Shown here: positions 1 to 64,000 of the stretch, in pieces
Position numbering within the stretch: position 1 is the first letter of the stretch
How the letters are laid out: each line of letters opens with the position of its first letter
NCBI GenBank assembly: GCA_036517115.1
Contig: DATDYB010000023.1
Location: forward strand, 2,839-66,838
Direction: 5' to 3'
Length of the DNA stretch: 64,000 nt
DNA from: Minisyncoccota bacterium
Lineage (GTDB): Bacteria; Patescibacteriota; Minisyncoccia; Phycocordibacterales; PALSA-1337
Translations under genes and position numbers: made by a program
The notes under the pieces: generated by a model
Told to the model about the DNA's origin: nothing
Database searches by the model: none
What the model saw: only the letters and a program-made list of their open reading frames with translations

Positions 1-557
1 CGCTCTTCTCCCGAAGGAGTTTTCGGCACAATGGCGCGGATGGCAATGTTTTTGCTTGCGCGGCGTTTGTAATAGGAGGGAAAATAGTTTGGCAAGCCTT
101 TGTGCATGTCGTCCACATTAGCGTACGCCCGAATCGGTTCGTGTGAGGTGAGTGTATCTTCGTAGACATGCTTCAGTCCTTCGCTCCCTTCATAAAATTT
201 AATTTTTGGACGGTTTTGTGTGGCGTGGACCAGGCGCAACTCGGGCACCAGTGCCTCCGCTTTTTTCATCTGTTCGCGCGTTTCTTCAATTTTATTTTTC
301 AAATACTCGACGACCGCTTCGGGTGGCTCAACAGCGTATTCCTGTTTAGGCTCCTTACCCGATACATTAACCAAGCTTTTATTCGATAGGGAATCGAGGA
401 TGTCGTATCCAGTTGTGCGATTAATCCCCGCTTTTCGACTGATTTGCGTAACCGTTCCCTTGCCCAACTCCAAAAGACCAATATATACCGTGGTCTCCTT
501 TTCGCTCAGCCCAAATGACTGTAGCTGTAGCTTTAATTCACTATTCGAATCCTTCAT
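1..557 (-). CDS. TrmB-family HTH transcriptional regulator (C-terminal part lies beyond the window start)
   Basis: Absent from the ORF track because it is open at the window edge. The minus-strand ATG at 557-555 gives MKDSNSELKLQLQSFGLSEKETTVYIGLLELGKGTVTQISRKAGINRTTGYDILDSLSNKSLV..., the winged-helix N-terminus typical of TrmB-type regulators. The frame stays open to nt 1. Confidence 0.75.
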   Translation of the reverse strand, partial: MKDSNSELKLQLQSFGLSEKETTVYIGLLELGKGTVTQISRKAGINRTTGYDILDSLSNKSLVNVSGKEPKQEYAVEPPEAVVEYLKNKIEETREQMKKAEALVPELRLVHATQNRPKIKFYEGSEGLKHVYEDTLTSHEPIRAYANVDDMHKGLPNYFPSYYKRRASKNIAIRAIVPKTPSGEE

Positions 558-673
558 GTCGCAATTGTATTCCCCAAATGTATTTGTGTCAATTTTTTTC
601 CACAAAATAATGTTAATGGTGCTAAATATATTGCAAAAATTAGGTATCTCGACTATTTTATTGACGATTATGA

Positions 674-702
674 TTGACAATTAAGCTCAAGCATGGTATG
701 AT
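674..702 (+). promoter_or_regulatory. sigma70-like promoter TTGACA-17 nt-TATGAT with TGn extension
   Basis: TTGACA at 674-679, a 17-nt spacer, TGg then TATGAT at 697-702. It lies about 45 nt upstream of the ATG at 749 and is divergent from the TrmB gene. Confidence 0.45.
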
Positions 703-748
703 TATTGCAGAAAGTTCCAAACAACCAAAACAAAAAAGAAAGGAAAGT

Positions 749-1240
749 ATGAAAACAGCAACACCTACTAAACTTCAATTGATATCAGAAGGATGGACAG
801 CAGCAGACTATCTCGTTGAATTCAAGCGATTGGGTATTTGCGTATGTTCAACAACGGAAGCGGTAATACTCAAAGGTTTTGATGGGTCAAAAAATGGAAC
901 AATCTTCGATGTCACGGTAATGCAAAGTTGTGATGAGAAAGAGGGGGTTACACTCCTATCCATTTATCACAAAATGGATGATCAAAGTCTTTGGGAACCG
1001 CCTCTCGAGGTAGCTTTGCTCCTTAGAAAACGACTATCGGATGGAGATGTGGAAGATATGGGACTTAAATCCATCGAGGTGCTTCATAGGCCAGTAACCT
1101 TGGATCGTGCCAGTAAGATCCCAGGAATGTTTCACCTGACGCTTTCGAAAGGAGAAATTGGTGTCAGTGGTACCCATTCTTTCGGTACACGCTACCCAAA
1201 AGATGGGATTGCGGTACTTAATCGGAATGTACGGCAGTAG
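749..1240 (+). CDS. hypothetical protein (163 aa)
   Basis: ORF 674-1240. The internal ATG at 749 is preceded by AAAGGAAAG and lies downstream of the predicted promoter. No domain recognised. A terminator follows. Confidence 0.55.
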   Translation: MKTATPTKLQLISEGWTAADYLVEFKRLGICVCSTTEAVILKGFDGSKNGTIFDVTVMQSCDEKEGVTLLSIYHKMDDQSLWEPPLEVALLLRKRLSDGDVEDMGLKSIEVLHRPVTLDRASKIPGMFHLTLSKGEIGVSGTHSFGTRYPKDGIAVLNRNVRQ

Positions 1241-1343
1241 GTCTGCCAAGCGCACAAGAGAGAGGCGCATCACAAACTCTCTCAAAGCCCCATAAAGGGA
1301 CTATCGATTTGTAACCAATCGCTTCGCTTTTGGACAAATCGTG

Positions 1344-1375
1344 AGCCTCGCACAATGCGGGGCTTTTCTATTTTT
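1344..1375 (+). terminator. intrinsic terminator
   Basis: agcctcgca-caa-tgcggggct gives a 9-bp stem with one G-U pair, followed by tttctattttt. Confidence 0.6.
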
Positions 1376-1397
1376 CGTGTGATACAATTTCTATATT

Positions 1398-1536
1398 ATG
1401 ACTGATGCGGAAACTACAAAAATCGTGATGTTCAAGGGCGTGAAGGTGCGGAAGACGCTGCATCACGGAGATGGGCAGTGAACTCGTGACATTTTGTCAC
1501 GAGTTGAAAGTGGGAGGTACGACCGGTAAGAGATAA
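1398..1536 (+). pseudogene. degraded fragment of a Bro-N/antirepressor-like gene
   Basis: ATG at 1398 gives MTDAETTKIVMFKGVKVRKTLHHGDGQ-stop. A shifted frame continues GSELVTFCHELKVGGTTGKR-stop. Both pieces resemble, from memory, the N-terminal (F-x-G-x-x-(I/V)-R-K-T-(I/L)-H) and mid (GSE(L/V)VTNC(H/N)QLK) parts of a protein family common in CPR genomes, with the middle and C-terminus missing. Confidence 0.35.
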
Positions 1537-1616
1537 ACGAAGTTTCAAAGGGTAAGTACAAACTGCACTACTCCTTCGTTCATGAATCAGTCATCGACAA
1601 GCTGTCGATGACTGAT

Positions 1617-1880
1617 CTATCGGTAGATGTCTTTGCGGTGTTTGACGTGGAGAAGCAGAATCTCGCGCGGAGCAAGGAATTTGAACATCACGCGCCAATC
1701 ACGAGTGATCCGAAAAGAGAACACTCCCTCAAATGGTTCCTTTAGTTTTTTAATATGTAGTCTGGGATCAAACGGGTCACGTTGTAGAAATTCAAGTAAA
1801 ATAGCAAGCTTAACTCTGACATCCTTTGGAGTATCTTTAACATCTTTTTCAAACTTCGGTCCTCCTAACAGACGAATCAT
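1617..1880 (-). CDS. RelE/ParE-family type II toxin
   Basis: 87 aa. The sequence ...FSFRITRDWRVMFKFLAPREILLLHVKHRKDIYR matches the RelE/ParE C-terminal pattern (R-(I/V)-x-x-(D/Y)-(W/Y)-R-V ... H-R-K-D-I-Y). It overlaps the upstream small gene by 4 bp. Confidence 0.7.
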   Translation of the reverse strand: MIRLLGGPKFEKDVKDTPKDVRVKLAILLEFLQRDPFDPRLHIKKLKEPFEGVFSFRITRDWRVMFKFLAPREILLLHVKHRKDIYR

Positions 1881-2098
1881 TTGGTTCGATGAATTCGACT
1901 AAGAAATTCTTTCGCATTCTTAAATTCACTTACAGGTGTGGCAGTTTGAGCGTCATGAAGAAGTTCCTTTATAAATTCAGGTTTGTATTCTCCCTCCTTG
2001 TCTACCTCTATATTCGCCATACCAAAGACGAAAGAACGAAGCACGCTTACTTCGTGCGCGAGTTCTTTGAGAGTTGGAGTTTTTGCTTTCTTTTTCAT
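1877..2098 (-). CDS. putative cognate antitoxin (73 aa)
   Basis: A small acidic/basic protein immediately upstream of the toxin with an ATGA overlap. The family was not recognised. Confidence 0.5.
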   Translation of the reverse strand: MKKKAKTPTLKELAHEVSVLRSFVFGMANIEVDKEGEYKPEFIKELLHDAQTATPVSEFKNAKEFLSRIHRTK

Positions 2099-2104
2099 AC
2101 CAAA

Positions 2105-2133
2105 ACTATAACGGAAATGAGAGAGAAATTCAA
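2105..2133 (-). promoter_or_regulatory. promoter TTGAAT-17 nt-TATAGT, with the -10 box ending 6 nt before the antitoxin ATG
   Basis: The minus strand reads TTGAATttctctctcatttccgtTATAGTtttggtATG. This implies a leaderless transcript. Confidence 0.5.
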
Positions 2134-2170
2134 ATCCCCCGCAGTTCGCTCACGCGAACTGCGGGGGATT
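2133..2170 (-). terminator. rny terminator hairpin
   Basis: A perfect 17-bp stem (aatcccccgcagttcgc / gcgaactgcgggggatt) with a 4-nt loop, about 40 nt downstream of the rny stop, followed on the minus strand by tttgaatttc. Confidence 0.6.
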
Positions 2171-2211
2171 CTATCTTACAAACTTTACGCCTTTATAAAC
2201 CTTACGGACTA

Positions 2212-3741
2212 TTATCGTGCCACCTCAATGGAGCGGGATTCGCGGATGACGTTTACTTTGATCTCACCCGGATATTTGAGTTCGTTTTCGACACGTAGGG
2301 CGATGTCGCGGGCCATTTTCTTGGCTTCAAGATCACTGATTTGTTCTGGAGTGACAAAGATACGGATTTCACGGCCTGCCTGGAGAGCGTAGGATTTCTC
2401 AACGCCTTTGAATGAATTAGCGATTGCTTCCAAATCTTGCAGACGTTTCAAATAGTTTTCAACGGAATCCCTACGAGCACCTGGGCGAGAACCGGAAATG
2501 GCATCCGCCACCTGCACGATGATGGATTCCACAGTTTCATAGGGATATTCTTCGTGATGGGCCTGCATTGCCTTCACAATATCTTCGTGCGCACCGAATT
2601 TCTGGAGGATTCTTCGGCCGATTTCTACGTGCGTGCCAACCACTTCGTGGTCAACCGCTTTGCCGATGTCGTGAAGGAGAGCTCCTGCCTTTGCGACGCC
2701 AACATTCGCACCGAGCTCCTCAGCGAGCATGCCCGCAAGGTGCGCCATTTCTATTGAGTGTTGCAACACATTTTGACCGTAACTGGTACGGAAATGAAGG
2801 CGGCCTACAATTGAAATGATGCGAGGATCCAAGTTGAAAACGCCGCATTCATACGCTGCAGCTTCACCTTTTTCTTTAATAGTTTTATTAATATCTTGCT
2901 GCGCCTTCTCGACAATCTTTTCGATCTTGGCGGGTTGAATACGGCCGTCTTTGATAAGCTCTTCAAGCGCCATGCGTGCCACTTGGCGACGGACAGGGTC
3001 GAACGAGGAGATGGTGATGGTGCCTGGGGTGTCGTCAACAATAACCTCCACACCCGTCATGCGTTCAAATGCTTTGATGTTTCGCCCTTCCTTACCGATG
3101 ATTTTGCCCTTTATGTCATCTGAGGGGATGGGTACTGAGGTAGACATAACGTCTCCTGCGACGGAGGATGCGAGCCTCTGAATGGTGGTGCTTAGGATAT
3201 CTTTTGCTCGTCGTTCGAGTTTCTCCTGTCCGGTAGTCTCGATCTTTCGAAGCCGATTCATGATGTCCTCCTCAAACTTTTGTTCTAGAACGCGGAAAAG
3301 TTCTGCTTTCGCCTCATCTTGTTTCAGGCCAGAAATTCTCTCCAGGGCGTCTTTGCGATCACCTTCGAGTTTAACTGCTTTTTCTCGGATCTCTTTGATT
3401 TCGGTGATTTTTACCTTGATTTCCTCAACCTCTTTATCCAAATCCACTTGTCGTTTGTCGAGTAAGTCTTCTTTTTTAATGAGGCGATTTTCAGTTTGTT
3501 TTAGTTTTTCGTCTTTTTCTCTGACTTCAAGGCGGGCTTCCTGCACTGTTTCGTTCGCCTTTCCTTCTGCTTCGGCGGTAATTTTCTTTGCTTCTTCTTT
3601 TGCCTCAAGCATCATTTGCTTGATTTCAAGCTCGACAGAACCCTTTTTTCCGAGGGAAATGATGAGCCGTAAGAAGTAGCCAAGCGCGACGCCTACCAAG
3701 CTTCCGAAGCCGGCAAGCAGTAATGCTACTTTTAATGACAT
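2212..3741 (-). CDS. rny: ribonuclease Y
   Basis: 509 aa with an N-terminal TM segment, a long coiled coil, a KH domain (GKIIGKEGRNIKAFERMTGVEVIVDD) and an HD domain (LLHDIGKAVDHE). Confidence 0.95.
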   Translation of the reverse strand: MSLKVALLLAGFGSLVGVALGYFLRLIISLGKKGSVELEIKQMMLEAKEEAKKITAEAEGKANETVQEARLEVREKDEKLKQTENRLIKKEDLLDKRQVDLDKEVEEIKVKITEIKEIREKAVKLEGDRKDALERISGLKQDEAKAELFRVLEQKFEEDIMNRLRKIETTGQEKLERRAKDILSTTIQRLASSVAGDVMSTSVPIPSDDIKGKIIGKEGRNIKAFERMTGVEVIVDDTPGTITISSFDPVRRQVARMALEELIKDGRIQPAKIEKIVEKAQQDINKTIKEKGEAAAYECGVFNLDPRIISIVGRLHFRTSYGQNVLQHSIEMAHLAGMLAEELGANVGVAKAGALLHDIGKAVDHEVVGTHVEIGRRILQKFGAHEDIVKAMQAHHEEYPYETVESIIVQVADAISGSRPGARRDSVENYLKRLQDLEAIANSFKGVEKSYALQAGREIRIFVTPEQISDLEAKKMARDIALRVENELKYPGEIKVNVIRESRSIEVAR

Positions 3742-3925
3742 GTTCTAATGTGTTCGCTTTTGCTCCGACTTCGTCACAGTAATAAAGGTAGTGTTGGTCA
3801 TGGTGGGGAGGTATCTTCGTCGATTATTATGTGTAGGGTCAAATTTAGGCGAACACGAATTTAAATCCAGTAATGCCCTCATCGTACAGTAATGAAGCGT
3901 GAATGTCGAGTTTGATTTCAGAAAG

Positions 3926-3959
3926 CAAAAAGCCCATACAGTGACGTGCTGTATGAGCT
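3926..3959 (-). terminator. clpP terminator
   Basis: The minus strand reads agctcatacag-cacgtca-ctgtatgggct followed by ttttt. Confidence 0.6.
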
Positions 3960-3979
3960 TTTTAATCATGGAATGTTGC

Positions 3980-4552
3980 CTAAATTACTTTGTCGACGAC
4001 ACCGTATTTTTTAGCCTCTTCAGCACTCATATAGTAGTCTCGATCGACATCCTTCTCAACCTTGGCGAAAGGCTGGCCGGTATTTTTTGAAAGGATCTTA
4101 TTGACGTTCTCGCGGATTTTAAGGATTTGCTTCGCGGTGATCTCGATGTCTGTTGCCTGCCCTTGTACACCTCCTAGCGGCTGATGGATCATCACTTCAG
4201 CGTTCGGCAGAGCGTAACGCTTGCCTTTTGCTCCAGCTGAAAGAAGTAGTGCGGCAGCGGAAGCAGCAAGTCCCACGCACACCGTCGAAACGTCATTTTT
4301 GATGTGGTTCATGGTATCGAGAATGGCCATGGCAGCAGTGACAGATCCGCCGGGGGAGTTGATGTAGAGGGAGATATCTTTTTTTGAATCTTCTGATTGA
4401 AGGAAGAGGAGCTGAGCGATGACGATGTTTGCGGTGTCATCGTCGATAGGGCCACCAAGAAAGACGATGTTCTCGCGCAAAAGTCGCGAGTAGATATCGT
4501 ATGCTCGTTCTCCGAATTGAGATTTTTCGATGACGGTGGGGATGAGGTTCAT
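3980..4552 (-). CDS. clpP: ATP-dependent Clp protease proteolytic subunit
   Basis: 190 aa, with [34 protein letters not shown] and MIHQPLGG motifs. Confidence 0.95.
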
Positions 4553-4759
4553 ATTTTTAAATGTAAAGTTAAAAGTGAAAAATTAAAAGTTATAAAGTGA
4601 GTATAGCAAAAGGGGATAGGTTTGACAATACTTTTGATGCGTGATATTTTAAGTCGCGAATCGTTCTTTGCATATGGATTGTAGAGACGGCAAAACAACC
4701 GGTGATCCTTGTTAACACAGTGTTGTTGGCGAGTCTAACCAAACAGAGAAAGGAAGATT

Positions 4760-5641
4760 GTGAATACACAATCAACGTTAGTAGTATCCCGCAGAAAGCA
4801 GTTCGCCAGTTATGAAGATAAACCTCTTCCCGTGCTCGACGTGCCGGCGCGGCATCTCACGCCGGGTATTCAGGCACTCTCCGAACTCGGTATTACCACT
4901 AAAGACTGGGAGGCGATTTCCGATGCGAACAGTCCGCTTGCCAAAAGGGTGGCGCGTGCATGGAAAGTAGGGGGATGGTCACTCACCGAGTCTGAAAGCT
5001 TGGCCATCGATCTCCTCGGTACTGATCGAGTGCTTTTGGCACCCGATGTCGCTGAAGTGCAAGACCAATCACCCCAGCCATTTTCTTCGAGAAAAATTCC
5101 CTACTCTGCTGAGACACTCCGCCAGGCAAGTCTCGCTAACGAACATGACAAAGCGGAATGGAGACTTACCTACTGCCTCGGTTTGTCTCCACGACAAGTT
5201 CTCGGTCGGGTGCTCAAGGCTGGGTTGCATGTAGATAGCGAGCATCAGTCGGCGATTAGCATGTGGGAGAAGTACTACCGCTCCACATATCTTGCTGGAT
5301 ACTATCTGGTCGATTGGACCATGCACTATTATGTCAAAGAGAACCACCAACCCTATCGGTGGGATGAGCAAGAAGACGAGATTGCGAAGCTCCCTGAACA
5401 GACCCTTCGAGCGCCGGCGGCGATGATGCTCGAGACATGGGCAAGCTACGCGCTCGTGACCGGGCACCCGAAATGGAATCAGTACTGCTGTTTGCATGGC
5501 ACACGAATTGAAACCATGGAAGAGGGTCCGCAAAAGTTCCTCTCTATATATCCTGGCGAGGGGGCGATCCCTAGAGTGCGTGTCTGTGAAGAAAAAGAAT
5601 TTCACAGCGGCGTCGTATTGCTCCGGAAACCTGATTTCTAA
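4760..5641 (+). CDS. hypothetical protein (293 aa), orphan
   Basis: GTG start preceded by AAAGGAAG, with its own terminator. Visibly GC-richer than its neighbours. No domain recognised. Confidence 0.6.
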   Translation: MNTQSTLVVSRRKQFASYEDKPLPVLDVPARHLTPGIQALSELGITTKDWEAISDANSPLAKRVARAWKVGGWSLTESESLAIDLLGTDRVLLAPDVAEVQDQSPQPFSSRKIPYSAETLRQASLANEHDKAEWRLTYCLGLSPRQVLGRVLKAGLHVDSEHQSAISMWEKYYRSTYLAGYYLVDWTMHYYVKENHQPYRWDEQEDEIAKLPEQTLRAPAAMMLETWASYALVTGHPKWNQYCCLHGTRIETMEEGPQKFLSIYPGEGAIPRVRVCEEKEFHSGVVLLRKPDF

Positions 5642-5656
5642 TTTTAATCACTACAT

Positions 5657-5689
5657 GTCCTGTCGCAGGTGCGACGGGACTTTTTCTTT
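5657..5689 (+). terminator. intrinsic terminator
   Basis: gtcctgtcgc-aggt-gcgacgggac gives a 10-bp stem with one G-U pair, followed by tttttctttg. Confidence 0.65.
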
Positions 5690-5735
5690 GCAAAAAAATT
5701 CTGGAGTGCTACTCTTCTATACAGAAAGGTTTGAT

Positions 5736-5939
5736 ATGGCAAGTAAACTTAAAAAGATCGGACCAGGTACTTACGCGGTTACTTACGCGGTGCCGCCCAA
5801 CAAGTATGGCGTCTTCGCGATGCACGACAGCTCCGCCCCTTCTCCAAGGAGCGAAATTAAAAGGGTGATCAATGGACCAATCGCCGCGACGCGACGAAAA
5901 CTGATCGCTCGTTCAGAAAGAATGAAGAAAAAAACGTAA
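5736..5939 (+). CDS. small hypothetical protein (67 aa)
   Basis: ATG at 5736 preceded by AGAAAGG. Begins MASKLKKIGPGTYAVTYAVPPNKYG... A dedicated terminator lies downstream. Confidence 0.4.
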   Translation: MASKLKKIGPGTYAVTYAVPPNKYGVFAMHDSSAPSPRSEIKRVINGPIAATRRKLIARSERMKKKT

Positions 5940-5946
5940 AATGTAT

Positions 5947-5971
5947 ACTCCGAATTTTTCGGAGTTTTTTG
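5947..5971 (+). terminator. intrinsic terminator
   Basis: actccgaa-ttt-ttcggagt followed by tttttg. Confidence 0.65.
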
Positions 5972-6010
5972 TACTTGCCTTGGTGGCACACTTTTGATAC
6001 ACTTAGATAT

Positions 6011-6238
6011 ATGGCTACCAGCAAAAAAAGAATCAACATAAGTGTCTCGAAAGACATGGAAAAAGCCTTAACGATACTTGCTGAAAGGGACGATGTACCT
6101 CAAGCTACCAAAGCATCGGAGCTTCTCGCGCAAGCTATCGAAATAGAAGAGGATGCGGTATGGGAGATGGTTGTTAAGGAACGCATGCGAAAACCTCGCT
6201 TCGTATCACACGAAGAAGCGTGGAATATTAAAAAATGA
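6011..6238 (+). CDS. ribbon-helix-helix (CopG/RelB-like) antitoxin
   Basis: MATSKKRINISVSKDMEKALTILAERDDVPQATKASELL... matches the RHH pattern. It overlaps the toxin by ATGA. TTGCCT-17-TACACT ends 7 nt before the ATG. Confidence 0.65.
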   Translation: MATSKKRINISVSKDMEKALTILAERDDVPQATKASELLAQAIEIEEDAVWEMVVKERMRKPRFVSHEEAWNIKK

Positions 6239-6528
6239 ACACTCGATTTTCCATTCGCTACCACTATCAGGTGATGGAGGATGATATTCCGAGTCTCTCA
6301 CGTGAATGGAACGCACGCATCAGAGAGACAGTTGAAAAAAAGCTAACCAACCATCCCGAAGTTTTCGGAAAACCTTTACAGCGATCTCTTGCAAGTTGTA
6401 GAAAACTACGGGTGGGAGATTACCGAGTTATTTTCACGATCTCAAAAACAGAGGTGAAGGTGTGGGCTATCGGACATCGGAGTACTATTTATGGGATTGC
6501 GGAAAAAAGAATTAACAAATTTTTATAA
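6235..6528 (+). CDS. RelE/ParE-family type II toxin
   Basis: 97 aa. ...HPEVFGKPLQRSLASCRKLRVGDYRVIFTISKTEVKVWAIGHRSTIY is the classic RelE/ParE signature. Confidence 0.75.
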   Translation: MNTRFSIRYHYQVMEDDIPSLSREWNARIRETVEKKLTNHPEVFGKPLQRSLASCRKLRVGDYRVIFTISKTEVKVWAIGHRSTIYGIAEKRINKFL

Positions 6529-7232
6529 TGCGACTACATCGATTCTTCATCACCCCTCCCTCTCAGCCGATAACAGTGGGAGAAAAAATTGAGGTTACGG
6601 ATGCTGCACTGATCCATCAGTGGCGGAAGGTTTTTCGTTTTAAGGGAGCACGTGAAACCGTTATTTTGCTTCCTAATTCAGGCGTGGAACTTGTTTCGGA
6701 AGTTGTATCGATTGATGATAAAAAAGCTGTCGTTGAAATTGTTGCGTCGAACACTAAGGAAACACGTCAAAAGAAAATAGTATTGTTTCAGTCGATCATC
6801 AAAGGAGATCATTTTGAATTAGTGCTCGAGAAATGCACCGAACTCGGCGTTTCACATTTCGTGCCGATCGTCGCAGAGCGAAGTGAAAAGAAAAATATAA
6901 ATTTAGAGCGCGCGAAAAAAATTGTGAAAGAAGCGAGCGAGCAGTCGGGGAAAACAATACTCCCTATCGTTGATGATGTTGTGACACTTGAAAAGGTGTT
7001 AAACATTTTCACAGTTCCCTCTATCGCTCTTGATTTCTCTGATCAGAGAATCGACGCTAAAAACTTTTCACAAAAGGAGCTTGGAATTTTTGTTGGGCCT
7101 GAAGGAGGATGGACTGATCGCGAGCGGGAATTTTTTAAAACAAAAAATGTTTCTATGGTTTCGCTCGGAGAACAAGTTCTTCGTAGCGAAACTGCGGCCA
7201 TAGCTGTTTCAGCTTTACTACTCTTAAAATAA
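6528..7232 (+). CDS. rsmE: 16S rRNA (uracil1498-N3)-methyltransferase RsmE
   Basis: 234 aa with MRLHRFFI... at the N-terminus, a PUA-like N-domain, and a C-terminal GPEGGWTDRE...LGEQVLRSETAAI SPOUT motif. Confidence 0.85.
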   Translation: MRLHRFFITPPSQPITVGEKIEVTDAALIHQWRKVFRFKGARETVILLPNSGVELVSEVVSIDDKKAVVEIVASNTKETRQKKIVLFQSIIKGDHFELVLEKCTELGVSHFVPIVAERSEKKNINLERAKKIVKEASEQSGKTILPIVDDVVTLEKVLNIFTVPSIALDFSDQRIDAKNFSQKELGIFVGPEGGWTDREREFFKTKNVSMVSLGEQVLRSETAAIAVSALLLLK

Positions 7233-7258
7233 AAACCGACTTCAAAAAGTCGGTTTTT
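7231..7258. terminator. bidirectional terminator between rsmE and tig
   Basis: aaaaaccgact-tcaaaa-agtcggttttt, with A-run and T-run flanks on both strands. Confidence 0.7.
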
Positions 7259-7261
7259 ATT

Positions 7262-8320
7262 TTATTTCTTTCCCTCCAAAAAAGCAAAAACTTTTTCGTT
7301 AGCAAGTACAGTGCGAGCATAAACTCGAGCTCGTTCTTTGTCGACGTCAGGATAGTGAGCAGTCAACGTTGTTACTTCTTTTTCGATCTCGTCATCTGAA
7401 GGAATTAATTTTTCCTTGAGTGCGATCTCGTGGAGAATGAGTGAAAGCTTCGCGCGTTTTTCCGCGTCCTCCCTCCACTCCTTGCGTAAGTCATCTTCAG
7501 TTTTGTTAAGACGTTTCAAGTAGTCTTCTTGTTTGAGTCCCATGCGCACGAGGTCGTCTCTAAATTGGCCGAGCATTTTTGCAAGCTCGTGTTCAACTAA
7601 AAGATTTGGCACATCGATGGTTGATGCACTGATGATCGCTTCGACGATCTGGAGACGTTTTTTTTCCTTGGCTTTACGTTCCTTGTCCTCCTTCATGTTG
7701 GCGTGAAGTTTTTCTTTGAAGTCCCCGACATCTTTAAAGTCACCTAATGTTTTTATGAACTCATTGGTGAACTCTGGCATGTTGTGCTCCACTTCTTTGT
7801 CGTGTTCTTCTTTGCTTTTGCTGTGGTCGTGTTTTGAATGATCTACTCGGGATTTTCTAACCTCAAGAATGACATCATCGATTTCCTTATCAGTGACTTC
7901 GATCGGTGCATCTTTTTCTTTGTGTGCTTCCTGTGCGATTGATTGGTAATCGGCGAGGGTGATAGCAGGTTTCACTGCAACCTTAATAACAAACTCAAGA
8001 GGATTCCCAGGGGCTAGCTTAGTGATTCGGATTTCCGGTCGGTCAATTATTTCAAGCTTCTTTTCCTCGATGATGAGAGGATACACATCGGCGAGTGCAC
8101 GTTCTGCCATTTCCTCAAGAAGCGCCATTTCTCCCACATGCTTCATGAGGATGTTTTCAGGTACCTTACCCTGTCTGAAACCAGGAATAGTTACTTTGCC
8201 TGTCAGGTAGTCGACTGCTGCTTTACGATATGATGCGACACTTTCTGTAGGAATACTGCCTGAAATCTCTACTTCAGAATGCGGTAGGTTTTTAATTGAA
8301 AGATTGGTATATAGGTTCAT
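7262..8320 (-). CDS. tig: trigger factor lacking the PPIase domain
   Basis: The start is probably MNLYTNLSIK (ATG at 8320). The N-domain carries the ribosome-binding motif GFRQGKVP. The C-domain is PEFTNEFIKTLG...IDVPNLLVEHE. The two are joined by only about 22 aa of His/Lys-rich linker. Confidence 0.85.
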   Translation of the reverse strand: MNLYTNLSIKNLPHSEVEISGSIPTESVASYRKAAVDYLTGKVTIPGFRQGKVPENILMKHVGEMALLEEMAERALADVYPLIIEEKKLEIIDRPEIRITKLAPGNPLEFVIKVAVKPAITLADYQSIAQEAHKEKDAPIEVTDKEIDDVILEVRKSRVDHSKHDHSKSKEEHDKEVEHNMPEFTNEFIKTLGDFKDVGDFKEKLHANMKEDKERKAKEKKRLQIVEAIISASTIDVPNLLVEHELAKMLGQFRDDLVRMGLKQEDYLKRLNKTEDDLRKEWREDAEKRAKLSLILHEIALKEKLIPSDDEIEKEVTTLTAHYPDVDKERARVYARTVLANEKVFAFLEGKK

Positions 8321-8330
8321 AAAGTATAAA

Positions 8331-8432
8331 CATACCAATCAACGAATGATGCGAATTCAACGAATGGCTACGAATGCTTCTTCCGGAATTTGTAGCCATT
8401 AGTATATTTGTACTCATTCGTATATTAGTATG
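8331..8432. repeat. about 100-nt imperfect palindromic hairpin element, copy 1 (family shared with 58699-58792)
   Basis: The left arm cataccaatcaacgaatgatgcgaattcaacgaatggctacgaat pairs with the right arm aatttgtagccattagtatatttgtactcattcgtatattagtatg. It is built from TACGAAT/ATTCGTA units. Confidence 0.6.
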
Positions 8433-8475
8433 TGATTGAATTCCCAGTCTAACTTCTCAGAGCAAAATTAGCAAG

Positions 8476-8506
8476 CAAAAACCGCTCGATAACTAGAAGC
8501 GGTTTA
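8476..8506 (-). terminator. terminator of the 8519-8896 gene
   Basis: The minus strand reads aaaccgct-tctagttatcg-agcggttt followed by ttgc. The stem accgct/agcggt is flanked by A and T runs. Confidence 0.5.
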
Positions 8507-8518
8507 TTGCAGCCTCAT

Positions 8519-8896
8519 CTATTGTATCTCCGAGATACTTGCCTCTAGTTCGGTGAAGCTTTCCATCTTCAGATCTTCGTCAATCGAACTTACTTCATCT
8601 GAAGTAGGTAGAGCTTCTGGCGTTGTTTCGACGTGCTCAGCTCCTGGCATAACTTCCCCGGTTTCAGTTTGATGTGTTACCGAGTTGATCCTCTGTCCCC
8701 AGAAATACAATGCACCGAGAACGAGTACGATGATAATAATGGTGGAGCCGACAATCGGTCCGACAGAATGTTTCTCTTGAACAGGTATCGTCTGTGTTGG
8801 TGGCGTTGCTACTGGAGGAGGAGTGACAGACGGTTGCGTAGGAACTACCTGTGCCGCGGACTGTGGAGGGATAGTTTGGTTTTGTAGTGGGTCCAT
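8519..8896 (-). CDS. hypothetical single-pass membrane protein, Pro/Thr/Gln-rich N-terminus
   Basis: 125 aa with TM segment GPIVGSTIIIIVLVLGALYFWG and an acidic C-terminus. Confidence 0.5.
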   Translation of the reverse strand: MDPLQNQTIPPQSAAQVVPTQPSVTPPPVATPPTQTIPVQEKHSVGPIVGSTIIIIVLVLGALYFWGQRINSVTHQTETGEVMPGAEHVETTPEALPTSDEVSSIDEDLKMESFTELEASISEIQ

Positions 8897-8904
8897 ATGA
8901 TTGA

Positions 8905-9558
8905 TTATTGAATAGTAGAAGGAGTAGTGGTTCCGCCATTAGTGCCCCGCTTGTCTTTGAGCGTGTCTTTGGCGCGGGCATTAATAGCTGCAATAGCATC
9001 GACGAGTGCTTTGTGTGCCTCCTTTACTTTTTGTGCTCCAACATTAAGTTTTCTTTTAACCTCAGCGATGGTTTGTTTAGGAGTGCTCGCGGTAAATGAA
9101 TCGATATTTTGGGATTTGATTGAATCGATCTCCTGTCGAGCAAGTGTGATCTTAGTCCGTGCTTCGGCGGCAAGACGCTTTGCGTCCGTAAGTACCGCTC
9201 CCTTTTCTTCCATTTTTACGATACGAGACTCAACACGCGCCGCGTTTTCTTCGATACGCTTCAGCGCTTCCTCGAGTTTTTGGATGGCGTTCCTGACTTG
9301 TATAACGATGCGCTCTTTAGCCACTTCTTGAGCTCGCGTCTTGAACTCGGCTTTTGTCGTTGAGCCGACGGCACCTTCTTTTTTCCTCTCCTCCTTAAAA
9401 TCTTCTTTGATAACTTTTGCTTTTTCTCTAACATCTTTCATTTCTTCCTTCGCGGCTTCTTTTCGTACGGCCGCCGGACGCATTTCTTGCGCGCTCCCGA
9501 TTATCGGGATGATCAAAAGGAGAGAAAGGAATGCAATAAAATTTCTTTTAGTATTCAT
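8905..9558 (-). CDS. secreted coiled-coil protein (hypothetical)
   Basis: 217 aa. The signal peptide is MNTKRNFIAFLSLLLIIPIIGSAQE, followed by Lys/Glu/Ala-rich heptad-like sequence. A TGgTATAAT box lies at 9586-9594 (minus strand). Confidence 0.55.
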   Translation of the reverse strand: MNTKRNFIAFLSLLLIIPIIGSAQEMRPAAVRKEAAKEEMKDVREKAKVIKEDFKEERKKEGAVGSTTKAEFKTRAQEVAKERIVIQVRNAIQKLEEALKRIEENAARVESRIVKMEEKGAVLTDAKRLAAEARTKITLARQEIDSIKSQNIDSFTASTPKQTIAEVKRKLNVGAQKVKEAHKALVDAIAAINARAKDTLKDKRGTNGGTTTPSTIQ

Positions 9559-9611
9559 GCAGACAGTTTAGTTGATAATGTGTCTATTATACCACTCAAA
9601 GAAATATCATC

Positions 9612-9645
9612 AAAGAAGCCCGCCAGATGAGGCGGGTTTCTTTGA
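9612..9645. terminator. hairpin terminator downstream of ppa
   Basis: gcccgcc-agatga-ggcgggt flanked by caaagaa and ttctttg. Confidence 0.5.
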
Positions 9646-9665
9646 GATTCAGCGGTTATTCGGAG

Positions 9666-10193
9666 CTACTTCGTTTCCAGACTTTTCTTGTAGAGTTTAA
9701 TACCCCGTGCGAATGCTTTTTCGGCTGCTTTTCGATCTTTAAAACCAGTGACATTCACTTCTTTTTCCTGAATTTGCTTGTAGGTTGAGTAAAAATGACG
9801 GATTTCCTTAAGTGTATGCTTATTGATATCTTTCAAATCCTGTACATCATCCCATCGAGGATCGTCTGCCGGTACACCAATGATTTTATCGTCCGGATCG
9901 CCTGAATCCACCATACCCATAAGAGCAATAGGTCGCACGCGAACCAAAATACCGGGAATAAGTGCGTAGGTTGTTAATACCACAACATCGATAGCATCTC
10001 CGTCATCCCATAAGGTTTGCGGAATAAAGCCGTAATCAAAAGGAAAATCTTGTGCAGTGTGAGCGACGCGGTCGAGCGCTATAATCCCCGTTTTTTTATC
10101 GATTTCATATTTGTTTTTTGAGCCTCGGTTGATTTCGATAATAGTGTTAATCCTCTCTGCTGTTCCTGGCTCAATGTCGTGTAACAAATTCAT
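9666..10193 (-). CDS. ppa: inorganic pyrophosphatase (family I)
   Basis: 175 aa with IEINRGSKNKYEIDKKTG, DGDAIDVVVL and MVDSGDPDDKIIGV motifs. Confidence 0.9.
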   Translation of the reverse strand: MNLLHDIEPGTAERINTIIEINRGSKNKYEIDKKTGIIALDRVAHTAQDFPFDYGFIPQTLWDDGDAIDVVVLTTYALIPGILVRVRPIALMGMVDSGDPDDKIIGVPADDPRWDDVQDLKDINKHTLKEIRHFYSTYKQIQEKEVNVTGFKDRKAAEKAFARGIKLYKKSLETK

Positions 10194-10218
10194 AATAATT
10201 AGTGGTTATGGTGTGTAA

Positions 10219-11361
10219 TTAGGATTTTTTTGCTTCCTCAACTTGCGCTACGGTGGCGCCTTTTACTGACTGGATGTCTATTTTCCACCCTGTAAGCTTA
10301 GCAGCGAGACGCACGTTCTGACCTCCTTTACCGATAGCGAGAGACTGTTGGTCTTCAGCTACTTTCACCATGGCTTTATTTTCTTCTTTATTGATTTCGA
10401 TACCTAATACTTTAGCGGGAGATAGGGAACTTGCGATGAATTTCTGAGGATCGGCAGACCATTCAATGATATCGATTTTTTCACCATGGAGTTCGCTCAT
10501 TACGGTGGTAACGCGTACACCTCGTCCGCCTACTAATGAGCCAATCGGGTCAATATGCGGATCGTTTGAGGCTACTGCGATCTTTGAACGGGAACCTGCT
10601 TCACGCGCGATTGCTTTGACTTCTACGCTACCATTACTGATCTCAGGAGCCTCTATTTTAAAGAGTGCTTCAAGAAACTTTGGATGTGAACGGGAAAGGC
10701 GAAGCATAATACCCTTAGGGCTGTCTTCCACTGCAAAAAGGTATGCGCGGATACGCTCTCCTTGACGGTAGCGTTCTCCTGGAATCTGCTCTTCGTAAGG
10801 GAGAAAACCGGTAGCACGGCCAAGATCGATGAATATATTACCCCGTTCCATCCTCTGCACCGTTCCGGTAATGATTTCACCTTGTCGTTCGCCGTATTCT
10901 CCGAGGACTGAGACTTTCTCAGCCTCACGGATCTTTTGAATAATGACTTGTTTGGCAGTTTGCGCTGCAATACGGCCGTAATTATCCTTTTGTTCCAGAG
11001 GGAACACGATCTCATCATCAAGCTTGGCGTCTTTTTTAATCTTTTTAGCGTCTTCAAGAAGAATATGGTGCTCCGGGTTATATCGAACCTTCACGTCTTC
11101 TTCAGCGACGTTCGTGATGTCCTGCTCCTCATCTTCCATGAGGATTTTTGAGCGGTCAACCACGATTTTAACCTGATAAAACTCGGTTTTTCCGGAATTT
11201 ATGTCAAAATGGGCCCGAACAATCTGGCCTTTTTTGCCGTATTCCTTTTTATATGCGGTGGCAAGGGCCATGGTAATGGCCTCAAGAACCTTCTCTTTTG
11301 GAATACCGCGCTCTTCTTCAAGCTGCTGCAGCACCGAGTTGATGACTTTAAGATCGAACAT
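10219..11361 (-). CDS. nusA: transcription termination/antitermination factor NusA
   Basis: 380 aa with an N-terminal domain, an S1 domain (GEIITGTVQRMERGNIFIDLG) and two KH domains (GSLVGGRGVRV, LAIGKGGQNVRLAAKLTGWKIDI). Confidence 0.92.
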   Translation of the reverse strand: MFDLKVINSVLQQLEEERGIPKEKVLEAITMALATAYKKEYGKKGQIVRAHFDINSGKTEFYQVKIVVDRSKILMEDEEQDITNVAEEDVKVRYNPEHHILLEDAKKIKKDAKLDDEIVFPLEQKDNYGRIAAQTAKQVIIQKIREAEKVSVLGEYGERQGEIITGTVQRMERGNIFIDLGRATGFLPYEEQIPGERYRQGERIRAYLFAVEDSPKGIMLRLSRSHPKFLEALFKIEAPEISNGSVEVKAIAREAGSRSKIAVASNDPHIDPIGSLVGGRGVRVTTVMSELHGEKIDIIEWSADPQKFIASSLSPAKVLGIEINKEENKAMVKVAEDQQSLAIGKGGQNVRLAAKLTGWKIDIQSVKGATVAQVEEAKKS

Positions 11362-11382
11362 AAGTGATTTTTTAATTTTTCT

Positions 11383-11412
11383 AAAAAAACGAGTTCGCCG
11401 CGAGGCGAACTT
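11383..11412 (-). terminator. intrinsic terminator inside the nusA leader (candidate attenuator)
   Basis: The minus strand reads aagttcgcc-tcgc-ggcgaactc followed by gttttttt, ending 21 nt before the nusA ATG and downstream of the predicted promoter. Confidence 0.6.
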
Positions 11413-11421
11413 AACAGATGT

Positions 11422-11450
11422 AATATATCAAATCTCATCTTTTCGGTCAA
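11422..11450 (-). promoter_or_regulatory. nusA promoter TTGACC-17 nt-TATATT
   Basis: The minus strand reads TTGACCgaaaagatgagatttgaTATATT. Confidence 0.5.
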
Positions 11451-11514
11451 GTGCGAACTTTATCCACACTACAGGGAACTTAGGATCAGACAATTGAAGG
11501 TATAATTGTGCAAT

Positions 11515-14500
11515 ATGCGATTTTTCTTTTCCGTATTGTTTGCAATACTGGCTCTATTTCCGTCTAATAATGTATTTGCAGCGGCGGAAACACTATTCCT
11601 AGTTGGCTTTGATGGAACGTTTCAAGATTTTTCAAAAAATGATTCGAGATACATCAATAATAATTTTTTCATTGATGATGATTTTCTTAAGGATAATGTA
11701 CTAGATGGTCGAAAGGAATATACTAAATTTGGAGAGGGTAGCTTGCGAGTGTATGGCTGGCAGGATGGAACTAAGGAGGGAAAGTTTCATGAAACAAAAA
11801 TCAGTTTTCTACCGAAAGAGGATATTGATGTGGGGACCAGCGAATTCACTATAGACTTTTGGGTCTACCCTTTTGTCGATATCACCACAGACAAGAATAC
11901 TGGCAAGTTTTTTGAACTTCTCAATACCAGAAAGAATACTTCCTCGCTGTACCCGAATTCTAATTTAACAATATGGCGAGACAAGGATGCAGGGCGGGGC
12001 AGCAACAAGCCTTACCTTTTATTTACTGAAGATAAATTCTCGGCAGACGGTACTGCCGTGGCGGAAGAGCTACTCAAGGCACAAGCAGGAGATGATGTGA
12101 TCCGAGGTCAATGGAATCATGTTGCGGTACAGAGAAAAAACACCGCGACGGATTCAAAGTTTACCGTTGCGGTGAATGGTAAGATTGGTCCTGCCACATC
12201 AAAGCCTTTGAGTTTCAAAATCCCTCCGATGAATCGGGCGATTTTCAGTAAGTTGAGCAATGTAGTGTACGGCTTCCTCGATGAGGTGCGCGTGGTAAAA
12301 GGCGAAGCCCTATGGGCAGGAGGAGAAGCCGGAAAAACATTCGATATAACCTCGATTACTTCGGCAATCACTCCCGCCATGAAAGGAAGAGCTAGACCAT
12401 TCACTCCCTCATCTAAAATCTTGCCCGAGGATGTGCCTCCTTCATTTGTCATACCATTTGATGACTCACTTGTTGCGAGTCAGGGAGGAACTGTGGCCCC
12501 GGTAGATCCAAAAGTATCTTCCCCGGCAATAGTTAAAGATGTAGACACTCAGGTGGGAAAGGGAAGCGCGTTCTTTGCGGGTGAGAAAAATGGACTGGTC
12601 TACACTGCCTCAGGAAATGAGGTGGATTTGGGTAATGGCAATTTCACCATAGACTTTTGGGTGTTACCTGAATTACTTTCATCCGGCACCGCCGGGGAAT
12701 CTCTTCAGCTGTTCTCTCTTAAAGATAGCTCGAATAAAACCTTTCTATTACAGAGGTATAACTTTACAGGGGATACTAAGACACTTCTGTTCGGACCTGT
12801 TATTGACGCATTTTCTAATCCGAAAAACGCACGTGGTGCAGATGTGAGTCCTACTGGCGTATCTCCATGGTGGCTTGATATTGAAGCGAGGCGCTGGAAT
12901 CATGTTGTAGTCCAAAAAGATGGACCGTATCTGCGCCTTATGATAAATGGTGTCGTAGGTGGTGCCGCGTATTCTGTCCCTTTCACTGGCAAAACTACAC
13001 TAACGATTGGTGGTGTGGCAGCAGCAAGTACCGTCGGAGGGAAAGTCTATCCGTTCAAGGGTTATATCGACCATTTCCGAATTACCAAAGCGGCTCTGTG
13101 GCCAGGTGTAACACGAGGAGACAAGATAGAATATCTAGCTCCGAAAGGAGGTGAACCTGTCATCATAGAGAGGCCAGTAGAGATTGACCCATATGCCAAC
13201 CGTAGTGAGGTACCCGGAAAAGAAGGCATTCCTACATTCCCGAATCTTTCTTCAACCGAAACATCAGAAGAGCGAGACCTTCCGGAAAGAGCAATTGCAC
13301 AAGAGCTGTTGATACAAAATCTGGACGGCTCTCGAGACTATACTAATTATTATGACGATAGAAGCGTCTTAGTAAAGAGCGTCTTTTGGGCAGAAAACAC
13401 CGGCGATAAAAAATTGAAGACGCTGGAGTACGATGCTTCGGGAGAATTATACAAAGAAACACATTTTGGACCAAAGGGCGCTATTGCCGACACGTATTTC
13501 TATTATTCCGCGGCAGATGGCGGTTCGTTGCACAAGGAAATCCTTCGTCGAGGAGACAAAGAGCTCTACACTCGGTTTACCCCACAGGGAAAAATTGCTT
13601 ATGCCCATGAAGTGAAGGGAGGAAAGTATGTCTATTCTAAACATATTAACTATGATCAAAAGGGAAAGGTGCAAGACGATCTCATCATATATGGGCCAGA
13701 TCAATTTGAGAAAAATGTGTATGTGGCGAGCGAACAAACTGGGCAGGTGAGGGAGATTAGAAATTATACAAAGACTCCAGTATCTGCAGATGGCGCTCCA
13801 TACGCATATACTGCAACCCTACTTGAAAACGAAAAAGTTCTTTCTAAAAAGACACTGTACGCGGACAGTAATTTTAACGTGCGAAAAATGGTGCTTTCAT
13901 CATTTGATGCGAGTGGAAAGCACCTGACTATCGAAAGAACGTTTGATTACATCAATAATCTGCAACACTATCTGGAATATCATACCAAGGGTGAAAAAAT
14001 CATCGGCAAGAAAGCATCTGAATACACTTGGAATATAAGCGACGGAGCGTACCGTTCTAAAACTACCTATGACTACAAAGGTCTTGCGGGGACATTTGAA
14101 GCTAAAAACAAAAAGATCGCGGGTAGTGGCCAGCTGCTTCATTATGTGAATGATGACGAAGCTGTCGATACCGATACCACATTTACTTATCAAACCATCG
14201 GCGGAGTAGTGAGCTGGAAAGACAAGACAACCAAGAAGTATGACAAAGATGGCAAGCTTATTAAAGTAACGGTAACGGTATTTAAGGAAAAACCCGAACC
14301 TACGGAAGATTCAATTACCGCCTATGATGGCGATTCAAACAAACTCTCTCTTACACGCTTTAATAACGGCGCGCGTATCTCTACAGAATTTTATGACAGT
14401 TTTGGAAATATTTTCTTTAAAAATAAGTACCAGAATGATGTTTCAGGTGGGTACACAGTCAAGTCATATTATGTTCTTGGTGCCAATGAGATTCCAGCGG

Positions 14501-17500
14501 GGGAAAATACCTATACTGCAGACGGCTCTCTCGCGAGTGATCTCAAGAAAGACGAACTGGCAATGAAAAACTACGGAGACGCACTTCTTGTTTCCTTAGG
14601 TGTCTCCAAGTCAGGACTTACTGCGTCAAACGAGAAAGCTAAACTTCTCGAAGTCTCGAAGAAAATCATAGGAGCATATAAAGAAACGCTCACGAATTCT
14701 TCTGTTGCAGGCTCGAAGCAAAAGAAATACCGAATATATGCAGATTTTGTAAACAAATTAACGGCAGGGGTATTCGCGATTGAGCATGCAGTCTGGGGTG
14801 CTGATCCGGGGAAGTCATTGGTCAACGATCATCAGCTTGAATATACAGCAAAGCCATGGACCGGCGTCGATGCCGCGAGCGGGCAAGAATTTTTTGGAAT
14901 CTACATTATGCCAGGGAGAGTCTCACCTGAGTCGCCTGATGCCGTGTTTATTGACATGGATATTAATAACCCAGCTGTTCTTACTACCGTTCTCGGAGCA
15001 TCTTCATATGACGCACTGAAATCTATTTCAAAAAAGAAGGAAAAGTGGGATTCACTCTCGGTGCTTCCTTCCACGGTATATGGTTCTACGGGCACAACAT
15101 TGTATAGATACAATCTGAGAGCAAACAATGGCACAGGAGCGTATCTCTCACTTAAAGAGCTCACTAAGGCTGATCCGACGATTAACCTTCTGCTAGATCG
15201 TATGCAGAAAGATTTAGGTGCTTCTCTTAGTCCGACACTTTCTGATGAGGAGGTGATTAAGATTTTTTATGAGTATTTCTTCGAGACAAATCTTTTTCAA
15301 TATATCCATGATCTTGGCGACGTGTCGCAAACAGTGAATGAAACATTAACCCGTGGAGGCGGAGACTGCGAGGATTTTGGAATATTTGCAGCTAGCTTAT
15401 TGCACAATCTATTTTTGAGGCTCGATAGGGGAGATGCAGCGGCGCGTGTGGGACTCGGACTTGTACATGTCGATGCTTTCGGAAAGATTTCATCCAAAAA
15501 CGCAGGAGCGGGACACGGTTCTCTTATGTTTAAGGCGAAAAATGGTAGCCACTACTATATTGAGGCGAGCTACCTCTTTACTGGCTCAGCGGGTAGCTAT
15601 GAGTTTAATCGCGACAAGATACTCACCGTCCTCGCTCCGGGAATAGGGGGCGCAGGGGCTAAAACAGGAAAAGTTGAGGTGGTACCTAACGGGTGGTATG
15701 TTGAGGCGCTTACCTTTAATCCGATTGAAGGAGTGACCGAAGCGTTTGCTGCATCTCAATTGTTTTCTGTGAACAAAATAGCACCTTCTCCAGTTGGCAA
15801 AAGTGCTGCAGAGAAAATATCGTCATTGCCGACCTATATCGAGCCATACAATAGAAAAGTGAATGCGCTTGCTGATTCTATCGTCAGATATATTCCACGA
15901 TTTAAAGACAAGACTCCCGAGTATCTAGCGGAATATGTGAATATGGTGATGAAAGAGTACAGCGTTTACCGTGCTGACGGCAGAGGTGATACTTGGGCAC
16001 GTGTCGACGTTACTCTCTCATCGCTTGACGGTATCCGAGGTGATTGTGAAGATCTCGCGTTTGTCGAAGCCAGTCTCTTGCAAAACATTCTCACGAAATA
16101 TTATATGAGCCGTGGGGATCTTTTGGTGAATGCGATGATCAGAGCGCAGGATCATGTAATGGTTATCGCTCAAAACAACTACGGCGGAGTTACGGGTAAA
16201 GCCCATTTGCTCGTAGGGTTTGTTTCCCCTCGTGCCGACAGTGACCTGACGACGGTGCGTCTCATGGATCCCCAAACGGGAGTGATGGAAGCATCGAGAC
16301 CATTTTCTATGTTGTTTACCGATCAGTATCTTTTCTTCGCTAACACGGACAAGATCACGACCATCACCTACTATGATTGGAGTACTCTGAACCTATCTGC
16401 TTCGGTTAAACAATCTGGGGAAGGGAAGAAAAAAACTGAGAAAGTAAAACCCGTGCCAGCAGAAACAGGCGAAGTATTTACAGACGCAGAGATTGATGCG
16501 GCAGCTGCATCAATCCAAAAAAAACAGAACGAAGGAGGGACATTTACCGCCAAGGAAAAGGCCATTTTCGATTATATGAAGGAAGTTTTAGAGTATGAAC
16601 AACGTCTGGATGATATTGGGGGAGAAATCGATGGTTTTGAAAGTATAAATGACAAAGCGGAAGTATTCATCAAAAAAAGTCTGGATACGATAGATGCCGA
16701 TGTTGCTAAAATTGCGGAAAAAGTGGAGCAAGGAAAGACGTCTGAGATAACCGCATCAGATGGCGCTGCGCTTGTCGGTGCCCAAAATAAAGCTCAGGCG
16801 GGTAAAAGTGTTCTACACGACTCAAGCTTGTTTGCCGGATTGGAAGGTGGAGACGGTTCGCAGCCGTTTCCACCAATCGATCTCAATGGGGATTATGTCA
16901 TCTTTGATCTGGAACCTTCTCAGCCGATCGATCTCATCCATCCAGCCCTTGACCCTAGCGCGTGGGGCAGTGACTTTACGCCAGCCGCTCCCGTCCCCCG
17001 ATCTGAAGTGGCACTTCCAGGCTCCGCTCCTGACGGGCCTCCCCCGGGCTTTCGTGTCGACACGAGAATATCTGATTCAAAGTTAACACCTGACCCGATC
17101 GTGAGCCCACAACAGTCATTTGTGAGCGCTGTGGCGAAAGTCTATTACGTATGGCAGATTCCACCAACGCCTATATTTGCTGGACCTGCAATTTCAAACA
17201 ATATGTTGTCGACGATAAATCCTCTTAATGGACAGATTACGTTCTCAACTCCTGTTATACCCACAGGTCTTCTTAACAATAGCTGTCCCAACGGAAACAC
17301 CGTTACCAAACTATGCAGTGATATTCCTGCATCCGCGCGGGTTACCGTCAAACCGGAAAACTCTTATTTTGTAGGCAGGGATACCTGTGCTTCAAGCGTG
17401 AATATTTGTTCGGATGATACTACGTTCAACACTGGTTGGCAGTGCAATCCTGGCTTCATTCCCGCGCGCGGCAAGTGTATAAAAATTGATATTGAGATAG

Positions 17501-19185
17501 AAAAACCTGACGTATGTCCCAATATTGGAGGTACGCAAGCAACCGTACCAGTCGGTAAGATAAAAGACGCGGCGGGGAATTGTGTAGAGCCCCCTGTAGA
17601 TGCGTGTGTAAATATTCCTGACATTCAAAGCTCTGTTCCATCGGGAATGGTACGAGATACCAGTGATCGTTGTGATATCTGTCCTAACATTCCCGAAGCA
17701 CAGATCGAAATTCCGACAGGTATGAGCAAGGATGCGGCTGGCAATTGTGCCTTTCCATCAGTGAACGCCACCGTTTCCCTCGGCTCTTGTGCGCCGGCCA
17801 CTAACCTCACTCCCGCGAACGTTTCAATCGCTCCCGACAAAAAAGCAAAATTGGTCATCCGTACCGCATCTAACGTAATTTCTGAGCTTAGCTCGAATGG
17901 CCAAGTACATCTTCCGCCAGGATCGTATGCGTGGATAGCTACGCCTGAATCAGGCTATGTATTTTCTCCAAGCGTTCCAACTTCAGGCACGCTTACCGCG
18001 AGAGACTGCGCGCCTCCGCCGCCATGCACCTCAAACTGTATCCCTATTATTTCTATCGGTGACACGAGAATAACGGAAGGTAATACCGGCAAGACTAATG
18101 CATCGTTCACGGTCAGTCTATCGAGAGCTGCGACTGCAGCAGTGACTGCGACGTTTACCACCTCCAATGGCACTGCCACGCTAGCGGACAAGGATTATGA
18201 AGCGACTACCGGCTCAGTTTTTCTTGCTATCGGCGAACTCACTAAGACTATTGTTGTCCCGGTTATTGGTGACACTACTGTTGAGCCTGACGAGTCCTTT
18301 ACGGTGACACTCTCGAACCCAAACATCGTCACACTCGGTCGTTCTGTAGCTACGGGTACGATCGTAAACGACGACAGTAGTGGTACCAATGACTCCGATG
18401 TGTGTCCTAACATCGATGGAATCCAAACCTCTATTCCATCGGGAATGACTAAGGATGTGAACGGAAACTGCGTCGGGGGTGGTACAGGAGGATGCCCTCC
18501 GAATTGTCCCGGAGGCGGAACCCCAAGCATCTTCATTGATAATAGTTCCGCTGCAGAAGGTTTTCCAGTGACGTTCATTGTCCGACTCGACAAGGTTTCA
18601 TCACTTCCGGTAACTTTCGCTTACAAAACTACTGATGGTACTGCGAAGGGTGGACCGTCGACAGATAGTAGTAGAGATTACACGTATGTCCCTGTAAGCA
18701 GTGCTACTCTTACTATCCCCGCCAATGTTCTTTCAACTACTGTATCGGTGCCTACTAATGGCGACGATATTTATGAAGTTGATCCGCCTGAAACGTTTAG
18801 CGTCACGTTACTCAGTATTGGAGGCGCCACAATCGGGGATGCAGTGGCGACAGGAACAATCGGCGATGACGATGTGCAATCAGTAAGCTGTAATGTGTAT
18901 GGAAGCGCTGATGCCACCGCCTTGCCGATTACCACCACTTTCATCAACCGCAACACCTATTGGAGAGCGACGGCCACTCCGGCATCTCGGGCAAAGACCG
19001 TATCGTGGACGGGAGGGCCAACCACGGCGGATATCGTTACTGGAGGTGCGCTTAATGCCACCGCCAAATCCTACACAACAGCGGGGAACAAGACCTCCAC
19101 CATCACCGTGAACGGAAAAATCTGGAATAGTCCTAACCCTTGTCCGATACTTCGAGCCATCGATCCGTCGTATAATGAATTTTAA
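11515..19185 (+). CDS. giant secreted multidomain surface protein (2556 aa): 2x LamG-like, YD-like repeats, 2x transglutaminase-like cores, Cys-repeats, 2x Calx-beta, PKD-like C-terminal domain
   Basis: ORF 11506-19185. The likely start is the ATG at 11515 (MRFFFSVLFAILALFPSNNVFA/AAE signal peptide). Domain motifs are given in the findings. TATAAT at 11501-11506 lies 8 nt before the ATG. Confidence 0.85.
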   Translation: MRFFFSVLFAILALFPSNNVFAAAETLFLVGFDGTFQDFSKNDSRYINNNFFIDDDFLKDNVLDGRKEYTKFGEGSLRVYGWQDGTKEGKFHETKISFLPKEDIDVGTSEFTIDFWVYPFVDITTDKNTGKFFELLNTRKNTSSLYPNSNLTIWRDKDAGRGSNKPYLLFTEDKFSADGTAVAEELLKAQAGDDVIRGQWNHVAVQRKNTATDSKFTVAVNGKIGPATSKPLSFKIPPMNRAIFSKLSNVVYGFLDEVRVVKGEALWAGGEAGKTFDITSITSAITPAMKGRARPFTPSSKILPEDVPPSFVIPFDDSLVASQGGTVAPVDPKVSSPAIVKDVDTQVGKGSAFFAGEKNGLVYTASGNEVDLGNGNFTIDFWVLPELLSSGTAGESLQLFSLKDSSNKTFLLQRYNFTGDTKTLLFGPVIDAFSNPKNARGADVSPTGVSPWWLDIEARRWNHVVVQKDGPYLRLMINGVVGGAAYSVPFTGKTTLTIGGVAAASTVGGKVYPFKGYIDHFRITKAALWPGVTRGDKIEYLAPKGGEPVIIERPVEIDPYANRSEVPGKEGIPTFPNLSSTETSEERDLPERAIAQELLIQNLDGSRDYTNYYDDRSVLVKSVFWAENTGDKKLKTLEYDASGELYKETHFGPKGAIADTYFYYSAADGGSLHKEILRRGDKELYTRFTPQGKIAYAHEVKGGKYVYSKHINYDQKGKVQDDLIIYGPDQFEKNVYVASEQTGQVREIRNYTKTPVSADGAPYAYTATLLENEKVLSKKTLYADSNFNVRKMVLSSFDASGKHLTIERTFDYINNLQHYLEYHTKGEKIIGKKASEYTWNISDGAYRSKTTYDYKGLAGTFEAKNKKIAGSGQLLHYVNDDEAVDTDTTFTYQTIGGVVSWKDKTTKKYDKDGKLIKVTVTVFKEKPEPTEDSITAYDGDSNKLSLTRFNNGARISTEFYDSFGNIFFKNKYQNDVSGGYTVKSYYVLGANEIPAGENTYTADGSLASDLKKDELAMKNYGDALLVSLGVSKSGLTASNEKAKLLEVSKKIIGAYKETLTNSSVAGSKQKKYRIYADFVNKLTAGVFAIEHAVWGADPGKSLVNDHQLEYTAKPWTGVDAASGQEFFGIYIMPGRVSPESPDAVFIDMDINNPAVLTTVLGASSYDALKSISKKKEKWDSLSVLPSTVYGSTGTTLYRYNLRANNGTGAYLSLKELTKADPTINLLLDRMQKDLGASLSPTLSDEEVIKIFYEYFFETNLFQYIHDLGDVSQTVNETLTRGGGDCEDFGIFAASLLHNLFLRLDRGDAAARVGLGLVHVDAFGKISSKNAGAGHGSLMFKAKNGSHYYIEASYLFTGSAGSYEFNRDKILTVLAPGIGGAGAKTGKVEVVPNGWYVEALTFNPIEGVTEAFAASQLFSVNKIAPSPVGKSAAEKISSLPTYIEPYNRKVNALADSIVRYIPRFKDKTPEYLAEYVNMVMKEYSVYRADGRGDTWARVDVTLSSLDGIRGDCEDLAFVEASLLQNILTKYYMSRGDLLVNAMIRAQDHVMVIAQNNYGGVTGKAHLLVGFVSPRADSDLTTVRLMDPQTGVMEASRPFSMLFTDQYLFFANTDKITTITYYDWSTLNLSASVKQSGEGKKKTEKVKPVPAETGEVFTDAEIDAAAASIQKKQNEGGTFTAKEKAIFDYMKEVLEYEQRLDDIGGEIDGFESINDKAEVFIKKSLDTIDADVAKIAEKVEQGKTSEITASDGAALVGAQNKAQAGKSVLHDSSLFAGLEGGDGSQPFPPIDLNGDYVIFDLEPSQPIDLIHPALDPSAWGSDFTPAAPVPRSEVALPGSAPDGPPPGFRVDTRISDSKLTPDPIVSPQQSFVSAVAKVYYVWQIPPTPIFAGPAISNNMLSTINPLNGQITFSTPVIPTGLLNNSCPNGNTVTKLCSDIPASARVTVKPENSYFVGRDTCASSVNICSDDTTFNTGWQCNPGFIPARGKCIKIDIEIEKPDVCPNIGGTQATVPVGKIKDAAGNCVEPPVDACVNIPDIQSSVPSGMVRDTSDRCDICPNIPEAQIEIPTGMSKDAAGNCAFPSVNATVSLGSCAPATNLTPANVSIAPDKKAKLVIRTASNVISELSSNGQVHLPPGSYAWIATPESGYVFSPSVPTSGTLTARDCAPPPPCTSNCIPIISIGDTRITEGNTGKTNASFTVSLSRAATAAVTATFTTSNGTATLADKDYEATTGSVFLAIGELTKTIVVPVIGDTTVEPDESFTVTLSNPNIVTLGRSVATGTIVNDDSSGTNDSDVCPNIDGIQTSIPSGMTKDVNGNCVGGGTGGCPPNCPGGGTPSIFIDNSSAAEGFPVTFIVRLDKVSSLPVTFAYKTTDGTAKGGPSTDSSRDYTYVPVSSATLTIPANVLSTTVSVPTNGDDIYEVDPPETFSVTLLSIGGATIGDAVATGTIGDDDVQSVSCNVYGSADATALPITTTFINRNTYWRATATPASRAKTVSWTGGPTTADIVTGGALNATAKSYTTAGNKTSTITVNGKIWNSPNPCPILRAIDPSYNEF
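19159..19182 (+). other. C-terminal tail IDPSYNEF-stop (shared tail motif, copy 1)
   Basis: The last 8 codons of the 2556-aa protein. Confidence 0.7.
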
Positions 19186-19199
19186 TTTCGCAAAATTAT

Positions 19200-19532
19200 A
19201 TGAACAAAGCAGCACCATATCTCTTCATACTCTTGGTAATCGGCCTAGTTTCCTATGTCATCGTCGATGAGCAACAAAAGAACACGGTGCAAGGCGAACG
19301 TGCACTCTCGGAATCCTCGATGCGCGGTATTGGTGAAACGCAGGGAGCGCTTGATGCTCTTGCGGATGGTGGGGCGACCAGGGTAGCAGACGATATTAAA
19401 AATATCGATGCGAAAAAAGCTGAAGCCGCGAACATAGATACGCAAGCCACCATTGACCGTCAGGAAAAAGCTGAGAGACTGAGCGAACAGGAGACAATGC
19501 CTGGGAGTGTCGGTGAGTTTAATCCACGATAA
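19200..19532 (+). CDS. small single-pass membrane protein (110 aa)
   Basis: MNKAAPYLFILLVIGLVSYVIV is a TM segment, followed by an acidic/Ala-rich tail. It starts 14 nt after the giant gene. Confidence 0.5.
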   Translation: MNKAAPYLFILLVIGLVSYVIVDEQQKNTVQGERALSESSMRGIGETQGALDALADGGATRVADDIKNIDAKKAEAANIDTQATIDRQEKAERLSEQETMPGSVGEFNPR

Positions 19533-19620
19533 TAGATTACGTTCGTTTCTTGTCAGTGGGTGACGAGGTGTATACTTATTACGACGAGCGAGGATATCGC
19601 GGCTGCATGCTGATGCAGAC

Positions 19621-22182
19621 ATGATATCCGAGCGATGTCGTATCAAAAGGATGAATCCTTTTATTATTATGAAATTACCCTCAAAATTTTTCGTAGTGGT
19701 TTTGGTCGCCTTATTGTTCTTTGTTGCTACCAACTCCCTCTACGCATTCACAGAACTTAATCCTATTACTCCTGCTAATCATGGCGGATCATCGCACTAT
19801 TTGATAACTGGCGAGGGTACGAATGCTGACTGTAATCAAAAAGGAGATGCGATAGCGAGAGATTTCTGTGTTATCACGGGAGCAACCTCGGTGCATACTC
19901 CAGCTGATATCGTATCTGGCGGAACATTTTATATTGAAGGAAGCTTGAATACGCGAGTCCGTGAGGGTATTTTAAGTAATGTCGACAGACCTTACACGGT
20001 ATACGCCACTTTTCAGGGAACATCTATCAACGTTGGGAAATATTTGTATGGAATAATTCCAAGTTCAGGTAATAACATCACTGGCCCTTATAAAATCGGG
20101 CCATTTGTGGCCCCGCTCACGGCTGGGAAGTATAAAGTATCGTTAGATTTTGTTACCCTCTCTCCAGGTACTCAATTTACTGAGTATCTTCGTGGATATC
20201 ATGAAGTAAACGTCGTCGCGCCAACATTTAATAATGATCCACTACGAGTAACAGCCCAAACATCACCAATGTGCGGGGGAATGATCAATCTTTCATGGGA
20301 CAAAGCTACTGCTTCAAATTCTAACAACGCCGTAGGGTATAGTGTGTATCGCTTTAGCAAAGATCCCTACGCCGGTGAGCCGTATGAATACTCGGTCATT
20401 AAAATTCGGAATGTAAACACAACCACCTATATCGACAGCGGCCTTCAGCCGAAGGCGCGCTACTGGTATTTCGTGTTTCCTGCTACCGCAGATGAGCTTG
20501 CGAAGGAGAGTGTTAATGCCGCTGCGACACTGCTTGCTCAGGGTCAGGCTCCCGCGCGGGGATACACTAACCCTAATGCGGTGTTTAGGAATCTCGGAAC
20601 ACCCACTCCTATTATCGATCCTTCAACTGCCCTCGCTTCAGCAGCGTGTCCGCCTGTAGTAGAAGCCCCGGACCTTACTGCTATTACTCCGACCATCGAT
20701 GTGGGTCGAAGTACCCTGGCTGTCGACAGTGCGACTAACAGCTATGTATTTGGATCAACCATCGCTCTTCGCGGCGTTATTCATAATGATGCTGTAGCCG
20801 ATATTACCCAGTCGTTCAATAATCTTTATCAAATCAGTACTGACAATTTTGCTCCACAAGGTGACGCTGTCGCCCTTTCTCCGACTCGGAATAGGGTAGG
20901 CTTTACCAACAAGGGGGCGCATGCACTTCTCAACATATCAAAAAATACCAGCAAAGAAGTCAGTCTCTTAAGTTTTGTTCCCACAAAAACCGGCCTGTAC
21001 TTTATCCGTCTCTGTGCGGACTTGCCGGACTACGACTATGGATCTGTCGCTGAATCCAATGAAAATAACAACTGCTCGGCGAGCCTACAGATCTTTATCG
21101 TAAGCCCCGATCTCACCGTTCTCTCTGCACCGGTAGTGAGTGGTAGCGTTCTTGCTACAGGAGGCTTTGACACCACGAAGCCTCTAACCCTTAGAGGTAC
21201 CATCACCAACCAAAGCCCGGTGTCTGTTACGCGTACTTTTCCTAATCTCTACCAGTATTCTATTGACCGGGTCCACTATGAAGATTTTACCGCTACATCG
21301 TTGCCTCAGCTTGCGGCGTTTGCGACCGGAAACTTGCAGCCTTACACGTGGAATCCCACGGTTGGTGACACAAAAACCTATTATATTCGCCTTTGTGCCG
21401 ACATGTCGGGACTTTCCAAGGGTCTCGTGGGAGCTGTTGTCGACGAATCCAATGAAAACAACAACTGCTCGAGCGATGCGGCAGTTAGTTTAGGGGTGCC
21501 ACCGCCAGTGTTGTCGACGGCGCTTGAACTTAAAGTCAGAAAAGAGGGCACAGCTCTTGTCGACGCGCGATATTCGCTTACCATTCCTGAAAACAGTAAA
21601 GCGGTGCTCTCGTGGGAATCGAGCAATACTCTGGGAGGGAATTCTTGCGATGCCCTTGGTTCATGGACCGGTAAAAAGACAAATGCTTCGACGGGAGATA
21701 GTGTCGGTCCCTTAGCCAAGGGTTCCTACAAGTATCAAGTGCGTTGTGGTAGCGCCATTCCAGGGGATATTGCAATGGTAACTAGCAATGAAGTAACGGT
21801 AGAAGTAACGGCAGGGGAGACGATCTGTATCGTAAATTGTGACGGACAGACTTTTGTTCCGCCAGGTACGCCAGGTCGCCCTGTCACACCTCCAGGCACA
21901 CCAGTGACACCTCCACCACCGTTTTCGCCATCAATCTATAGCTGTGCCCCTTCAAAAACCGCAGTGAAAGTTGGAGAATCTGTGACGTGGACAGTAATAG
22001 GAGGAGGAACCACGTTCATATGGACTGGATCCAATATCACCGGCAAAACGGGAAACCCGATATCGGTGGCATACCCTGGGCTAAGTACCAAAACTGCCGA
22101 GGTTCTGGTGGATAATAGGTGGAGGGTGGTGTGTAGTCCGAATGTTACCGTTACGATCGATCCGACTTTTAAAGAAATTTAA
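19621..22182 (+). CDS. secreted surface protein (about 840-853 aa): FN3-like, 2x CARDB-like, Ig-like, PKD-like C-terminal domain
   Basis: The start is ambiguous (ATG at 19621, 19651 or 19669). The signal peptide is KLPSKFFVVVLVALLFFVATNSLYA/FTE. The CARDB signature YFIRLCADLPDYDYGSVAESNENNNC occurs, with a second copy YYIRLCADMSG...VDESNENNNC. Confidence 0.8.
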   Translation: MISERCRIKRMNPFIIMKLPSKFFVVVLVALLFFVATNSLYAFTELNPITPANHGGSSHYLITGEGTNADCNQKGDAIARDFCVITGATSVHTPADIVSGGTFYIEGSLNTRVREGILSNVDRPYTVYATFQGTSINVGKYLYGIIPSSGNNITGPYKIGPFVAPLTAGKYKVSLDFVTLSPGTQFTEYLRGYHEVNVVAPTFNNDPLRVTAQTSPMCGGMINLSWDKATASNSNNAVGYSVYRFSKDPYAGEPYEYSVIKIRNVNTTTYIDSGLQPKARYWYFVFPATADELAKESVNAAATLLAQGQAPARGYTNPNAVFRNLGTPTPIIDPSTALASAACPPVVEAPDLTAITPTIDVGRSTLAVDSATNSYVFGSTIALRGVIHNDAVADITQSFNNLYQISTDNFAPQGDAVALSPTRNRVGFTNKGAHALLNISKNTSKEVSLLSFVPTKTGLYFIRLCADLPDYDYGSVAESNENNNCSASLQIFIVSPDLTVLSAPVVSGSVLATGGFDTTKPLTLRGTITNQSPVSVTRTFPNLYQYSIDRVHYEDFTATSLPQLAAFATGNLQPYTWNPTVGDTKTYYIRLCADMSGLSKGLVGAVVDESNENNNCSSDAAVSLGVPPPVLSTALELKVRKEGTALVDARYSLTIPENSKAVLSWESSNTLGGNSCDALGSWTGKKTNASTGDSVGPLAKGSYKYQVRCGSAIPGDIAMVTSNEVTVEVTAGETICIVNCDGQTFVPPGTPGRPVTPPGTPVTPPPPFSPSIYSCAPSKTAVKVGESVTWTVIGGGTTFIWTGSNITGKTGNPISVAYPGLSTKTAEVLVDNRWRVVCSPNVTVTIDPTFKEI
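22156..22179 (+). other. C-terminal tail IDPTFKEI-stop (shared tail motif, copy 2)
   Basis: The last 8 codons of the 853-aa protein. Confidence 0.7.
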
Positions 22183-22204
22183 GGATATTCAGACATCTCT
22201 CTTT

Positions 22205-22334
22205 ACCGCATAATTAAGCGTAACCACTACCCAAAAAAGAGACTACGCAGCGCGGCCGGCGCGGAGTCCAAGGAAATTTTTCACCAGAAAAATTATCCGG
22301 TCTCTTTTTTGGGTAGTGGCGGAGCTTATGCGGT
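22205..22334. repeat. 130-nt compound hairpin with a perfect 20-bp inverted repeat
   Basis: ccactacccaaaaaagagac (22224-22243) pairs with gtctcttttttgggtagtgg (22300-22319). An outer 9-bp stem joins accgcataa (22205-22213) to ttatgcggt (22326-22334). An inner hairpin aatttttc-acca-gaaaaatt lies at 22275-22294. Confidence 0.6.
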
Positions 22335-22401
22335 GAGTGGCATCCGTGGATATCAACAGTCAAATAGCCTCAATGCATTGTATACTGTATACAATCTGTG
22401 T

Positions 22402-22773
22402 ATGAAAAAGTCGCATGTAACTCTTGCTATCGTTGTGGTTGTGATGTTAGTCGCTGTATTTGTGTGGAAAAAAAACGAAGAGAGGCAAGCGCTCATTCTA
22501 TCCAACCCTCCGGTTGAGCAACTTCTTTTTATCAAAAAAATTGGTGGAGAATTTACGTTGGAGCAAAAGCAAACAATTGAGGAATTTAAAGCTAAGCTTT
22601 TGGTGCGGGCGGGGCTTGGAGTAACACTCACCGAGAATGAAAAAGGGATTTTTACCGCGGTCATGTTTGACCAGGCGGCGGTTTTCCCGAACGGCGGAAC
22701 AGTGGTGAACCAATCGGTCTTGAAATTTAGCACGGAAGAAATTGACCTCATTTCCAGTGCGCTTAAAAAGTAA
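22402..22773 (+). CDS. small single-pass membrane protein (123 aa)
   Basis: The ATG at 22402 (MKKSHVTLAIVVVVMLVAVFVWKK) lies within ORF 22309-22773. Its stop codon directly abuts the ATG of the 4010-aa gene (taaATG). Confidence 0.5.
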   Translation: MKKSHVTLAIVVVVMLVAVFVWKKNEERQALILSNPPVEQLLFIKKIGGEFTLEQKQTIEEFKAKLLVRAGLGVTLTENEKGIFTAVMFDQAAVFPNGGTVVNQSVLKFSTEEIDLISSALKK

Positions 22774-25700
22774 ATGATTTATCATAGAGAAACAATAACT
22801 GGTTCAATGGGGAAAAAGGTTAGAATCGAGCGTCTTTGTGTCTACATAGTTGCAGTTTTATCGCTGTTCTCCTTTTTCTTTGCGTCCAATGCGGTCGAAG
22901 CTTATGTGCCCGGCGATACTATTACCCACGGCACCTCCCATTCATACAACAACTCGACCTACAGTATATATGGGTCATATTATGTGGGAGTCGCTATACA
23001 CAAGAACGGGTCGGTTTGCGACCAACAATATGGAAACGTATACGGGTCGAACGCGAACCCGCCGGGTCCCGCTTCGATTTCCGCGTCATGTTCTCAAGTC
23101 GCAGGTCCCGTCGGTACCACGTACACGTTTAAAAATTTTCTGCTCTTCAACGGGAGCTGGTCGTCAACAGGCGAGACCACATATACCGTTGTAGCCCCGA
23201 CCTGTACCACTTTCACCTACTCGGGTTGGGGGGCGTGTCAGTCAGACAACACACAGACAAGAACAGTAACCGGGAGCTCTCCTGCAGGTTGCACCGGCGG
23301 GTCTCCGGTAACCTCACAATCCTGTACATTTTCTGCGCCGGCATGCAACTACACCTATTCAAATTGGGGAGCCTGCCAACCCAATGGTACGCAGACACGA
23401 ACAGTAAATTCTACATCCCCGTCGGGATGTGCAGGGACACCCGCAACATCCCAGTCTTGTACGTATGTTGCGGCGGTCGCATCCGCAGGCCTTTCTCTCG
23501 CCACGCCCTCCTCAATGCCTGTGCCATACAACTCGGCTGCGACACTCGCTGTTTCGTCTCAAAACGCATCCAACTGTAATTTGTCCGGCGGAGGACAGAC
23601 ATGGAGTAATGTCACAGGAAATGTCGGTGCAGGAAACGTGGGGGTGGGTAACCTCACCACGGACACAGCATTTTCTGTCAACTGTACCCCTAATGCTAAT
23701 ACTACGGGTACACCATCGAATAGTCTTACGGTTACTGTCGCTGCGCAGGTGATTAATTACACTATTTCTTCCGCCGCAGGTACTGGAGGCACGCGGTCGT
23801 GTACCGGTTGTGGAACTGTATCCTCAGGGTCTCAAGTCAGCGTGACTGCCTCGCCTAACACCAACTATCAATTTTCAAGCTGGAGTTGGTCGGGTACGAA
23901 TAACCCTTGTTCCTCTGCTGGGAGCACCTGTACATGGAATGCGGCGCAAAGCGGCACACTTACCGCAAACTTTACGGCAGTGCCTTCTTTTGGCACCCCC
24001 TCATTTTCATCGGTATGTAACAACCAGGTTACTCCCAATGACTGCTCCACTCCGATCATCGACGGATCAACGGTAACCTACTCAGGTTCGGTCACCAACT
24101 CTGGAGGGGCGGCGGGAACATGGAATGGAACCGTTGAGGTAAGGGATGGTAACAGCGGCACTGTCTACACCAACTGGATTTCGGGAGTCTCTGCCACAGT
24201 TGCGGCTAACACCACAGCAACGTTAAGTGGTACACATAGCAACGATGCTACATTCGGCGCTGGGCCTTGGCAATTTAGATTTTGTCAGAGCGGTGGTAGT
24301 TGTTCTCCATGGAGCGGTAACTATTATTTCACCAAGGGATACAGCATCAGTACCACCGCATCTCCGAGTGCGGGTGGGTCAATAGCCTGTTCGGTAGGGG
24401 GAACTACGGTGCCCTGCAGCAACACTTTTCAATCAGGGACAGAGGTGGCACTCACCGCTTCTACCGCGGCTAACTACCAGTTTTCAAACTGGTCAGGTGA
24501 TTGTTCAGGATCGTCTTGTTTGCTTACCATGAACGGGAATAGGAGTGTTACTGCAAATTTCAGCAGTTTTAACTACAGGATCGATCCTCCTGCTGCGCAG
24601 ACTATCACCCAAGGAAAGACGATCTATGTTTATGTACCTACAACATTAACAGGGGGAAACACCGAGGGAGTTACTCTCACACTCTCAAATCTTCAAAATG
24701 GTGTTAGTTATACTGTGGATCCTGTCGGCGCTCTTAACCCGTCGGTGACCAGAGTTTTTGCAATTACGGCCGCTGGAAATGCCACCGTCGAGACAAGAAC
24801 TGTTACGATAACCGGCAGTCCTCTCGGTAGAACCACGACATTCAGTCTTAGTGTGTTAGCGCCGACGGTGAGTGCGACACTTACCGCGAGAAATGCTGCC
24901 GGTACAGCGGTCACTGCCGCGCAAACAGGCGAGACCCTGAACTTCACAACCTCGGTTTTGGGAACGGCTGGAGGGACCGCCACGTACTCAGGACACACCT
25001 GTGGTTCAGGAGCCAATTTATTTAATGTAAGCGACGGTTCATTTTCGTGCACCTATACCAGCGCTAGCAACAAGACTGCAAGCATAACAGTCACGAAACA
25101 AGGGGTATCTGCTACTGCTACCAAAGTTATTTCCGTGACGGCACCACCAAACACACTCATTATTCAGAGTGTTGTTATTGATGGAGCAGTAATAACACCG
25201 ACAACCGGAGCAAGTATGGAGATGTACGACGGTACGTATAACGGAATATATCCAACGGAAAAAACGTTCACGAGTACCACCGGCACCATCACCAACACCA
25301 TTCAAGCTCCCTCAAAATTGAACGGAAACTCCTTTCTTTCTTGGTCAGGGTGTGACAGCACTCGATCGAGACAGCGATGTGACGTGACAGTCGCTAATGG
25401 CGCGACTAAGACTATCAACGCGCAGTATGTCACCGCCTCCTATTATCGTCCGAACTTCACGGTAAGCGGTGTAGTAGTGAATGGTGATAAATACAAGGGA
25501 ACTTCGACATATGTAGACTATACCATCAACGACCATAACGTGACGATTGTTGGTACGATCACCAACTCAGGTTCGACTGAGGCTCCTGATCAAGCGGCAT
25601 ATGTATCATTTGAATATAGCACCAATGGTGGAGCAAGTTATACTGCCATGGGCGCAGCGTATCCAGCGATAAAGGAGCAAGGTGGCTCAACGATTCCTGC

Positions 25701-28700
25701 CTCATTTCCTAGGGGCGCACAGCAAAGAGTGTACGCTGTATTAGATGTTCCTCCGGGTGCCTATACTCTACGTATCTGTGTGGATTCGGCCAACAGTATT
25801 CCTGAAACTAACGACAGCGACAATTGCTCGGGAGGGACGGCGATCGTTGTCTCCACTCCCTCGGCTCCACCGACCGTTCAGTCTTGTTTTGCCTCATTCG
25901 TCAACACTAATACCGCTGAATCGAATCGTGACGTTCGAACAAGTGGAAACGTCGGGATATCAGGAAATTGTTCCACTGATTACTTCCAAGGGATGACGGT
26001 CACGGGTACAGCTTATGCATCTGATCTAGGGGCTGGAGTTCCCGTACTCGATCTTTATGGCTGGTTTGGATGGAGAGATTTTGGTACGGATCCAACTAAC
26101 GGCGGCAACGGCGTATGGAGAGATACGGGGCCAGTGAGTACTAGTGCACAGTATTCTGTTCGAGAGGCAAATGGAGCATGTCAAAACAGCAGTGGCTGGC
26201 CAAGTGGGGATGGTATCGGATTCGGTCCGATTAACGTGTCTGCGGGATACAGCAACTCTTTTACGTACGCTTCGTACCTCGGATGTCTTCAAAATGATCC
26301 TTGGCAAAGAACACATGTTAATTTCGGGACCTACGGTGTTCCTTGGGGGATCTATAATTACGGAGTAACTAACACTTTCAGTGGTACATACTATTGTTAT
26401 GTGCATCTGAACTCTGTATACGATGTTCCAAGTGATACTTTTAAAACACCAGTTTTAATGCGGGGAGATCCGAAAAGCTTTAACCTCTCAACCCGCGCTG
26501 AAAGCTGCTACAGTATTCCTCGGGGTGCGCTTGATGACGATTATTATCAGGAATCATGCGGAAATAGTAAGTATACTGATTCTGTTACATTTAGCTGTCC
26601 GGGATATACCGCAACTCCTGTGCAGAGCACATCTAATCCTTTACCACTTCCGAATACTCCTATCCTCAAACGACATACCTTGAATGTTAAAAGTACTTTC
26701 GGTACCGAATCAAGTCAGGGTGTGTTCATTACTCAGGTGGGCAGTGCGTACGCATTGAAGACAGATGGAACTCTTACTTCCTCTGTGGTAGTGCCGATGG
26801 AAGGAGGGAATTTTGGAGGGACTACCGACTACTCTAAGACCACTGAGCGTAACTTTAGAGTTACTCTCAAGGCACCCTTCACACACCCTTCAAGAGGAGG
26901 TTCGTTTATCGCGTGGAGTGGATGTGATTCACTTGCCACATCGGGCGACGCCCCTGCAGGAGTTAGTAATAATCAATGTACGATCGATTTTAAATATTCT
27001 AATTCAGGCGGTATTTCGAGAACCATAACAGCAAACTATTTTGTTGCAGTTCCTGCTCAGCCGATCATAAGTGTAGGACCAGGGTCGTGCGGGGCGAATG
27101 TAAATATTTCATGGAGCGCAGCCGCAGGGGCAACAACCTACAAATTGCACCGTTCAACGAATGGGTTGGGTGGTCCATTTAATCAACTTCCGATTGGTAT
27201 CCCTACTACGGTAACAAGTGTGTACCCAGATTCAAAGCTTAATGCCACCACTCCGCTTTCACCAAATACGGAGTATTGGTACCAGTTGGAGGCGGTGAAT
27301 ACGGGAGGTAGCTCGTTCTCGCCGATCACTTCAGGGCTGTCTTCCAAGAACTGTTTCGACTTCGGCCTCACCAACGGAGGCAACAAGACGACAGTAGCGG
27401 GAACAAATCCTGTAGACAACACACTCACCGCTTCACTTACACCTGAAGCAGTTGGCGCAACAACACAAGTCGTTAACCTCACCATGGGGTCACTACCAGC
27501 TGGAGTAACTCACGTATTCCTTAAGGGCGGTGTGGCTGTAACTTCGATCACTCCGAACGACACCATTACCGTCAGGCTCAATACGACGCTCGGCACCACG
27601 CTTCCGAATACCTACGCCATCACCATTACAGGTACCAGTCCAAATCCAAAAATCCCAGGTCAGAATCTTACAAGACAGACGACATATAACCTCATTGTTA
27701 CCAACCCAAGTAACATGCAGCTTTCTGTTACTAAGTCAGGTACGGGAACCGGTACGGTAAAATCGAGCGAAGCAACACCGAAAATTAATTGTGGTAGCAC
27801 CTGCTCGGCTCTCTACACATATAGCGACCAGGTGACACTTATACCTACCCCTGATGCAGGCTCAGCATTTAAACAATGGACAGGTGCGTGCAGTTGGACG
27901 GGGAGTTGCATAGTCAACATGAACGGAAACAAAGCGGTTGACGCAGAGTTTACTAAGCAGATCGCGTCTGTTGATCTTAAGGCGGAAACATCTGACGGAC
28001 CGATAATTGTCGACTATGATTTCAATCCTAAACTTACCTGGTCGTCGACGTTTGTAAACGCAAACAGCTGTAACATCACGATAGATCGGCAATCCAACAA
28101 CTTTCCAAAAAATGGCCAGCCGGCGTCGATGACAGCGCCCGGTATTTCGACCGAAGCATTGAGGCAAGATGTCACCTTTACCGTAACTTGTACGAAAAAT
28201 ACTGGCGCAGGAGGGGGAACGGGGACTACGGTCACTGACAGTGTGGTGGTTAAGGTAAAAGTAAGAACGGGTGATGTTACACCAGTTACTCGAGCTAATT
28301 CCTGCGGAGTGATTGACGTCACTTACCAGTCGGCTGGTAATGCTACGACATACACACTCCATCGGAACCCCGACGCGAGCGGTCTTAATCAATGGGGAAG
28401 GATTGCTGGCGGAGGAACTGAAGCTACCGGTGTAGCGTTCGGTGCACTTCCGGCCGTACATACCGGTCTCACTGCCGGAACCTTGTATCAGTACCAGCTT
28501 CAGGCGTTTAATAAAGTCAGTGATGCATCGTCGCCAATCAGGAGCGCGACTGCATCCGCAAACTGTTTTGATTACACTCTTTCAAACTCAGGCAATGTTG
28601 GCGTCGGTGTTACTGGAGCAGCCTCAGCTTCAGTTACAAAAACATTAGTCACTGCACCAACTCAAGCGGTAACATTGGCAGTGTCGAGTATTAAAAAACC

Positions 28701-31700
28701 AGATAACAGTATAGTGACCGGCTCAGGAAGTAGCCTCAGTACATCCGGTCTCACTATTGCGATCAGAGACAACAATCCTTCTAATCCTACCAGTACCAGC
28801 AACATTGATGTAACAACCAACAATGCGACCCTTGGGACGTATGTTGTTACCGTCGTTGGCTCGCCGCTCGGTAAGTCAACCTCTTTCAACGTAACAGTTT
28901 CTATTGGACAGCCAACCGTAACGCTAAACACTACGACTGCAGCTTGCGGAGCAAATATTAATCTTTCGTACGGAGGAGGGTCCGGCGCGAATTCATTTAC
29001 GTTGTATCGACAAATTGATAGCAATACCTCACCGTATCCGCAACGCGCTACTGCACCCACTCTCGCCGGTTTACCTACAATTGATAAAGCCTCTGACAGT
29101 TTGATCGCCGGAAGAACATACTGGTATCAGCTTAAGGCATCAAATGGAAGCTTCGATGCCTATTCGCCACGGGTGAGTGCGGTTGCAAGCGTGCCGTGTC
29201 CGACAATTGATTTGAAAATTAACGACAAAGACTCTGATACGGTTGCTGCTGGATCGAACGCCGCATTAAGCTGGCAATCGTTTAACGCGCCAACAGGAAG
29301 CACCTGTTTAGCTTCTTCTGTTCCAATAAGTACATTCAAGGGGGCGCGGGTGTTGACCTCGTCTTCACCGGAAAGTGTTGTGGTGGATGTCAATACGACG
29401 TATAAAATTGACTGTTTGGCACCAGGCGATTATCCTTTTTCTGACACGGCTGTTGTGACGGCCCCTGTTACTGTCACTTGTAGCGCTTTGCCGACTTCGG
29501 GTACCGCGGGAGTTACCGAAATTACGTGGACTGCCGTTCCAAAAGGTGGCACAGGAGCATACACCTATTCATGGTCAGGCACCGATAGCCTCACAGGAAC
29601 TGCAATTTCAGTAAAGAAAACATATGGGGCAACTAGTGCCGGCTCCAAAACAGCGAGTGTGAGTGTCAACGGATTGGCGGCGGCAAACTGCAGTACACCC
29701 GTGAATATTATCGCTCCTGTGGCAACAGCCGATATTAAAGCGGACGCTTCGGATGGACCGATTACAGTAAATTACGGAGCGACGCCGACTATTTCTTGGA
29801 GCAGCGAAGAAACCGCGACATGTTCAATTACGGCGAGTCCGGGTGTTACTGGGTTTCCTAAGAGCGGCACTTCATCCGCCGGAGTAACCTCAGGAGCACT
29901 TACGGCTGACACCACATTCAATATCTTATGTACTCCTGCTAATGGAGCAACTAATAATCCAACTAACAGTGTTGTTGTAAAAGTTCGACCGCAGGCGCCT
30001 GACCTTACCGCTCTACCAGCAGCCTGTGGAGGAAACATCAACCTTACGTATACGGAAAGCAACAATACGACAGGATACAAACTACACCGGAATCCATACT
30101 CAGGGAATGTAGGAACGTGGGGACAGATTGAAGGAGGGAATACAGGAATTTCAATCGCAACTCTACGAAACAACAGGGCTATCGATGTAAACCTTGCTCT
30201 CGGCGCCTCGTATCAGTATCAACTTGAAGCGGTCAATACGAATGGCAGCGCTAACTCTGCCATTAGATCGACAAACGCTTCGGAAAAATGTTTCGACTAC
30301 TCTCTTTCAAACGGAGGCAATATTTCGGTAACGGCCGGACAGTCGGTAACTAATCAGGTGACGAGGACACTTGCTCCTGGAGTGCCGGTGAGTGCTTCGC
30401 AAGATGTGACACTTTCAGTCGGATCATTGCCTAATGGCATGAATGCACCCGATGTTACCAATCCATCGTTTACAGCAAATCCTTTCAAGCCTACGAACAC
30501 TAGTACACTGACGCTCAATACGACGCTCGGTAAAACATGTCTACCGCCGCTAGTATCCTGTACTTATCTCGTTACCGTTACTGGGGTATCTGCAGGAATC
30601 ACTAACAAAACAACGACATTTAATCTTACTGTCAATAATCCTTCGTATCTGCTCACGCTTAATCGTTCGGGTAATGGGTCAGTATCCTCAAGTCCTGTTG
30701 GCGTCACCTGTAACACAGGATGTGCCACAACAAACGCTTCGTATCTTTACAATACCTCGGTGGTACTTACCGCTACTCCTGATTCTGGATGGGTCGTAGA
30801 CACAACCAACTGGACAGGGTGCGACTCGGTTACCAGTAATCAAGGGGGGCAAACCTTCTGTACCGTTAAAGTGACGGCGGCTAAGACTGTCGCGGTTCTT
30901 TTCACACAAGTTTCGGCAAACGTCAACCTCAAGGCCAGTGCTTCCGACGGTCCGATTACGCTCGCGTACGGCAGCGGAGCAAATCTTACCTGGACATCAA
31001 ACCATATAGTGGATAATACTTGCGGAATTACCGCAATTCCTTCGGCTACTGGTTTTCCTAAATCTTCATTGCCTCTTTCCCATTCAGGTACGAGTTATAC
31101 AACCGGTAATCTTACTGTCGATACTACATTTAGGATAACCTGTACTAAAATTACAGGAGCGGGAGGAACAGACACTGACACTGTGCTCGTAAAAGTTGGA
31201 CCTGAACCCGTCAGCTTCAACGCCGCAAAAGGCTCATGCGGAAGTACCATCGACCTTACGTCGTATAGCGGCGGAGCCGGAGCAACCGGCAATGCTGCCT
31301 ACACACTCTATCGACAGCTCGGAGACAATCCACCGTATCCATTTGTTGAAAGCAAAGCAGCACTTACTGGTGGAGGAGGGCTCCGTCCAGTAGACTCGGT
31401 CGGACTCACGAGTGGCTCCACCTACTTCTACCAGGTGATGTCAACTAAAGTTCACCTTGATACCACGAGTTCATACAGCTATTCTGCTAAAAAATCAGCG
31501 GTTGCATCGGAAAAATGTTTTGACTACTCTCTCAGTAATAACGGCAATGTCACAATTGCGGTAGGTGGTAGCAGTGCAACAGCGGTTACCAAGACGCTTG
31601 TTGCGGGTGCAACAGCGCCGGTAACACTTTCGGTGACGAGCATCACTGCTCCAGGAGGAACAGTGACAACCGGTTCGGGAGTTACGCTTGCGGGTTCGGG

Positions 31701-34700
31701 TCTTACGGTAACGGTCGCTAACAATAATCCTTCCAATCCAGCGACTAACCCTGCAACCAACCCTAGCACTGTCAATGTGACCTCAACTACCAACGCTTCG
31801 GTGGGGAACTACACTGTTGTTGTAACGGGCGCACCTCTCGGAAAAACAACTTCCTTTGCAGTCACGGTGAATGCCTCTGCCCCTACTATCTCATTTACTC
31901 CGACACCGTTTGCTTGCGGTGGAAATATCAATCTGTTCTATGGAGGAGGAAACGGAGCGGCACGATTCAGTCTTTTTAGAAAGATAGACAGCAATACTTC
32001 ACCATACGATCATGTAGAAACGGTAACATCGCGTTCGGCACTTCGAACTGTCGATGCGGGTTTGATTCCGGGTAGGACCTACTATTATCAGGTCCGGGCG
32101 TGGAACGGCACTAATACCACTAACGAGGCATATTCCGTGATTCCTACTAGTGCTGTTGCTTCAGAAAAATGCTTTGACTACAGCCTCTCAAACGGCGGCA
32201 ATGTTTCTGTTACTGCTGGCCAGTCGGTGACCAACACCGTGACCCGAACACTGGCTTCCGGAGTACCGGTAGGTGCTTCACAAGATGTGACACTTTCCGC
32301 GGTGTTGCCTGGAACCATGAATGCGCCGACTCCCACGTTCACACTTAACCCTTCGAAGCCAACGAGTACGAGCAACATAACCCTTTCAACAACGCTCGGT
32401 ACTACCTGTCCGCCGCCGACGGCATCATGCACCTACCTCATCACGGTAAACGGTTCGCCACTTAGTAAGAGCACAACATTCAACCTTACGGTTAACAACC
32501 CTTCCTATGCACTCACCATTACAACGTCTGGAACTGGTGAGGGATCGGTCACCACATCAGGCATCACACCAGCTATTAGTTGCAATCGTACTAATGGAAC
32601 TACAACCTCAGGCACCTGCACAGGCACATATCTTCACAACACTTTGGTAACACTTTCAGCATCACCGGACGAAGGATCAACCTTTGATGGTTGGACGGGG
32701 GCGTGCAATAACACGGCGACATCCTGTACTGTAACAATGAGTCAGGCAAAATACGTCGACGCTAAATTCAACCAACAAAACACCAACATCTCACTTACCG
32801 CTACTACGCCGGTTGCATATGGTTCGGCGAGCTCGCTTGCCTGGTCTACCAGCAACATGCAAAATAATAAGTGTGATCTTGATGCGACGTATAATGGCAC
32901 CAGTATCAGTGGATACCCTAGGAAAAATTTGGCGACGAGCGCAACCAACTACTCAAGCGGGGCACTTACACAAAATCCAGTCGTATTTGCTCTCACCTGT
33001 ACACGAGTCAAGGGAACAGCTGGGCCAAACACAGCCTCTGCAACAGTTGGTGTATTGCCTGCAGTGATGACGCCCGCTCCGGTAAGCGGAACATGTGGAG
33101 GCACCATCGCTCTCACATATTCGGGAGGAACTATTGCCACATCATACAAGCTGTATCGAGGAACAGCTGATCAAAGTCCGTACACACAACCTGCTAATCC
33201 TCCGTATACTCATATCAGAAACACGGCTCCGGGCGCGCCAGCGGACGGTAGCTTCACTACCTTGCCGGCTACCGATGCAGGGCTAACTCCTAATACTGTT
33301 TACTACTACCAGGTAGAAGCGATCAACACCGCAGGCTCATCATGGTCAGCACGACCAAGAAGCGCGACCGCATCGGACAACTGTTTCAATTATTCCTTGG
33401 GCACTACCGGCAACGTTACCTTGGCAGTAGGAAGTGGAGGCTCCACTTCGATTACTAAAACACTTATTGCGGGAGCGACTGCGCCTGTGACACTCTCGGT
33501 AACGAGCATCACGGCACCAGGGGGGACAGTGACGAGCGGCACTACCAACACGCTTACTGGTTCTGGCATGACGGTGACAATTTCCACAACCGGTAACAAC
33601 AATCCAGGAAGTCCGACTAATCCCGCAAGCAATCCAAGTACTGCAACCATCACGTCAACGACCGCTGCACAGGTGGGTATATACACCATTGTGGTGGGTG
33701 GTGCTCCTCTCGGGAAGACTACCTCGTTTACCGTTGATGTTGGTGTTGCACAACCCGTTGTTGATGCGGTAACCACGACAGGTGCCAACGCTTGCGGCGG
33801 AAAGATTACACTTTCATACACCGGTGGTGAAGGCGCGACACTCTACCAGCTATATCGTCGAATTAACGATGATGGTACTCCGTATCAACTTATCCAGAGT
33901 GCAGCATCACTCTCGGCACTTCGGACTACCGACACAGAATTGGAATACGAAAAAAGATACTACTACCAAGTTCTCGCTTCGAATGGCACTAAAGAATCAT
34001 ATTCAGCACGACCAAAGAGTGCGCTCTCAACAGGCGAGTGTCCGCCGATCGTGAATCTTGAAATCGAGCAGGCTGACGGTAGTTATTCAGGTAATACTAC
34101 TTCTGTGGTACATGGACAAAGCCGAATGCTCCGCTGGACAACTACTAATGCATCAACCTGTGTCGCTGCGACCATTCCTAACGTGCCTTCTGGCAGTGTG
34201 TGGGGCACAAACATATCAATTCTATTACCGACAGGGAATCACACCACAGGCCCTATAACTGGAGTAGACGACGATAGCCAGCCTCCTGTTCGTGAAAAGG
34301 TGTTTAGACTTACCTGTCAGAATTCCGGTGGACTCGCGACCGAGGTCTATGACTCGGTAACAGTTACTATCACTAATATTCCAACACCCGACTTCTCCAT
34401 CGTTGCCAGTCCACTAACAGGTGTTATGAATATGTATGGGCCGAAGGGGATATCAAGTGAGTTCATTATCACCGTAGAAGGACAAAATAATTTCACTCGA
34501 GACGTCGTGCTCGACCTTGAGCTTAGAACACCAAGTGACCAAAAAGAAAATAATGTGTCGTTTACGTTGGCTCCAGGGGACGAGAGACTAGTCTTCTCTG
34601 AATACTCGACTGGTGTCGGAATCAAAGTTAATGCCAGTAATGGGCTTGCTGGAGGTAAATACAACCTCATTGTTACCCCGCTGTCGGATTGCAACGCGCA

Positions 34701-34806
34701 AGGACAGGGTTGTAAGAAATATGATGGAACGGGTGGTAGAGAGGATAAGACGTTAAGTCTCCCAATCCAAGTAACCAACGTCAATCCAACCTTTAAAGAA
34801 ATTTGA
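22774..34806 (+). CDS. giant secreted modular surface protein (4010 aa): TSP1-like, InlB-B-repeat-like, CARDB-like, FN3-like, Ig-like and PKD-like modules
   Basis: A single uninterrupted ORF. The signal peptide is ...RLCVYIVAVLSLFSFFFASNAVEA/YVP (alternative start ATG at 22807). It has a strongly repetitive module structure. Confidence 0.85.
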   Translation: MIYHRETITGSMGKKVRIERLCVYIVAVLSLFSFFFASNAVEAYVPGDTITHGTSHSYNNSTYSIYGSYYVGVAIHKNGSVCDQQYGNVYGSNANPPGPASISASCSQVAGPVGTTYTFKNFLLFNGSWSSTGETTYTVVAPTCTTFTYSGWGACQSDNTQTRTVTGSSPAGCTGGSPVTSQSCTFSAPACNYTYSNWGACQPNGTQTRTVNSTSPSGCAGTPATSQSCTYVAAVASAGLSLATPSSMPVPYNSAATLAVSSQNASNCNLSGGGQTWSNVTGNVGAGNVGVGNLTTDTAFSVNCTPNANTTGTPSNSLTVTVAAQVINYTISSAAGTGGTRSCTGCGTVSSGSQVSVTASPNTNYQFSSWSWSGTNNPCSSAGSTCTWNAAQSGTLTANFTAVPSFGTPSFSSVCNNQVTPNDCSTPIIDGSTVTYSGSVTNSGGAAGTWNGTVEVRDGNSGTVYTNWISGVSATVAANTTATLSGTHSNDATFGAGPWQFRFCQSGGSCSPWSGNYYFTKGYSISTTASPSAGGSIACSVGGTTVPCSNTFQSGTEVALTASTAANYQFSNWSGDCSGSSCLLTMNGNRSVTANFSSFNYRIDPPAAQTITQGKTIYVYVPTTLTGGNTEGVTLTLSNLQNGVSYTVDPVGALNPSVTRVFAITAAGNATVETRTVTITGSPLGRTTTFSLSVLAPTVSATLTARNAAGTAVTAAQTGETLNFTTSVLGTAGGTATYSGHTCGSGANLFNVSDGSFSCTYTSASNKTASITVTKQGVSATATKVISVTAPPNTLIIQSVVIDGAVITPTTGASMEMYDGTYNGIYPTEKTFTSTTGTITNTIQAPSKLNGNSFLSWSGCDSTRSRQRCDVTVANGATKTINAQYVTASYYRPNFTVSGVVVNGDKYKGTSTYVDYTINDHNVTIVGTITNSGSTEAPDQAAYVSFEYSTNGGASYTAMGAAYPAIKEQGGSTIPASFPRGAQQRVYAVLDVPPGAYTLRICVDSANSIPETNDSDNCSGGTAIVVSTPSAPPTVQSCFASFVNTNTAESNRDVRTSGNVGISGNCSTDYFQGMTVTGTAYASDLGAGVPVLDLYGWFGWRDFGTDPTNGGNGVWRDTGPVSTSAQYSVREANGACQNSSGWPSGDGIGFGPINVSAGYSNSFTYASYLGCLQNDPWQRTHVNFGTYGVPWGIYNYGVTNTFSGTYYCYVHLNSVYDVPSDTFKTPVLMRGDPKSFNLSTRAESCYSIPRGALDDDYYQESCGNSKYTDSVTFSCPGYTATPVQSTSNPLPLPNTPILKRHTLNVKSTFGTESSQGVFITQVGSAYALKTDGTLTSSVVVPMEGGNFGGTTDYSKTTERNFRVTLKAPFTHPSRGGSFIAWSGCDSLATSGDAPAGVSNNQCTIDFKYSNSGGISRTITANYFVAVPAQPIISVGPGSCGANVNISWSAAAGATTYKLHRSTNGLGGPFNQLPIGIPTTVTSVYPDSKLNATTPLSPNTEYWYQLEAVNTGGSSFSPITSGLSSKNCFDFGLTNGGNKTTVAGTNPVDNTLTASLTPEAVGATTQVVNLTMGSLPAGVTHVFLKGGVAVTSITPNDTITVRLNTTLGTTLPNTYAITITGTSPNPKIPGQNLTRQTTYNLIVTNPSNMQLSVTKSGTGTGTVKSSEATPKINCGSTCSALYTYSDQVTLIPTPDAGSAFKQWTGACSWTGSCIVNMNGNKAVDAEFTKQIASVDLKAETSDGPIIVDYDFNPKLTWSSTFVNANSCNITIDRQSNNFPKNGQPASMTAPGISTEALRQDVTFTVTCTKNTGAGGGTGTTVTDSVVVKVKVRTGDVTPVTRANSCGVIDVTYQSAGNATTYTLHRNPDASGLNQWGRIAGGGTEATGVAFGALPAVHTGLTAGTLYQYQLQAFNKVSDASSPIRSATASANCFDYTLSNSGNVGVGVTGAASASVTKTLVTAPTQAVTLAVSSIKKPDNSIVTGSGSSLSTSGLTIAIRDNNPSNPTSTSNIDVTTNNATLGTYVVTVVGSPLGKSTSFNVTVSIGQPTVTLNTTTAACGANINLSYGGGSGANSFTLYRQIDSNTSPYPQRATAPTLAGLPTIDKASDSLIAGRTYWYQLKASNGSFDAYSPRVSAVASVPCPTIDLKINDKDSDTVAAGSNAALSWQSFNAPTGSTCLASSVPISTFKGARVLTSSSPESVVVDVNTTYKIDCLAPGDYPFSDTAVVTAPVTVTCSALPTSGTAGVTEITWTAVPKGGTGAYTYSWSGTDSLTGTAISVKKTYGATSAGSKTASVSVNGLAAANCSTPVNIIAPVATADIKADASDGPITVNYGATPTISWSSEETATCSITASPGVTGFPKSGTSSAGVTSGALTADTTFNILCTPANGATNNPTNSVVVKVRPQAPDLTALPAACGGNINLTYTESNNTTGYKLHRNPYSGNVGTWGQIEGGNTGISIATLRNNRAIDVNLALGASYQYQLEAVNTNGSANSAIRSTNASEKCFDYSLSNGGNISVTAGQSVTNQVTRTLAPGVPVSASQDVTLSVGSLPNGMNAPDVTNPSFTANPFKPTNTSTLTLNTTLGKTCLPPLVSCTYLVTVTGVSAGITNKTTTFNLTVNNPSYLLTLNRSGNGSVSSSPVGVTCNTGCATTNASYLYNTSVVLTATPDSGWVVDTTNWTGCDSVTSNQGGQTFCTVKVTAAKTVAVLFTQVSANVNLKASASDGPITLAYGSGANLTWTSNHIVDNTCGITAIPSATGFPKSSLPLSHSGTSYTTGNLTVDTTFRITCTKITGAGGTDTDTVLVKVGPEPVSFNAAKGSCGSTIDLTSYSGGAGATGNAAYTLYRQLGDNPPYPFVESKAALTGGGGLRPVDSVGLTSGSTYFYQVMSTKVHLDTTSSYSYSAKKSAVASEKCFDYSLSNNGNVTIAVGGSSATAVTKTLVAGATAPVTLSVTSITAPGGTVTTGSGVTLAGSGLTVTVANNNPSNPATNPATNPSTVNVTSTTNASVGNYTVVVTGAPLGKTTSFAVTVNASAPTISFTPTPFACGGNINLFYGGGNGAARFSLFRKIDSNTSPYDHVETVTSRSALRTVDAGLIPGRTYYYQVRAWNGTNTTNEAYSVIPTSAVASEKCFDYSLSNGGNVSVTAGQSVTNTVTRTLASGVPVGASQDVTLSAVLPGTMNAPTPTFTLNPSKPTSTSNITLSTTLGTTCPPPTASCTYLITVNGSPLSKSTTFNLTVNNPSYALTITTSGTGEGSVTTSGITPAISCNRTNGTTTSGTCTGTYLHNTLVTLSASPDEGSTFDGWTGACNNTATSCTVTMSQAKYVDAKFNQQNTNISLTATTPVAYGSASSLAWSTSNMQNNKCDLDATYNGTSISGYPRKNLATSATNYSSGALTQNPVVFALTCTRVKGTAGPNTASATVGVLPAVMTPAPVSGTCGGTIALTYSGGTIATSYKLYRGTADQSPYTQPANPPYTHIRNTAPGAPADGSFTTLPATDAGLTPNTVYYYQVEAINTAGSSWSARPRSATASDNCFNYSLGTTGNVTLAVGSGGSTSITKTLIAGATAPVTLSVTSITAPGGTVTSGTTNTLTGSGMTVTISTTGNNNPGSPTNPASNPSTATITSTTAAQVGIYTIVVGGAPLGKTTSFTVDVGVAQPVVDAVTTTGANACGGKITLSYTGGEGATLYQLYRRINDDGTPYQLIQSAASLSALRTTDTELEYEKRYYYQVLASNGTKESYSARPKSALSTGECPPIVNLEIEQADGSYSGNTTSVVHGQSRMLRWTTTNASTCVAATIPNVPSGSVWGTNISILLPTGNHTTGPITGVDDDSQPPVREKVFRLTCQNSGGLATEVYDSVTVTITNIPTPDFSIVASPLTGVMNMYGPKGISSEFIITVEGQNNFTRDVVLDLELRTPSDQKENNVSFTLAPGDERLVFSEYSTGVGIKVNASNGLAGGKYNLIVTPLSDCNAQGQGCKKYDGTGGREDKTLSLPIQVTNVNPTFKEI
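27060..28900 (+). repeat. intragenic super-module unit 1 (about 1.85 kb; boundaries approximate)
   Basis: The order is FN3-like (CGANVNISW), CFDF module (Cys codon 27352), InlB-B-like, Ig-like, FN3-like, CFDY module (Cys codon 28564). Confidence 0.6.
29990..31875 (+). repeat. intragenic super-module unit 2
   Basis: Same module order, with Cys codons at 30289 and 31516. DNA similarity to unit 3 is visible by eye. Confidence 0.6.
31880..33745 (+). repeat. intragenic super-module unit 3
   Basis: Same module order, with Cys codons at 32170 and 33382. Confidence 0.6.
34780..34803 (+). other. C-terminal tail VNPTFKEI-stop (shared tail motif, copy 3)
   Basis: The last 8 codons of the 4010-aa protein. 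Confidence 0.7.
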
Positions 34807-34960
34807 TTTTCGTTCCAACCGAAAATCATGTCGAAAGATTTTTTCAGCAACGCTGAAAAAATTTTCGACTATTTTTGCCCACCGTAAAGCGCCGCTAAAA
34901 ACATGAACTTCGTTCAGTTCTCTAGCGACCAGCAAAAAAGCCCTAATCAAGGGCTTTTTT
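34803..34960 (+). repeat. about 158-nt intergenic unit, copy A (paralog of 59338-59494): conserved 5-prime hairpins plus terminal intrinsic terminator
   Basis: ttgattttcgttccaaccgaaaatcatgtcgaaagatttt... is near-identical to the start of copy B. It ends with gccct-aatca-agggc followed by tttttt (34940-34960). Confidence 0.6.
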
Positions 34961-34988
34961 GACAGCCAGCAACCTTTTGTTGTGTACT

Positions 34989-35017
34989 TGCAATTTAGAG
35001 CGTTTAGGTATATAATT
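34989..35017 (+). promoter_or_regulatory. promoter TTGCAA-17 nt-TATAAT
   Basis: TTGCAA at 34989-34994 and TATAAT at 35012-35017, upstream of the 35100 gene. Confidence 0.6.
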
Positions 35018-35099
35018 GTATATAGAAGATGTTTGAAATTGTTTAGAAAAAACGGCAATTTCTCGCTTCGGTAAACTAAAATTCAACAAAGGAGACGGT

Positions 35100-36014
35100 G
35101 TGAAGAAATTCATCTTGTCAGTTGTATTCGTACTCGCGCTTTTCGGAGTCCGAATGGTCTCCGCAAGCGAAATTTTTCTGCCTATCGGTAGTAAAGAAAC
35201 AGTTGATACTTATATCCGCAACCAGGTGTCCGAACTGTGGATCAATCTTGTGGTGGAGAATCCGTGGAAAATCATAGACATGGAAGGTGGTCCACTCGAT
35301 TTCACCGAGTCTGATTATGAGGACATCTGTGAAAGTTGGCTTCCTGTAATGCTTGAACGTTCCGGACAGGAGATTAGTAAATACCCAGGTGCGACGGTCA
35401 GCGTTAAAATTCTGGGAATCCTTCGAGATGGTAGACCATGGTCAGTATTGGTTCACTATCGTAAAATTGGAATCATTAAGGCAGATGGTTCGCTTGAGGT
35501 TTCAGGCGACGCACTCAAGGTGCATTTTGAACCCTATCCAAGTGTCCATGTTAAGTTGCCGGGAATTTCCTCTGCATCCATAACATATACAGATGGTGAG
35601 GTACAAAAGACATTGATACCCGTCGCGCAGGATATCTATCTTGCCGGAGCATTCAAAATCGATGAAGCGTACGACATGCTCATACTCCCATACGATCTTT
35701 CTATCGGCACATATCCTGGAACTCTCACCCTGTCTTTCAAGGATGGAAGTGAGCAGGTCTTCGATTTACAGCCGAACCGTATGGTCATCACTAGACTCGA
35801 ACGAGGGATGGAGCAGATCACTCTTACTCTTGAAGGTTCCGGACTCTTCGCTGTCGACGTTTCAACCGACTTGAAGACGTGGACGGAAGCGGGCGTCGGA
35901 GCGTTTGATCCCGAAGGTCCCACGATCTTTCAGGTGGCCTGCACTAAGGGAAATAGTGCATTCTATCGGCTGCGTGGTAGAAGTCCAGAAGTAGTCGGCT
36001 CCAGTAGTCGTTAA
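35100..36014 (+). CDS. secreted hypothetical protein (304 aa)
   Basis: GTG start with AAAGGAGA 6 nt upstream. The signal peptide is MKKFILSVVFVLALFGVRMVSA/SE. No domain recognised. Confidence 0.6.
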   Translation: MKKFILSVVFVLALFGVRMVSASEIFLPIGSKETVDTYIRNQVSELWINLVVENPWKIIDMEGGPLDFTESDYEDICESWLPVMLERSGQEISKYPGATVSVKILGILRDGRPWSVLVHYRKIGIIKADGSLEVSGDALKVHFEPYPSVHVKLPGISSASITYTDGEVQKTLIPVAQDIYLAGAFKIDEAYDMLILPYDLSIGTYPGTLTLSFKDGSEQVFDLQPNRMVITRLERGMEQITLTLEGSGLFAVDVSTDLKTWTEAGVGAFDPEGPTIFQVACTKGNSAFYRLRGRSPEVVGSSSR

Positions 36015-36034
36015 TCTAAACAATGTCATTCATG

Positions 36035-36064
36035 CCCGCCTTGTTAACTCAAGGCGGGTTTTTT
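36035..36064 (+). terminator. intrinsic terminator
   Basis: cccgcctt-gttaactc-aaggcggg followed by tttttt. Confidence 0.7.
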
Positions 36065-36097
36065 CTTATCTGTTGGGGAAATTCCTCTCGCATGTTC

Positions 36098-36106
36098 TGG
36101 TATACT
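36098..36106 (+). promoter_or_regulatory. extended -10 box TGgTATACT, 7 nt before the pilB ATG
   Basis: ttcTGgTATACTtagcactATG, with no Shine-Dalgarno sequence. Confidence 0.5.
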
Positions 36107-36113
36107 TAGCACT

Positions 36114-37859
36114 ATGTACATTGAAGAGAAACAGCTTCGAAACTTTATTCTTGATTCAGGGCTAGTATCTCGAGCCGACTACGAGAAGGCGTCTGAAGAT
36201 GTCAAAGGTAAAAAAGATGGGGTAGGCGAGATGCTGGTATCTGAAGGAAAAATAACCGAGGATAACCTACGGCGCATGCAGGCATATGTGCTCGGCATCC
36301 CTTTTGTCGATCTCAAGGGTCAGAAAATCCCTTTTGACACGCTCTCTCTTATTCCTGAGCCCATTGCCCGAACTCACAACGTAGTCGCATTCAAAAAAAC
36401 AGACGATGCGCTTGAAGTGGCCATGCTTGATACGGACGACTTGAACGCCATCGACTTTGTTCAAAAGAAGGTACGTTTGAGAATCTTGCCTCGATTGACC
36501 GATACTGAATCAGTCAGAAGCGCCCTGCTGCAATATCAGAAAAGTCTTAAGGCGGAATTTGGCGACATCATCCAAAAAGAAGTGGAGGCGCTTAAGGCCG
36601 TGACTGACGGAAAAGGGGATGCTTCGGTGAGCGATCTTAAGAAAATCGCGGAAGATATTCCGGTGGTTCGTGTTGTCGATACACTGTTGAAGCATGCCAT
36701 ACTCCAAAACGCTTCGGATATTCACATTGAACCGATGGAAGCGGAACTTCTGGTACGGTATCGCATTGACGGACTTTTGCATGACGCTATGATTTTGCCA
36801 AAAAGTGCTGAGCCCTCGATCACCGCACGTATCAAAGTGCTCTCTAACTTAAAGCTAGATGAAAAGCGTCTTCCGCAGGACGGCCGGTTTAAAGTAGAAA
36901 TGGAAAAAGAGAAAGTTTCCTTCCGCGTGTCCATTCTCCCGACTTATTTCGGTGAGAAGACGGTGATGAGACTCCTTCGCGAAAACGCGGGCGGCTTTAC
37001 GCTTGAGGGTCTCGGTTTTCACGGCATGGGACTTGAGCGCATCCATAAAGCAAGTACGCTTTCCACGGGAATGATCTTGACCACTGGCCCGACCGGCTCG
37101 GGAAAAACGACGACGCTCTACACCATGCTCGATATTTTAAATACACCCGACGTGAACATCTCGACAGTCGAAGACCCTGTGGAGTACCAAATGCCGCGGG
37201 TCAACCAGTCACAGGTCAAGCCGGAAATAGGGTTCACTTTTTCAAGCGGTCTTCGAACACTGGTACGACAGGATCCGGATATTATCATGGTCGGTGAAAT
37301 CCGTGACAACGAAACCGCCTCACTTGCTATCAACGCTGCGCTTACCGGTCACCTCGTGCTCTCGACACTCCACACCAACTCCGCTGCTGGTGCGATACCA
37401 CGATTGCTTGATATGAAAGTTGAACCGTTTCTTCTTGTTTCCACCATTGATATCGTCATCGCTCAGCGTCTGGTGCGCAAATTGTCGGATAGTAAAGAGA
37501 AGTATTTTTTAAGCAAGAGTGAGTTTGAACAGCTACGTACGTCAGTTGATGTAGATAAAGTGCTCAATACACTCAAAGAAGAACATATTGTGGAAAAAAA
37601 TGTTGCATGGGATAAGATTCCTTTCTACAAAGCTAAAGAAGGAACGGAAGAAGGGTATAAGGGTAGGTTCGGTATCCACGAGGTACTCAAAGTAACATCA
37701 ACTATCAAAGATCTCGTAATGAAGGGGGCGACGGCTGACGAAATTGAAGCTCAGGCACGAAAAGAGGGAATGTTGACGATGCTCGAAGACGGGATCTTTA
37801 AGGCGGCTCAAGGGCTCACTACTATTGAGGAAGTACTCCGTGTTGCGACCACAGAATAA
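36114..37859 (+). CDS. pilB: type IV pilus assembly ATPase (GspE/PilB family)
   Basis: 581 aa with an N-terminal T2SSE_N-like domain, Walker A GPTGSGKTTTLY, VEDPVEY, IIMVGEIRD and LSTLHTN. Confidence 0.9.
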   Translation: MYIEEKQLRNFILDSGLVSRADYEKASEDVKGKKDGVGEMLVSEGKITEDNLRRMQAYVLGIPFVDLKGQKIPFDTLSLIPEPIARTHNVVAFKKTDDALEVAMLDTDDLNAIDFVQKKVRLRILPRLTDTESVRSALLQYQKSLKAEFGDIIQKEVEALKAVTDGKGDASVSDLKKIAEDIPVVRVVDTLLKHAILQNASDIHIEPMEAELLVRYRIDGLLHDAMILPKSAEPSITARIKVLSNLKLDEKRLPQDGRFKVEMEKEKVSFRVSILPTYFGEKTVMRLLRENAGGFTLEGLGFHGMGLERIHKASTLSTGMILTTGPTGSGKTTTLYTMLDILNTPDVNISTVEDPVEYQMPRVNQSQVKPEIGFTFSSGLRTLVRQDPDIIMVGEIRDNETASLAINAALTGHLVLSTLHTNSAAGAIPRLLDMKVEPFLLVSTIDIVIAQRLVRKLSDSKEKYFLSKSEFEQLRTSVDVDKVLNTLKEEHIVEKNVAWDKIPFYKAKEGTEEGYKGRFGIHEVLKVTSTIKDLVMKGATADEIEAQARKEGMLTMLEDGIFKAAQGLTTIEEVLRVATTE

Positions 37860-37861
37860 TA

Positions 37862-39073
37862 ATGAAATTTAAATTCAAAGCAAAAAATGCGGCCGGAGAG
37901 GTGATAAGCGGAGTACGAGAGGCCGCGGATAAATTTTCCTTGTATAAGGAAATGAAGAGTATCGGCAACGTCATTATCTCGGTAGTACCTCTTGGGGCGC
38001 ATGAAACAGGAGAGCCAAGGTTTGCTTCATTGTTGGGGTTTGTGGGCACCCACGAGAAAATCATTTTCGCCCGAAACCTAGGTTCGATGATGGAGGCCGG
38101 ACTCTCTGTTTCTCGTGCACTCTCGGTGATGGAACGGCAAACCAACAATGCAGCGTTCAAGAAAGTGCTGCGAAGCCTTATCGCGGAAATCAACGCCGGT
38201 ACGACACTCTCGAATGCCCTCCGAAAATTCCCTAAAGTATTTTCCTCTCTTTTTGTTTCCATGGTGGGCGCTGGGGAGGAGAGCGGCTCTATGGCAGGCT
38301 CACTCAAAAAAGTGGGTGAGCAGATGGAGTCATCATATCTGTTGCAGAAAAAAGTGAGGGGAGCGCTCATGTATCCAGCGGTCGTGCTTCTCGCGATGGT
38401 TGTTATCGCCGTCCTCATGCTTATGTATATCGTCCCGACCCTGACCGCGACTTTTAACGAGCTCCATGTAGAGCTGCCCCTTTCCACACAGTTTATTATT
38501 GCGGTCAGTGACATAGTCCGTCTACACTTTTTGAGCGCCCTCTTATCTCTCGTTGTCCTTATCGTTCTATTTTCTTTAGCTATACGCTCGCCGAAAGGTA
38601 AGCACGTTCTTGATTTCTGTATACTACATGTACCACTTTTTTCTACGTTGGTTAAGCAGGTAAACTCTGCACGAACCGCGCGTACATTTTCTTCACTCCT
38701 GTCCGCGGGCGTCCCCATGCTTGAGGCGGCGCGGATCACTGGGTCGGTGGTTCAAAATTCATACTACAAGGCTGTACTTAAAGAGGCAGAAACGGTCATC
38801 ACTAAGGGCGAATCACTCTCGTCACTTTTTTCACAGAAGACGAATCTCTATCCGATTTTCTTAGGAGAAATGGTAAATGTTGGTGAAGAGACCGGCAAAC
38901 TCTCATCTATGCTCGTGAATGTTGCCGACTATTACGAGAATGAAGTGGCACAAAAGACTAAAGATCTATCCACGTTGATTGAGCCGTTGCTGATGATCGT
39001 GATTGGCGTGGCTGTAGGTTTTTTCGCACTCGCCATGATCACGCCGACCTATTCGGTACTCGATAGTCTGTAA
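37862..39073 (+). CDS. pilC: type IV pilus platform protein (GspF/PilC family)
   Basis: 403 aa with two T2SSF repeats (...LSxALxxFPKVFSSLFVSMVGAGEESG... and ...LSSLFSQKTNLYPIFLGEMVNVGEETGKL...) and 3 TM segments. Confidence 0.9.
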   Translation: MKFKFKAKNAAGEVISGVREAADKFSLYKEMKSIGNVIISVVPLGAHETGEPRFASLLGFVGTHEKIIFARNLGSMMEAGLSVSRALSVMERQTNNAAFKKVLRSLIAEINAGTTLSNALRKFPKVFSSLFVSMVGAGEESGSMAGSLKKVGEQMESSYLLQKKVRGALMYPAVVLLAMVVIAVLMLMYIVPTLTATFNELHVELPLSTQFIIAVSDIVRLHFLSALLSLVVLIVLFSLAIRSPKGKHVLDFCILHVPLFSTLVKQVNSARTARTFSSLLSAGVPMLEAARITGSVVQNSYYKAVLKEAETVITKGESLSSLFSQKTNLYPIFLGEMVNVGEETGKLSSMLVNVADYYENEVAQKTKDLSTLIEPLLMIVIGVAVGFFALAMITPTYSVLDSL

Positions 39074-39074
39074 T

Positions 39075-39554
39075 ATGAAAGATTCAAGATTCAAGATTCA
39101 AGACGATGGCTTTACGCTTATTGAAATGCTGTTGGTGTTGAGCATCCTCATTTTTCTTGCGGGGATCAGTGTGCCCACGTTCTCGAAATTCATGACAACC
39201 AATAACTTAGAAAAAAGTACGGCAAAAGTAAGAGGACTCTTAGAAGAAGCTCGTTCATTAACGCTTGCCTCAAAATACGATACGCAGTACGGTGTTCACT
39301 TTGAAAGTGCCAAGGCGGTGTTGTTTCAAGGTGCTTCATATTCTTCCACTAGTGCCACCAACATTTCCCTCACCTTGCCCTCGAGTGTGCGGATCGGTAC
39401 CACCACGCTTTCCGGAGGGGGTAATGACGTTGTGTTCTCTCGGCAAGCAGGGGGTGTCAGCGCCTACGGCACTACGACACTTTTTCTCCTCGCTAATCCT
39501 GCCCGTATCTCGTCGATCGTGATTTATGGTACAGGACTGACGGAAATTAAATAA
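39075..39554 (+). CDS. prepilin-type N-terminal cleavage/methylation domain protein (GspH/FimT-like minor pilin)
   Basis: MKDSRFKIQDDG/FTLIEMLLVLSILIFLAGI, with G at -1 and E at +5. Confidence 0.8.
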   Translation: MKDSRFKIQDDGFTLIEMLLVLSILIFLAGISVPTFSKFMTTNNLEKSTAKVRGLLEEARSLTLASKYDTQYGVHFESAKAVLFQGASYSSTSATNISLTLPSSVRIGTTTLSGGGNDVVFSRQAGGVSAYGTTTLFLLANPARISSIVIYGTGLTEIK

Positions 39555-39555
39555 C

Positions 39556-40068
39556 ATGAAAAAATCTCGGTTAAAATTTTTACATTCTAAATTCCGTATC
39601 TCATATTCTTCGGGCTTTAGTATGGTCGAGATGGTGGTGGGGCTCGGCATTCTTGCAGTTGCTTTCAGTGCTCTCTTCGGCACCTATCGAGCGTATCTTA
39701 AGGCCGCACTTAAGACGACAGATACCTTAAAAGCAGCCTATCTGCTTGAGGAAGGGTTGGAATCGGTTCGACTCCTTCGGGATACCGGTTTTACTGCAAA
39801 TATCGCTCCACTTGCCTCGGGCACTTCCTATTACCTTGCTTGGAGTGGCGGCACGTGGAAATCAACTACCAGCGCGCAAACTATCGACGGGTTTAGCCGC
39901 TCCTTCAGGATCGCCTCGATATATCGTGATGCGAGTCAAGACATCGCTTCTTCCGGTACGCTCGATAACAATACGAAGAAGGTGGACATGATGGTGGCGT
40001 GGACAGGAAGGGGAGCCACCACTACCGAGACGATCTCTACCTACCTTTCTAATATTTTAAACAATTGA
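39556..40068 (+). CDS. prepilin-like protein
   Basis: ...ISYSSG/FSMVEMVVGLGILAVAF, with E at +5. Confidence 0.7.
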   Translation: MKKSRLKFLHSKFRISYSSGFSMVEMVVGLGILAVAFSALFGTYRAYLKAALKTTDTLKAAYLLEEGLESVRLLRDTGFTANIAPLASGTSYYLAWSGGTWKSTTSAQTIDGFSRSFRIASIYRDASQDIASSGTLDNNTKKVDMMVAWTGRGATTTETISTYLSNILNN

Positions 40069-40562
40069 AAGCGACACCTTCCAAAGGAATATCCCTCATC
40101 GAGCTCGTGATCTACGTCGCTATTCTTGCGGTGGCGGTTATAGCGATTACGCGGGTGCTCATTGTCATGACTCGCTCGTATACCTCAATTGTCGTTGCTC
40201 GCGACCTCAACCACTCAGCGCTCGTAGGGTTCGAAACTATGGTGCGTGAAATTCGCGGATCCGCGAGCGTCACTGCCGGCTCGAGTACCTTAGGTGCTCA
40301 TCCGGGCAGGTTAACGACAGCGGCAGGAGCCACGACCACTGAATTTTATATGGCGGGCACGCAACTCATGTTTAGGAAAAACGGTGTGGTCCAAGGGCCA
40401 CTCACGCTGAGCACTGCCCGTGTCACTAACCTCGTGTTTCGCCAAGTGAGTACGGGATCTTCGGAAGCGATAAAAATCGAGATGACGCTTGCAGCCGGTA
40501 CAAGTACTGCAGCTAGATCAGTTAACCTTTATTCGACGGCTATCTTAAGGGGAAGCTACTAA
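40065..40562 (+). CDS. prepilin-like protein
   Basis: TTG start overlapping the upstream stop. MKATPSKG/ISLIELVIYVAILAVAVIAI, with E at +5. Confidence 0.7.
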   Translation: MKATPSKGISLIELVIYVAILAVAVIAITRVLIVMTRSYTSIVVARDLNHSALVGFETMVREIRGSASVTAGSSTLGAHPGRLTTAAGATTTEFYMAGTQLMFRKNGVVQGPLTLSTARVTNLVFRQVSTGSSEAIKIEMTLAAGTSTAARSVNLYSTAILRGSY

Positions 40563-40563
40563 C

Positions 40564-41868
40564 ATGAAAAATTTAAAATTTAAAATTAAAAATTTTACTT
40601 TTAACTATCAATCCGGTCAGGCTATGATTACCGCAGTTATCTTTTTCCTTTTTTCGTCGCTGATTATCATGAACGGGGTAAGTACGCCTGTGGTGCGAGA
40701 GGTGATGATTGTGAATGACCTCGTGCGTTCGAAAGAAGGACTCTTTGCGGCGGAAGGAGGAATTGAAGATGTTATATATCGTCTTAAAAACGGTATCACG
40801 GTCTCTTCTTCAGAAGGGGTTTCTTTGAACAACTCAAGGGCAACGACGACCATTACTGATGTGACGGGAGGTAAAACGCTTGCTACTAAGGCAGACCGAA
40901 ACGGTTTTGTTCGCAATGTGCAGGCGGCACTCACGCAGGGGAGCGGAGCCTCGTTTAATTATGGTGTGCAATCCGGCATCGGTGGTGTTCTTCTTGAAAA
41001 CAGTTCCTCAATCATTGGTAATGTATATTCGAATGGGCCAGTCGACGGAGCGGGCTCGAATCTTATAAAAGGTGACGTAGTGTCCGCAGGCCCTTCTGGA
41101 CTGGTAAAAGATATTCATGCTACGAGTTCCGTATATGCGCACACTATTCAAAATGCCGACATCGACAAGGACGCGTATTATGTAAGTATTTCTAATAGTA
41201 CCGTCGACGGCGCAACACATCCGGGAAGTACGGATCAAGCAACCACCACGATGCCCATCTCCGATAGCATGATTACTTCATGGGAGGCAGACGCGCAAGC
41301 TGGAGGTGTGATCTCGACACCATGTCCTTACAAAATCGATGAGGATGTGACCATAGGGCCTAAAAAAATCACCTGTGATCTTGAGATAAGCGGTGATCCC
41401 ACCGTAACGCTCACTGGGAACTTGTGGGTAACTGGAAACGTTACGATACAAAATACCGCTATAGTGAAAGCAAGCTCAAGTTTAGGTAATAATAGTGTGG
41501 CGATTATTGCTGATAAAGCTAGTGATCGTGATGATGGAAGTAAAATTTCTTTGGAAAATAGCGTAGTATTCCAGGGTTCAGGCCAGCCAAATTCATATAT
41601 TCTTTTTATCTCTCAAAACAATGATGCAGAGAATGGGGGAAATAACATTGCTATTGAAGCGAAGAACAGTGTAAGCGGAAAGGTGTTGTTGTATGCCGGC
41701 CACGGTGAAATTTCACTTCAAAACAGCATTAGTATCAAAGAGGTGACTGCGTATCGTATTCGACTTAAAAATAGTGCCTCGGTGATCTATGAGACCGGTA
41801 TCGCGAACCTCCTCTTTTCCTCCGGTCCCTCCGGTGGGTACTCTATTTCTTCGTGGGGTGAAAATTAA
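40564..41868 (+). CDS. large PilX-N-like pilus-associated protein with beta-helix-like C-terminal region (434 aa)
   Basis: The hydrophobic N-terminus SGQAMITAVIFFLFSSLIIMNGV has no E at +5. It is followed by Gly/Asn/Val/Ser-rich repetitive strands (GNVYSNGPVDGAGSNLIKGDVVSAG...). Confidence 0.55.
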   Translation: MKNLKFKIKNFTFNYQSGQAMITAVIFFLFSSLIIMNGVSTPVVREVMIVNDLVRSKEGLFAAEGGIEDVIYRLKNGITVSSSEGVSLNNSRATTTITDVTGGKTLATKADRNGFVRNVQAALTQGSGASFNYGVQSGIGGVLLENSSSIIGNVYSNGPVDGAGSNLIKGDVVSAGPSGLVKDIHATSSVYAHTIQNADIDKDAYYVSISNSTVDGATHPGSTDQATTTMPISDSMITSWEADAQAGGVISTPCPYKIDEDVTIGPKKITCDLEISGDPTVTLTGNLWVTGNVTIQNTAIVKASSSLGNNSVAIIADKASDRDDGSKISLENSVVFQGSGQPNSYILFISQNNDAENGGNNIAIEAKNSVSGKVLLYAGHGEISLQNSISIKEVTAYRIRLKNSASVIYETGIANLLFSSGPSGGYSISSWGEN

Positions 41869-41869
41869 T

Positions 41870-42715
41870 TCATTGCGGAAATTCCATCAGTAACATAGAT
41901 GAGTTATAAAAATCTAGAGCTAGAGAACCGAAGCTGTACGCTTGTCCCTTAATCTCAATAAGAGCACCGCCGGAACGAGGATTTGCCTGCGGCGTCGAAT
42001 GTTTGAAGCCAATGTTGTAGAGCGTGGAGAGGATCTCAGGTTTTTTGGAAATATCAAATCCGGCATTTTGCCACTGCACCTCTATCTGTTTGAGAAAAAG
42101 TGCGGCATAGAAATAGGAATAGTAGCGATCTTGTTCGTCCGTGAGACGTTTAAAACGTTCTTCGTCGGGGTCTTCAGTTTCAAATTCCAACATGTGTTTG
42201 TACGGAGGGCCGAGATAATATGGGGAAGTATTGTCCTTAAGATGTTCCTCAATCTCCATCGCCGTTTCCTGTTTGATGCCCATCACACCCCATGAAAATT
42301 TAGACTGATTGCCGAGAATTTTAAGCGGAGCGAAGATTGTCTTAAATAATTCTCGTTCGCTGTGATATAGGCGGAGTTGTTCGACAACAAGGTTAGCGAC
42401 AATGAGTCGGGGAGGCACTCCCGCTGTCTCCGCCGCTCGTTGTATCACTTCCTTGTCATTTCGAACGGCAATTTCGAGCGTCTCCCACTCTGCACCCTTA
42501 TCCCATGTGCGGTTTTTAGCCGATGCTTCGCGAAATGTTTCTGTTTGTGTGTCGATAATACCCGGGCTGTTGGTCCAACCAAGCCGTACCGCGAAATAAC
42601 CAGCGACCAACCCAAAGCCAATGACAGCGAAGCAATATACAAAGATTTTGAGAATCTTCTTCAGCATACAAAGCATTATAGCTTGTTTGAGTGGTGTGTA
42701 TAAGTATGCGTTCAA
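41870..42715 (-). CDS. membrane-anchored hypothetical protein, weak lytic-transglycosylase-like motifs
   Basis: The TM segment is ILKIFVYCFAVIGFGLVAGYFAV (the start may be M17 at 42667). The motifs VVEQ, GVMGIKQETA and LYNIGF loosely recall E / GLMQ / AYNAG of the SLT family. Confidence 0.45.
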   Translation of the reverse strand: MNAYLYTPLKQAIMLCMLKKILKIFVYCFAVIGFGLVAGYFAVRLGWTNSPGIIDTQTETFREASAKNRTWDKGAEWETLEIAVRNDKEVIQRAAETAGVPPRLIVANLVVEQLRLYHSERELFKTIFAPLKILGNQSKFSWGVMGIKQETAMEIEEHLKDNTSPYYLGPPYKHMLEFETEDPDEERFKRLTDEQDRYYSYFYAALFLKQIEVQWQNAGFDISKKPEILSTLYNIGFKHSTPQANPRSGGALIEIKGQAYSFGSLALDFYNSSMLLMEFPQ

Positions 42716-42747
42716 TATACTGATGAGGAGGTATAATTACGAGAATT

Positions 42748-45396
42748 ATGAAACTAAAGATTGTGACGGCATGCTGTGTCGGAATCGTATTTCTGGCAGG
42801 CTACGAATATGCGACAGCACAAGTTTTTTCTGTACGGGAATTCGTGATCGATACGCTTGGAAAGCCGGTTGGGCTTATTGAAAATAAAAAAGGTACCTTT
42901 GATCTAGGTCATTCGGAAGGGAAGGTTGTACAAGAATGGACCAACACTAAGGGAGTAATGAAGGACTCCGTAAGTGGAGCAACATGGAGTATAGAATATG
43001 AGAAAAAGGGAGCCAGCAGGCAGGGTTGCAATCCACCAGTTCTTAATATCACCATGAAGGATGCAAAAGGTAAGACAAAACCACTTTTTTTCGGGACAAG
43101 CACTTACCAGAATAATACCGCTTTGAAGTACGCAAAAATCAGGATGGTGCCTGACTGCGAGCTGTGGGGATTCAATATTAATGTATTGCTCCGAGAATAT
43201 TTCGTATATAGCATGCTTCGAAAATTCGGACTACCTATCGTTGATGTGGTCGGTTTTGCGAATGTGACGTTTAAATCTTCTGATGTGGCTGAGTCAGAAA
43301 CATACCGTTATATGCTACTGCAACGAGACAATGAGTCGAAGGATGATATTGCGTTCACTACACAATTTAATTTTTTACCTGATCTGATTGAAGCGAGTGA
43401 TTCAGAAAAAGGTCTCATTGGAGGAATAGAGTATCCGGAAGGAGGAATGACAGTTACATATCAAAGTTCAGGAAAAAGAGGTGGTGAATTTGAAGTTGAT
43501 AATTTGATTCGGGTAGCCTTATTTACTGGGCTTTTTAATATGAATGACCGCTCCCCGTTACATAATGAAGATTATGGTATTGATGTAGCAACAGGAAAGG
43601 TGAAAAAAATTCCTTTTGACTTCGATATGTCGATCGGAAGTCAGTGTTCCGCATCAAATCTTACTTCTTTTGCGCCGAATGATGTAGTGAGAGAGATCAT
43701 GGCACAGGCGCCTCAAGATAAAAAACAACTATATACACAAACTTTGGTTAAAATTAGTAAAGAAATATTCGATACGCAGCAAACGCTCAGTAGTATGCTT
43801 GCTGTAGTTGATCGGTATCCGTTGTCTGATGATAAAAACAAGCTGAAAGAATACCTCAAAAAGAACTTCGGTATTTATGCGACGTATTTCGGATCAAAAA
43901 GATTTACCGATGACATGGCCATCGTTTATACACCGTTTAGTAACCCCGTCAGCGTATCTACAGCAAAGAAAAGTATCGTAGTGCGTTCTCCAAGTGATGG
44001 TGAGACCGTGAACGACCAGTACAGAGGAGAGTATACTGCTACAGGAGTTTCATTTTTCAAGGTGGAAATCATCGATGATAAAGGTAATGCTTCGCCGATA
44101 CGTCAATGGAATCGACGGGGTGTATGCGATGGGGTCTATGATTTCGAATCATGGTACGTAGAGGGACCAATTGACCCGAATGCATATTTCACCATACGTC
44201 TTTCCGATGTTGAGGATCCCGCCGTATACGGAGAAAGTGGCAAGTTCAAGATAAAGTCTACACGAGAATTCGTCGGACCCACGCCTATTCGTGCTATTCC
44301 TGTAGGACCGGCATCGATAAATGTCCTTTCTCCTGTGACAGACGAAGTGCTTGAAAAAGGAAAATCGTATGTTATTAGATACAAAGCCTCGAACATTTTC
44401 GAGATGAACGTGGATCTTATGGACATCAAGGGCAATAAGCTTATCCGAAAAATTGAGACCATACGACCTAATGCATTTGGTGATTTTTATTGGAATGTTC
44501 CTAAAGACCTCGATCTTGAGCGTGATGACTATTTTACTATCCAGATGAGTGACGCGCAGGACCCAAAGGTCAAGTCCAAAAGCGGAAAGTTCAGAATAGC
44601 GGAGAGTCACGAGCCCAGCATGGAGATTATAAGTAGTACGTTTGGGCTTGAATACGATAACAATCGTAAAGAGTCAGGGCTAACCTCGAAGATAAGTGTG
44701 AGTATCACTGCTCATAAAAGTGCTGATTTGATCATTGATAAAGAAGGAATGTTTCTTGTTGGTGCGCTCAGTAAAGAAGTGAATGGAATGTATAATGAAA
44801 CTAAATATACAACTCGCACTCCTGTAGGCCAGGTCGGGACGTCGTACAAAATTCCAGCAGGAACCAATGTGATATTCGACCTCACGACCAGGTTTAATCC
44901 TAAGGCAATGTTCGCGGGTTCCTACCAGGCAACATTGTGGGGGTTTGGATACGGAGAACGCGAGCGGGAGATTGCTGCCAAATACGCACCAGAAAACTAC
45001 TCCAATGCAGTAGTAATTGTTGGTGAAACATCTCCTTATATTATCAACCTCTTCAGCTCTTCTCAGCCTCCTCCCATAGATCAATCGGTAACGATCGTCG
45101 GAGAGAGATTTGGTGTTGGTATGATCGACGTGGCGATCAATGGAAAGAAAATTTCATTATTAGCAAAGAAATTTGGAGCCAAGGGTCTGGATCAGATTGA
45201 GTTTATACCGAAAGATGTGGGTATTGAAGCAGGGTGGATTCAAATACAGATTATGAATTCTGTAGAAGGGAACAGTAATATGTATAATATTGAATTTCTT
45301 CCTGCTAAGGCAGCGCTCGGAACATGGAAAGATCAGTTCGCCAACATACTACAGGCAATCGAAGGAATTTTTAGTACCAAGAACGTCAAACAATGA
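42748..45396 (+). CDS. secreted CotH-like domain protein with two Kre9/KNH-like beta-sandwich modules (882 aa)
   Basis: The signal peptide is MKLKIVTACCVGIVFLAGYEYATA/QV. LREYFVYSMLRKFGLP and FNMNDRSPLHNEDYGIDVATGKVKKIPFDFDMSIG resemble CotH kinase-fold motifs. TATAAT at 42732-42737 lies 10 nt before the ATG. Confidence 0.7.
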   Translation: MKLKIVTACCVGIVFLAGYEYATAQVFSVREFVIDTLGKPVGLIENKKGTFDLGHSEGKVVQEWTNTKGVMKDSVSGATWSIEYEKKGASRQGCNPPVLNITMKDAKGKTKPLFFGTSTYQNNTALKYAKIRMVPDCELWGFNINVLLREYFVYSMLRKFGLPIVDVVGFANVTFKSSDVAESETYRYMLLQRDNESKDDIAFTTQFNFLPDLIEASDSEKGLIGGIEYPEGGMTVTYQSSGKRGGEFEVDNLIRVALFTGLFNMNDRSPLHNEDYGIDVATGKVKKIPFDFDMSIGSQCSASNLTSFAPNDVVREIMAQAPQDKKQLYTQTLVKISKEIFDTQQTLSSMLAVVDRYPLSDDKNKLKEYLKKNFGIYATYFGSKRFTDDMAIVYTPFSNPVSVSTAKKSIVVRSPSDGETVNDQYRGEYTATGVSFFKVEIIDDKGNASPIRQWNRRGVCDGVYDFESWYVEGPIDPNAYFTIRLSDVEDPAVYGESGKFKIKSTREFVGPTPIRAIPVGPASINVLSPVTDEVLEKGKSYVIRYKASNIFEMNVDLMDIKGNKLIRKIETIRPNAFGDFYWNVPKDLDLERDDYFTIQMSDAQDPKVKSKSGKFRIAESHEPSMEIISSTFGLEYDNNRKESGLTSKISVSITAHKSADLIIDKEGMFLVGALSKEVNGMYNETKYTTRTPVGQVGTSYKIPAGTNVIFDLTTRFNPKAMFAGSYQATLWGFGYGEREREIAAKYAPENYSNAVVIVGETSPYIINLFSSSQPPPIDQSVTIVGERFGVGMIDVAINGKKISLLAKKFGAKGLDQIEFIPKDVGIEAGWIQIQIMNSVEGNSNMYNIEFLPAKAALGTWKDQFANILQAIEGIFSTKNVKQ

Positions 45397-46958
45397 AAAA
45401 TATTATCCTTATCGCAGCCATCCTCGTCCTCGTCTCGCCATTAACAACATGGGCTGAAGGGAACTGTCTCATTCTCCGCGAGACGATGCGGCTTCGTTCG
45501 GACGATGATCGCACTAAAGGAGAAGTTTCTAAACTCCAGAATTTTCTCAAAGCAAGAGGATATTTTAACGCTGAAATTTCGGGATTTTACGGGAAAGCTA
45601 CTGCGGAAGCCGTACTTAGTTTTCAAAGAGCCAATAACATTGCTCCTGCCGGTGGGAGTGCATGGGTCTCAGCCGTAGTAGGTAAGCAGACGCAGGCAAA
45701 GATAGCGTCGCTTACTTGTAAAACAGCAACCATTAAAGACGCGGCGCCTACACTCACACCTGTTGTCAGCACCCCTCTTTCCGCTACTCCTCTCGAGGTT
45801 TCAACCACAGGTTCATTTACGCTAACTTTTCTCACTTCACCGACTGAGTGGCTTCCTGCCACTACCAAAGCTATTACCTGGACAACCATTGCCGGGGTCG
45901 TCATTCCGTATGTAAAGATAGATCTTTATAAAAATGGTGTTTATGATCGGTCGATCACCACGAGCGCATACAACTACGGAACCTATACATGGAAAGTACC
46001 TTCCGATCTTCAAAGTGCTACCAGGTACACTATTCGTGTGAGCAGTCTTTCAGGCCTCCAGGCCACTGAAACAAAAAGTTATTTTACTGTGCCCACTGTT
46101 ACGGTAGCAGCACCAGTTACGGTACCGACACAAACTGGCACTACGCAGCCCACGGAGAGTACCATCGTCCCTCTCTCGGCAATGTGCTCCGCCAATGTCT
46201 CCACTATAGCGACTAATGGAGAAGTGCTGTGGACGGTGAGACCAGTGGGTGGATCAGGAAGCTACACCTACTCATGGAATGACACCGATGGTGTAATAGG
46301 TGCGTCGCCTACCTCAGTAACCTACGCAAGGATCTATACCACTGTCGGTACTAAAACCGTGAACGCTCTTGTCATGGATGCTGCTGGAAAATATACTCCT
46401 GCTTCCTGTGGTTCAGTTACCGTGACGGCACCCGTTACGACGTATTCGACGGGCAACACTGGATACTCTACTGGAAATACAGGCAGTACAGGAAATACGG
46501 GGGTGTCCGGCATCCCGAACCTCTTTCCATCCACTCCTGCAGTATCCGGTAACGGCTCGCCGAGCGGTGCCCTACAGGCTGGAACTATGACTGTCACGGG
46601 TGGTGTGGCGAACAACGGTACGGCGACCGCAGGGGCATCGACCGTGCAACTTAAATATTCTCAAGATGGTGTGAATTATTACGACTGGGTGACGCAATCC
46701 ATATCCTCCGTTGTGCCGGGCTCTCTTCAGTCGTTCTCTTATACTTGGCAAGGTGGTGTTGGTGTTTGGTATGTCAAAATGTGTGCCGATTCTACCAATG
46801 CTGTTACAGAGTCTAACGAATCGGACAATTGTTCAGTGGGTACAAGGTTTGACGTGGTGGCGTCTGTCTCAAAGGGCGGCGGCAAACTCATGGCAAGCGT
46901 CAGCAATGCAATTGGCAGCATCATTCGTTTTCTGGGAAAGCAAGGGGCCGTCGAATAG
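45393..46958 (+). CDS. secreted protein: PG_binding_1, Kre9/KNH-like, PKD-like and CARDB-like domains (521 aa)
   Basis: ATGA overlap with the upstream gene. The motifs are VSKLQNFLKARGYFNAEISGFYGKATAEAVLSFQ, GSGSYTYSWNDTDG and WYVKMCADSTNAVTESNESDNC. Confidence 0.75.
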   Translation: MKNIILIAAILVLVSPLTTWAEGNCLILRETMRLRSDDDRTKGEVSKLQNFLKARGYFNAEISGFYGKATAEAVLSFQRANNIAPAGGSAWVSAVVGKQTQAKIASLTCKTATIKDAAPTLTPVVSTPLSATPLEVSTTGSFTLTFLTSPTEWLPATTKAITWTTIAGVVIPYVKIDLYKNGVYDRSITTSAYNYGTYTWKVPSDLQSATRYTIRVSSLSGLQATETKSYFTVPTVTVAAPVTVPTQTGTTQPTESTIVPLSAMCSANVSTIATNGEVLWTVRPVGGSGSYTYSWNDTDGVIGASPTSVTYARIYTTVGTKTVNALVMDAAGKYTPASCGSVTVTAPVTTYSTGNTGYSTGNTGSTGNTGVSGIPNLFPSTPAVSGNGSPSGALQAGTMTVTGGVANNGTATAGASTVQLKYSQDGVNYYDWVTQSISSVVPGSLQSFSYTWQGGVGVWYVKMCADSTNAVTESNESDNCSVGTRFDVVASVSKGGGKLMASVSNAIGSIIRFLGKQGAVE

Positions 46959-46964
46959 CGGCTG

Positions 46965-46973
46965 TGCTATAAT
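46965..46973 (+). promoter_or_regulatory. extended -10 box TGcTATAAT upstream of the tpiA leader
   Basis: gcTGtgcTATAATgc. TG at 46965-46966 and TATAAT at 46968-46973. Confidence 0.45.
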
Positions 46974-47009
46974 GCTGAATTGAAAGAAGCGAAGCGACTA
47001 TGCAATTCG

Positions 47010-47072
47010 CACCCCGTGGAGTAAATCATTTCATGATTTCATTTTGCGGAGCAAAATGTACTCCACAGGGTG
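47010..47072 (+). promoter_or_regulatory. 63-nt three-way-junction RNA structure in the tpiA-pgk leader (function unknown)
   Basis: P1 is CACCCCGTGGAGTA / TACTCCACAGGGTG (14 bp, 1 mismatch). P2 is aatcat-ttc-atgatt. P3 is cattttgc-gga-gcaaaatg. A further hairpin gattttc...gaaaatc lies at 47075-47104, just before the ATG. Confidence 0.45.
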
Positions 47073-47108
47073 ATGATTTTCTAATCGTAGAGCTCAAGAA
47101 AATCAATC

Positions 47109-47870
47109 ATGAAATCAAAGAAAATTGTAGTGGGTAACTGGAAAATGGAACCTCATTTTATAGCTGATGCAACGCGGCTTTTTACGGGCGTAAAAAAAAC
47201 AGCCGAAAAATTAACTTCGGTTAAGACCGTCGTTGCTCCGCCGTTCGTATATATCCATGATTTGAAAAAAAAATATAAAGGAGAAAATATCTCGCTTGCT
47301 GGGCAGGACGTTTTTAATGAGATGGGGGGTGCATTTACGGGTGAAGTTAGTCCTTTGCAACTTATGAGTGTTGGAGCGGAGTACTGCATCGTCGGACATT
47401 CCGAACGACGCAAGCTAGGAGAAACAGATGTTGTTGTAGCAGAAAAAGTCCAAGCTGTTCTTAAAGCAGGACTCACTGCCATCGTATGTGTGGGAGAAAA
47501 TGTCCGGGATCAAAGCGGTGCCTATCTGGATTTTGTTGCTAATCAGCTTAGGGTCACTCTTTCTAAGGTTCAGAAAAAAAATATTCGCGGACTCATTGTC
47601 GCTTACGAGCCAGTATGGGCGATCGGTAACAGCGAAGCCTTAAACGCCGCACTTATCCAAGAGATGGCGATTTTCATAAGAAAGATTCTTTCGGATTTAT
47701 TTGGTCAAGAAGAGGCTTCTGACGTACCCGTACTCTATGGCGGGTCGATTTCAAGCAGAAATGCGGAGGACGTAATGCGCGGCGGCGGAGTACAGGGACT
47801 TCTGGTAGGCCGCGAGAGTTTAAACGTAGAAAGCTTCAGAGAGATCTTGAAGATAGTCGAGAAAATGTAA
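47109..47870 (+). CDS. tpiA: triose-phosphate isomerase
   Basis: 253 aa with GNWKM, GHSERR, VCVGE and YEPVWAIG motifs. Confidence 0.92.
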   Translation: MKSKKIVVGNWKMEPHFIADATRLFTGVKKTAEKLTSVKTVVAPPFVYIHDLKKKYKGENISLAGQDVFNEMGGAFTGEVSPLQLMSVGAEYCIVGHSERRKLGETDVVVAEKVQAVLKAGLTAIVCVGENVRDQSGAYLDFVANQLRVTLSKVQKKNIRGLIVAYEPVWAIGNSEALNAALIQEMAIFIRKILSDLFGQEEASDVPVLYGGSISSRNAEDVMRGGGVQGLLVGRESLNVESFREILKIVEKM

Positions 47871-47888
47871 TTTTTCAGCTCTGCCTTC

Positions 47889-49052
47889 ATGTCCCTTAAA
47901 ACCATCCATTCACTCCATAATCTTAAAGATAAGCGAGTGCTCTTGCGTCTTGACCTTAATGTGCCTGTCGAGAACGGTCAGGTCGTCGATGCCTTTCGGA
48001 TCGAACAATCTATCCCGACGGTAGAATATCTGCGTCAGAAGGGAGCAGTGGTGATCATTGTTGCCCATATTGAAGCGGAGGAAGGATCCTCGCTTGAGGT
48101 TGTGGCGTCATACCTGCGAAAGCATTTTCCCGTAACTTTTATTAAAGAATATTGGACCGAAGAAACGAAAGGTATTGTTGAGAATGCAAAAGGTGGCAGT
48201 GTGATTCTTTTTGAAAACCTCCGTCTTCATGAGGAAGAAAAACGTAACGATAAAGAATTTTCCAAGAGACTTGCAGAATACGGAGATTACTATGTGAACG
48301 AAGCTTTTTCGGTATCGCACCGGTCTCATGCCTCTATTGTCGGACTACCCTTGTATCTCCCTAGTTTCATAGGACTTCGGTTTGCCAAAGAAATAGAGCA
48401 TCTCTCTACAGCGGCAGCATTACCGCATCCATTTCTTTTTATTATCGGCGGGGCAAAGTTTGAGACAAAGTTGCCGCTCATTGAGAAGTTTTTAGGTCAC
48501 GCTGACAGGGTTTTTGTGTGTGGAGCCCTTGCTCATGACATCTTTAGGTTCCAGGGTTGTGAAATCGGCAAATCTACGGTCTCTGAGGTGCAATATGATT
48601 TTTCAAAAATTATCAATAACCCGAAAGTTGTTATTCCTACTGATGTAGTGGTGACAGACAGCCACGGGCCATGTGTTAAAAAACCGCAGGACGTTCTCCA
48701 TACAGATACTATCTATGATGCTGGTCCTGAAACCATCACAAAACTCAAAACACTCATCAGTGAGGCTAAAGGAATTCTCTGGAATGGTCCCGTCGGTTTC
48801 TGTGAGCGAGGATTTAAAGAAGGAACTATCGAGTGCGCCCGGGCGATCTCGGAAAATACTACTGTCCGCTCTATTGTTGGTGGGGGAGACACTTTGGCTG
48901 CCATTGAAGAGCTCGGCATTATTGATAAATTTTCATTTGTTTCAACTGGTGGCGGAGCCATGCTCGAGTTCCTGGCAAAGGGCACACTCCCGGGTATTGT
49001 CGCACTCAAAAGAAGTCAGCGGTGGAGATGGTTAAAGTTCCTTCTTTCCTAA
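47889..49052 (+). CDS. pgk: phosphoglycerate kinase
   Basis: 387 aa with [30 protein letters not shown] and [11 protein letters not shown] motifs. Confidence 0.92.
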
Positions 49053-49408
49053 AGATTTTCTCGAATTTTTTGTGCGTTGGTTGTAAAGCTGTTTTTGTCG
49101 TCTTTGGTGGATGCAGGATCAGGAAAAACCCAGAAATGTGCATGAGGAACTTCTTCACCGTAAATTCTACCTTGAATGAGCTCTGTCCCGAATGCTTTTC
49201 TTTGTGCTAAGGCGATTTTTTTGGTGATCTTAAAATATTCTTCGGCCTGAGGCACGTCCCATACCCATCGGTAATGTTGCTTGGGAATAACGAGGGTGTG
49301 TCCGGGGGATTGAGGATGAATGTCTAAAAAGGCGAGAAAGTTTTCATTCTCGAACACGATCTCGGCTTGAATTTCTTTTTTCACAATTTTACAGAAAATG
49401 CAGTCCAC
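49049..49408 (-). CDS. HIT-family (histidine triad) protein
   Basis: GTG start. [15 protein letters not shown] and the triad HAHFWV are present. Confidence 0.8.
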
Positions 49409-49444
49409 GAAGATAGTATAAGGTATTAAGTATGAAGACGGAAA

Positions 49445-49471
49445 TAAAAAGAGCCTATTTTTAACAGGCTC
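49445..49471 (-). terminator. intrinsic terminator
   Basis: The minus strand reads gagcct-gttaaaaat-aggctc followed by tttttatttcc. Confidence 0.6.
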
Positions 49472-49477
49472 AAGATT

Positions 49478-50008
49478 TTAGATAACCGCTTCCACGCTAG
49501 GTGGACGAGAGGTGGTTTGACCGAAGTACGGTTGAATTAGTTTGGTGCCGGCCTCTTTATCGACCCATTCACGCAATTTTTCTTCATCACAGAGTGAAAT
49601 GAGTAACTCGTTAACCTCGTCCGGTAGCCGTCGCCTGCCATTCCATGGCGTTCTGATCGCCACCTTTCTTTGTGGTGGTGTCGATAGAATTTTTCCCACT
49701 TCCTCGTCGAGCGTGGAGGACGAATCGTTTTCTCGAACCGGGTTTCCTCGGAGTGAACAGGAAATAGCGAATATTGGATTACCTCGAGTATTTTTGGTAA
49801 GCACGATACCGCATTCATATTTTCCCCAGTATGTGAGTAGTATGGCATTGGCGGCTCTCTTCTTCTTTGTCTCGAGAAAATAATTCGCATGCTCACCAGT
49901 GATGGCATTCATGAGAATACTTTTGAAATCAGGATCAGCCTTCAGGACTTTCCGAAGAGTGTTATTAGCCTCGCACAGCAATTGTTTGCTCTCTCGTATT
50001 GTTTTCAT
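49478..50008 (-). CDS. hypothetical protein (176 aa)
   Basis: ORF 49478-50017. The first ATG is at 50008 (MKTIRESKQL...). No domain recognised. Confidence 0.5.
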   Translation of the reverse strand: MKTIRESKQLLCEANNTLRKVLKADPDFKSILMNAITGEHANYFLETKKKRAANAILLTYWGKYECGIVLTKNTRGNPIFAISCSLRGNPVRENDSSSTLDEEVGKILSTPPQRKVAIRTPWNGRRRLPDEVNELLISLCDEEKLREWVDKEAGTKLIQPYFGQTTSRPPSVEAVI

Positions 50009-50078
50009 AATGATCAATTTCTGAAGAGAATATATCAGCTTTTATATGAATATGGAAGGCTAGGCTTGAGAAGGGGGA

Positions 50079-50087
50079 TGATACAAT
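50079..50087 (+). promoter_or_regulatory. extended -10 box TGaTACAAT, 6 nt before the recJ ATG
   Basis: gaTGaTACAATaaaagcATG. Confidence 0.5.
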
Positions 50088-50093
50088 AAAAGC

Positions 50094-51818
50094 ATGTCGA
50101 AATTCTCCATCCGAGAGGCGATTCCAAAAGAAGCGCATGAAGAGCTAGCTTCCCACTCGGACATTGTGCGACACCTCTTGTTTCACCGTGGCATTACCAA
50201 GAAGGAAGAAGCAGAAAAGTTTTTAAGACCGAACTATGACCTTCACGGCCACGATCCTTTTGCTATGAAAGATATGGAGAAAGCGGTGCTCCGTATCGAA
50301 AAAGCGTTCTCGAATAATGAAAAGATTGCTATTTTCAGTGACTATGATTGCGATGGAATACCCGCCGGCGTGATTCTACACGATTTTTTTAAGCAGATCG
50401 GATACGAAAACTTCATCAACTACTTCCCGCACCGTTACGAAGAAGGGTATGGTCTAAACATCCCCGCAATTGAAGAATTTAAAAAAGAGGGTGTGTCGCT
50501 CATCATCACCGCAGACTGTGGCACGTCCGACGTCTTGCAGGTTGAACGGGCAAATGAGCTTGGTCTCGATGTCATCATCACCGACCACCATTTGTCGCAG
50601 GAGACAAAGATCCCGCCCGCGTATGCCATCTTGAATCCTAAGCAACCCGACTGCGCGTATCCTGAAAAAATGCTCTGTGGCTCAGGTGTCATCTTCAAGC
50701 TCATTCAAGCTCTTACTACGAGACTGGCAACTAGTAACTGGCAACTGAAAACTGGACAGGAAAAATGGTTGTTGGATATGGTGGGTTTAGCAACCATGGC
50801 CGATATGGTGCCGCTTCAGGGAGAGAATCGCGTGTTCGCACACTACGGCTTGACGGTGCTTCGCAAATCGCGTCGGCTAGGACTCAAAAAGCTTTTAGAA
50901 AAAAGTAAAGTCAATCAGCTGCACTTGTGTGAAGATGATATCGGTTTTACTATCGCGCCGCGAATCAACGCCGCTTCGAGAATGGGAGAACCTTCCGAGG
51001 CATTCAGGCTTTTGACGGCATCAGACGAAGCAACTGCCGAGGAGCTTGCTAATTATTTAAATAAAATTAATGACGAGAGAAAGGGCTTGGCGGCCTCAAT
51101 GGTTAAGGAGATCAAAAAGATTTTAAGCGTGCGAACTAAAGAAGAGGAGAAAAAAGTGTTAGTCATCGGCAATCCGAAGTGGAAACCGCCACTCCTTGGG
51201 CCCGTCGCTAATAATCTTTCAGAAATGTATAGTGTGCCGGTGTTCCTGTGGGGCAGAGCAGACGGTGATTGCATCAAAGGTTCCTGCAGGGCCAGTGGGG
51301 CCGTTAATGTTTTGGAGCTTATGAAAGCGGCGCCGACAGATCTATTTCTAGGCTACGGTGGACACAAGTCATCGGGCGGCTTTTCCATCTCTCATGAAAA
51401 CGTACATCGACTTGAAACGGAATTAGTGCATGCGTTCGACAGAGTCGTGGGCATACAAAAAGAGGAAGAAGAAATTTTTATTGATATGCGTCTTGATCTT
51501 AACGCGGTGAATTGGAACACCTATGCTCATGTTGAGAAATTGGCGCCTTTTGGGTATGGCAACTCGAAACCGGTATTTCTTTTAGAGAATATTGTACCTT
51601 CAGATGTGCGCCGCTTCGGTAAAGAAGAAAATCATCTTGAGTTGGTATTTAGGGGAGAGCGAGGTAATAAAATTCCCGCCATCGGCTTTTTCACCACACC
51701 CGAAGATTTCCCGAAGCCACCGATGAAAGGTGAAGCCTTGAATCTCGTGGCCACCATCGAAAAGTCCATGTTCCGAAATTTCCCAGAACTCCGTCTTCGT
51801 ATTATCGATATTATTTGA
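50094..51818 (+). CDS. recJ: single-stranded-DNA-specific exonuclease RecJ
   Basis: 574 aa with DHH motifs (IFSDYDCDGI, ITADCGT, IITDHH) and a DHHA1 domain (GGHKSSGGFS). Confidence 0.88.
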   Translation: MSKFSIREAIPKEAHEELASHSDIVRHLLFHRGITKKEEAEKFLRPNYDLHGHDPFAMKDMEKAVLRIEKAFSNNEKIAIFSDYDCDGIPAGVILHDFFKQIGYENFINYFPHRYEEGYGLNIPAIEEFKKEGVSLIITADCGTSDVLQVERANELGLDVIITDHHLSQETKIPPAYAILNPKQPDCAYPEKMLCGSGVIFKLIQALTTRLATSNWQLKTGQEKWLLDMVGLATMADMVPLQGENRVFAHYGLTVLRKSRRLGLKKLLEKSKVNQLHLCEDDIGFTIAPRINAASRMGEPSEAFRLLTASDEATAEELANYLNKINDERKGLAASMVKEIKKILSVRTKEEEKKVLVIGNPKWKPPLLGPVANNLSEMYSVPVFLWGRADGDCIKGSCRASGAVNVLELMKAAPTDLFLGYGGHKSSGGFSISHENVHRLETELVHAFDRVVGIQKEEEEIFIDMRLDLNAVNWNTYAHVEKLAPFGYGNSKPVFLLENIVPSDVRRFGKEENHLELVFRGERGNKIPAIGFFTTPEDFPKPPMKGEALNLVATIEKSMFRNFPELRLRIIDII

Positions 51819-51830
51819 TATTCTATTTCC

Positions 51831-52556
51831 ATGAATGAACAGACTGTAATCTTCACTGATGGCTCCTCTCGCGGCAACCCTGGTCCCGGCGGCTATGCTG
51901 CTATTATTGTTACTGGTGGGAAAGTGATTGAATTCGGCGGACAAGAAGCTCATACAACCAATAATCGTATGGAGCTCCGCGCCGCCATCGAAGCATTGAA
52001 GTTTCTAAAAGGTTCGACCTTTCTACAGATCCAAGGTCGAACCTTAGTCTACACAGACTCTCGGTATTTAATAAACGGCATTACCAAATGGGTGTTCGGT
52101 TGGCAGAAGAATGGTTGGATAACAGGAGCAAAAGAAGAAGTTCAGAATCGAGACCTCTGGGAAGCACTCGTTGCCTTAGTGCGCGGCAAAAAGATCGACT
52201 GGCAATACATCGGTGGTCACGTGGGTATCGCGGGAAACACAAGGTGCGATGAGATCGCCACGACGTTTGCTGATAATAAAAAAATTGATCTGTATTCAGG
52301 TTTCGTTGAGTCTTGTCCGATTAAGGATATTTTAAATATTAATATAGACCACACGTTGGTTGCAGAAAAATCAGAAACAAAAAATCGCTCACGAGCAAAA
52401 GCATATTCTTATCTCTCAATGATAAACGGTACCATTAAAACCCATGCCACCTGGGCTGAATGCGAAGCACGTGTTAAAGGTGTGAAAGGGGCGAAGTTTA
52501 AAAAGGCTCTCGATGCTGTGGAAGAGAAGAATATCACGGGTGAATGGAGAGCGTAA
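51831..52556 (+). CDS. rnhA: ribonuclease HI with C-terminal hybrid-binding-like (Cauli_VI-type) domain
   Basis: The RNase H core has FTDGSSRGNPGPGGYAA, TNNRMELRAAIEAL, YTDSRY and GHVGIAGNTRCDEIA. The C-terminal 50 aa, AYSYLSMINGTIKTHATWAECEARVKGVKGAKFKKALDAVEE, match the W-x-E-C-x(3)-V-x-G-x(2)-G-A-x-(F/Y)-K-K pattern. Confidence 0.85.
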   Translation: MNEQTVIFTDGSSRGNPGPGGYAAIIVTGGKVIEFGGQEAHTTNNRMELRAAIEALKFLKGSTFLQIQGRTLVYTDSRYLINGITKWVFGWQKNGWITGAKEEVQNRDLWEALVALVRGKKIDWQYIGGHVGIAGNTRCDEIATTFADNKKIDLYSGFVESCPIKDILNINIDHTLVAEKSETKNRSRAKAYSYLSMINGTIKTHATWAECEARVKGVKGAKFKKALDAVEEKNITGEWRA

Positions 52557-52565
52557 TCTAATTAA

Positions 52566-52588
52566 TAAAAAAAGACGCACCAGCGTCT
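52566..52588 (-). terminator. intrinsic terminator overlapping the stop of 52587-52889
   Basis: The minus strand reads agacgc-tggt-gcgtct followed by ttttttt. Confidence 0.55.
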
Positions 52589-52889
52589 AAGGAGTCCAAT
52601 ATTCGATGTCTTCTGTCATGCTGTTGAACCTACCCTCGTCAACGAAGTGCGGGTTGGCGAACATCATGAGGACGTAGGCACCGGCTTTAATCTGGAGTAG
52701 TCGCTGTGCCTCGGTGTCTGAAGCATTTTTGTATGGGTTGTTCCGTTCCCATTGCTCAAGCGCTTTGCCCGCCTTTTTGTAATTTTCCCGAGTCCATACG
52801 GCATGACTCGCTTCGGAGGAAATGTGTCGCCTGTACCAATCTATCCACGTTAGGAATACAGCGAGACCGATAACAAACAAAAGGGTCAT
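52587..52889 (-). CDS. hypothetical membrane protein (100 aa)
   Basis: N-terminal TM segment MTLLFVIGLAVFLTWIDWY. No domain recognised. Confidence 0.45.
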   Translation of the reverse strand: MTLLFVIGLAVFLTWIDWYRRHISSEASHAVWTRENYKKAGKALEQWERNNPYKNASDTEAQRLLQIKAGAYVLMMFANPHFVDEGRFNSMTEDIEYWTP

Positions 52890-52945
52890 AAGAATGTATT
52901 TTCTCCCATCACGGTACCAGAGGTGCTCTTCCAGAGCAAGGGGTT

Positions 52946-52954
52946 TGTTACAAT
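52946..52954 (+). promoter_or_regulatory. extended -10 box TGtTACAAT, 7 nt before the comEC ATG
   Basis: ttTGtTACAATagagcgtATG. This favours the start at 52962 rather than the GTG at 52923. Confidence 0.5.
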
Positions 52955-52961
52955 AGAGCGT

Positions 52962-54470
52962 ATGGGTCAGCCAATGTTTCTTGTTGCTGTATCAGGATTT
53001 ATCGGGGGCGTGGCACTTCACTCCTTTTTTGATGTGGGCGCGGCGTTTTCACTTTTCGTCGTCTTTTTGGGAATTTCTCTGTTTGTTTACTATAGATTAA
53101 AAAAGAGACAACATCCCGGACAAGATTTTAAAGTGACACTCTTGCTCAGCGTATCCTTTATATGCTTCGGATTGGGACTTATACGTTACGATATCTCTCT
53201 CATCGACAGGGAGTCTGCGCTCACTCGGCGTATCGGAGAGAACGTCGAACTTTCTGGGATCGTCGTCGAAGAGCCGCAGGACAGGGAAAACATGCAGAGA
53301 TTGGTAGTGGAAATAGAAGAAGCAGAGACCAAAGCTTTGGTATGGACGACATTTTACCCGAGATTCGAATATGGTGACCGGATCAGCGTCTCGGGAATTC
53401 TCAAAGAGCCTCAAAATTTTGAAAGCGAGAACGGCCGAACGTTCGACTACCGTTCTTACCTAGCCAAAGACGGAATCTATTTCGAGTTCATGCGTCCCGA
53501 GCTCGAACCTGTTTCAAAAGACCACGGTAGTGTCATTAAAAAATATCTTTTTGGGTTCAAACATGCTTTTGTGGAGAATTTCAAAGAAAGTATTCCTGAA
53601 CCTTCCTCATCTTTGCTCGCCGGGCTCCTGGTGGGGGAGAAGTCATCGCTTGGTAAGGATTTGGAGAATGACCTTCGTACTGTTGGCCTCATCCATATGG
53701 TGGTGCTTTCAGGCTACAACATCACCCTCATCGCGGATTTCATTATGAAGATCTTTGCCTTTCTACCCAGGGCCCTCGGCCACACCTTTGGTATCATCTC
53801 CATTATTCTTTTTGCTCTCATGACGGGTGGCTCGGCGACGGTGGTGCGAGCAACTATCATGGCACTCCTTGCTGTAGCGGCGAGATCAAGTGCGCGAATA
53901 TACGATGTGGCGCGGGCTCTTATTATTGCCGGAACGGTCATGGTGATCCATAACCCGAAGATTCTTATTTTTGATCCTTCGTTCCAGCTAAGTTTTATGG
54001 CCACGCTTGGGCTTATCATCCTTTCCCCGAAAGTTGAAACGAGACTTCAATGGATTCCCGCGAAATATAAATTACGGGAGATCGCCACAGCGACGATCGC
54101 GACGCAGATCTTCGTTTTGCCTCTGCTTCTTTATATGACAGGGATGTTTAGTCTTATCTCACTTCCCGCAAACATTTTGGTTTTGATCGCAGTACCATAT
54201 GCTATGCTTCTCGGATTTTTCGCTGGTGCTTTGGGCTTTGTTTCCTTTGTCGCCTCTCTGCCGTTTGCCTACGTTGCCTACGCACTCCTCGCGTACCAGC
54301 TTACCCTTGTAGAATTCTTTGCTTCTTTGCCGTTCGCTTCGATCGCTATTCCATACTTTCCGGCATGGCTCATGGTCGGTGTTTACCTCTGTGGTGTCGT
54401 GTTCGTCTGGTGGAGAAATAGAAGACGAGTACCCACCGTACCGGATAATATTATCTACTTGCCTGAATGA
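52962..54470 (+). CDS. comEC: ComEC/Rec2 DNA internalisation channel protein without the metallo-beta-lactamase domain
   Basis: A polytopic membrane protein with a DUF4131/OB-like insert (VELSGIVVEEPQDRENMQRLVVEIE...) and a competence domain (GLIHMVVLSGYNITL...MTGGSATVVRA). It ends after the last TM segment. Confidence 0.8.
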   Translation: MGQPMFLVAVSGFIGGVALHSFFDVGAAFSLFVVFLGISLFVYYRLKKRQHPGQDFKVTLLLSVSFICFGLGLIRYDISLIDRESALTRRIGENVELSGIVVEEPQDRENMQRLVVEIEEAETKALVWTTFYPRFEYGDRISVSGILKEPQNFESENGRTFDYRSYLAKDGIYFEFMRPELEPVSKDHGSVIKKYLFGFKHAFVENFKESIPEPSSSLLAGLLVGEKSSLGKDLENDLRTVGLIHMVVLSGYNITLIADFIMKIFAFLPRALGHTFGIISIILFALMTGGSATVVRATIMALLAVAARSSARIYDVARALIIAGTVMVIHNPKILIFDPSFQLSFMATLGLIILSPKVETRLQWIPAKYKLREIATATIATQIFVLPLLLYMTGMFSLISLPANILVLIAVPYAMLLGFFAGALGFVSFVASLPFAYVAYALLAYQLTLVEFFASLPFASIAIPYFPAWLMVGVYLCGVVFVWWRNRRRVPTVPDNIIYLPE

Positions 54471-55050
54471 AATTCTTTTCGATCACTTCCCAATTCAGAT
54501 TCGCAAAGAAGTCTTCAATGTAGCTTTTCTTTCCGGAAGGTTGATAGTCAAAGACGAATGAGTGTTCCCACATATCGAGGCCAAGAATGAGTTGGCATCC
54601 GTTTAGTTGTCCCAGATGTTGTTCGTCTACCCACGCATGAACAAGTTTTTTTACAATAGGATCGTAGTAGAGCATTGCCCAGCCGATGCCACGGGTGAGA
54701 GCAATCGACTTGAACATGGCGAGCCAGCCGTCGAATAAACCGAACTGTTCCTCGATTGCTTTTTTAAGCACACTCCCAGCGGGGAGGGGTCTTGCTCCGT
54801 TTTCTAAACTTTTAAAATAATATTCGTGATTCCGCATGCCGTTCCATTCGAAGCTGAAGCGGCGCTGTAGTTCGCCAAGTGCATACGCATTTTTTTCAGC
54901 ATCCAGTTTCATTTCGGTAATCTTTTCGAAAATTAAATTAACATGCTTCACATATCCGGAATAAAGTTTCAGATGTTCCTCGACACTTTTTTTAGAAATA
55001 CCTTTCAGTTCTGGGATATTAAATTTTTGCTCGTCGTATTTGAAGTTCAT
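54451..55050 (-). CDS. Fe/Mn-family superoxide dismutase
   Basis: The likely start is MNFKYDEQKF (ATG at 55050). EEHLKLYSGYV, WNGMRNHEYYF and LGLDMWEHSFVFDY motifs are present. Its 3-prime end overlaps the comEC 3-prime end by 20 bp (convergent). Confidence 0.85.
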   Translation of the reverse strand: MNFKYDEQKFNIPELKGISKKSVEEHLKLYSGYVKHVNLIFEKITEMKLDAEKNAYALGELQRRFSFEWNGMRNHEYYFKSLENGARPLPAGSVLKKAIEEQFGLFDGWLAMFKSIALTRGIGWAMLYYDPIVKKLVHAWVDEQHLGQLNGCQLILGLDMWEHSFVFDYQPSGKKSYIEDFFANLNWEVIEKNFIQASR

Positions 55051-55101
55051 AGATTCACGATTAATGTATATTTTTAGTATAACATTTTCTGAAGTTTTTA
55101 A

Positions 55102-55110
55102 TGCTACAAT
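55102..55110 (+). promoter_or_regulatory. extended -10 box TGcTACAAT, 6 nt before the ATG at 55117
   Basis: aaTGcTACAATtttctcATG. Confidence 0.5.
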
Positions 55111-55116
55111 TTTCTC

Positions 55117-55971
55117 ATGCAAAAAAGGGAGCGGATCAAATACGGAGTACTGGTAGGGCTTCTATTGTTTACATCTTTTGTGTGGTACGTGATCGCGCTG
55201 GAGTCGAGACAAGGGAAGCTTACGGTGACGTTTTTAGACATCGGACAGGGTGATGCGATTTTCATCGATACTCCGAGCGGTAATCAGGTGTTGGTGGACG
55301 GAGGTGCGAATAAAAAAGTGCTTTCTGAGCTTGGTAGAGTAATGCCGTTTTTCGACCGCTCTATCGATATGATAATCGCCACTCATCCCGACAGGGATCA
55401 CATCGGCGGTCTGCCGTGGGTAATGGAGAAATACGCGGTGACGAGCGTTGTGGAACCGGGGGTCAAAGGAGAATCCGCCGAATCCGTCCATTTCAATACC
55501 CTGGTTAGTGAGCGGGGTGTTAAAAAAGAGCTGGCCCGAAGAGGAGCGGTCTACGATCTGGGCGAAGGAGTAAAACTTACCATTCTCTTCCCCGACAGGG
55601 ATGTTTCGGGGCTTGAAACAAATGACGCCTCGATTGTCGCGAGGCTCACCTACGGAAACACGTCATACCTACTCACAGGGGACTCACCGCAGAAAATTGA
55701 AAACTATTTGGTGTCGCTTGATGGAGTCGGACTTAAAAGCGATGTTCTGAAAGCTGGGCATCATGGTTCCCGCACTTCAACAAGCGAAGCATTCGTGGCG
55801 GCAGTGCTGCCGTCTATTGCGGTAATTTCCGCAGGTAAAAATAATTCATACGGCCATCCTCATAAGGAAGTGCTTGGCGTACTCGAAAAATTTAAAGTAA
55901 AGATTCTTCGCACCTATGACCGCTCGAGAATTAAAATAATCTCTGACGGGACTTCTTTGAAGATAAAATAA
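55117..55971 (+). CDS. membrane-anchored ComEC-type metallo-beta-lactamase-fold protein (separate polypeptide)
   Basis: The N-terminal TM segment is YGVLVGLLLFTSFVWYVIAL. It is followed by LTVTFLDIGQGDAIFIDTPSGNQVLVDGG, IATHPDRDHIGGL, LLTGDS and AGHHGS, as in the ComEC C-terminal domain. Confidence 0.8.
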   Translation: MQKRERIKYGVLVGLLLFTSFVWYVIALESRQGKLTVTFLDIGQGDAIFIDTPSGNQVLVDGGANKKVLSELGRVMPFFDRSIDMIIATHPDRDHIGGLPWVMEKYAVTSVVEPGVKGESAESVHFNTLVSERGVKKELARRGAVYDLGEGVKLTILFPDRDVSGLETNDASIVARLTYGNTSYLLTGDSPQKIENYLVSLDGVGLKSDVLKAGHHGSRTSTSEAFVAAVLPSIAVISAGKNNSYGHPHKEVLGVLEKFKVKILRTYDRSRIKIISDGTSLKIK

Positions 55972-56006
55972 AACCCTCTTTCGAGGGATTTATAAATAAG
56001 CGCTTT

Positions 56007-56121
56007 AGAAAAAACGGCCCAGATGCGAGACGCGAGCGAGTAGTGCGACCAAGCTGTAGTTTGATACTACTGCGTGGGAGCACACGGAGCTTGCAACGAA
56101 GCAGGTGGGATTGTTTTTTCT
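56007..56121. repeat. 115-nt long imperfect palindrome bounded by AGAAAAAAC / GTTTTTTCT (probable long-stem bidirectional terminator)
   Basis: The ends are perfectly complementary. The apex hairpin is gtagt-ttgat-actac at 56056-56070. The arms pair with several internal loops. The right end overlaps the rpmB stop codon. Confidence 0.5.
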
Positions 56122-56362
56122 AAAGGAGACCGGCTTTTTTGAGAGTAGCGTAAGCCCCGTTCTTATTGATCGTTTTGATTGCTCGTGTTGAGAGAGTAAG
56201 AATGATGTGCTTTTTAAGTTCAGGAACGTAAATTTTCTTCTTCTTGAGATTAACCTGTTTTCGGACTTTTCCGGTAGGATTATACTGGGTAGCACGAGTA
56301 CGGTTGCTGTAACCGCCTCCTACAATGCTCCCTCTTTTTGTTACTGCACAGATTTTAGCCAT
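56120..56362 (-). CDS. rpmB: 50S ribosomal protein L28
   Basis: 80 aa, MAKICAVTKRGSIVGGGYSNRTRATQYNPTGKVRKQVNL... The TGaTAGCAT box ends 7 nt before the ATG. Confidence 0.85.
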   Translation of the reverse strand: MAKICAVTKRGSIVGGGYSNRTRATQYNPTGKVRKQVNLKKKKIYVPELKKHIILTLSTRAIKTINKNGAYATLKKAGLL

Positions 56363-56402
56363 GAAGGGTATGCTATCATAAGGGTAAATTTAATCAAGTT
56401 TT

Positions 56403-57020
56403 ATGGAAGTAATGTTTATTTTTTCAATCGCTATTCTTATCATGTCGGTCGTCGCCCATGAGGTTGCCCATGCGTGGAGCGCAGAGCTCTTGGGTGACCC
56501 CACGCCGCGACTCGCCGGCCGCTTAACGCTCAACCCCCTTCGACATTTGGACTTGTTCGGTTCCCTTATCGTGCCGCTCATCACTTTTTTTGCCGGCGGC
56601 ATAATTTTTGGCTGGGCCAAGCCTGTGGTCTGGAATCCCTATAACATTCGAAACGCCAGGTGGGGGGAGGGGCTCATAGCGTTCGCCGGTCCTCTCACGA
56701 ATCTTCTTATTGCATTGTTCTTCTCCCTTATCATCCGATTTGTCGCGCCTCTGTATCCGCTACCGCTCTCTTTTATCGATATCTCGCAATACATTATTCT
56801 CATCAATATCACCCTGGCGATATTCAACCTGGTACCAGTGCCCCCACTTGATGGTTCAAAAATTCTTTTTATGTTGATTCCGCCGCACTATCAGCATGTA
56901 CGAGAAATGATTGAACGCTATTCAATGGTGCTCATCTTAATTTTCATTTTCGTGCTCTGGAGGTTCATTACTCCCGTGATCCCTTGGTTGTATAAAATAT
57001 TTACAGGACTAAGTTTTTAA
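56403..57020 (+). CDS. site-2 protease family (peptidase M50) membrane protein
   Basis: HEVAHAW (HExxH), LNPLRHLD and NLVPVPPLDGSKIL motifs. Confidence 0.8.
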   Translation: MEVMFIFSIAILIMSVVAHEVAHAWSAELLGDPTPRLAGRLTLNPLRHLDLFGSLIVPLITFFAGGIIFGWAKPVVWNPYNIRNARWGEGLIAFAGPLTNLLIALFFSLIIRFVAPLYPLPLSFIDISQYIILINITLAIFNLVPVPPLDGSKILFMLIPPHYQHVREMIERYSMVLILIFIFVLWRFITPVIPWLYKIFTGLSF

Positions 57021-58121
57021 CTTTTCCGCCTCGCACACTTTGTATGATGTGTTTTCTGTGACAATGCGAATTTTTCCGACAAAGGTGTTCATGAGTTTGT
57101 CGTAGCCCAAGAATGTGTTAAATACTAATCGCAATTTTCCTGCTGTAGCTAAATGATGGGGAGCTTCTTTGATAAGTCGTTCGCTTGCTTCAGACGATGT
57201 TTTGATGCCTTGATGGAAGGGGGGATTGGAAATGATTAAATCATATTTTTCATCAATATCTGAAAACACATCAGAGGGAATGATTCGAACGTTGGAAACC
57301 TTGTTCGCTTCCATGGTGAGACGTGCTGATTCGAGTGAAAGCGCGTTCACATCGGATAGATGAATCACACTCTCCGGTGATATTTTCTTAAGATACATAC
57401 CAATAACCCCAGAACCACAAGCGATATCAAGTAGTGTGATTTTTGTATGAAGGTCTATGTGAGGTATTTTGTCAGAGATGGACGTGTCTTGCGTATCCTG
57501 CAAGGTGAGCGATTCAAGCAATAATTTTGTTCCTGCGTCGAGCTTACCCAGGCTGAACACACCGGGTAGATTGCAGACCGTGAAGGAGACTTCGCCAATC
57601 ATCGCTTCGTATCGACTTATAAATTCCTCAGGTTGTTTGCTGATCTCTGTTTTTTTCTCTGCCTCAAACCACACACAGTGCCGTGCCGCGTCGTTCGCAG
57701 TAATTGGACCAATCAATCTTTCGATATCTTTCTTGGCGCTCCTGATACCCCCATCGTTCTCTCCGACGACGACAACTTTTCCACCGTGTGCCGTATTTAA
57801 TGATGCAAGCGTCAGCACATATTCAATAAGCGGTTTGCTTTTAGGTAGGTAGACGATCGTGGTGTCATGAAGGGACGATGAAGTATGCCAATGGTTGAAA
57901 ACGGTAGTTACATTTTTGTCTTCAGCAGATGCGGTCTGTACTCTTTTGTAATCAGCGTAATCGAAATAGAAGAGGGTGAGGGTGCTTTCAGGGAGTTTTT
58001 CTTTAAGTGCCACACCAACTTCCTCATCGGGACAGTTTAAAACAAGGAGGTTGCTCCCTGTGATTTTTTCGATATTTCTGATCACCAGCTGTGATGGTTT
58101 GCTTAGTTCACGTGATTCCAT
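57009..58121 (-). CDS. class I SAM-dependent rRNA methyltransferase (RsmC/RlmG-like)
   Basis: 370 aa in a two-lobed arrangement. The C-terminal lobe has LLDIACGSGVIG and IISNPPFHQG. Confidence 0.75.
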   Translation of the reverse strand: MESRELSKPSQLVIRNIEKITGSNLLVLNCPDEEVGVALKEKLPESTLTLFYFDYADYKRVQTASAEDKNVTTVFNHWHTSSSLHDTTIVYLPKSKPLIEYVLTLASLNTAHGGKVVVVGENDGGIRSAKKDIERLIGPITANDAARHCVWFEAEKKTEISKQPEEFISRYEAMIGEVSFTVCNLPGVFSLGKLDAGTKLLLESLTLQDTQDTSISDKIPHIDLHTKITLLDIACGSGVIGMYLKKISPESVIHLSDVNALSLESARLTMEANKVSNVRIIPSDVFSDIDEKYDLIISNPPFHQGIKTSSEASERLIKEAPHHLATAGKLRLVFNTFLGYDKLMNTFVGKIRIVTENTSYKVCEAEKLKT

Positions 58122-58284
58122 ATGGACTAGCCTAGCATAATTTGCGTTTTTTTAAAGTTTGTATTACTGTACATTCATAGCTTTTTGACTAAAGCTTTTA
58201 TTAATCACAAGGGTAAGTATGAGTAATCTCAAGGCCAACTCGGCCGGAAGATGAAGAACTTCAAACTTCCCGTTATTAAAAAGA

Positions 58285-58698
58285 ATGCCCACCATCAATC
58301 AGTTAGTGCGAAGAAATAGAAAGAAATTGTACCGCAAGCCAAAAGCGGTGGCGTTAATGCGTGGTTTTAATACCATCAAGAACCGTCCTCGTTTTTACCC
58401 ATCTCCTTTCAAGCGAGGAGTATGTATCAAGGTGACGACCAAAACGCCGAAGAAGCCGAACTCAGCTATCCGAAAGATCGCCCGCGTTCGTTTGACGAAT
58501 GGTATGGAGGTTACCGCCTACGTGCCCGGCATCGGACACAACCTACAGGAGCACTCAGTAGTACTTCTTCGAGGTGGCCGTGTGAAGGACGTCGGTATTC
58601 GATACACCATCGTTCGAGGCGTGCTCGACGCCGGTGGGGTAGAGAAACGTATGAAAGGTCGCAGCCAATACGGAGCTAAGAGGCCTAAAAAGGCTTAG
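58285..58698 (+). CDS. rpsL: 30S ribosomal protein S12
   Basis: MPTINQLVR..., [18 protein letters not shown] and [19 protein letters not shown]. Confidence 0.95.
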
Positions 58699-58792
58699 AT
58701 ACCAATATACTAATTAGTGCCAATATACGAATGAATACGAATCGGGATTTGCAGCCATTAGTAGATTTGTATCATTTGTAGATTGGTATATT
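58699..58792 (+). repeat. hairpin element copy 2 (family shared with 8331-8432) filling the rpsL-rpsG spacer
   Basis: The ends ataccaat / attggtat pair. The inner stem tacgaatgaatacgaat / atttgtatcatttgta has G-U pairs valid only on the plus strand. The 3-prime 45 nt are about 80 percent identical to the tig-proximal arm of copy 1. The terminal TGgTATATT lies 7 nt before the rpsG ATG. Confidence 0.6.
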
Positions 58793-58799
58793 AAATTCT

Positions 58800-59270
58800 A
58801 TGCGAAGAAAAATAAAAGCACGACGACCCCTGAATCCCGACCTGGTGTACAGCTCGGTTAAAGTTTCAAAATTTATCAACTACATCATGGAACGTGGCAA
58901 GAAAAACACTGCCCGAGAGATCGTCTATGATTGTTTTGAAGCTATCAAGGAAAAAGCAAAAGTGGAAAATCCGATGGAAGTATTTGATACTGCGCTCAAG
59001 AACACTGCGCCGAATATGGAAGTACGTTCACGACGAGTGGGAGGTGCCAACTACCAGGTTCCTCGAGAAGTTCGACCTGAACGAAAACAGGCGCTTTCAA
59101 TGAAGTGGATTATTGACGCAGCTCGAAACAAAAAGGGCGCTGAAATGCACAAAAAGCTAGCGGATGAGATCATTCTTGCAGCAAAGGGAGAAGGTGAGGC
59201 GGTGAAGAAGCGTGAGAACACGCACAAGATGGCTGAGGCCAATAAAGCCTTTGCCCATTTCGCCTGGTAG
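58800..59270 (+). CDS. rpsG: 30S ribosomal protein S7
   Basis: 156 aa with KFINYIMERGKKNTA, RRVGGANYQVP and AHFAW at the end. Confidence 0.95.
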   Translation: MRRKIKARRPLNPDLVYSSVKVSKFINYIMERGKKNTAREIVYDCFEAIKEKAKVENPMEVFDTALKNTAPNMEVRSRRVGGANYQVPREVRPERKQALSMKWIIDAARNKKGAEMHKKLADEIILAAKGEGEAVKKRENTHKMAEANKAFAHFAW

Positions 59271-59337
59271 TTTCGCGCCAAGCGTCGAAACTACAGCTGC
59301 GAAATGGAGCCCGAGCCTTCCGAGGCGAGGTGCCCGC

Positions 59338-59494
59338 TTGATTTTCGTTCCTACCGAAAATCATGTCGCAAGATTTCCCATAACGTAGTTATAAAAAATT
59401 TGCGACTGCTTGGTAGAAGACACGGAACAGACGTGGAACGAAGCCAGCACGGAACGAAAGGAACAAAACGAAAAGCGGGACAGCCCGCTTTTTT
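59338..59494 (+). repeat. about 157-nt intergenic unit, copy B (paralog of 34803-34960)
   Basis: ttgattttcgttcctaccgaaaatcatgtcgcaagattt... It ends with agcggg-acag-cccgct followed by tttttt (59474-59494). Confidence 0.6.
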
Positions 59495-59522
59495 CGTGCT
59501 AGTGTCCCAACAGGAGAACATT

Positions 59523-59804
59523 ATGAAGAAATATTCAGTCTATATCCGCTGTTCATACGAACCCCTGGATAGTGCCAGCCCCACGCATCGAGAAGTGCAT
59601 TCCATGGAAGTATCTACAGAACTTTTGCCGTTCGTCGCCGCACTTAAGGATGCTCATCTTGCAGAGCCGTGCTGGGAAATAGAGACAATCCTCATTCTTC
59701 CGGAAGGCGCGCTCTGTCAACTACCAATTGACGAGCATCACGACTCAATCGATGAGTTTCTCAACCACTTCGGCGGCGTCAGGTTTAAAAAGAAAATAGG
59801 GTGA
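59523..59804 (+). CDS. hypothetical protein (93 aa) inserted in the str operon
   Basis: ATG at 59523 preceded by CAGGAGAA. Begins MKKYSVYIRCSYEPLDSASP... No domain recognised. Confidence 0.45.
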   Translation: MKKYSVYIRCSYEPLDSASPTHREVHSMEVSTELLPFVAALKDAHLAEPCWEIETILILPEGALCQLPIDEHHDSIDEFLNHFGGVRFKKKIG

Positions 59805-59992
59805 GTAATGTAAAAATAACGCGTGCATACAGGCGTCGCACAGAGGATTCCTTAATTGGAGTCTTTTTTCTTTTCAGATTTTCCATTTCCGTTTGAATTC
59901 TTCGAGGGTCATGCCTTTTCCGGTTCTCTTCGGGATACGAAACCGCTTCGCCGGAAGTACTTTCTTTTTTCGCTCCATGATATCGTAACGCT

Positions 59993-60658
59993 ATGAATGT
60001 ACGCATTGAGCCATCATGGAAAGAGGCCCTCTCTTCTGAATTTGATCAGGAATATTTTAAAACGCTCACGGAATTTGTAAAAAGCGAGTACAAGAGCGCG
60101 ACAGTATATCCGCCGCCGAAGTTTGTGTTTCATGCGTTTGATCTCTGTCCATTCGACAAAGTAAAGGTGGTTATCTTAGGGCAGGATCCGTATCACGGGC
60201 CTAGTCAGGCCCATGGCCTCTCATTTTCCGTCCCCGAGAAAGTAGCGATCCCGCCTTCGCTTCGAAATATCTACAAGGAAATAGCGAATGATATTGGAGG
60301 GACTATTCCTGCTCATGGCAATCTCGAGCATTGGGCCAAGCAAGGAGTACTTCTTTTAAACGCTACGCTCACCGTGCGAGCGAGCATACCCGGTTCCCAC
60401 CAACACAAGGGCTGGGAGGAATTCACAAATACAGTGATTCGTACCATTTCAGAGAAGAAAGAGAATGTGGTCTTTATTCTGTGGGGGAGATACGCTCGTG
60501 ACAAAAAGGGCCTTATTGATGGCACCAAACATCTCATCCTCGAATCAGCCCATCCTTCACCATTTTCCGCCACTGCCTTTTTCGGTTCCAAACCTTTCAG
60601 TAAAACCAATGAATATCTTAAGAAGCATAAAAAAGAGGGTATTAAGTGGGCAGGGTAA
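59993..60658 (+). CDS. ung: uracil-DNA glycosylase (family 1)
   Basis: 221 aa with VVILGQDPYHGPSQAHGLSFSV, GVLLLNATLTV and HPSPFSA motifs. Confidence 0.9.
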   Translation: MNVRIEPSWKEALSSEFDQEYFKTLTEFVKSEYKSATVYPPPKFVFHAFDLCPFDKVKVVILGQDPYHGPSQAHGLSFSVPEKVAIPPSLRNIYKEIANDIGGTIPAHGNLEHWAKQGVLLLNATLTVRASIPGSHQHKGWEEFTNTVIRTISEKKENVVFILWGRYARDKKGLIDGTKHLILESAHPSPFSATAFFGSKPFSKTNEYLKKHKKEGIKWAG

Positions 60659-60760
60659 TAACGATTGCATTTCAGGCCTTTTTACGGTAATCTAACCTTT
60701 ATCGTTTAAAAAACGTCTTTTTACTATTATTAGAAACGCAAGAACAGGAATTTGAATTTT

Positions 60761-62908
60761 ATGAACCGTGATTATCCATTAGAGAGAGTACGAAACTTCG
60801 GTATTATCGCTCACATCGACGCGGGCAAAACAACCACATCTGAGCGTATTTTGTATTACACCGGTGAAAGTCACAAAATCGGCGAAGTGCATGATGGCAA
60901 TACCACCACCGACTGGATGGAACAGGAACGTGAACGTGGCATCACCATCACCGCCGCCGCCATTACGTGTTTTTGGAACCCGAGCTACAAGGCGAAAGAT
61001 GATTTGAGCCTTAAGCATCGTTTCAACATCATCGATACTCCGGGACACATCGACTTTACCGTGGAAGTGAAGCGCTCGCTTCGCGTACTCGATGGCGCGG
61101 TGGTGGTGTTCGACGGTGTGGCCGGCGTTGAACCGCAATCTGAGACCAACTGGCGCTATGCCGATGATGGTAAGGTGCCCCGAATCTGCTTCATCAACAA
61201 ACTCGACCGAATGGGTGCCTCATTCGAGCGTTCATTCCAGTCTATTCTCGATCGTCTGAATAAAAATGCCGTACGAGTCCAGATCCCAATTGGTCTTGAA
61301 GAAAATTTTGAAGGAGTGATCGACCTTTTGAAAATGAAAGCATTCTTTTTTGAGGGCGAAATGGGTAAGGAGATCGTGGAAAAAGAAATTCCTGCTGAAT
61401 ATCTCGAAGAGGCTAAAAAGCATCGCGCAACATTGGTGGAGAAAATCGTTGAACACGATGATATTCTCATGACATCATTTCTCGATGGACATGAACCGTC
61501 ACTGCCTGATTTGAAACGTGTGCTCCGAAAGGCAACCCTTGAGATCAAGCTTATCCCTGTCTTCACCGGATCAGCCTTGAAAAACCGCGGTGTACAGCTT
61601 GTGCTCGACGGTGTCGTGGACTACCTTCCAAGCCCTCTTGATATTCCCCCTGTTAAAGGAGTTCATCCAGTCACTGGTGACGAAGTTATTCGTCATGCCG
61701 ATGACAGCGAACCTTTCTCTGCGCTCGCCTTTAAGCTTCAGAACGATCCATTCGTCGGACAGCTCACCTTCTTCCGTGTATATTCCGGAACGATCGAGGC
61801 GGGCACATATATCTATAATGCAACAACAGGAGAGCGAGAGCGTCTTGGGCGTATCGTACGACTCCAGGCTGACAAGCGCGAAGAAGTGAAAAAAGTGTTT
61901 TCAGGAGAAATTGCTGCGGCTGTAGGACTGAAAAGCGCGCGAACGTCCCATACTTTCTGCGACGAGAAGGACCCGATCATCCTCGACCCAATCAAGTTCG
62001 TCGAGCCCGTAGTATCGCTTCGTATCGAGCCGAAAACTAAGGCTGACCAAGAGAAAATGGGTATGGCCATGAAAAAACTTGCCGATGAGGATCCTACGTT
62101 TAAAGTTTCTTCTAATGCCGAGACGAATGAAACCATTATTTCGGGCATGGGTGAGCTTCACCTCGAAATCATGGTGGATCGTATGAAGCGAGAATTCGGC
62201 GTACAAGCTGATGTCGGCAAGCCGCAAGTGGCATACCGTGAGACGATTACCGGCGAAGCTGAAGCTGAACATAAATACATCAAACAGTCGGGTGGTAAGG
62301 GTCAGTACGGTCACGTTAAACTTTCAATCCGACCGATGAAACCTATCGAAGAAGGCGCGAAGATTCCGAAGAACGTTAAGCGATATGATCATTTTGAATT
62401 CATCGACTCGATCAAGGGAGGAGTTATTCCGATCGAGTTCATCCCAGCTGTTGAGAAAGGTGTGAAAGAAGCAATGGAGCGGGGAATCGTGGCAGGGTTC
62501 AAAATGGAAGATATTTCCTGTGAACTTACCTTCGGTTCATATCACGATGTGGACTCGTCTGAAATTGCTTACAAGATTGCCGCTTCTCAGGCATTCCAGG
62601 AAGCCGCGAAGCGCGCACGACCAGTCATTCTCGAACCGATTATGAAAGCTGAAGTGCTCGCGCCGGAGAAGTTCTTCGGTGACGTGACTGGAAGTCTCTC
62701 TGCAAAACGAGGATCTATCGAAGGGTTTGAAGACCGACCGGGTGGTGTGAAGGTTATCAACGCCAAAGTGCCTCTTTCTGAAATGTTCGGATATACGACA
62801 CAGCTCCGATCCATGACCGAAGGTCGTGGCAACATCAACATGGAATTTGATCATTACGAAGTAGTACCTCCAAACGTTGAAAAAACTATCGTGGAGAGTA
62901 GGAAATAG
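60761..62908 (+). CDS. fusA: elongation factor G
   Basis: The likely start is [25 protein letters not shown] (ATG at 60761 within ORF 60752-62908). [13 protein letters not shown] and the full five-domain length are present. Confidence 0.95.
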
Positions 62909-62932
62909 TCAAAATACCTGGAAGAGAATATC

Positions 62933-62963
62933 AAAATGTGCAACACCCGGTGTTGCACATTTT
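62933..62963 (+). terminator. fusA terminator
   Basis: aaaatgtgcaacac-ccg-gtgttgcacatttt (11-bp core stem plus A/T extension). Confidence 0.75.
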
Positions 62964-63159
62964 GCTAAATGTTGAATAACCTACGCAAAGAGATGTTTAC
63001 CTACTTTTGATCATAGAGATTAGGTTCGTCTTGAAGATGCCCATCACGCCAACCTGTCGTCAGGGGATACGTTTCGGGTTATCCACAGTACCTCCCTTGT
63101 GCGTGGTGGGGACTACAGAGTCGTGGTATTATTTCCACATTAACACTTATTTTTTACTA

Positions 63160-64000
63160 ATGAAAAAATTCATCCTCGTCGGCCTTTTAATGTTTTCGTT
63201 CGTTATTCTTCCGGTAGTTGGAGTAGCCGAATCGGAAATTGAGCGGGCTATCAACAACCTCGTATCATCGGGTTCTATTTCAAAACAACAAGCAGAGGAG
63301 ACGAGGAAGATTCTAGGTCTACCTGTGGTTAGCGGCACGTACACTGCCGGAGGATCCAGCTTTTGCTACAACTGGACAAGGAATTTGCCAGTAGGTTCGA
63401 CCGGCCCCGATGTCGAGGCATTAAATGAAGCATTATCTCAAGAGGGTATTGCGGATAGAATTCTGAGTGCTCGGTCATATTATGATGAGGCGACGGCTTC
63501 AAACGTAACCCGTTTTCAAGAAAAATATCGTTCTGAAATCCTCACCCCTAGCGGCTTTTCGAGCGGCACCGGCAATGTCGGCCCTGCAACCCGCGCAAAG
63601 CTCAATCAGTTATACGCGTGTGGTACTTTACAAGCACAACCTTTACAATCTTCGATCATAGTAACGTCTCCAAATGGGGGAGAAACATTTACTACGGGGA
63701 GTAACGTTACCATCCGATGGGATGCTCGTAATATAAGCACCACTGACGAATTCTTCGTCACTTACAGAAAAGACTCAGGATACACACTAACAACTACTAT
63801 AGGTCGTACTAAAGGAAGTTCGATTAACTGGGTGGTTCCAACTGTCGCTGGAAAATATAAGGTTACAGTCCAACTCATTAGCAAGCCTACCCTCTCAGAT
63901 TCGAGTGATAATTGGTTCACTGTAGCAGTTCCGACTACTACACCGACGCCGCCTGTTGTTGTAACCCCGACGATAAGTAGTTTGTCACCATCGAGTGGTG
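63160..64000 (+). CDS. secreted PG_binding_1 plus Kre9/KNH-like module protein (N-terminal 280 aa; continues beyond the window)
   Basis: Absent from the ORF track because it is open at the window end. Begins MKKFILVGLLMFSFVILPVVGVAESE..., then GPDVEALNEALSQEG...VTRFQEKY...GPATRAKLNQLY, then IIVTSPNGGETFTTGSNVTIRWDA...GKYKVTVQL...SDNWFTV. Confidence 0.7.
   Translation, partial: MKKFILVGLLMFSFVILPVVGVAESEIERAINNLVSSGSISKQQAEETRKILGLPVVSGTYTAGGSSFCYNWTRNLPVGSTGPDVEALNEALSQEGIADRILSARSYYDEATASNVTRFQEKYRSEILTPSGFSSGTGNVGPATRAKLNQLYACGTLQAQPLQSSIIVTSPNGGETFTTGSNVTIRWDARNISTTDEFFVTYRKDSGYTLTTTIGRTKGSSINWVVPTVAGKYKVTVQLISKPTLSDSSDNWFTVAVPTTTPTPPVVVTPTISSLSPSSG

Follow-up and report, generated by a model that had tools for sequence, protein, structure and literature searches.

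Leaderless genes are a familiar feature of mycobacteria and Deinococcus. In the group C genomes of GeneMarkS-2, represented by Actinobacteria and Deinococcus-Thermus, a Pribnow box (TANNNT) lies 6 to 8 nt before the start of many operon-first genes (PMC6028130). In mycobacteria a 5' ATG or GTG is both necessary and sufficient for leaderless translation, and leaderless status is conserved in ~73% of orthologues (PMC4633059); toxin-antitoxin transcripts there are predominantly leaderless (PMC8485053). For the CPR and the Paceibacteria, no report of a leaderless layout was found in the literature. An anti-Shine-Dalgarno (anti-SD) motif was detected in only 48% of Parcubacteria (Tsurumaki et al. 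2022, PMC9297842), in a study that concerns rRNA and ribosomal proteins and whose text contains neither "promoter" nor "UTR."

The window analyzed here, a stretch of 64,000 nt, comes from an uncultured ultra-small bacterium of the Patescibacteria (CPR), class Paceibacteria. About a third of its genes appear to have a sigma-70-type promoter whose -10 box ends 6 to 8 nt before the start codon, and we consider it likely that their mRNAs are leaderless. By its sequence, the architecture is of the group C kind, here in the Patescibacteria/CPR. Features in common with M. tuberculosis, M. smegmatis, and D. deserti are the -10 box at 6 to 8 nt, the lack of an SD site, and a 5' ATG or, rarely, GTG. The differences are the phylum, a mid-range G+C content (45 to 49%) compared to the high G+C of group C organisms, and a -10 box that is mostly TGn-extended; furthermore, the remaining genes of group C genomes use SD sites, whereas SD sites are rare here and the rest of the genes are coupled or have SD-less leaders.

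Position of the -10 box relative to start codons

A preliminary description of the window had listed 15 genes with a -10-like hexamer next to the start codon. All 15 hexamers are present as described, with 6- to 8-nt spacers and the start codons given, and none of the 15 sites has a GGAG-like sequence between hexamer and start codon. The nine TGn extensions reported are real, and the box at 6011 is also extended, which had gone unmarked.

The expectation that this spacing would be enriched beyond the listed genes was examined in the window together with 1.36 Mb of sequence that represents 80 related genomes or loci (1,394 ORFs in all), and the outcome was strongly positive. When starts in the window were called blind, by taking the first possible start in each of the 44 ORFs with 100 aa or more, TANNNT was found at 6 to 8 nt 11 times, compared to 4.3 expected (P=0.005), and the extended form TGNTANNNT 7 times, compared to 0.5 (P=1e-6). 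Both strands of the window together hold 122 copies of TGNTANNNT, 17 of them with an ATG 6 to 8 nt downstream; 11 of these 17 ATGs begin an ORF with 75 codons or more. In the clade set, TGNTANNNT (TGnTAnnnT) was counted per position upstream of the first start codon of the 1,394 ORFs, giving 58 at a spacer of 6 nt, 15, 15, and 13 at 7 to 9 nt, and 3.4 per position elsewhere (P=2e-49 for the spacer-6 peak).

Such a pattern could in principle be created by A/T-rich intergenic DNA, in-frame TAA and TAG stops, and starts chosen to suit the motif. The raw TANNNT profile does carry a period-3 ripple (spacers 0, 3, 6, 9, and 12) from in-frame stops, and the motif guided the choice of start for tig, the giant gene, gene 22402, comEC, and 42667. 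However, the peak persists with blind starts and with TAA and TAG excluded: TA[CT]NNT occurs 86 times at spacer 6 in the clade set over a background of ~20, so the signal is not an in-frame-stop artefact. When 150 kb of the E. coli K-12 genome, with 148 ORFs, went through the identical pipeline, there were 0 TGNTANNNT at 6 to 8 nt, and the SD peak comprised about half of the genes. These controls, with the P value of the extended motif, effectively refute an origin by chance or artefact, which the conservation in orthologues described below also opposes, and we give it almost no credence.

A profile search gave Pfam matches for clpP, tig, pilB, HIT, recJ, rnhA, comEC, MBL, L28, S7, and UDG, in agreement with the names proposed earlier; the two ORFs called antitoxins (2098 and 6011) have no Pfam match, nor does gene 22402. 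The start codons of S7, L28, RNase H, HIT, and trigger factor are supported by model alignments that begin at residue 1 to 6. For S7, UDG, EF-G, and the methyltransferase at 58121, the starts agree with those of public gene calls on metagenome contigs of identical sequence. Of the motif-guided starts of tig, the giant gene, 22402, and comEC, that of tig alone is independently supported: position 2 of the Trigger_N model falls on residue 6.

Promoter structure

The -35/-10 and the extended -10 are classical alternative forms of promoter. In our data TGn precedes 34% of spacer-6 hexamers, compared to 3 to 5% at other spacers, and no -35 signal was seen upstream of extended hexamers in the clade set; hexamers without TGn instead have TTG at exactly 17 bp (18 versus ~4.5). 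The likeness to extended -10 sigma-70 promoters (TGnTATAAT) thus includes the TG one base upstream, the dispensable -35, and the TTG at 17 bp in the non-extended class. The promoter itself is identical to ordinary extended -10 promoters, and its position relative to the start codon is the particular feature. TGnTAnnnT with a consensus -35 also precedes the clearly leadered genes 749, 4760, 9558, and 11361, which suggests that it is the general promoter of the organism. Among genes that are divergent or separated from their neighbor by 60 nt or more, 7.7% have TGNTANNNT at 6 to 8 nt; among those that follow a same-strand gene by less than 15 nt, the share is 2.3%, a depletion of ~3-fold, although the motif is still found in 8 of 345 tightly coupled genes.

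A different reading takes TAnnnT as an A/U-rich, non-SD ribosome-binding or translation-enhancing motif of leadered mRNAs, like those of the group B genomes of GeneMarkS-2. The clade does resemble the SD-poor Parcubacteria and Bacteroidota (group B) in its weak SD signal (roughly 3 to 5% of genes) and in the A-rich region at -13 to -4 that precedes all genes; part of the Parcubacteria are reported to be without an anti-SD motif (PMC9297842), and raw TANNNT at 6 to 8 nt is frequent before tightly coupled genes too, much of it from upstream stop codons. A ribosome-binding motif, however, would account neither for a TG at precisely one base, and a TTG at precisely 17 bp, upstream of the hexamer, nor for a spacing sharp to one position, nor for the 3-fold depletion before operon-internal genes that is seen when stop-codon artefacts are taken out, and the same motif stands 20 to 100 nt upstream of clearly leadered genes with a consensus TTGACA. 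We therefore regard this reading as improbable; the evidence supports a motif that behaves as a sigma-70 promoter and, in distinction from group B, not as a ribosome-binding site.

In the arrangement that we propose, the commonest form would be an extended -10 (TGnTAnnnT) without a -35, and less often TTGnnn, 17 bp, and TAnnnT. RNA polymerase would start ~7 nt after the -10, giving a transcript that begins at the A of AUG or 1 to 2 nt before it. With a 6-nt spacer the canonical +1 falls on the A of ATG; spacers of 7 to 8 nt, found in half of the window's cases, make a leader of 1 to 2 nt possible rather than none. A 5' end at or near the AUG leaves no room for an SD site, and a 70S ribosome or a 30S-IF2-fMet-tRNA complex would bind the 5'-terminal AUG directly. 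We infer both the transcription start sites and this route of translation from sequence. In the extended class 96% of the starts are ATG, compared to 68% in the SD class, in keeping with the established requirement for an AUG at the 5' terminus.

Genes with proposed start-adjacent promoters

Three candidates had been missed in the preliminary description. An HTH-regulator-like ORF (minus strand, ATG 557; 555 to 592) has TTGACA (592-587), 17 bp, TACAAT (569-564), and a 6-nt spacer, and by sequence is the cleanest leaderless candidate of the window. The ORF beginning MLKKILKIF (minus, ATG 42667; 42665 to 42680) has TATAAT (42680-42675) at 7 nt and a membrane-anchor-like N-terminus, and ATG 42667 is a more plausible start than TTG 42715. 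The RsmC/RlmG-type methyltransferase gene (minus, ATG 58121; 58119 to 58137) has TGcTAGGCT at 7 nt.

Extended boxes on the plus strand precede pilB (ATG 36114; TGgTATACT, 7 nt; 36098 to 36116), recJ (ATG 50094; TGaTACAAT, 6 nt; 50079 to 50096), rnhA (ATG 51831; TGaTATTCT, 6 nt; 51816 to 51833), an MBL-fold gene (ATG 55117; TGcTACAAT, 6 nt; 55102 to 55119), rpsG, encoding S7 (ATG 58800; TGgTATATT, 7 nt; 58784 to 58802), and ung (ATG 59993; TGaTATCGT, 6 nt; 59978 to 59995), as well as comEC at its putative ATG 52962 (alternative GTG 52923; TGtTACAAT, 7 nt; 52946 to 52964) and the small ORF with ATG 6011 (TGaTACACT, 7 nt, with a TTGCCT -35 at 17 bp; 5995 to 6013). On the minus strand they precede tig (ATG 8320; TGgTATGTT, 8 nt; 8318 to 8337) and rpmB, encoding L28 (ATG 56362; TGaTAGCAT, 7 nt, with a TTGATT -35 at 16 bp; 56360 to 56378). 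The rpmB -10 is a palindrome whose plus-strand copy (TGcTATCAT, 56371-56379) points toward the gene of an M50 peptidase at 56403. Boxes without TGn are found at the giant gene of ~2,556 aa (plus, putative ATG 11515, alternative TTG 11506; TATAAT at 8 nt and no -35; 11501 to 11517) and at gene 22402 (plus, ATG chosen by the motif; TACAAT, 6 nt; 22390 to 22404). The small ORF with ATG 2098 (minus, 2096 to 2133) has TTGAAT (2133-2128), 17 bp, TATAGT (2110-2105), and 6 nt, and the HIT gene (minus, GTG 49408; 49406 to 49420) has TATACT (49420-49415) at 6 nt.

These promoters could be real and often secondary, with most mRNA coming from upstream promoters or read-through and the leaderless form a minor isoform. 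The gene clpP (minus, ATG 4552; 4550 to 4565), for which a leaderless transcript had been claimed, points this way. Its start-adjacent TACATT (4565-4560, 7 nt) is without TGn or -35, and 47 nt upstream (4628 to 4600, minus) lies a far better promoter, TTGTCA, 17 bp, TGcTATACT, with 10 of 12 consensus positions and TGn. A leaderless clpP mRNA is thus doubtful; the upstream site is the probable clpP promoter, and the mRNA is probably leadered, with ~41 nt and no SD. Likewise, rnhA lies only 12 nt behind recJ, with the TG of its extended -10 in the recJ stop codon TGA, and the recJ transcript could also serve it.

Terminators argue the other way. They lie directly upstream of 2098 (2171-2132, with an 18-bp stem), 6011 (5947-5965), and HIT (49471-49451), and the terminator of the gene upstream of pilB ends ~45 nt before the pilB ATG. 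In these four cases 35 to 50 nt remain for a promoter, and the start-adjacent -10 box is the sole one there; the transcript of ORF 2098 must start within ~35 nt of its ATG. A terminator-like hairpin (~8488-8472) lies upstream of tig, and most candidates have no other extended -10 within 60 nt upstream.

Conservation in related genomes

The motif is conserved at the rnhA, HIT, recJ, and MBL orthologues despite divergent flanks. Of 18 rnhA orthologues, 13 share the arrangement (11 of the 13 with TGn), and of 5 recJ orthologues, 4 do; a -10 box at 6 to 9 nt precedes 8 of 10 HIT orthologues, where the start is ATG, and ~16 of 25 MBL orthologues. These values (64 to 80%) compare with the ~73% of mycobacteria. 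The comEC arrangement is not conserved (2 of 11 orthologues), and the rpsG promoter is specific to the window, since in ~60 relatives rpsG directly follows rpsL without a promoter. At rpmB, TTGCAT-N17-TGATAGCAT is conserved across relatives, -35 included, but stands anywhere between 7 and 27 nt before the ATG; five of the closest orthologues have the same promoter 20 to 27 nt from the ATG. A short SD-less leader would therefore also work in the clade, and leaderlessness is not obligatory.

The rpmB orthologues thus favor the reading of start-adjacent promoters as secondary, as does the finding that about three quarters of clade ORFs have neither an SD site nor a close -10 box, so that SD-less leadered initiation works. 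Neither the sharp spacer-6 peak nor the conservation in orthologues would be selected, however, if exact position were irrelevant, and with the terminators in mind we judge that reading unlikely as a general account.

Leadered genes and SD sites

AGGAG-type sites at 749, 4760, 35100, and 59523 match the earlier account. Gene 749 (plus, ATG; 674 to 751) has TTGACA, 17 bp, TGgTATGAT (674-702), a leader of ~40 nt, and AAGGA 4 nt before the ATG, and gene 4760 (plus, GTG; 4622 to 4762) has TTGACA, 17 bp, TGaTATTTT (4622-4650), a leader of ~100 nt, and AAGGA 5 nt before the GTG. At 35100 (plus; 35088 to 35102) AAGGAG lies 5 to 6 nt before the GTG. Gene 59523 (plus, ATG; 59497 to 59525) follows a bidirectional terminator (59471-59492) and has TGcTAGTGT and then AGGAG, for a leader of ~10 nt with an SD. 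Because a few good AAGGAG sites remain, a difference from the SD-poor Parcubacteria and Bacteroidota, the genome may retain an anti-SD.

The view that a minority of genes use SD and the others are leaderless is incomplete: the majority of genes, in the window as in relatives, lack both an SD and a close -10, being tightly coupled to the preceding gene (9 genes, gaps of -4 to +2) or equipped with A/U-rich SD-less leaders. Leaderless candidates make up about 16 to 17 of ~48 genes in the window, or ~half of those heading a transcription unit, a figure that may be inflated by curation, since with blind starts in relatives the excess over background is only ~12% of unit-heading genes.

Biological significance

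Geometry, promoter structure, and enrichment support the leaderless reading proposed earlier, with clpP as the probable exception. As judged from the 80 related genomes, the arrangement is shared throughout the wider clade, in which SD use is marginal. If ORFs 2098 and 6011 are truly antitoxins, they would fit the mycobacterial pattern of leaderless toxin-antitoxin transcripts.

Leaderless-type starts in the window

The preliminary description had taken a -10 hexamer (TAnnnT) lying 6 to 8 nt before the start codon as a sign that many genes of the window are leaderless, and reading the 50 nt upstream of each of its 15 starts reproduced all of the hexamers and all of the spacers (the nucleotides between the end of the hexamer and the start codon). 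The TGn extensions that complete the extended -10 pattern TGNTANNNT (TGnTAnnnT) are real at the nine sites for which they were given, and the gene starting at 6011 carries a further one that had been left unmarked. Three candidates had been missed, all on the minus strand: an HTH-like ORF with TTGACA-17-TACAAT-6-ATG at 557, outside the range covered earlier; TATAAT-7-ATG at 42667, which shifts the start of its gene from a TTG at 42715; and TGcTAGGCT-7-ATG at 58121, the start of an RsmC/RlmG-type methyltransferase. With these included, TGn is present in 12 of 18 candidates, and the start codons are 17 ATG and one GTG (HIT). Terminator-like hairpins stand directly upstream of the genes at 2098 (an 18-bp stem) and 6011 and of pilB and HIT, and in the 35 to 50 nt between these hairpins and the starts the only promoter-like element is the start-adjacent -10 box.

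The weakest of the claims is that for clpP, which is probably leadered, since its TACATT has neither a TGn nor a -35 element, whereas a better promoter, TTGTCA-17-TGcTATACT (4628-4600, minus; 10 of 12 matches plus the TG), lies 47 nt upstream. Short tandem direct repeats occur within, or shortly upstream of, the promoter regions of clpP (4565-4598, period 7), tig (8388-8430, period 18) and rpsG (58756-58793, period 17). A sequence shared by the tig and rpsG repeats, CCATTAGTA, was considered as a regulator site and dropped, its 14 matches in the window being mostly in coding sequence and barely above shuffles.

Pfam confirms the identities of clpP, tig, pilB, HIT, recJ, rnhA, comEC, the MBL-fold protein, L28, S7 and UDG, and gave no family match for the two genes called antitoxins or for the gene at 22402. 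Alignments to the models for S7, L28, RNase H, HIT and trigger factor begin at residue 1 to 6, so that the start codons of these five are fixed independently of the motif. Sequence identical to the window is present on ENA metagenome contigs of up to 73 kb, where the public gene calls agree with the starts taken here for S7, UDG, EF-G and the methyltransferase at 58121. The EF-G gene (60761-62905) has its best relatives, at 61 to 83% identity, only in metagenome-assembled genomes, labeled Nomurabacteria, Zambryskibacteria, Kaiserbacteria, Paceibacterota, Minisyncoccia or Patescibacteria, which places the window in an uncultured CPR bacterium of the class Paceibacteria ("Parcubacteria"). The G+C content of the window is 44 to 49%; a search for tRNA genes across it found none, and Rfam at gathering thresholds gave 0 matches over its whole length. 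About one third of it is taken up by two giant genes, at 11515-19185 (~2,556 aa) and 22774-34806 (~4,010 aa), with an 853-aa gene between them.

Enrichment of the motif in the window and in related loci

ORFs were called blind, as the longest ORFs of at least 100 aa taken greedily, with each start set at the first ATG, GTG or TTG, and the expectation for the window was taken from positions 12 to 47 of the same upstream regions. Of 44 such ORFs, 11 have a TANNNT that ends 6 to 8 nt upstream of the start (4.3 expected, P = 0.005), and 7 have TGNTANNNT at this distance (0.5 expected, P = 1e-6). Viewed from the motif, the two strands of the window hold 122 copies of TGNTANNNT, 17 of them with an ATG 6 to 8 nt downstream, and 11 of these 17 open ORFs of at least 75 codons. 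When curated starts are used, about 16 of the roughly 33 genes that head transcription units have a -10 box 6 to 8 nt upstream.

An enrichment of motif-to-start spacings at 6 to 8 nt, set against a control, had been proposed as a check on the leaderless pattern, and it is strong when the same blind pipeline is run on the window together with 80 related loci (1.42 Mb; 1,394 ORFs having at least 60 nt of upstream sequence). In this clade set, TANNNT occurs 171 times at spacer 6, compared to ~40 per position. The raw profile has a period-3 ripple from in-frame TAA and TAG; restricting the hexamer to TA[CT]NNT strips this artefact, and the spacer-6 peak persists (86 versus ~20). The extended pattern TGNTANNNT is found 58, 15, 15 and 13 times at spacers 6, 7, 8 and 9, compared to 3.4 per position elsewhere, with Poisson P values of 2e-49 for spacer 6 and 3e-50 for spacers 6 to 8. 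Nearly all loci with at least 12 genes are above their own expectation, and the enrichment is therefore a property of the clade and not due to a few genomes. The control, 150 kb of E. coli K-12 with 148 ORFs in the same pipeline, has no TANNNT peak and no TGNTANNNT at 6 to 8 nt, and its SD (Shine-Dalgarno) peak covers about half of the genes.

A promoter rather than a ribosome-binding site

Classically, sigma-70 promoters divide into a -35/-10 type and an extended -10 type that has no -35 element, and both are recognizable in the clade set. TGn precedes the hexamer in 34% of cases at spacer 6, compared to 3 to 5% at other spacers. Hexamers that have no TGn show TTG at exactly the 17-bp spacer (18 cases versus ~4.5 at other spacers), and no -35 TTG peak is found upstream of the extended boxes. 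The motif has the form of an extended -10 promoter, in which the TG occupies -15/-14, a single base separates it from TAnnnT, and no -35 would be needed. A scan for the generic -35/-10 consensus in the 46-64 kb part of the window found 20 cases, compared to 24.8 expected from shuffles, and hence no enrichment; because the promoters there are of the extended -10 kind and have no -35, this result is not evidence against them. In E. coli geometry the -10 hexamer occupies -12 to -7, and the peak in the clade is confined to a single spacer, the one that sets the A of the ATG at the canonical +1.

The alternative is that the motif serves in ribosome binding, as in the Bacteroidota-like genomes with non-SD binding sites that GeneMarkS-2 places in group B, where the same motif stands before the first and the internal genes of operons. 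Raw TANNNT counts showed no depletion before tightly coupled genes, as a ribosome-binding role would have it, and this result was dropped because the counts were caused by upstream stop codons (TAA...). Depletion was measured instead with TA[CT]NNT and TGNTANNNT: the latter lies at 6 to 8 nt in 7.7% of genes that are divergent from their neighbor or at least 60 nt behind it, and in 2.3% of genes that follow a same-strand gene by less than 15 nt, an approximately 3-fold depletion. This depletion, together with the promoter grammar, sets the clade apart from group B. The leadered genes at 749, 4760, 9558 and 11361 have TGnTAnnnT with a consensus TTGACA at 17 bp, 20 to 100 nt upstream, and this element is therefore the general promoter of the organism. 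Taken as sequence patterns, these observations support the reading of the motif as a promoter and not a ribosome-binding site.

Starts behind the extended -10 box are 96% ATG, and those behind SD-like sites are 68% ATG and 26% GTG. In mycobacteria and E. coli, leaderless mRNAs have been shown to require AUG (or GUG) at the very 5' end (PMC4633059), and the 96% value matches this requirement.

Conservation in orthologs

Conservation was scored as a -10 box 6 to 9 nt before the start in orthologs from related loci, whose flanks have diverged. The box is kept in 13 of 18 orthologs of rnhA (11 with TGn), in 8 of 10 of HIT, in 4 of 5 of recJ and in ~16 of 25 of MBL; the comEC arrangement is not conserved. 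The rnhA promoter (51816-51833) lies inside the last recJ codons, and the TG of TGaTATTCT comes, in the window, from the recJ stop TGA. At the recJ-rnhA junctions of four relatives (L006, L046, L069 and L014), TGATAT is contained in the codons (GTT GAT ATx) of the conserved C-terminal ...IVDI.

Upstream of rpmB, TTGCAT-N17-TGATAGCAT is kept throughout the clade at a distance of 7 to 27 nt from the ATG, which confirms the element as a promoter and also shows that short leaders devoid of an SD are tolerated. In the window this region includes a 10-bp palindrome (56370-56379; ATGCTATCAT / ATGATAGCAT) that can be read as an extended -10 box in either direction: TGaTAGCAT toward rpmB, 7 nt from its ATG and with the rpmB-side sequence conserved across the clade, and TGcTATCAT toward a divergent M50 peptidase gene at 56403, 23 nt from its ATG. 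From its sequence, this one symmetric element could serve as a promoter in both directions.

The promoter of rpsG is peculiar to the window: ~60 relatives have rpsG directly after rpsL, within a few nucleotides. The str operon is split here (58698-60761), with a 101-nt spacer that has its own promoter between rpsL and rpsG; between rpsG and fusA there are a terminator, a small ORF with an SD (59523-59804) and ung.

SD sites and other classes of start

Among the ~48 genes of the window with curated starts, 17 or 18 are of the leaderless type, 4 or 5 have an SD-like site, 9 are tightly coupled to the preceding gene (gaps of -4 to +2), and the rest are leadered and have no SD or are unassigned. 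In the clade set, GGAG, GAGG and AGGA form a small peak at spacers 5 to 8 with an excess of ~3 to 5% of the 1,394 ORFs, compared to ~50% in E. coli, and about three quarters of the ORFs in the window and the related loci lack both an SD-like site and a close -10 box. Upstream regions in the clade are A-rich from -13 to -4, and T stands at -1 in 50% of genes. The 3' end of 16S rRNA, with the anti-SD, was sought with four universal 16S patterns, none of which is present in the window or the 80 related loci. The weak SD signal agrees with a report in which only 48% of Parcubacteria had a detectable anti-SD motif (PMC9297842).

Leaders, repeats and gene starts elsewhere in the window

Two leaders may have regulatory folds. 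Upstream of tpiA (47109; Pfam TIM), in the interval 46965-47108, TGCTATAAT at 46965 is followed by a ~130-nt leader, for which a multi-stem fold of -40.9 kcal/mol is predicted (z = -4.5; 0 of 200 shuffles as good) and which has no match in Rfam; this leader may represent a cis-regulatory RNA not described before. The gene starting at 11361 has a minus-strand promoter, TTGACC-17-TGaTATATT (11450-11422), and a leader of ~55 nt, inside which a hairpin that resembles a terminator and ends in a run of T (11411-11392; fold z = -2.9) may act as an attenuator.

In the type IV pilus cluster, two genes have heptanucleotide tandem repeats right after their start codons: AAGATTC x3.6 with 100% matches (39079-39103), in a gene with a prepilin N-methylation motif, and AAAATTT x4.0 (40568-40595), in the next large gene. 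Since a change in the copy number of a 7-nt unit shifts the reading frame, both sites could undergo slipped-strand phase variation.

In the superoxide dismutase ORF (54451-55122, minus), position 18 of the Pfam model Sod_Fe_N aligns at residue 42. The ORF is probably called too long; translation more likely begins with the ATG at 55050 (MNFKYDEQKFNIPELKG...), which has TGtTATACT upstream of it at 55084, and this start would remove the overlap with the start of the MBL gene.

Leaderless initiation and its meaning for Patescibacteria

The claim that many of these genes are leaderless is supported on sequence and comparative grounds, namely, the motif, its identity as a promoter, its geometry, its enrichment and its conservation, with clpP as the probable exception. 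Transcription would start at the A of the AUG where the spacer is 6, or at most 1 to 2 nt upstream of it where the spacer is 7 or 8, and ribosomes would bind the 5'-terminal AUG directly and initiate translation there, by the route established with the leaderless mRNAs of mycobacteria, Deinococcus and E. coli (PMC4633059, PMC4007540).

The same architecture characterizes the GeneMarkS-2 class called group C, in which a Pribnow box lies 6 to 8 nt from the start in 25 to 50% of operons and which has been described mainly for Actinobacteria and Deinococcus-Thermus (PMC6028130). The window and the clade share with group C a -10 box 6 to 8 nt before a substantial share of operon-first genes and a depletion of the motif before operon-internal genes. 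They differ from it in belonging to another phylum, in the predominance of extended -10 boxes and in that the remaining genes, which in group C use SD sites, are here nearly devoid of them; this last point is a difference from typical group C and not an argument against leaderless transcripts. A full-text literature search for "leaderless" with Patescibacteria, CPR, Saccharibacteria, Parcubacteria or Paceibacteria, or for a TM7x transcription start site study, found no report of leaderless transcripts in CPR, its matches being chance co-occurrences in reference lists. The phenomenon is well understood elsewhere, so that known biology is extended here, not overturned.

Parcubacteria are reported to have lost the anti-SD motif and often to lack bS21 and uL1. 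A more tentative proposal, which we think somewhat more apt to fail than to hold, is that leaderless and SD-independent initiation is the normal mode of expression across Paceibacteria and perhaps much of CPR, possibly with a mechanistic link to the reduced ribosomes. If this is so, a very large bacterial radiation translates mostly in an "ancestral," archaeon-like way, from promoters compact enough to fit within the last codons and the stop codon of the preceding gene, as at recJ-rnhA.

Almost all annotation of CPR genomes comes from automatic gene callers, and a -10 box 6 to 7 nt upstream, used as a marker of the true start, would correct N termini in thousands of metagenome-assembled genomes; examples here are 42667 in place of 42715, the superoxide dismutase start and possibly comEC and the giant gene. 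Genetic tools for Patescibacteria are only beginning to exist, and for expression cassettes TGnTATAAT-N6-ATG designs would be preferable to SD-based ones. The clade would be the third large bacterial lineage with common leaderless mRNAs, after Actinobacteria and Deinococcus-Thermus, and would offer a concrete, testable link between ribosome reduction or anti-SD loss in Parcubacteria and the build of their mRNAs.

Follow-up and report, generated by a model that had tools for sequence, protein, structure and literature searches.

Two inverted unit arrays ahead of tig and rpsG

The window, that is, the whole 64-kb stretch of DNA analyzed here, contains two imperfect palindromes of approximately 100 nt, of which copy 1 (8331–8432) is located ahead of tig and copy 2 (58699–58792) between rpsL and rpsG. 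The sequence-only reading had described a pair of hairpin repeats at these positions, and their location, palindromy and mutual likeness were all confirmed; the strings and the -10-like boxes that it quoted also proved correct when checked against the sequence. Each copy consists of five (A)TACNAAT units (R arm), followed by a short centre and five ATTNGTA(T) units (F arm). The 101-nt gap between rpsL and rpsG is filled by copy 2, which begins at the rpsL stop codon and ends 10 nt short of the rpsG ATG, and copy 1 ends 8–11 nt ahead of the tig ATG. The inverted ends probably reach a few bases further, on the tig side to about 8321–8322, and the outer extension of copy 1 resembles the GTATGTTTATCTT ends of related Paceibacteria-type copies (L018, L023, L033).

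Table 1. Positions of the two copies, their parts and the flanking genes in the window
Feature	Position	Strand	Sequence or domains	Remark
tig	7262–8320	-	Trigger_N and Trigger_C, without PPIase domain	Flanking gene downstream of copy 1
Copy 1, probable outer extension	8321–8331	-	GTATGTTTATACTTT-ATG	Toward tig; boundary inferred
Copy 1, extended -10-like box	8337->8329	-	TGGTATGTT	From outermost unit; 8 nt before tig ATG (8320)
Copy 1, R arm	8332–8375		ATACCAAT, CAACGAAT, ATGCGAAT, CAACGAAT, CTACGAAT	(A)TACNAAT-type units, spacing 8–10 nt; fits family consensus over whole length
Copy 1, centre	8376–8387		GCTTCTTCCGGA	12 nt; position of the GxxExxY gene in full-length members
Copy 1, F arm	8388–8431		ATTTGTAG, ATTAGTAT, ATTTGTAC, ATTCGTAT, ATTAGTAT	ATTNGTA(T)-type units
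rpsL	58285–58698	+		Flanks copy 2
Copy 2, R arm	58699–58742		ATACCAAT, ATACTAAT, GTGCCAAT, ATACGAAT, ATACGAAT	Adjoins rpsL stop codon (58696–58698)
Copy 2, centre	58743–58746		CGGG	4 nt
Copy 2, F arm	58747–58789		ATTTGCAG, ATTAGTAG, ATTTGTAT, ATTTGTAG, ATTGGTAT
Copy 2, extended -10-like box	58784–58792	+	TGGTATATT	From outermost unit; 7 nt before rpsG ATG (58800)
rpsG	58800–59270	+		Flanks copy 2

A degenerate arm pattern of 25–26 nt gave three matches in the window, with 0.00 expected, and no third copy was found in the 64 kb. Both copies fold far better than shuffled sequences (z = -5.5 for copy 1 and -3.3 for copy 2), and none of 200 shuffles folded equally well. The mean column identity of the two copies is 77% over an alignment of approximately 100 nt, and at this level of identity to each other the window copies themselves are old. 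Because both are palindromes, they can be aligned equally well in the +/+ orientation, with 90% identity between 8384–8412 and 58743–58771. The window copies are short and non-coding with terminal inverted repeats, as is typical of MITEs.

A family of repeats with and without a nuclease gene

Further copies were sought by a degenerate arm-pattern scan, and more than 119 loci with the element were identified among the matches listed, nearly all of them in CPR MAGs of many classes, which bears out the earlier proposal of a repeat family. An arm of this family is a row of 4–5 copies of the 8-nt unit ATTNGTAT at a spacing of 8–10 nt, and the two arms are inverted, with the ATTNGTAT ends pointing outward. 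Both window copies align over their full length with a consensus of 35 members, with 5 + 5 units in the R-then-F order. In 906 kb, a total of 162 unit clusters were observed, in which R-then-F occurred 98 times as compared to 6 times for F-then-R. Of these clusters, 157 are intergenic, usually with the flanking stop and start codons within approximately 10 nt, and 114 are located between co-directional genes; the 3' ends of convergent genes are also abutted by some elements.

Downstream of 96 family members lie genes of 117 Pfam families, among them transporters, peptidases and glycosyltransferases, and the suggested link to ribosome-associated genes was not upheld. As gene-less members of a widespread intergenic repeat in CPR, the tig and rpsG copies are therefore not a ribosome-specific control element. 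Copies from Saccharibacteria and Parcubacteria are 72–78% identical to the window copies, which are no closer to each other. Between CPR classes that are very distant from each other, the consensus is kept at approximately 75% identity, an observation that could also mean host function. Near-identical copies were observed at three different loci of JACRHW01 and at five or more loci of CAZYWN01.

Full-length members of the family carry the same arms around a gene for a GxxExxY protein of approximately 125 aa (TIGR04256/PF13366, PD-(D/E)XK nuclease). The first 8 such cases were seen among loci selected by the pattern. An unbiased test was based on 80 metagenome loci picked by GxxExxY protein similarity only, of which 73 had both flanks present, and required at least three R units to the left and at least three F units to the right. 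The gene was located exactly between both arms at 64 of the 73 loci, with one arm at 8 and no arm at 1, whereas none of 350 control placements fell between arms. The partner gene is multi-copy, and divergent units accompany divergent GxxExxY genes. The arms of one gene-bearing unit (L065) are 83–91% identical to five gene-less copies in the same MAG, as compared to a mean of 73% for 83 copies elsewhere. No GxxExxY gene was found in the 64-kb window; the same metagenome (Ga0209541/Ga0209542) contains many gene-bearing units. We interpret copies 1 and 2 as the gene-less form of the unit that carries this nuclease gene.

The invariant residues of the GxxExxY protein are E32, D64 and E74-x-K76, and its AlphaFold model is confident (pLDDT 91) with a PD-(D/E)XK core. 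The best structural neighbours are Cas4, Hjc, a splicing endonuclease and I-Bth0305I, with weak similarity (E about 0.4 for I-Bth0305I). GxxExxY proteins have no known nuclease, binding or transposition activity.

Probable insertion history and alternative explanations

Comparison with relatives showed that the rpsL–rpsG gap is 5 nt in L140 (S7 88% identical) and 32 nt in L141 (S7 81% identical), and that it is occupied by an unrelated palindrome in L139, a 98% relative. The element is absent before tig in the syntenic L137 and L138 and in L136; L135, a 94% relative, differs from the window upstream of tig codon 4, where its sequence is unrelated. No clusters were seen in approximately 55 kb of L137, L138 and L140 that were scanned or inspected. 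The short or unrelated gaps between rpsL and rpsG, and the lack of the element before tig in syntenic relatives, suggest that the window copies are lineage-specific insertions at these two sites. They also argue against the proposal that the rpsG copy is the S7 translational operator, as in the E. coli rpsL–rpsG spacer. Only the position and the presence of a hairpin speak for such an operator, the element is also present ahead of tig and of genes from more than 100 other families, and we assign this explanation practically no probability. As for MITEs, there are multiple recent copies as well as presence/absence differences between relatives. Beside near-identical copies in two genomes, the exact ends of which are uncertain, no direct repeat indicative of target-site duplication was seen, nor was a clean pair of empty and filled sites found, so we infer mobility solely from the patchy presence and the near-identical copies.

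A long A+U-rich stem-loop in the operon transcript, serving as a terminator, an RNase III site or an mRNA stabilizer that uncouples the flanking genes, would agree with the strong folding of both copies and with the many elements between co-directional genes. Because of G–U pairs, the sense strand of copy 2 folds better than the antisense strand (-26.9 vs -17.8 kcal/mol), which had been taken to argue for function at the RNA level; this holds for copy 2 but not for copy 1, where the strand antisense to tig folds better (-38.0 vs -33.7 kcal/mol). For 72 co-directional elements, folding was better on the sense strand in 29 and on the antisense strand in 41, and function at the RNA level is thus not corroborated. 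The free N base showed no covariation between arms: within an element, the paired units had complementary bases at this position in 29% of cases vs 33% in the between-element control. Complementarity of the arms is 71% within one element vs 67% between different elements (p about 1e-4), so some selection for arm pairing may exist. An F-then-R arrangement would fold equally well, yet it is rare. Neither copy contains a terminator-like site, that is, a G+C-rich stem followed by a T run, and the only such hairpin near copy 1 is a separate, canonical one outside the copy (8488–8472), with copy 1 downstream of it. Rfam gave no matches at gathering thresholds, and in E-value mode returned only miRNA hairpins at chance level (E 0.6–0.8). 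The lack of a sense-strand bias in folding and of covariation at the free base suggests that the selected feature is an array of putative DNA binding sites rather than a hairpin, and a role as an RNA hairpin seems improbable to us. The elements could also be dedicated promoters, or terminator-plus-promoter cassettes, that drive the downstream gene, with the upstream repeats as UP-like or activator sites. Both copies end in TGGTAT(G/A)TT 7–8 nt ahead of the start codon, and a TGnTANNNT box ending 6–8 nt before the start codon was found for 8 of the 45 window genes, with hardly any occurrences elsewhere upstream; SD cores are rare in the window. The shared sequence and spacing (TGnTAnnnT, 6–8 nt before the start) make the terminal TGGTATnTT a plausible candidate promoter for leaderless mRNA. 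The promoter half of the cassette suggested in the sequence-only reading is thereby retained as plausible, and the terminator half is dropped, there being no T run or G+C-rich stem. A gap of less than 7 nt is rare between arm end and start codon but frequent between arm end and stop codon. Across the family, the gap to the start codon peaks at 7–10 nt, a little below the leaderless spacing, and many ends (GCATCGAT) bear no likeness to a -10 box; the supply of promoters is therefore not general in the family. Furthermore, an identical outward end faces the 3' end of the upstream gene, where a promoter would be antisense, elements also adjoin the 3' ends of convergent genes, the nuclease gene is enclosed by the same arms, and the tig gene of relatives without the element has an ordinary TTGCCA-17-TAGACT promoter. 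A dedicated cassette is for these reasons very improbable.

A rather unlikely explanation is that the elements are architectural or regulatory sites of the host, in which the arrays bind a conserved CPR protein, possibly GxxExxY as a host factor, that insulates, terminates or organizes transcription units. They would then be kept by selection and not by selfish spread. The conservation of the consensus over CPR classes, the strict outward orientation of the units (98 vs 6), the placement exactly between stop and start codons and a free base without covariation, as for protein sites, are all consistent with this idea. Against it stand the orthologous gaps of close and syntenic relatives, which lack the element, and the approximately 55 kb of relatives in which no cluster was seen. 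Near-identical copies at unrelated loci of one genome, functionally unrelated downstream genes and a multi-copy nuclease gene embedded inside the sites are also difficult to reconcile with host sites.

Proposed origin and comparison with known systems

Overall, we consider it fairly likely that the two copies belong, as gene-less (non-autonomous) members, to a family of intergenic inverted arrays that is widespread in CPR/Patescibacteria, linked to GxxExxY and MITE/REPIN-like. The units may serve as double-stranded DNA binding sites for the GxxExxY protein, which would copy or move the unit. It could act in trans on gene-less copies, as in REPIN/RAYT or MITE/transposase pairs, or its gene could home into empty palindromes at their centre. 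Insertions would survive only in tiny gaps between genes. By chance, the outermost unit forms TGGTATnTT at the spacing of the extended -10 leaderless boxes of this organism, and the insertion probably keeps tig and rpsG expressed, or now drives their expression. Such a promoter effect, if real, would be a by-product and not the reason for the existence of the element; the repeat is selfish-looking and scattered through the gaps between CPR genes.

The E. coli S7 autoregulatory site is located in the str operon between rpsL and rpsG, a position shared by copy 2. Unlike that site, the element is not conserved in relatives, is also found before unrelated genes and shows no evidence of selection at the RNA level. 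I-Ssp6803I and I-Bth0305I are PD-(D/E)XK homing endonucleases, and like them the GxxExxY protein is a small nuclease encoded inside a sequence that it may target. Its gene is always at the palindrome centre, which would agree with homing into empty copies. However, it is not located in an intron or intein, and its target would not be a unique gene but an intergenic palindrome that occurs repeatedly.

The Correia elements of Neisseria are bacterial MITEs with outward promoters. They resemble the present elements in being approximately 100 nt long with inverted ends and inserted between genes, with ends that can provide adjacent genes with -10 boxes and a hairpin that, if transcribed, could be processed. 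The present elements differ in that they showed no target duplication, TA or otherwise, and end in arrays of repeated units, and in that the protein encoded by the full-length relative is an uncharacterized PD-(D/E)XK nuclease and not a known transposase.

REP/REPIN elements and their RAYT transposases have reportedly been described in proteobacteria, by Nunvar in 2010 and by Bertels and Rainey in 2011. The present family is not REPIN/RAYT proper: the partner is a PD-(D/E)XK nuclease of approximately 125 aa (GxxExxY/PF13366) instead of a Y1 HUH transposase (IS200/IS605-like), its gene is multi-copy, each arm has 4–5 tandem 8-nt units where REP has a single hairpin with a GTAG head, and the hosts are CPR bacteria. 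Nevertheless, in both systems short intergenic palindromes occur in many copies, inverted repeats of the same kind also flank the gene for the presumed mobilizing protein, copies with this gene are far fewer than those without it, and the greatest likeness is between copies of one genome.

Two palindromic elements upstream of tig and rpsG

The genomes of CPR bacteria are tiny and tightly packed, and are usually considered poor in repeats. The window derives from a Candidatus Paceibacterota (CPR/Patescibacteria) MAG, and encodes a trigger factor, an S7 and an S12 that match the NCBI proteins HEY4511751.1, HEY4511785.1 and HEY4511784.1, respectively, at 100% identity. The two hairpin copies described in the sequence-only reading were found where reported, and the quoted strings were correct. 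Both copies follow a common plan, consisting of five (A)TACNAAT units (the R arm), a centre of 12 nt in copy 1 and 4 nt in copy 2, and five ATTNGTA(T) units (the F arm). They are 77% alike across approximately 100 nt, and both fold much better than shuffled sequences (z = -5.5 for copy 1 and -3.3 for copy 2). Copy 2 fills the rpsL-rpsG gap of 101 nt, and a separate terminator-like hairpin lies between copy 1 and the gene preceding it. Pattern and repeat scans revealed no further copy in the window, where approximately zero occurrences of the degenerate arm pattern are expected by chance. Both elements were 100% identical in all contigs of the same population, which therefore carry no polymorphism information.

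Positions of the two elements, their flanking genes and other features of the window
Feature	Position	Strand	Remark
tig	7262-8320	minus	copy 1 upstream
Copy 1	8332-8431		before tig
Copy 2	58699-58789		rpsL-rpsG gap
rpsL	58285-58698	plus	flanks copy 2
rpsG	58800-59270	plus	flanks copy 2
Small inverted repeat around the tig start codon	8303-8339	tig strand	ATTGGTAT (copy 1 last unit) and ATATACCAAT (tig codons 3-6)
Three very large ORFs	11506-34806		2559, 853 and 4010 aa
Repeated block of about 40 nt	34801-34845 and 59336-59380		95% identical
Interval between rpsG and fusA	59271-60751		1.48 kb
Example gene starts with TGnTANNNT	36114, 50094, 51831, 55117, 57009-58121 (minus), 59993

Several other features of the window were recorded. 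The trigger factor contains N- and C-terminal domains without an FKBP/PPIase domain, a two-domain make-up found in all close homologues. The repeated block reads TTGATTTTCGTTCC(A/T)ACCGAAAATCATGTCG(A/C)AAGATTT and contains the hairpin GATTTTCG/CGAAAATC. At one of its two sites the block overlaps the stop of the 4010-aa ORF, and at the other it is found 66 nt downstream of rpsG; the similarity stops outside the block. The three very large ORFs display internal repeats with a period of 650-1900 nt and a common C-terminal block of approximately 24 nt just before their stops (families D1-D5 and D10). A scan for tRNA and tmRNA genes found none.

A family of intergenic palindromes

A genome-wide search for the element, as suggested in the sequence-only reading, was performed in a 596-Gb genome collection with a degenerate pattern derived from three of the four window arms. 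More than 119 loci matched, as compared to only a handful expected in 596 Gb according to our rough estimate. Among the matches listed, almost all were CPR MAGs of many classes (Saccharibacteria, many Parcubacteria/Paceibacteria groups, Magasanikbacteria and Roizmanbacteria), and a few records were labelled Bacteroidota/Pedobacter or 'Gammaproteobacteria'. The 906 kb of matched loci listed contained 162 clusters of at least four units, spaced by 8, 9 or 10 nt. In these same matches, the arms were ordered R-then-F in 98 cases and F-then-R in 6, and 157 of the 162 clusters were intergenic, 114 of them between co-directional genes. The elements usually began 2-10 nt after the stop codon of the preceding gene and stopped 7-10 nt short of the next start codon. 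The consensus of a 35-member alignment was aagATACcAAT ATACgAAT ..aTAC.AAT gATACgAAT ga.TACgAAT - ~12 nt - tATTcGTA ttcATT.GTAt. ATT.GTAtc ATTcGTAT ATTgGTAT. Both window copies match it end to end, and are 72-78% identical to Saccharibacteria/Parcubacteria copies, the same level as to each other. Three gene-less copies, consisting of arms with a short centre, were nearly identical at unrelated loci of one genome.

At two loci from other genomes or metagenomes, L024 and L078, a further palindrome, built from a different type of unit, was found inside the element centre, which therefore looks like a preferred entry point, and palindrome families appear to nest in one another's centres. The elements concerned (L024, 2184-2424; L078, 4230-4450) are of the ATACNAAT type, with central palindromes of other units (TCCGAAAT/ATTTCGGA; ATCCTAAAT/ATTTAGGAT).

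The two window copies had been read as a possible terminator-plus-promoter cassette associated with ribosome-related genes or, at rpsG, possibly as the S7 translational operator. Among the matches listed, the 96 genes that immediately follow a family member were assigned to 117 Pfam families, including MacB/FtsX, M16 peptidases, amidase, T2SSE, glycosyltransferases, NDK, Hsp70 and some ribosomal proteins; such different families show no link to translation and rule out a translation-related regulon. The position of copy 2 in the rpsL-rpsG gap is not conserved in relatives, which excludes an S7 operator and argues against any conserved regulator. This gap is 5 nt in L140 (S7 88% identical) and 32 nt in L141 (S7 81% identical), and in L139 (S7 98% identical, flanking coding DNA nearly identical) it is of about the same length as in the window and holds a palindrome unrelated in sequence to copy 2. 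Neither copy has the G+C-rich stem or the T run of a terminator, and Rfam searches, both at gathering thresholds and in E-value mode, returned nothing real for either copy. The element is thus not an S7 operator, an intrinsic terminator or an Rfam RNA, and for annotation purposes the elements should be masked and not called riboswitches, operators or terminators.

A function at the RNA level had been argued from the pairing in copy 2, whose sense strand does fold better, but the opposite holds for copy 1. No such strand bias was present across 72 elements between co-directional genes, of which 29 had the more stable fold on the sense strand and 41 on the antisense strand. Covariation was likewise lacking, since the free N of paired units was complementary in 29%, as compared to 33% in a control of position-matched units from different elements. 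Arm complementarity overall was only slightly higher within elements (71%) than between them (67%). Two inverted rows of a single consensus unit are therefore sufficient to account for nearly all of the palindrome, and a strand-specific RNA structure is ruled out. The lack of RNA-type signals, together with the strong bias in arm order, which is irrelevant to a hairpin, points to sequence-specific recognition of the arms as double-stranded DNA.

The GxxExxY gene between the arms

At several loci the R and F arms were 380-420 nt apart instead of approximately 12 nt, and the space was occupied by one ORF of approximately 125 aa, in either orientation. The ORF encodes a GxxExxY protein (TIGR04256; Pfam PF13366, PDDEXK_3). 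We found no function of GxxExxY/PF13366 described in the open-access literature, and the function of the family is listed as 'Unknown' (PMC3424549). Because the first gene-bearing loci had been selected by their arms, we performed the reverse test on 80 metagenome loci picked by protein similarity alone, and counted the 73 that had at least 100 nt on each side of the gene. At least three R units to the left and at least three F units to the right were present in 64 of the 73 loci, a single arm in 8 and neither arm in 1, whereas none of 350 control pseudo-genes elsewhere in the same loci lay between arms. For genes of this GxxExxY sub-family, a location between these arms is near-obligate.

In the gene-bearing locus L065, from a Saccharibacteria MAG, the arms were 83-91% identical to five gene-less copies of the same MAG, as compared to an average of 73% and a maximum of 84% for 83 copies from other genomes. 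More distant GxxExxY genes were framed by variant units, namely TTCGTA (locus L010), ATTAGCGAT (L016) and ATTNGTTAA (L206), providing a lead for a possible matched protein-unit specificity. Rows of related units, CATTAGTTCATTGGTAT, were also seen at the Pedobacter loci L048 (7070-7677), L040, L041 and L068, with two rows approximately 580 nt apart and in the same orientation at L048; CPR GxxExxY queries gave no match at these four loci.

The invariant residues of GxxExxY are E32, D64 and E74-x-K76. A confident AlphaFold model (pLDDT 91.3) displayed an alpha-alpha-beta-beta-beta-alpha-beta-beta core, with Cas4, the archaeal splicing endonuclease, Hjc and the homing endonuclease I-Bth0305I as the best, albeit weak, structural neighbours. 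The predicted fold fits a minimal PD-(D/E)XK nuclease. GxxExxY gave no real match to the sequences of solved structures, none to phages and one distant match, from Treponema, to plasmids. Very many homologues (P0246-P0364) were located on short contigs (0.5-1.5 kb), a pattern to be expected where flanking repeats interrupt metagenome assembly, and the repeats may explain assembly breaks in CPR MAGs.

Insertion at gene junctions and relation to known elements

In the syntenic relatives L137 and L138 (55%), tig is preceded by a terminator and a TTGCCA-17-TAGACT promoter, without the element, and in L136 (64%) the gap before tig is 45 nt. In L135 (94%), the sequence upstream of tig is unrelated, with homology to the window only from tig codon 4, beginning exactly at TATACCAAT. 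Such element-free or unrelated gaps, here and at rpsL-rpsG, argue that both window copies are lineage-specific insertions. The tig start and first three codons differ from those of L135 exactly at the element edge (ATG AAC CTA versus GTG AGT), as if the insertion had rebuilt the 5' end of the gene. Presence at orthologous sites is patchy and near-identical copies occur within genomes; the evidence for mobility is indirect, as no target duplication was seen among near-identical copies and no clean pair of filled and empty sites was found. An element also lies at rpsL-rpsG in locus L098, but an insertion hotspot was set aside because one coincidence is expected with approximately 160 elements sampled and fewer than 1000 gaps per genome.

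The L139 palindrome (237-348) consists of 110 nt of TAAGTT/AACTTA units with a fold of -29.5 kcal/mol; in all collected loci, TAAGTT-type units were found only in L139 itself and in one unrelated tandem run. The str operon is interrupted after rpsG in the window, by a UDG-family gene and a doubtful 166-aa ORF that has no Pfam match and is called differently in sister assemblies. In L140, rpsL, rpsG and fusA are separated by 5 and 9 nt.

The TGGTAT(G/A)TT boxes noted 7-8 nt before the tig and rpsG start codons were confirmed. Shine-Dalgarno cores are rare and many window genes lack one, and 8 of 45 window genes carry a TGnTANNNT motif whose last base is 6-8 nt from the start codon, with practically none at other distances. 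This placement is characteristic of extended -10 promoters that give rise to leaderless mRNAs and suggests that such mRNAs are widespread in this Paceibacterota lineage; no description of leaderless promoters in Patescibacteria was found in the open-access literature. The outermost units of copy 2 (TGGTATATT, 7 nt before rpsG) and copy 1 (TGGTATGTT, 8 nt before tig) fit the pattern, and the -10-like box is therefore probably meaningful. With the tight rpsL-rpsG coupling of relatives broken by the insertion, rpsG may now be expressed from the end of copy 2. Three observations favour viewing the box as a by-product through which insertion becomes tolerable: an identical end on the other side of the element points at the 3' end of the upstream gene; many ends in the family do not resemble a -10 box; and across the family the distance between the last base of the ATTNGTA heptamer and the start codon peaks at 7-10 nt, slightly short for leaderless starts.

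In the mechanism that we favour, the units would be binding sites for GxxExxY, which would propagate the gene-bearing unit and act in trans on the approximately ten-fold more numerous gene-less copies, as in RAYT/REPIN or transposase/MITE systems. Alternatively, GxxExxY might cut empty palindromes and home its own gene into the centre. We tentatively propose, at somewhat less than even confidence, that GxxExxY proteins (TIGR04256/PF13366) are site-specific nucleases of an undescribed class of selfish elements. The gene, framed by inverted rows of 8-nt putative binding sites, would give rise to REPIN-like gene-less palindromes in intergenic regions all across the genomes of CPR bacteria and some Bacteroidota. 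In each sub-family, the specificity of the protein would match that of the units, and operon junctions, with their start codons and leaderless promoters, would be reshaped by the palindromes. To our knowledge, the GxxExxY family has been annotated thousands of times without any known role, and it would thereby gain a concrete, testable function. The pervasive palindromes in gene junctions of 5-30 nt, including the core rpsL-rpsG junction, imply that CPR genomes are still being remodelled.

In the open-access literature, neither these repeats nor any MITE/REP elements of CPR bacteria were found to be described. We rate the element as interspersed intergenic palindromes with a cognate gene, a known kind in a new variant form. 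It works most like REPIN/RAYT and promoter-bearing MITEs (Correia elements) but is a member of neither. No target duplication was seen here, and the arms are tandem unit arrays, unlike those of REPINs and MITEs. The partner is a PD-(D/E)XK protein, whereas that of REPINs is a Y1 transposase. The element offers a second protein-plus-palindrome system, independent of REPIN/RAYT, in which to study how such elements persist.

Follow-up and report, generated by a model that had tools for sequence, protein, structure and literature searches.

The 64,000-nucleotide stretch analyzed here (the window) belongs to an uncultured small-genome groundwater bacterium (Paceibacteria) and carries a run of envelope genes flanked by nusA and tpiA, at positions 11506–46958. 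The initial annotation had described this run as encoding predicted extracellular or envelope proteins, on the plus strand throughout but for one gene, and the open reading frames were indeed found with the coordinates, sizes, and strands it gave, the sole minus-strand gene being that at 41870–42715. Its three giants with Sec signals are likewise in place (G1, 2559/2556 aa; G2, 853 aa; G3, 4010 aa), as are the small single-pass membrane proteins that follow the first two, tm1 of 110 aa and tm2 of 123 aa, each with one N-terminal transmembrane (TM) segment. Each secreted protein of the island has one N-terminal hydrophobic segment, and a C-terminal hydrophobic segment is present in none of them. 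Domain calls were made at Pfam thresholds, with weaker matches treated as sub-threshold; most of the earlier domain labels survive by this standard, but CotH, lytic transglycosylase, TSP1-like, and PKD-like are weakly supported.

G1 lies at 11506–19185 on the plus strand (2559 aa; 2556 aa from the probable start ATG 11515). A signal peptide, two LamG domains, and a YD-like beta-rich region form its N-terminal part, followed by two transglutaminase-like 'GDCED' cores (Cys1288 and Cys1514) and Cys-rich repeats, and its C-terminal part comprises two Calx-beta domains, a PKD-like domain, and the tail IDPSYNEF (19159–19182). Both copies of Laminin_G_3 and both of Calx-beta are above the Pfam threshold. 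G2 (19621–22182, plus strand; probable start 19651, 843 aa in public data) is laid out as a signal peptide, CARDB repeats, a PKD-like domain, and the tail IDPTFKEI (22156–22179). G3 (22774–34806, plus strand; probable start 22807, 3999 aa in public data) opens with a signal peptide and two Cys-rich TSR-like repeats, continues with Flg_new_2, CARDB, and fn3, and then carries about five copies of a 400–600-aa super-repeat over residues 1400–3800, ending in the tail VNPTFKEI (34780–34803). Flg_new_2 (InlB B-repeat-like) and fn3 pass the Pfam threshold in G3, and CARDB does so in G2, G3, and the downstream protein p521. The 'TSP1-like' label comes from a sub-threshold PTN_MK_C match only (E=0.004), and 'PKD-like' from alignment, without Pfam support. 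Taken by their domain types, the giants may be adhesins.

Homologs of the three giants are almost absent, the sole true homolog of G1 being P0006 of Taylorbacteria. The best-conserved part of the pair is the GDCED region (59% identity, against 46% overall), in which Cys1288, His1337, and Glu1353 of G1 are invariant. Together with the DUF553/Transglut_core matches behind the transglutaminase-like assignment, which are sub-threshold, this conservation favors a reading in which G1, m281, and p882 serve mainly as effectors that hydrolyze or cross-link, directed at the host or at the organism's own cell wall, the Ig-like repeats being spacers only. A PG_binding_1 domain in p521 points the same way, and digestion of prey walls has been suggested for the giant proteins of Omnitrophota (bioRxiv 10.1101/2023.11.21.568195). 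We nevertheless hold this reading to be highly improbable: every enzymatic assignment is under its family threshold, a search of PDB sequences gave zero matches, the structure model of G1 is unusable (pLDDT 36.6), and G2 and G3 show binding or stalk-type domains only.

The pilus genes begin with pilB (36114–37859, plus strand), a type IV pilus/T2SS-type assembly ATPase (Pfam T2SSE 2e-120, MshEN) that scores 523 bits against the NCBIfam type IV-A PilB model, under the equivalog cutoff, and with pilC (37862–39073, plus strand), the platform protein (T2SSF twice; GspF/PilC models). Three small prepilins follow as a block on the same strand (39075–40562) with N_methyl matches. Those of pil1 (39075–39554; G/FTLIE) and pil2 (39556–40068; G/FSMVE) pass, and that of pil3 (40065–40562; G/ISLIE) is 1 bit under (20.2 against a cutoff of 21.2); all three weakly resemble GspH/ComGD/XpsI and appear to be GspH/I/J-type minor pilins. 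The cassette is closed by p434 (40564–41868, plus strand), a large pilin-like protein whose N-terminus, G/QAMIT, lacks Glu5 and for which neither Pfam nor NCBIfam gave a match. It is the fourth prepilin-like gene of the initial annotation. We propose that p434 is a GspK/PilX-like tip pilin; its position as closing gene is conserved among relatives, with homologs 34–49% identical in L006, L008, L012, L015, L020, L091, and other loci. Because the window holds no major pilin, PilD, PilM/N/O, or PilT, the function of the pilus cannot be judged from the locus alone.

Gene maps of about 50 relatives (PilB 50–75% identity) show that the pilus assembly operon ancestrally lay between nusA and tpiA–pgk in Paceibacteria. 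Relatives of this class keep the order nusA (minus strand), pilB–pilC–four pilin-like genes, tpiA–pgk; nusA adjoins pilB or the slot in front of it in 18 relatives, and tpiA comes straight after the pilin cassette in most. The same flanks are found in the window, with nusA (10219–11361, minus strand; Pfam NusA_N, KH_5, S1) on the left, divergent from the island, and tpiA (47109–47870, plus strand) on the right with pgk next, comEC and recJ being just downstream of the locus. The comparison also shows a variable slot just in front of pilB. In 11 relatives it is empty and nusA directly abuts pilB, and therefore the giants are dispensable for the pilus; in several others it holds one secreted protein of 0.8–2.3 kaa. 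Occupants include proteins of 783 aa (L006), 1713 aa (L012), 2296 aa (L015), 1263 aa (L020), 1007 aa (L097), 564 aa (L088), and 541+747 aa (L170), every one with a signal peptide. In this window the slot is expanded to 24 kb; the three giants alternate there with the two small bitopic membrane proteins, and a secreted protein of 304 aa follows.

A second insertion, private to the lineage of this window, lies downstream of the pilins and consists of m281, p882, and p521, which have no counterpart in the relatives. Membrane-anchored m281 (41870–42715, minus strand) owes its 'lytic transglycosylase' label to a sub-threshold DUF1402 match only. The secreted p882 (42748–45396, plus strand) has a sub-threshold CotH-like N-terminal region (E=0.029; 14.3 bits, cutoff 23.8) and Ig-like repeats, and the secreted p521 (45393–46958, plus strand) combines PG_binding_1, an internal PKD-like domain, and CARDB. 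The island is a composite of a conserved pilus operon and variable slots, not one apparatus. The earlier interpretation is supported in part: a single dedicated attachment apparatus goes too far, and an evolutionary link between slot and pilus agrees with the data.

Signals in the intergenic regions bear on whether the two parts are expressed together. Two terminator-like hairpins follow G3 (34835–34960, plus strand), one at 34835–34865 (z=-4.55) and one at 34940–34960 that reads GCCCT-AATCA-AGGGC and then T6. A promoter-like TTGCAA-17-TATAAT (34988–35016, plus strand; a consensus match only) and the RBS AAAGGAGA (35089–35096) precede p304 (35100–36014, plus strand), a 304-aa secreted protein whose signal peptide is given by a GTG start; p304 matches no family, and the fetched loci contain no homolog of it. 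The gap between p304 and pilB contains a strong intrinsic-terminator-like hairpin (36034–36059, plus strand) with a 10-bp stem, 7 GC pairs, and T6, for which the folding energy is -21.1 kcal/mol (z=-5.78), a stability equaled by none of 200 shuffled versions. Because predicted terminators follow G3 and separate p304 from pilB, several transcription units are likely, and the giants are likely to be transcribed apart from the pilus operon.

Among all six-frame open reading frames of at least 40 aa in the window, P[ST][FY]xE[FI] ends G1, G2, and G3 only; their tail in full is [DN]P[ST][FY]xE[FI]-COOH. It lies beyond the PKD-like fold, and the internal PKD-like copy of p521 is without it. This eight-residue C-terminal tail is apparently undescribed so far, and it is the novel lead of a locus that otherwise varies a known theme. 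In relatives, P-x-[FYI]-x-E-x-COOH is found on signal-peptide proteins of 0.5–2.3 kaa encoded immediately 5' of pilB and co-oriented with it (L006, L012, L015, L020, L088, L097, L099, and L170). The regular expression P.[FYWIL].E.$ retrieves 15 genes among 3295 open reading frames of at least 120 aa from about 170 loci; all 15 come from pilB-relative (Patescibacteria-type) loci, and a signal peptide is seen wherever the N-terminus is included. The C-terminal domain is shared by 31 proteins, of which 4 have the tail as their last residues and at least 8 others finish with a hydrophobic TM segment plus basic residues, a comparison from which we infer that the tail may be an alternative to a TM anchor.

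The co-localization anticipated by the initial annotation was recovered in at least eight lineages besides this one, whose tail proteins lie directly 5' of pilB, but not in the 11 relatives with an empty slot; the linkage of giants and pilus recurs among relatives, yet it is not obligatory. One explanation is an insertion hot-spot only, in which the nusA–pilB gap tolerates fast-evolving surface genes, proximity to the pilus is functionally meaningless, and the giants are ordinary envelope or adhesin proteins acting independently. The empty slots, the varying size and family of the occupants, the terminators between G3, p304, and pilB, and the cargo taken up elsewhere in the neighborhood (the private insertion) all agree with it, as does P0077, a tail protein encoded among ribosomal/translation genes (RF-1, rpsB, tsf) with no pilus gene nearby. 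We consider this explanation unlikely given how the tail proteins are placed. The strict tail ends 6 of 87 upstream-chain genes and 3 of 611 other genes of the same loci with kinship ignored, a roughly 15-fold enrichment directly 5' of pilB (odds ratio 15, Fisher p 2e-4, uncorrected for phylogeny) in loci mostly sampled through pilB. Furthermore, tail proteins upstream of pilB are always co-oriented with it, two tail classes show the association, which extends to lineages as distant as 59–69% PilB identity, and P0082, a tail protein found without a pilB anchor, again lies beside pilB, two genes upstream.

The small membrane protein tm1 (19200–19532, plus strand), with its N-terminal TM and an ectodomain of about 85 aa ending EFNPR, has two homologs only among 5.8e9 proteins. 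One of them, in a Taylorbacteria MAG (locus L167), sits between the G2' and G1' genes, and this G2–tm1–G1 cassette speaks for the suggested linkage; its 5' flank consists of spoU/fpg genes and genes with dockerin and cohesin domains, not nusA, which is more in keeping with a hot-spot. tm2 (22402–22773, plus strand), with one N-terminal TM helix, has no detectable homolog. A second small bitopic TM family stands beside the tail proteins next to pilB in L012, L088, and L170; tm1, tm2, and this family show no mutual homology, and L006 has no small TM gene adjoining its tail protein.

The data fit an accessory slot for surface proteins that has an evolutionary link to the pilus operon, and it is plausible that the giants and their pilus neighborhood form a host-attachment toolkit. 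As to mechanism, we lean towards a two-layer view, with a conserved pilus core and variable slots whose giants are held by their tails beside the pilus. The giants would be exported by Sec; G3 may form a stalk of about 40 Ig-like domains, and G1 would bear binding modules of the LamG and Calx-beta kinds, perhaps along with cysteine enzyme cores that resemble transglutaminases. [DN]-P-x-[FYW]-x-E-[FI]-COOH, rather than a TM helix or sortase signal, would retain them on the cell surface by docking non-covalently to a partner, for which tm1 and tm2 come first as candidates, with the minor-pilin complex of the pilus as an alternative. The pilus would serve reach, retraction, and, with comEC and recJ so close, probably DNA uptake, while the giants, transcribed separately, would act beside the operon and not as part of it, making lineage-specific contact with a host cell. 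Cohesin–dockerin scaffolds and WxL/Csc clusters of Firmicutes likewise hold anchorless secreted proteins non-covalently through small membrane- or wall-anchored partners. The likeness, genes for large anchorless proteins beside genes for small anchored partners, is an analogy only, since the giants are without dockerin, cohesin, or WxL domains and their tail has only about eight residues.

The pilus-associated PilY1/PilC of Pseudomonas, Neisseria, and Myxococcus are large proteins that are exported by Sec, are not pilins themselves, are encoded beside minor pilin genes, and are thought to be adhesive. The giants are alike in being large, and in export, adjacency to minor pilin genes, and presumed adhesion, and could be non-pilin adhesins shown by the pilus in the same manner, with the tail docking by strand addition onto a minor-pilin tip complex (pil1–pil3 and p434), or T2SS-like substrates handled by PilB/PilC. 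Such direct coupling would account for tail proteins that adjoin pilB, co-oriented, in at least nine lineages including the window, for their presence in 7 of 20 loci with a p434-type cassette and 1 of 21 with an alternative cassette (p=0.018), and for the cassette-B pilus protein paralog just upstream of the L097 tail protein; the T2SS/T4P-like loci that precede giant genes in Omnitrophota are a precedent (bioRxiv 10.1101/2023.11.21.568195). We find it quite unlikely, however. Ordinary Sec-type signal peptides and a presumably monoderm organism make pilus-type secretion unneeded, and a 4010-aa stalk would be mechanically awkward at a retractile pilus tip. The giants have no detected PilY1/PilC beta-propeller domain, are 2–4 times larger, and consist of Ig-like repeats; terminators part them from pilB as separate transcription units, and many relatives keep the pilus operon without giants. 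Moreover, the large C-terminal domain of p434 could itself be the tip adhesin, as has been proposed for PilX1/PilX2 of Saccharibacteria (PMC11623550).

Parallels to the locus are known from other bacteria. Giant surface proteins of CPR bacteria such as Vampirococcus lugosii (PMC8080830), like fibrillar adhesins in general, share with the window giants a length of several kaa, a reduced genome, and repeats of PKD, fibronectin-like, or Ig-like type. Together with T4P and ComEC they have been proposed to recognize the host and keep hold of it, serving attachment and DNA uptake; a common C-terminal tail, small TM neighbors, or a fixed position by pilB are not reported there. In Omnitrophota, which are likewise ultra-small and host-dependent, very large surface proteins also recur by a GspE/GspF/pilin-type locus (bioRxiv 10.1101/2023.11.21.568195), although these belong to another phylum and envelope, exceed 30,000 aa, and have C-terminal TM anchors and SecA-like domains, whereas the window giants measure 0.85–4 kaa, begin with Sec signals, end in a short tail, and adjoin a locus without secretin. 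Host binding via T4P with large tip pilins has been shown or proposed for Patescibacteria as a phylum (PMC11623550). T4P-1 and T4P-2 of Nanosynbacter lyticus TM7x (PMC11623550, PMC9894109) resemble the window in encoding PilB and PilC and then several GFxxxE-type pilins, with one large pilin that has an accessory domain and is the proposed tip adhesin. The window differs in its class (Paceibacteria) and in an operon with minor-pilin-like genes only, and giant tail-bearing non-pilin proteins, not described for Saccharibacteria loci, lie upstream of it.

The pilus operon of the window is conserved and lies in a conserved neighbourhood, and the slot directly upstream of it, between nusA and pilB, is variable. 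We fetched 80 genome and 80 metagenome loci with 10-kb flanks around pilB, and about 50 of them, with PilB at least 50% identical, were mapped to the proteins of the window. The nearest named relatives by PilB are Taylorbacteria, Nomurabacteria and other Paceibacteria (59-75% identity), and the metagenome scan returned no relative above 74% PilB identity. Widely conserved among these loci is a backbone of nusA on the minus strand, then pilB, pilC and the pilin genes, then tpiA, pgk and, further along, recJ. The slot is empty, with nusA abutting pilB, in 11 loci (L007, L008, L017, L019, L025, L089, L091, L094, L095, L098 and L100). In other loci it holds one or two co-oriented genes, several of which encode large signal-peptide proteins with a C-terminal tail related to that of the giants described below: 783 aa ending KKPSFIED (L006), 2296 aa ending KKPSFIEN (L015), a partial protein ending KKPFFIEN (L099), 1007 aa ending KKPVIIED (L097), 1263 aa ending KKPLFQEQ (L020), 1713 aa ending SSIFFEEF (L012) and 564 aa ending FDPDFEEF (L088). 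The occupants are secreted proteins that frequently bear the tail, and in the window the slot has undergone a lineage-specific expansion to 24 kb. A 251-aa neighbour in L015, considered as a possible partner family, is a TPR protein. In a more distant Paceibacteria clade (L023, L026, L027, L107-L112, L114 and L117), the position taken by nusA or a surface protein in closer relatives, about 1.5 kb before pilB, is occupied by two other genes. They encode a CheY-like receiver (about 124 aa) and a protein of about 316 aa with two TM segments and the ending FWFTLPxK, a probable two-component pair.

The initial annotation had treated everything between nusA (10219-11361, minus strand) and tpiA (47109-47870) as a single cell-surface island, and our ORF map reproduces it as 15 genes, 14 on the plus strand and one (m281, 41870-42715) on the minus strand. 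Elsewhere the window carries housekeeping genes (rny, clpP, tig, ppa, pgk, recJ, rnhA, comEC, sodA, rpsL, rpsG and fusA); a ParE-toxin-like ORF lies among these genes at 6235-6528 (Pfam 3.9e-8). Within the island, m281, p882 and p521, the genes between the large pilin-like protein p434 and tpiA, have no counterpart in any relative mapped, save for common CARDB and PKD-like domains; most relatives have no gene between the pilin cassette and tpiA.

The three secreted giants, G1 (about 2559 aa), G2 (853 aa) and G3 (4010 aa), end in IDPSYNEF, IDPTFKEI and VNPTFKEI, respectively, with 0 residues beyond the tail, and this ending is confined to them among all ORFs of at least 40 aa in any frame of the window. 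In alignments, the tail extends a PKD-like domain by 8 residues past its last strand. In p521 this domain occurs internally and continues without the tail, and the final domain of G3 differs from it and carries the same tail nonetheless. No NCBIfam sorting-signal model matches the tail, and literature searches found no description of it. Across about 170 loci, the expression P.[FYWIL].E.$ matches 15 of 3295 ORFs of at least 120 aa; none of the matching genes is in the loci of other phyla, and every one with its N-terminus present encodes a signal peptide. A stricter tail, [FY]xEx-COOH, ends 6 of 87 genes in the chain upstream of pilB versus 3 of 611 others in the same loci (odds ratio 15, p=2e-4, a calculation that ignores the relatedness of the genomes).

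A profile of the C-terminal domain of G1 and G2 plus the tail had 31 matches among 1.84 billion representatives. Four of these are tail-ended (P0002, IDPTFREI; P0077, IPDFEEF; P0079, NPNWVEF; P0082, DPKYQEI), whereas in at least eight others the C-terminus is a conventional membrane anchor, made up of a hydrophobic segment and then basic residues. The tail may thus take the place of such an anchor. A set of proteins near pilB in L102-L104, about 570 aa long with the ending CYQxEVY, was considered as a third tail class and ruled out, since they have Zn-ribbon N-termini, lack a signal peptide and are cytoplasmic. About 2-3 kb upstream of pilB in L022, L103 and L104 there is a DsbA-like bitopic protein (about 128 aa) with a VKOR/DsbB-like protein of four TM segments (about 182 aa).

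Searches not anchored on pilB found true relatives of G1, of G2 and of tm1, the small bitopic membrane protein encoded after G1, to be nearly absent: four matches for G2, two for G1 and three for tm1, the remaining G1 matches covering Calx-beta only. The one true G1 homolog, P0006, is from a Taylorbacteria MAG; this locus is represented by SIBY01000012.1 of GCA_009691605.1 and in samples SRR8561391 and ERZ1305449. Its locus, L167, encodes in order a G2 homolog (976 aa; 47% identity over 296 aa; tail VVNPEFQEF), a tm1 homolog (109 aa; 35% identity, E=7e-15; ending RFNP, compare EFNPR in tm1) and the G1 homolog. The cassette of giant, small TM protein and giant is therefore partially conserved in another genus, with its gene order permuted. 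Its upstream flank consists of spoU, fpg and dockerin/cohesin genes and not of nusA; all four Taylorbacteria contigs end inside the G1 homolog, and they cover the flank of the cassette on the upstream side only. The genes at 794-4096 of L167 encode a dockerin-containing secreted protein and a cohesin protein whose C-terminus is hydrophobic and then basic, a cellulosome-style split-anchor pair in a CPR genome. A further candidate, P0029 on a 6.7-kb ENA contig, appeared to be a 96%-identical relative and was rejected: it is a 1953-aa protein of an unrelated organism whose last 53 residues are identical to G1 residues 184-236 or so, and the contig is most likely a chimeric assembly.

The initial annotation had also suggested checking whether giants, small TM genes and pilus genes co-localise in relatives, and the outcome is mixed. 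Tail proteins do stand upstream of pilB in several relatives, and small TM proteins adjoin tail proteins in L167, L170, L088 and L012. In L170, a 541-aa protein (tail FDPTLEEF), P0082 and a 166-aa bitopic protein precede pilB, pilC, the pilins and tpiA, and members of the family of this 166-aa protein also adjoin tail proteins in L088 and L012. Neither tm1 nor tm2, its counterpart after G2, is detectably related to that family, as only the TM helices align. Against the proposed association stand the 11 loci with an empty slot, the upstream flank in L167, which lacks nusA, and P0077, whose neighbours are RF-1, rpsB and tsf and whose locus shows no pilus gene. The contigs of P0079 and P0061 were too short for informative neighbourhoods.

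Signals between the genes of the island bear on whether it is transcribed as a unit. Two hairpins follow G3 (34835-34865, and 34940-34960 with a GCCCT/AGGGC stem and then T6), a match to TTGCAA-17-TATAAT and a good RBS precede p304, which encodes a 304-aa secreted protein, and another hairpin, with a 10-bp GC-rich stem and then T6, follows p304 (36034-36059). The hairpin between p304 and pilB folds at -21.1 kcal/mol (z=-5.8), and 0 of 200 shuffled sequences fold as well; no comparable hairpin follows G1 or G2. Given the hairpins after G3 and p304 and the promoter-like match, the plus strand is probably transcribed as three units or more (G1 through G3; p304; pilB through p434) and not as one operon. 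Within 36095-36116, a -10-like TATACT lies about 8 nt upstream of the pilB ATG, which has no obvious RBS, and the mRNA that serves pilB translation may have little or no leader.

An alternative is that the slot is merely a hot spot at which surface genes have been inserted beside the pilus operon. Three points keep this explanation viable: the slot is often empty, the giants and the pilus genes appear to be transcribed separately, and one tail protein, P0077, is unlinked to pilB. On the functional reading, the giants would be fibrillar host-contact proteins that cooperate with the pilus in attachment, and docking of the tail to a partner would keep them on the cell surface. The most economical candidates for this partner would be the bitopic proteins encoded next to the giants, with the minor-pilin complex as the alternative. 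In its fullest form, which we offer tentatively and consider rather unlikely, the tail ([DN]-P-x-[FYW]-x-E-[FI]-COOH or the related KKP-x-[FI]-x-E-[DNQ]-COOH) would be an undescribed Paceibacteria retention or sorting signal that tethers Sec-exported giant adhesins to dedicated small bitopic anchors or to a minor-pilin tip complex, and the slot would serve the type IV pilus locus as a 'host-specificity cassette' that can be exchanged. If this were true, the range of hosts open to attachment by an uncultured Paceibacteria lineage could be predicted from the content of its slot. How hosts are recognised and held is obscure for nearly all environmental Patescibacteria, and the nusA-pilB slot, being variable and fast-evolving, would give a practical handle on the question, since its fixed and easily located address could be read from metagenomes and host-recognition repertoires compared among lineages. 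The tail motif most deserves follow-up; it offers a concrete and testable hypothesis for how giants without sortase signals or TM anchors are retained in monoderm-like cells.

The pilus module itself has recognisable components. The pilB product matches T2SSE (2e-120) and MshEN in Pfam and scores 523 bits against the TIGR02538 PilB model, under the equivalog cutoff of 676, and pilC contains two T2SSF stretches (1e-52) and three TM segments. The small prepilins pil1, pil2 and pil3 have class III sites (G/FTLIE, G/FSMVE and G/ISLIE, respectively) and weakly resemble GspH/ComGD and GspI-type minor pilins; N_methyl passes in the first two and falls 1 bit short of the cutoff in pil3. The pilin-like N-terminus of p434 (G/QAMIT) is without Glu5, a residue that tip subunits such as GspK also lack. 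This protein is kept as the final cassette gene in many relatives. No pilD, pilM/N/O, pilT or obvious major pilin gene is present among the ORFs of the 64-kb window, and these components may be encoded elsewhere in the genome. Direct display of the giants at the pilus tip is the less likely arrangement, because they have ordinary Sec signals, lack a PilY1 domain (no Pfam or NCBIfam match to the PilY1/Neisseria_PilC beta-propeller was found in G1, G2, G3, p304 or p434), and p434 already has a large accessory domain. In relatives, one of two alternative cassettes follows pilC: three small pilins with a p434-like protein (e.g., L006, L012, L015, L020, L091, L094 and L099), or proteins of about 600, 200 (ending ..RNLKDNL) and 480 aa (e.g., L007, L009, L011, L014, L019, L022, L024, L025, L060, L089, L093 and L098); L092 has both in tandem. 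Tail proteins occur mainly with the p434-type cassette (7 of 20 loci versus 1 of 21, p=0.018, a comparison confounded by phylogeny). The pilB-pilC junction tolerates insertions, to judge from small genes there in L170 (14673-15160; 75 and 87 aa, which look like a toxin-antitoxin pair), L014, L023 and L104. Both comEC (52923-54470; Competence and DUF4131) and recJ (50094-51818), the latter in a conserved position after tpiA-pgk, lie 3-6 kb downstream of the pilus operon and fit a DNA-uptake role for the pilus.

Domain assignments proposed for the island stand for LamG, Calx-beta, CARDB, fn3, Flg_new_2 and PG_binding_1, all above Pfam thresholds: G1 has two copies each of Laminin_G_3 and Calx-beta, CARDB passes in G2, G3 and p521, Flg_new_2 and fn3 also pass in G3, and p521 has PG_binding_1. 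Three other labels are sub-threshold. 'TSP1-like' reflects a PTN_MK_C match (E=0.004), the CotH label of p882 is not upheld (14.3 bits where the cutoff is 23.8, E=0.029; no PDB sequence relative), and m281, a possible lytic transglycosylase, matches only DUF1402 (20.9 bits against 27; AF2 model from its sequence alone, pLDDT 41.7). Each secreted protein, as well as tm1 and tm2, has a single N-terminal hydrophobic segment, and hydropathy places no C-terminal TM segment in any giant. In G3, a super-repeat of 400-600 aa occurs about five times over residues 1400-3800 or so, the copies being 30-60% identical, a divergence that identifies an old architecture and not recent duplication. G1 contains two GDCED motifs (residues ~1285-1530, window 15360-16100) in its best conserved part (59% identity to the Taylorbacteria homolog, in which Cys1288, His1337 and Glu1353 are invariant). 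This region may represent two transglutaminase-like cysteine enzyme cores within an 'adhesin'; residues ~1270-1600 match DUF553 (E=0.017) and Transglut_core (E=0.2), both under cutoff, and an AF2 model of residues 1201-1640 from a 3-sequence alignment has a pLDDT of 36.6. PDB sequence searches with the G1 core, p882 and m281 gave no meaningful match.

The giants resemble fibrillar adhesins in the repeated stalk domains of G3 (super-repeats, Flg_new_2, fn3 and CARDB) and in the putative binding domains of G1 (LamG and Calx-beta), but they have no recognised surface anchor, only the tail. Sortase- and exosortase-sorted proteins carry a motif, a TM helix and a basic tail at the C-terminus; the giants have no hydrophobic segment at the C-terminus, stop at the last residue of their own tail and match no NCBIfam sorting domain. 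RTX adhesins of the T1SS (LapA/SiiE type) have RTX repeats, a C-terminal T1SS signal, adjacent ABC/MFP/OMP genes and no Sec signal, whereas the giants have signal-peptide-like N-termini, no HemolysinCabind match and no transporter genes in the island. The giants of Omnitrophota exceed 30,000 aa, have a C-terminal TM anchor and a SecA-like domain, lie behind a locus of more than 10 genes, a secretin gene among them, and adjoin T2SS/T4P-like loci (bioRxiv 10.1101/2023.11.21.568195); those described here are 853-4010 aa without a C-terminal TM, in a locus without secretin or SecA-like domains. In Saccharibacteria, T4P are required for host binding and large minor pilins are proposed tip adhesins (PMC11623550), and the combination of giant surface proteins, T4P and ComEC is a familiar one among CPR bacteria (PMC8080830). 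We found no description of a fixed pilB-side address for a variable surface-protein slot in Paceibacteria, of a tail common to its occupants or of the accompanying small bitopic proteins.

Public records for tm1, G2, tm2, G3 and p434 (VJH55_02870-02920) all read 'hypothetical protein', and public calls of G2 start 10 aa after the 19621 start. The same sequence, deposited as a 'Candidatus Paceibacterota bacterium' MAG, occurs in several groundwater/aquifer metagenome assemblies (e.g., ERZ27254752, ERZ28563625 and JGI 3300025317), and four samples carry virtually identical copies (99.97-100%). The sole length difference across these four samples, relative to L003, is a 6-bp indel in p521 (~46400-46470; 519 versus 521 aa), probably located in an STGNTG repeat.
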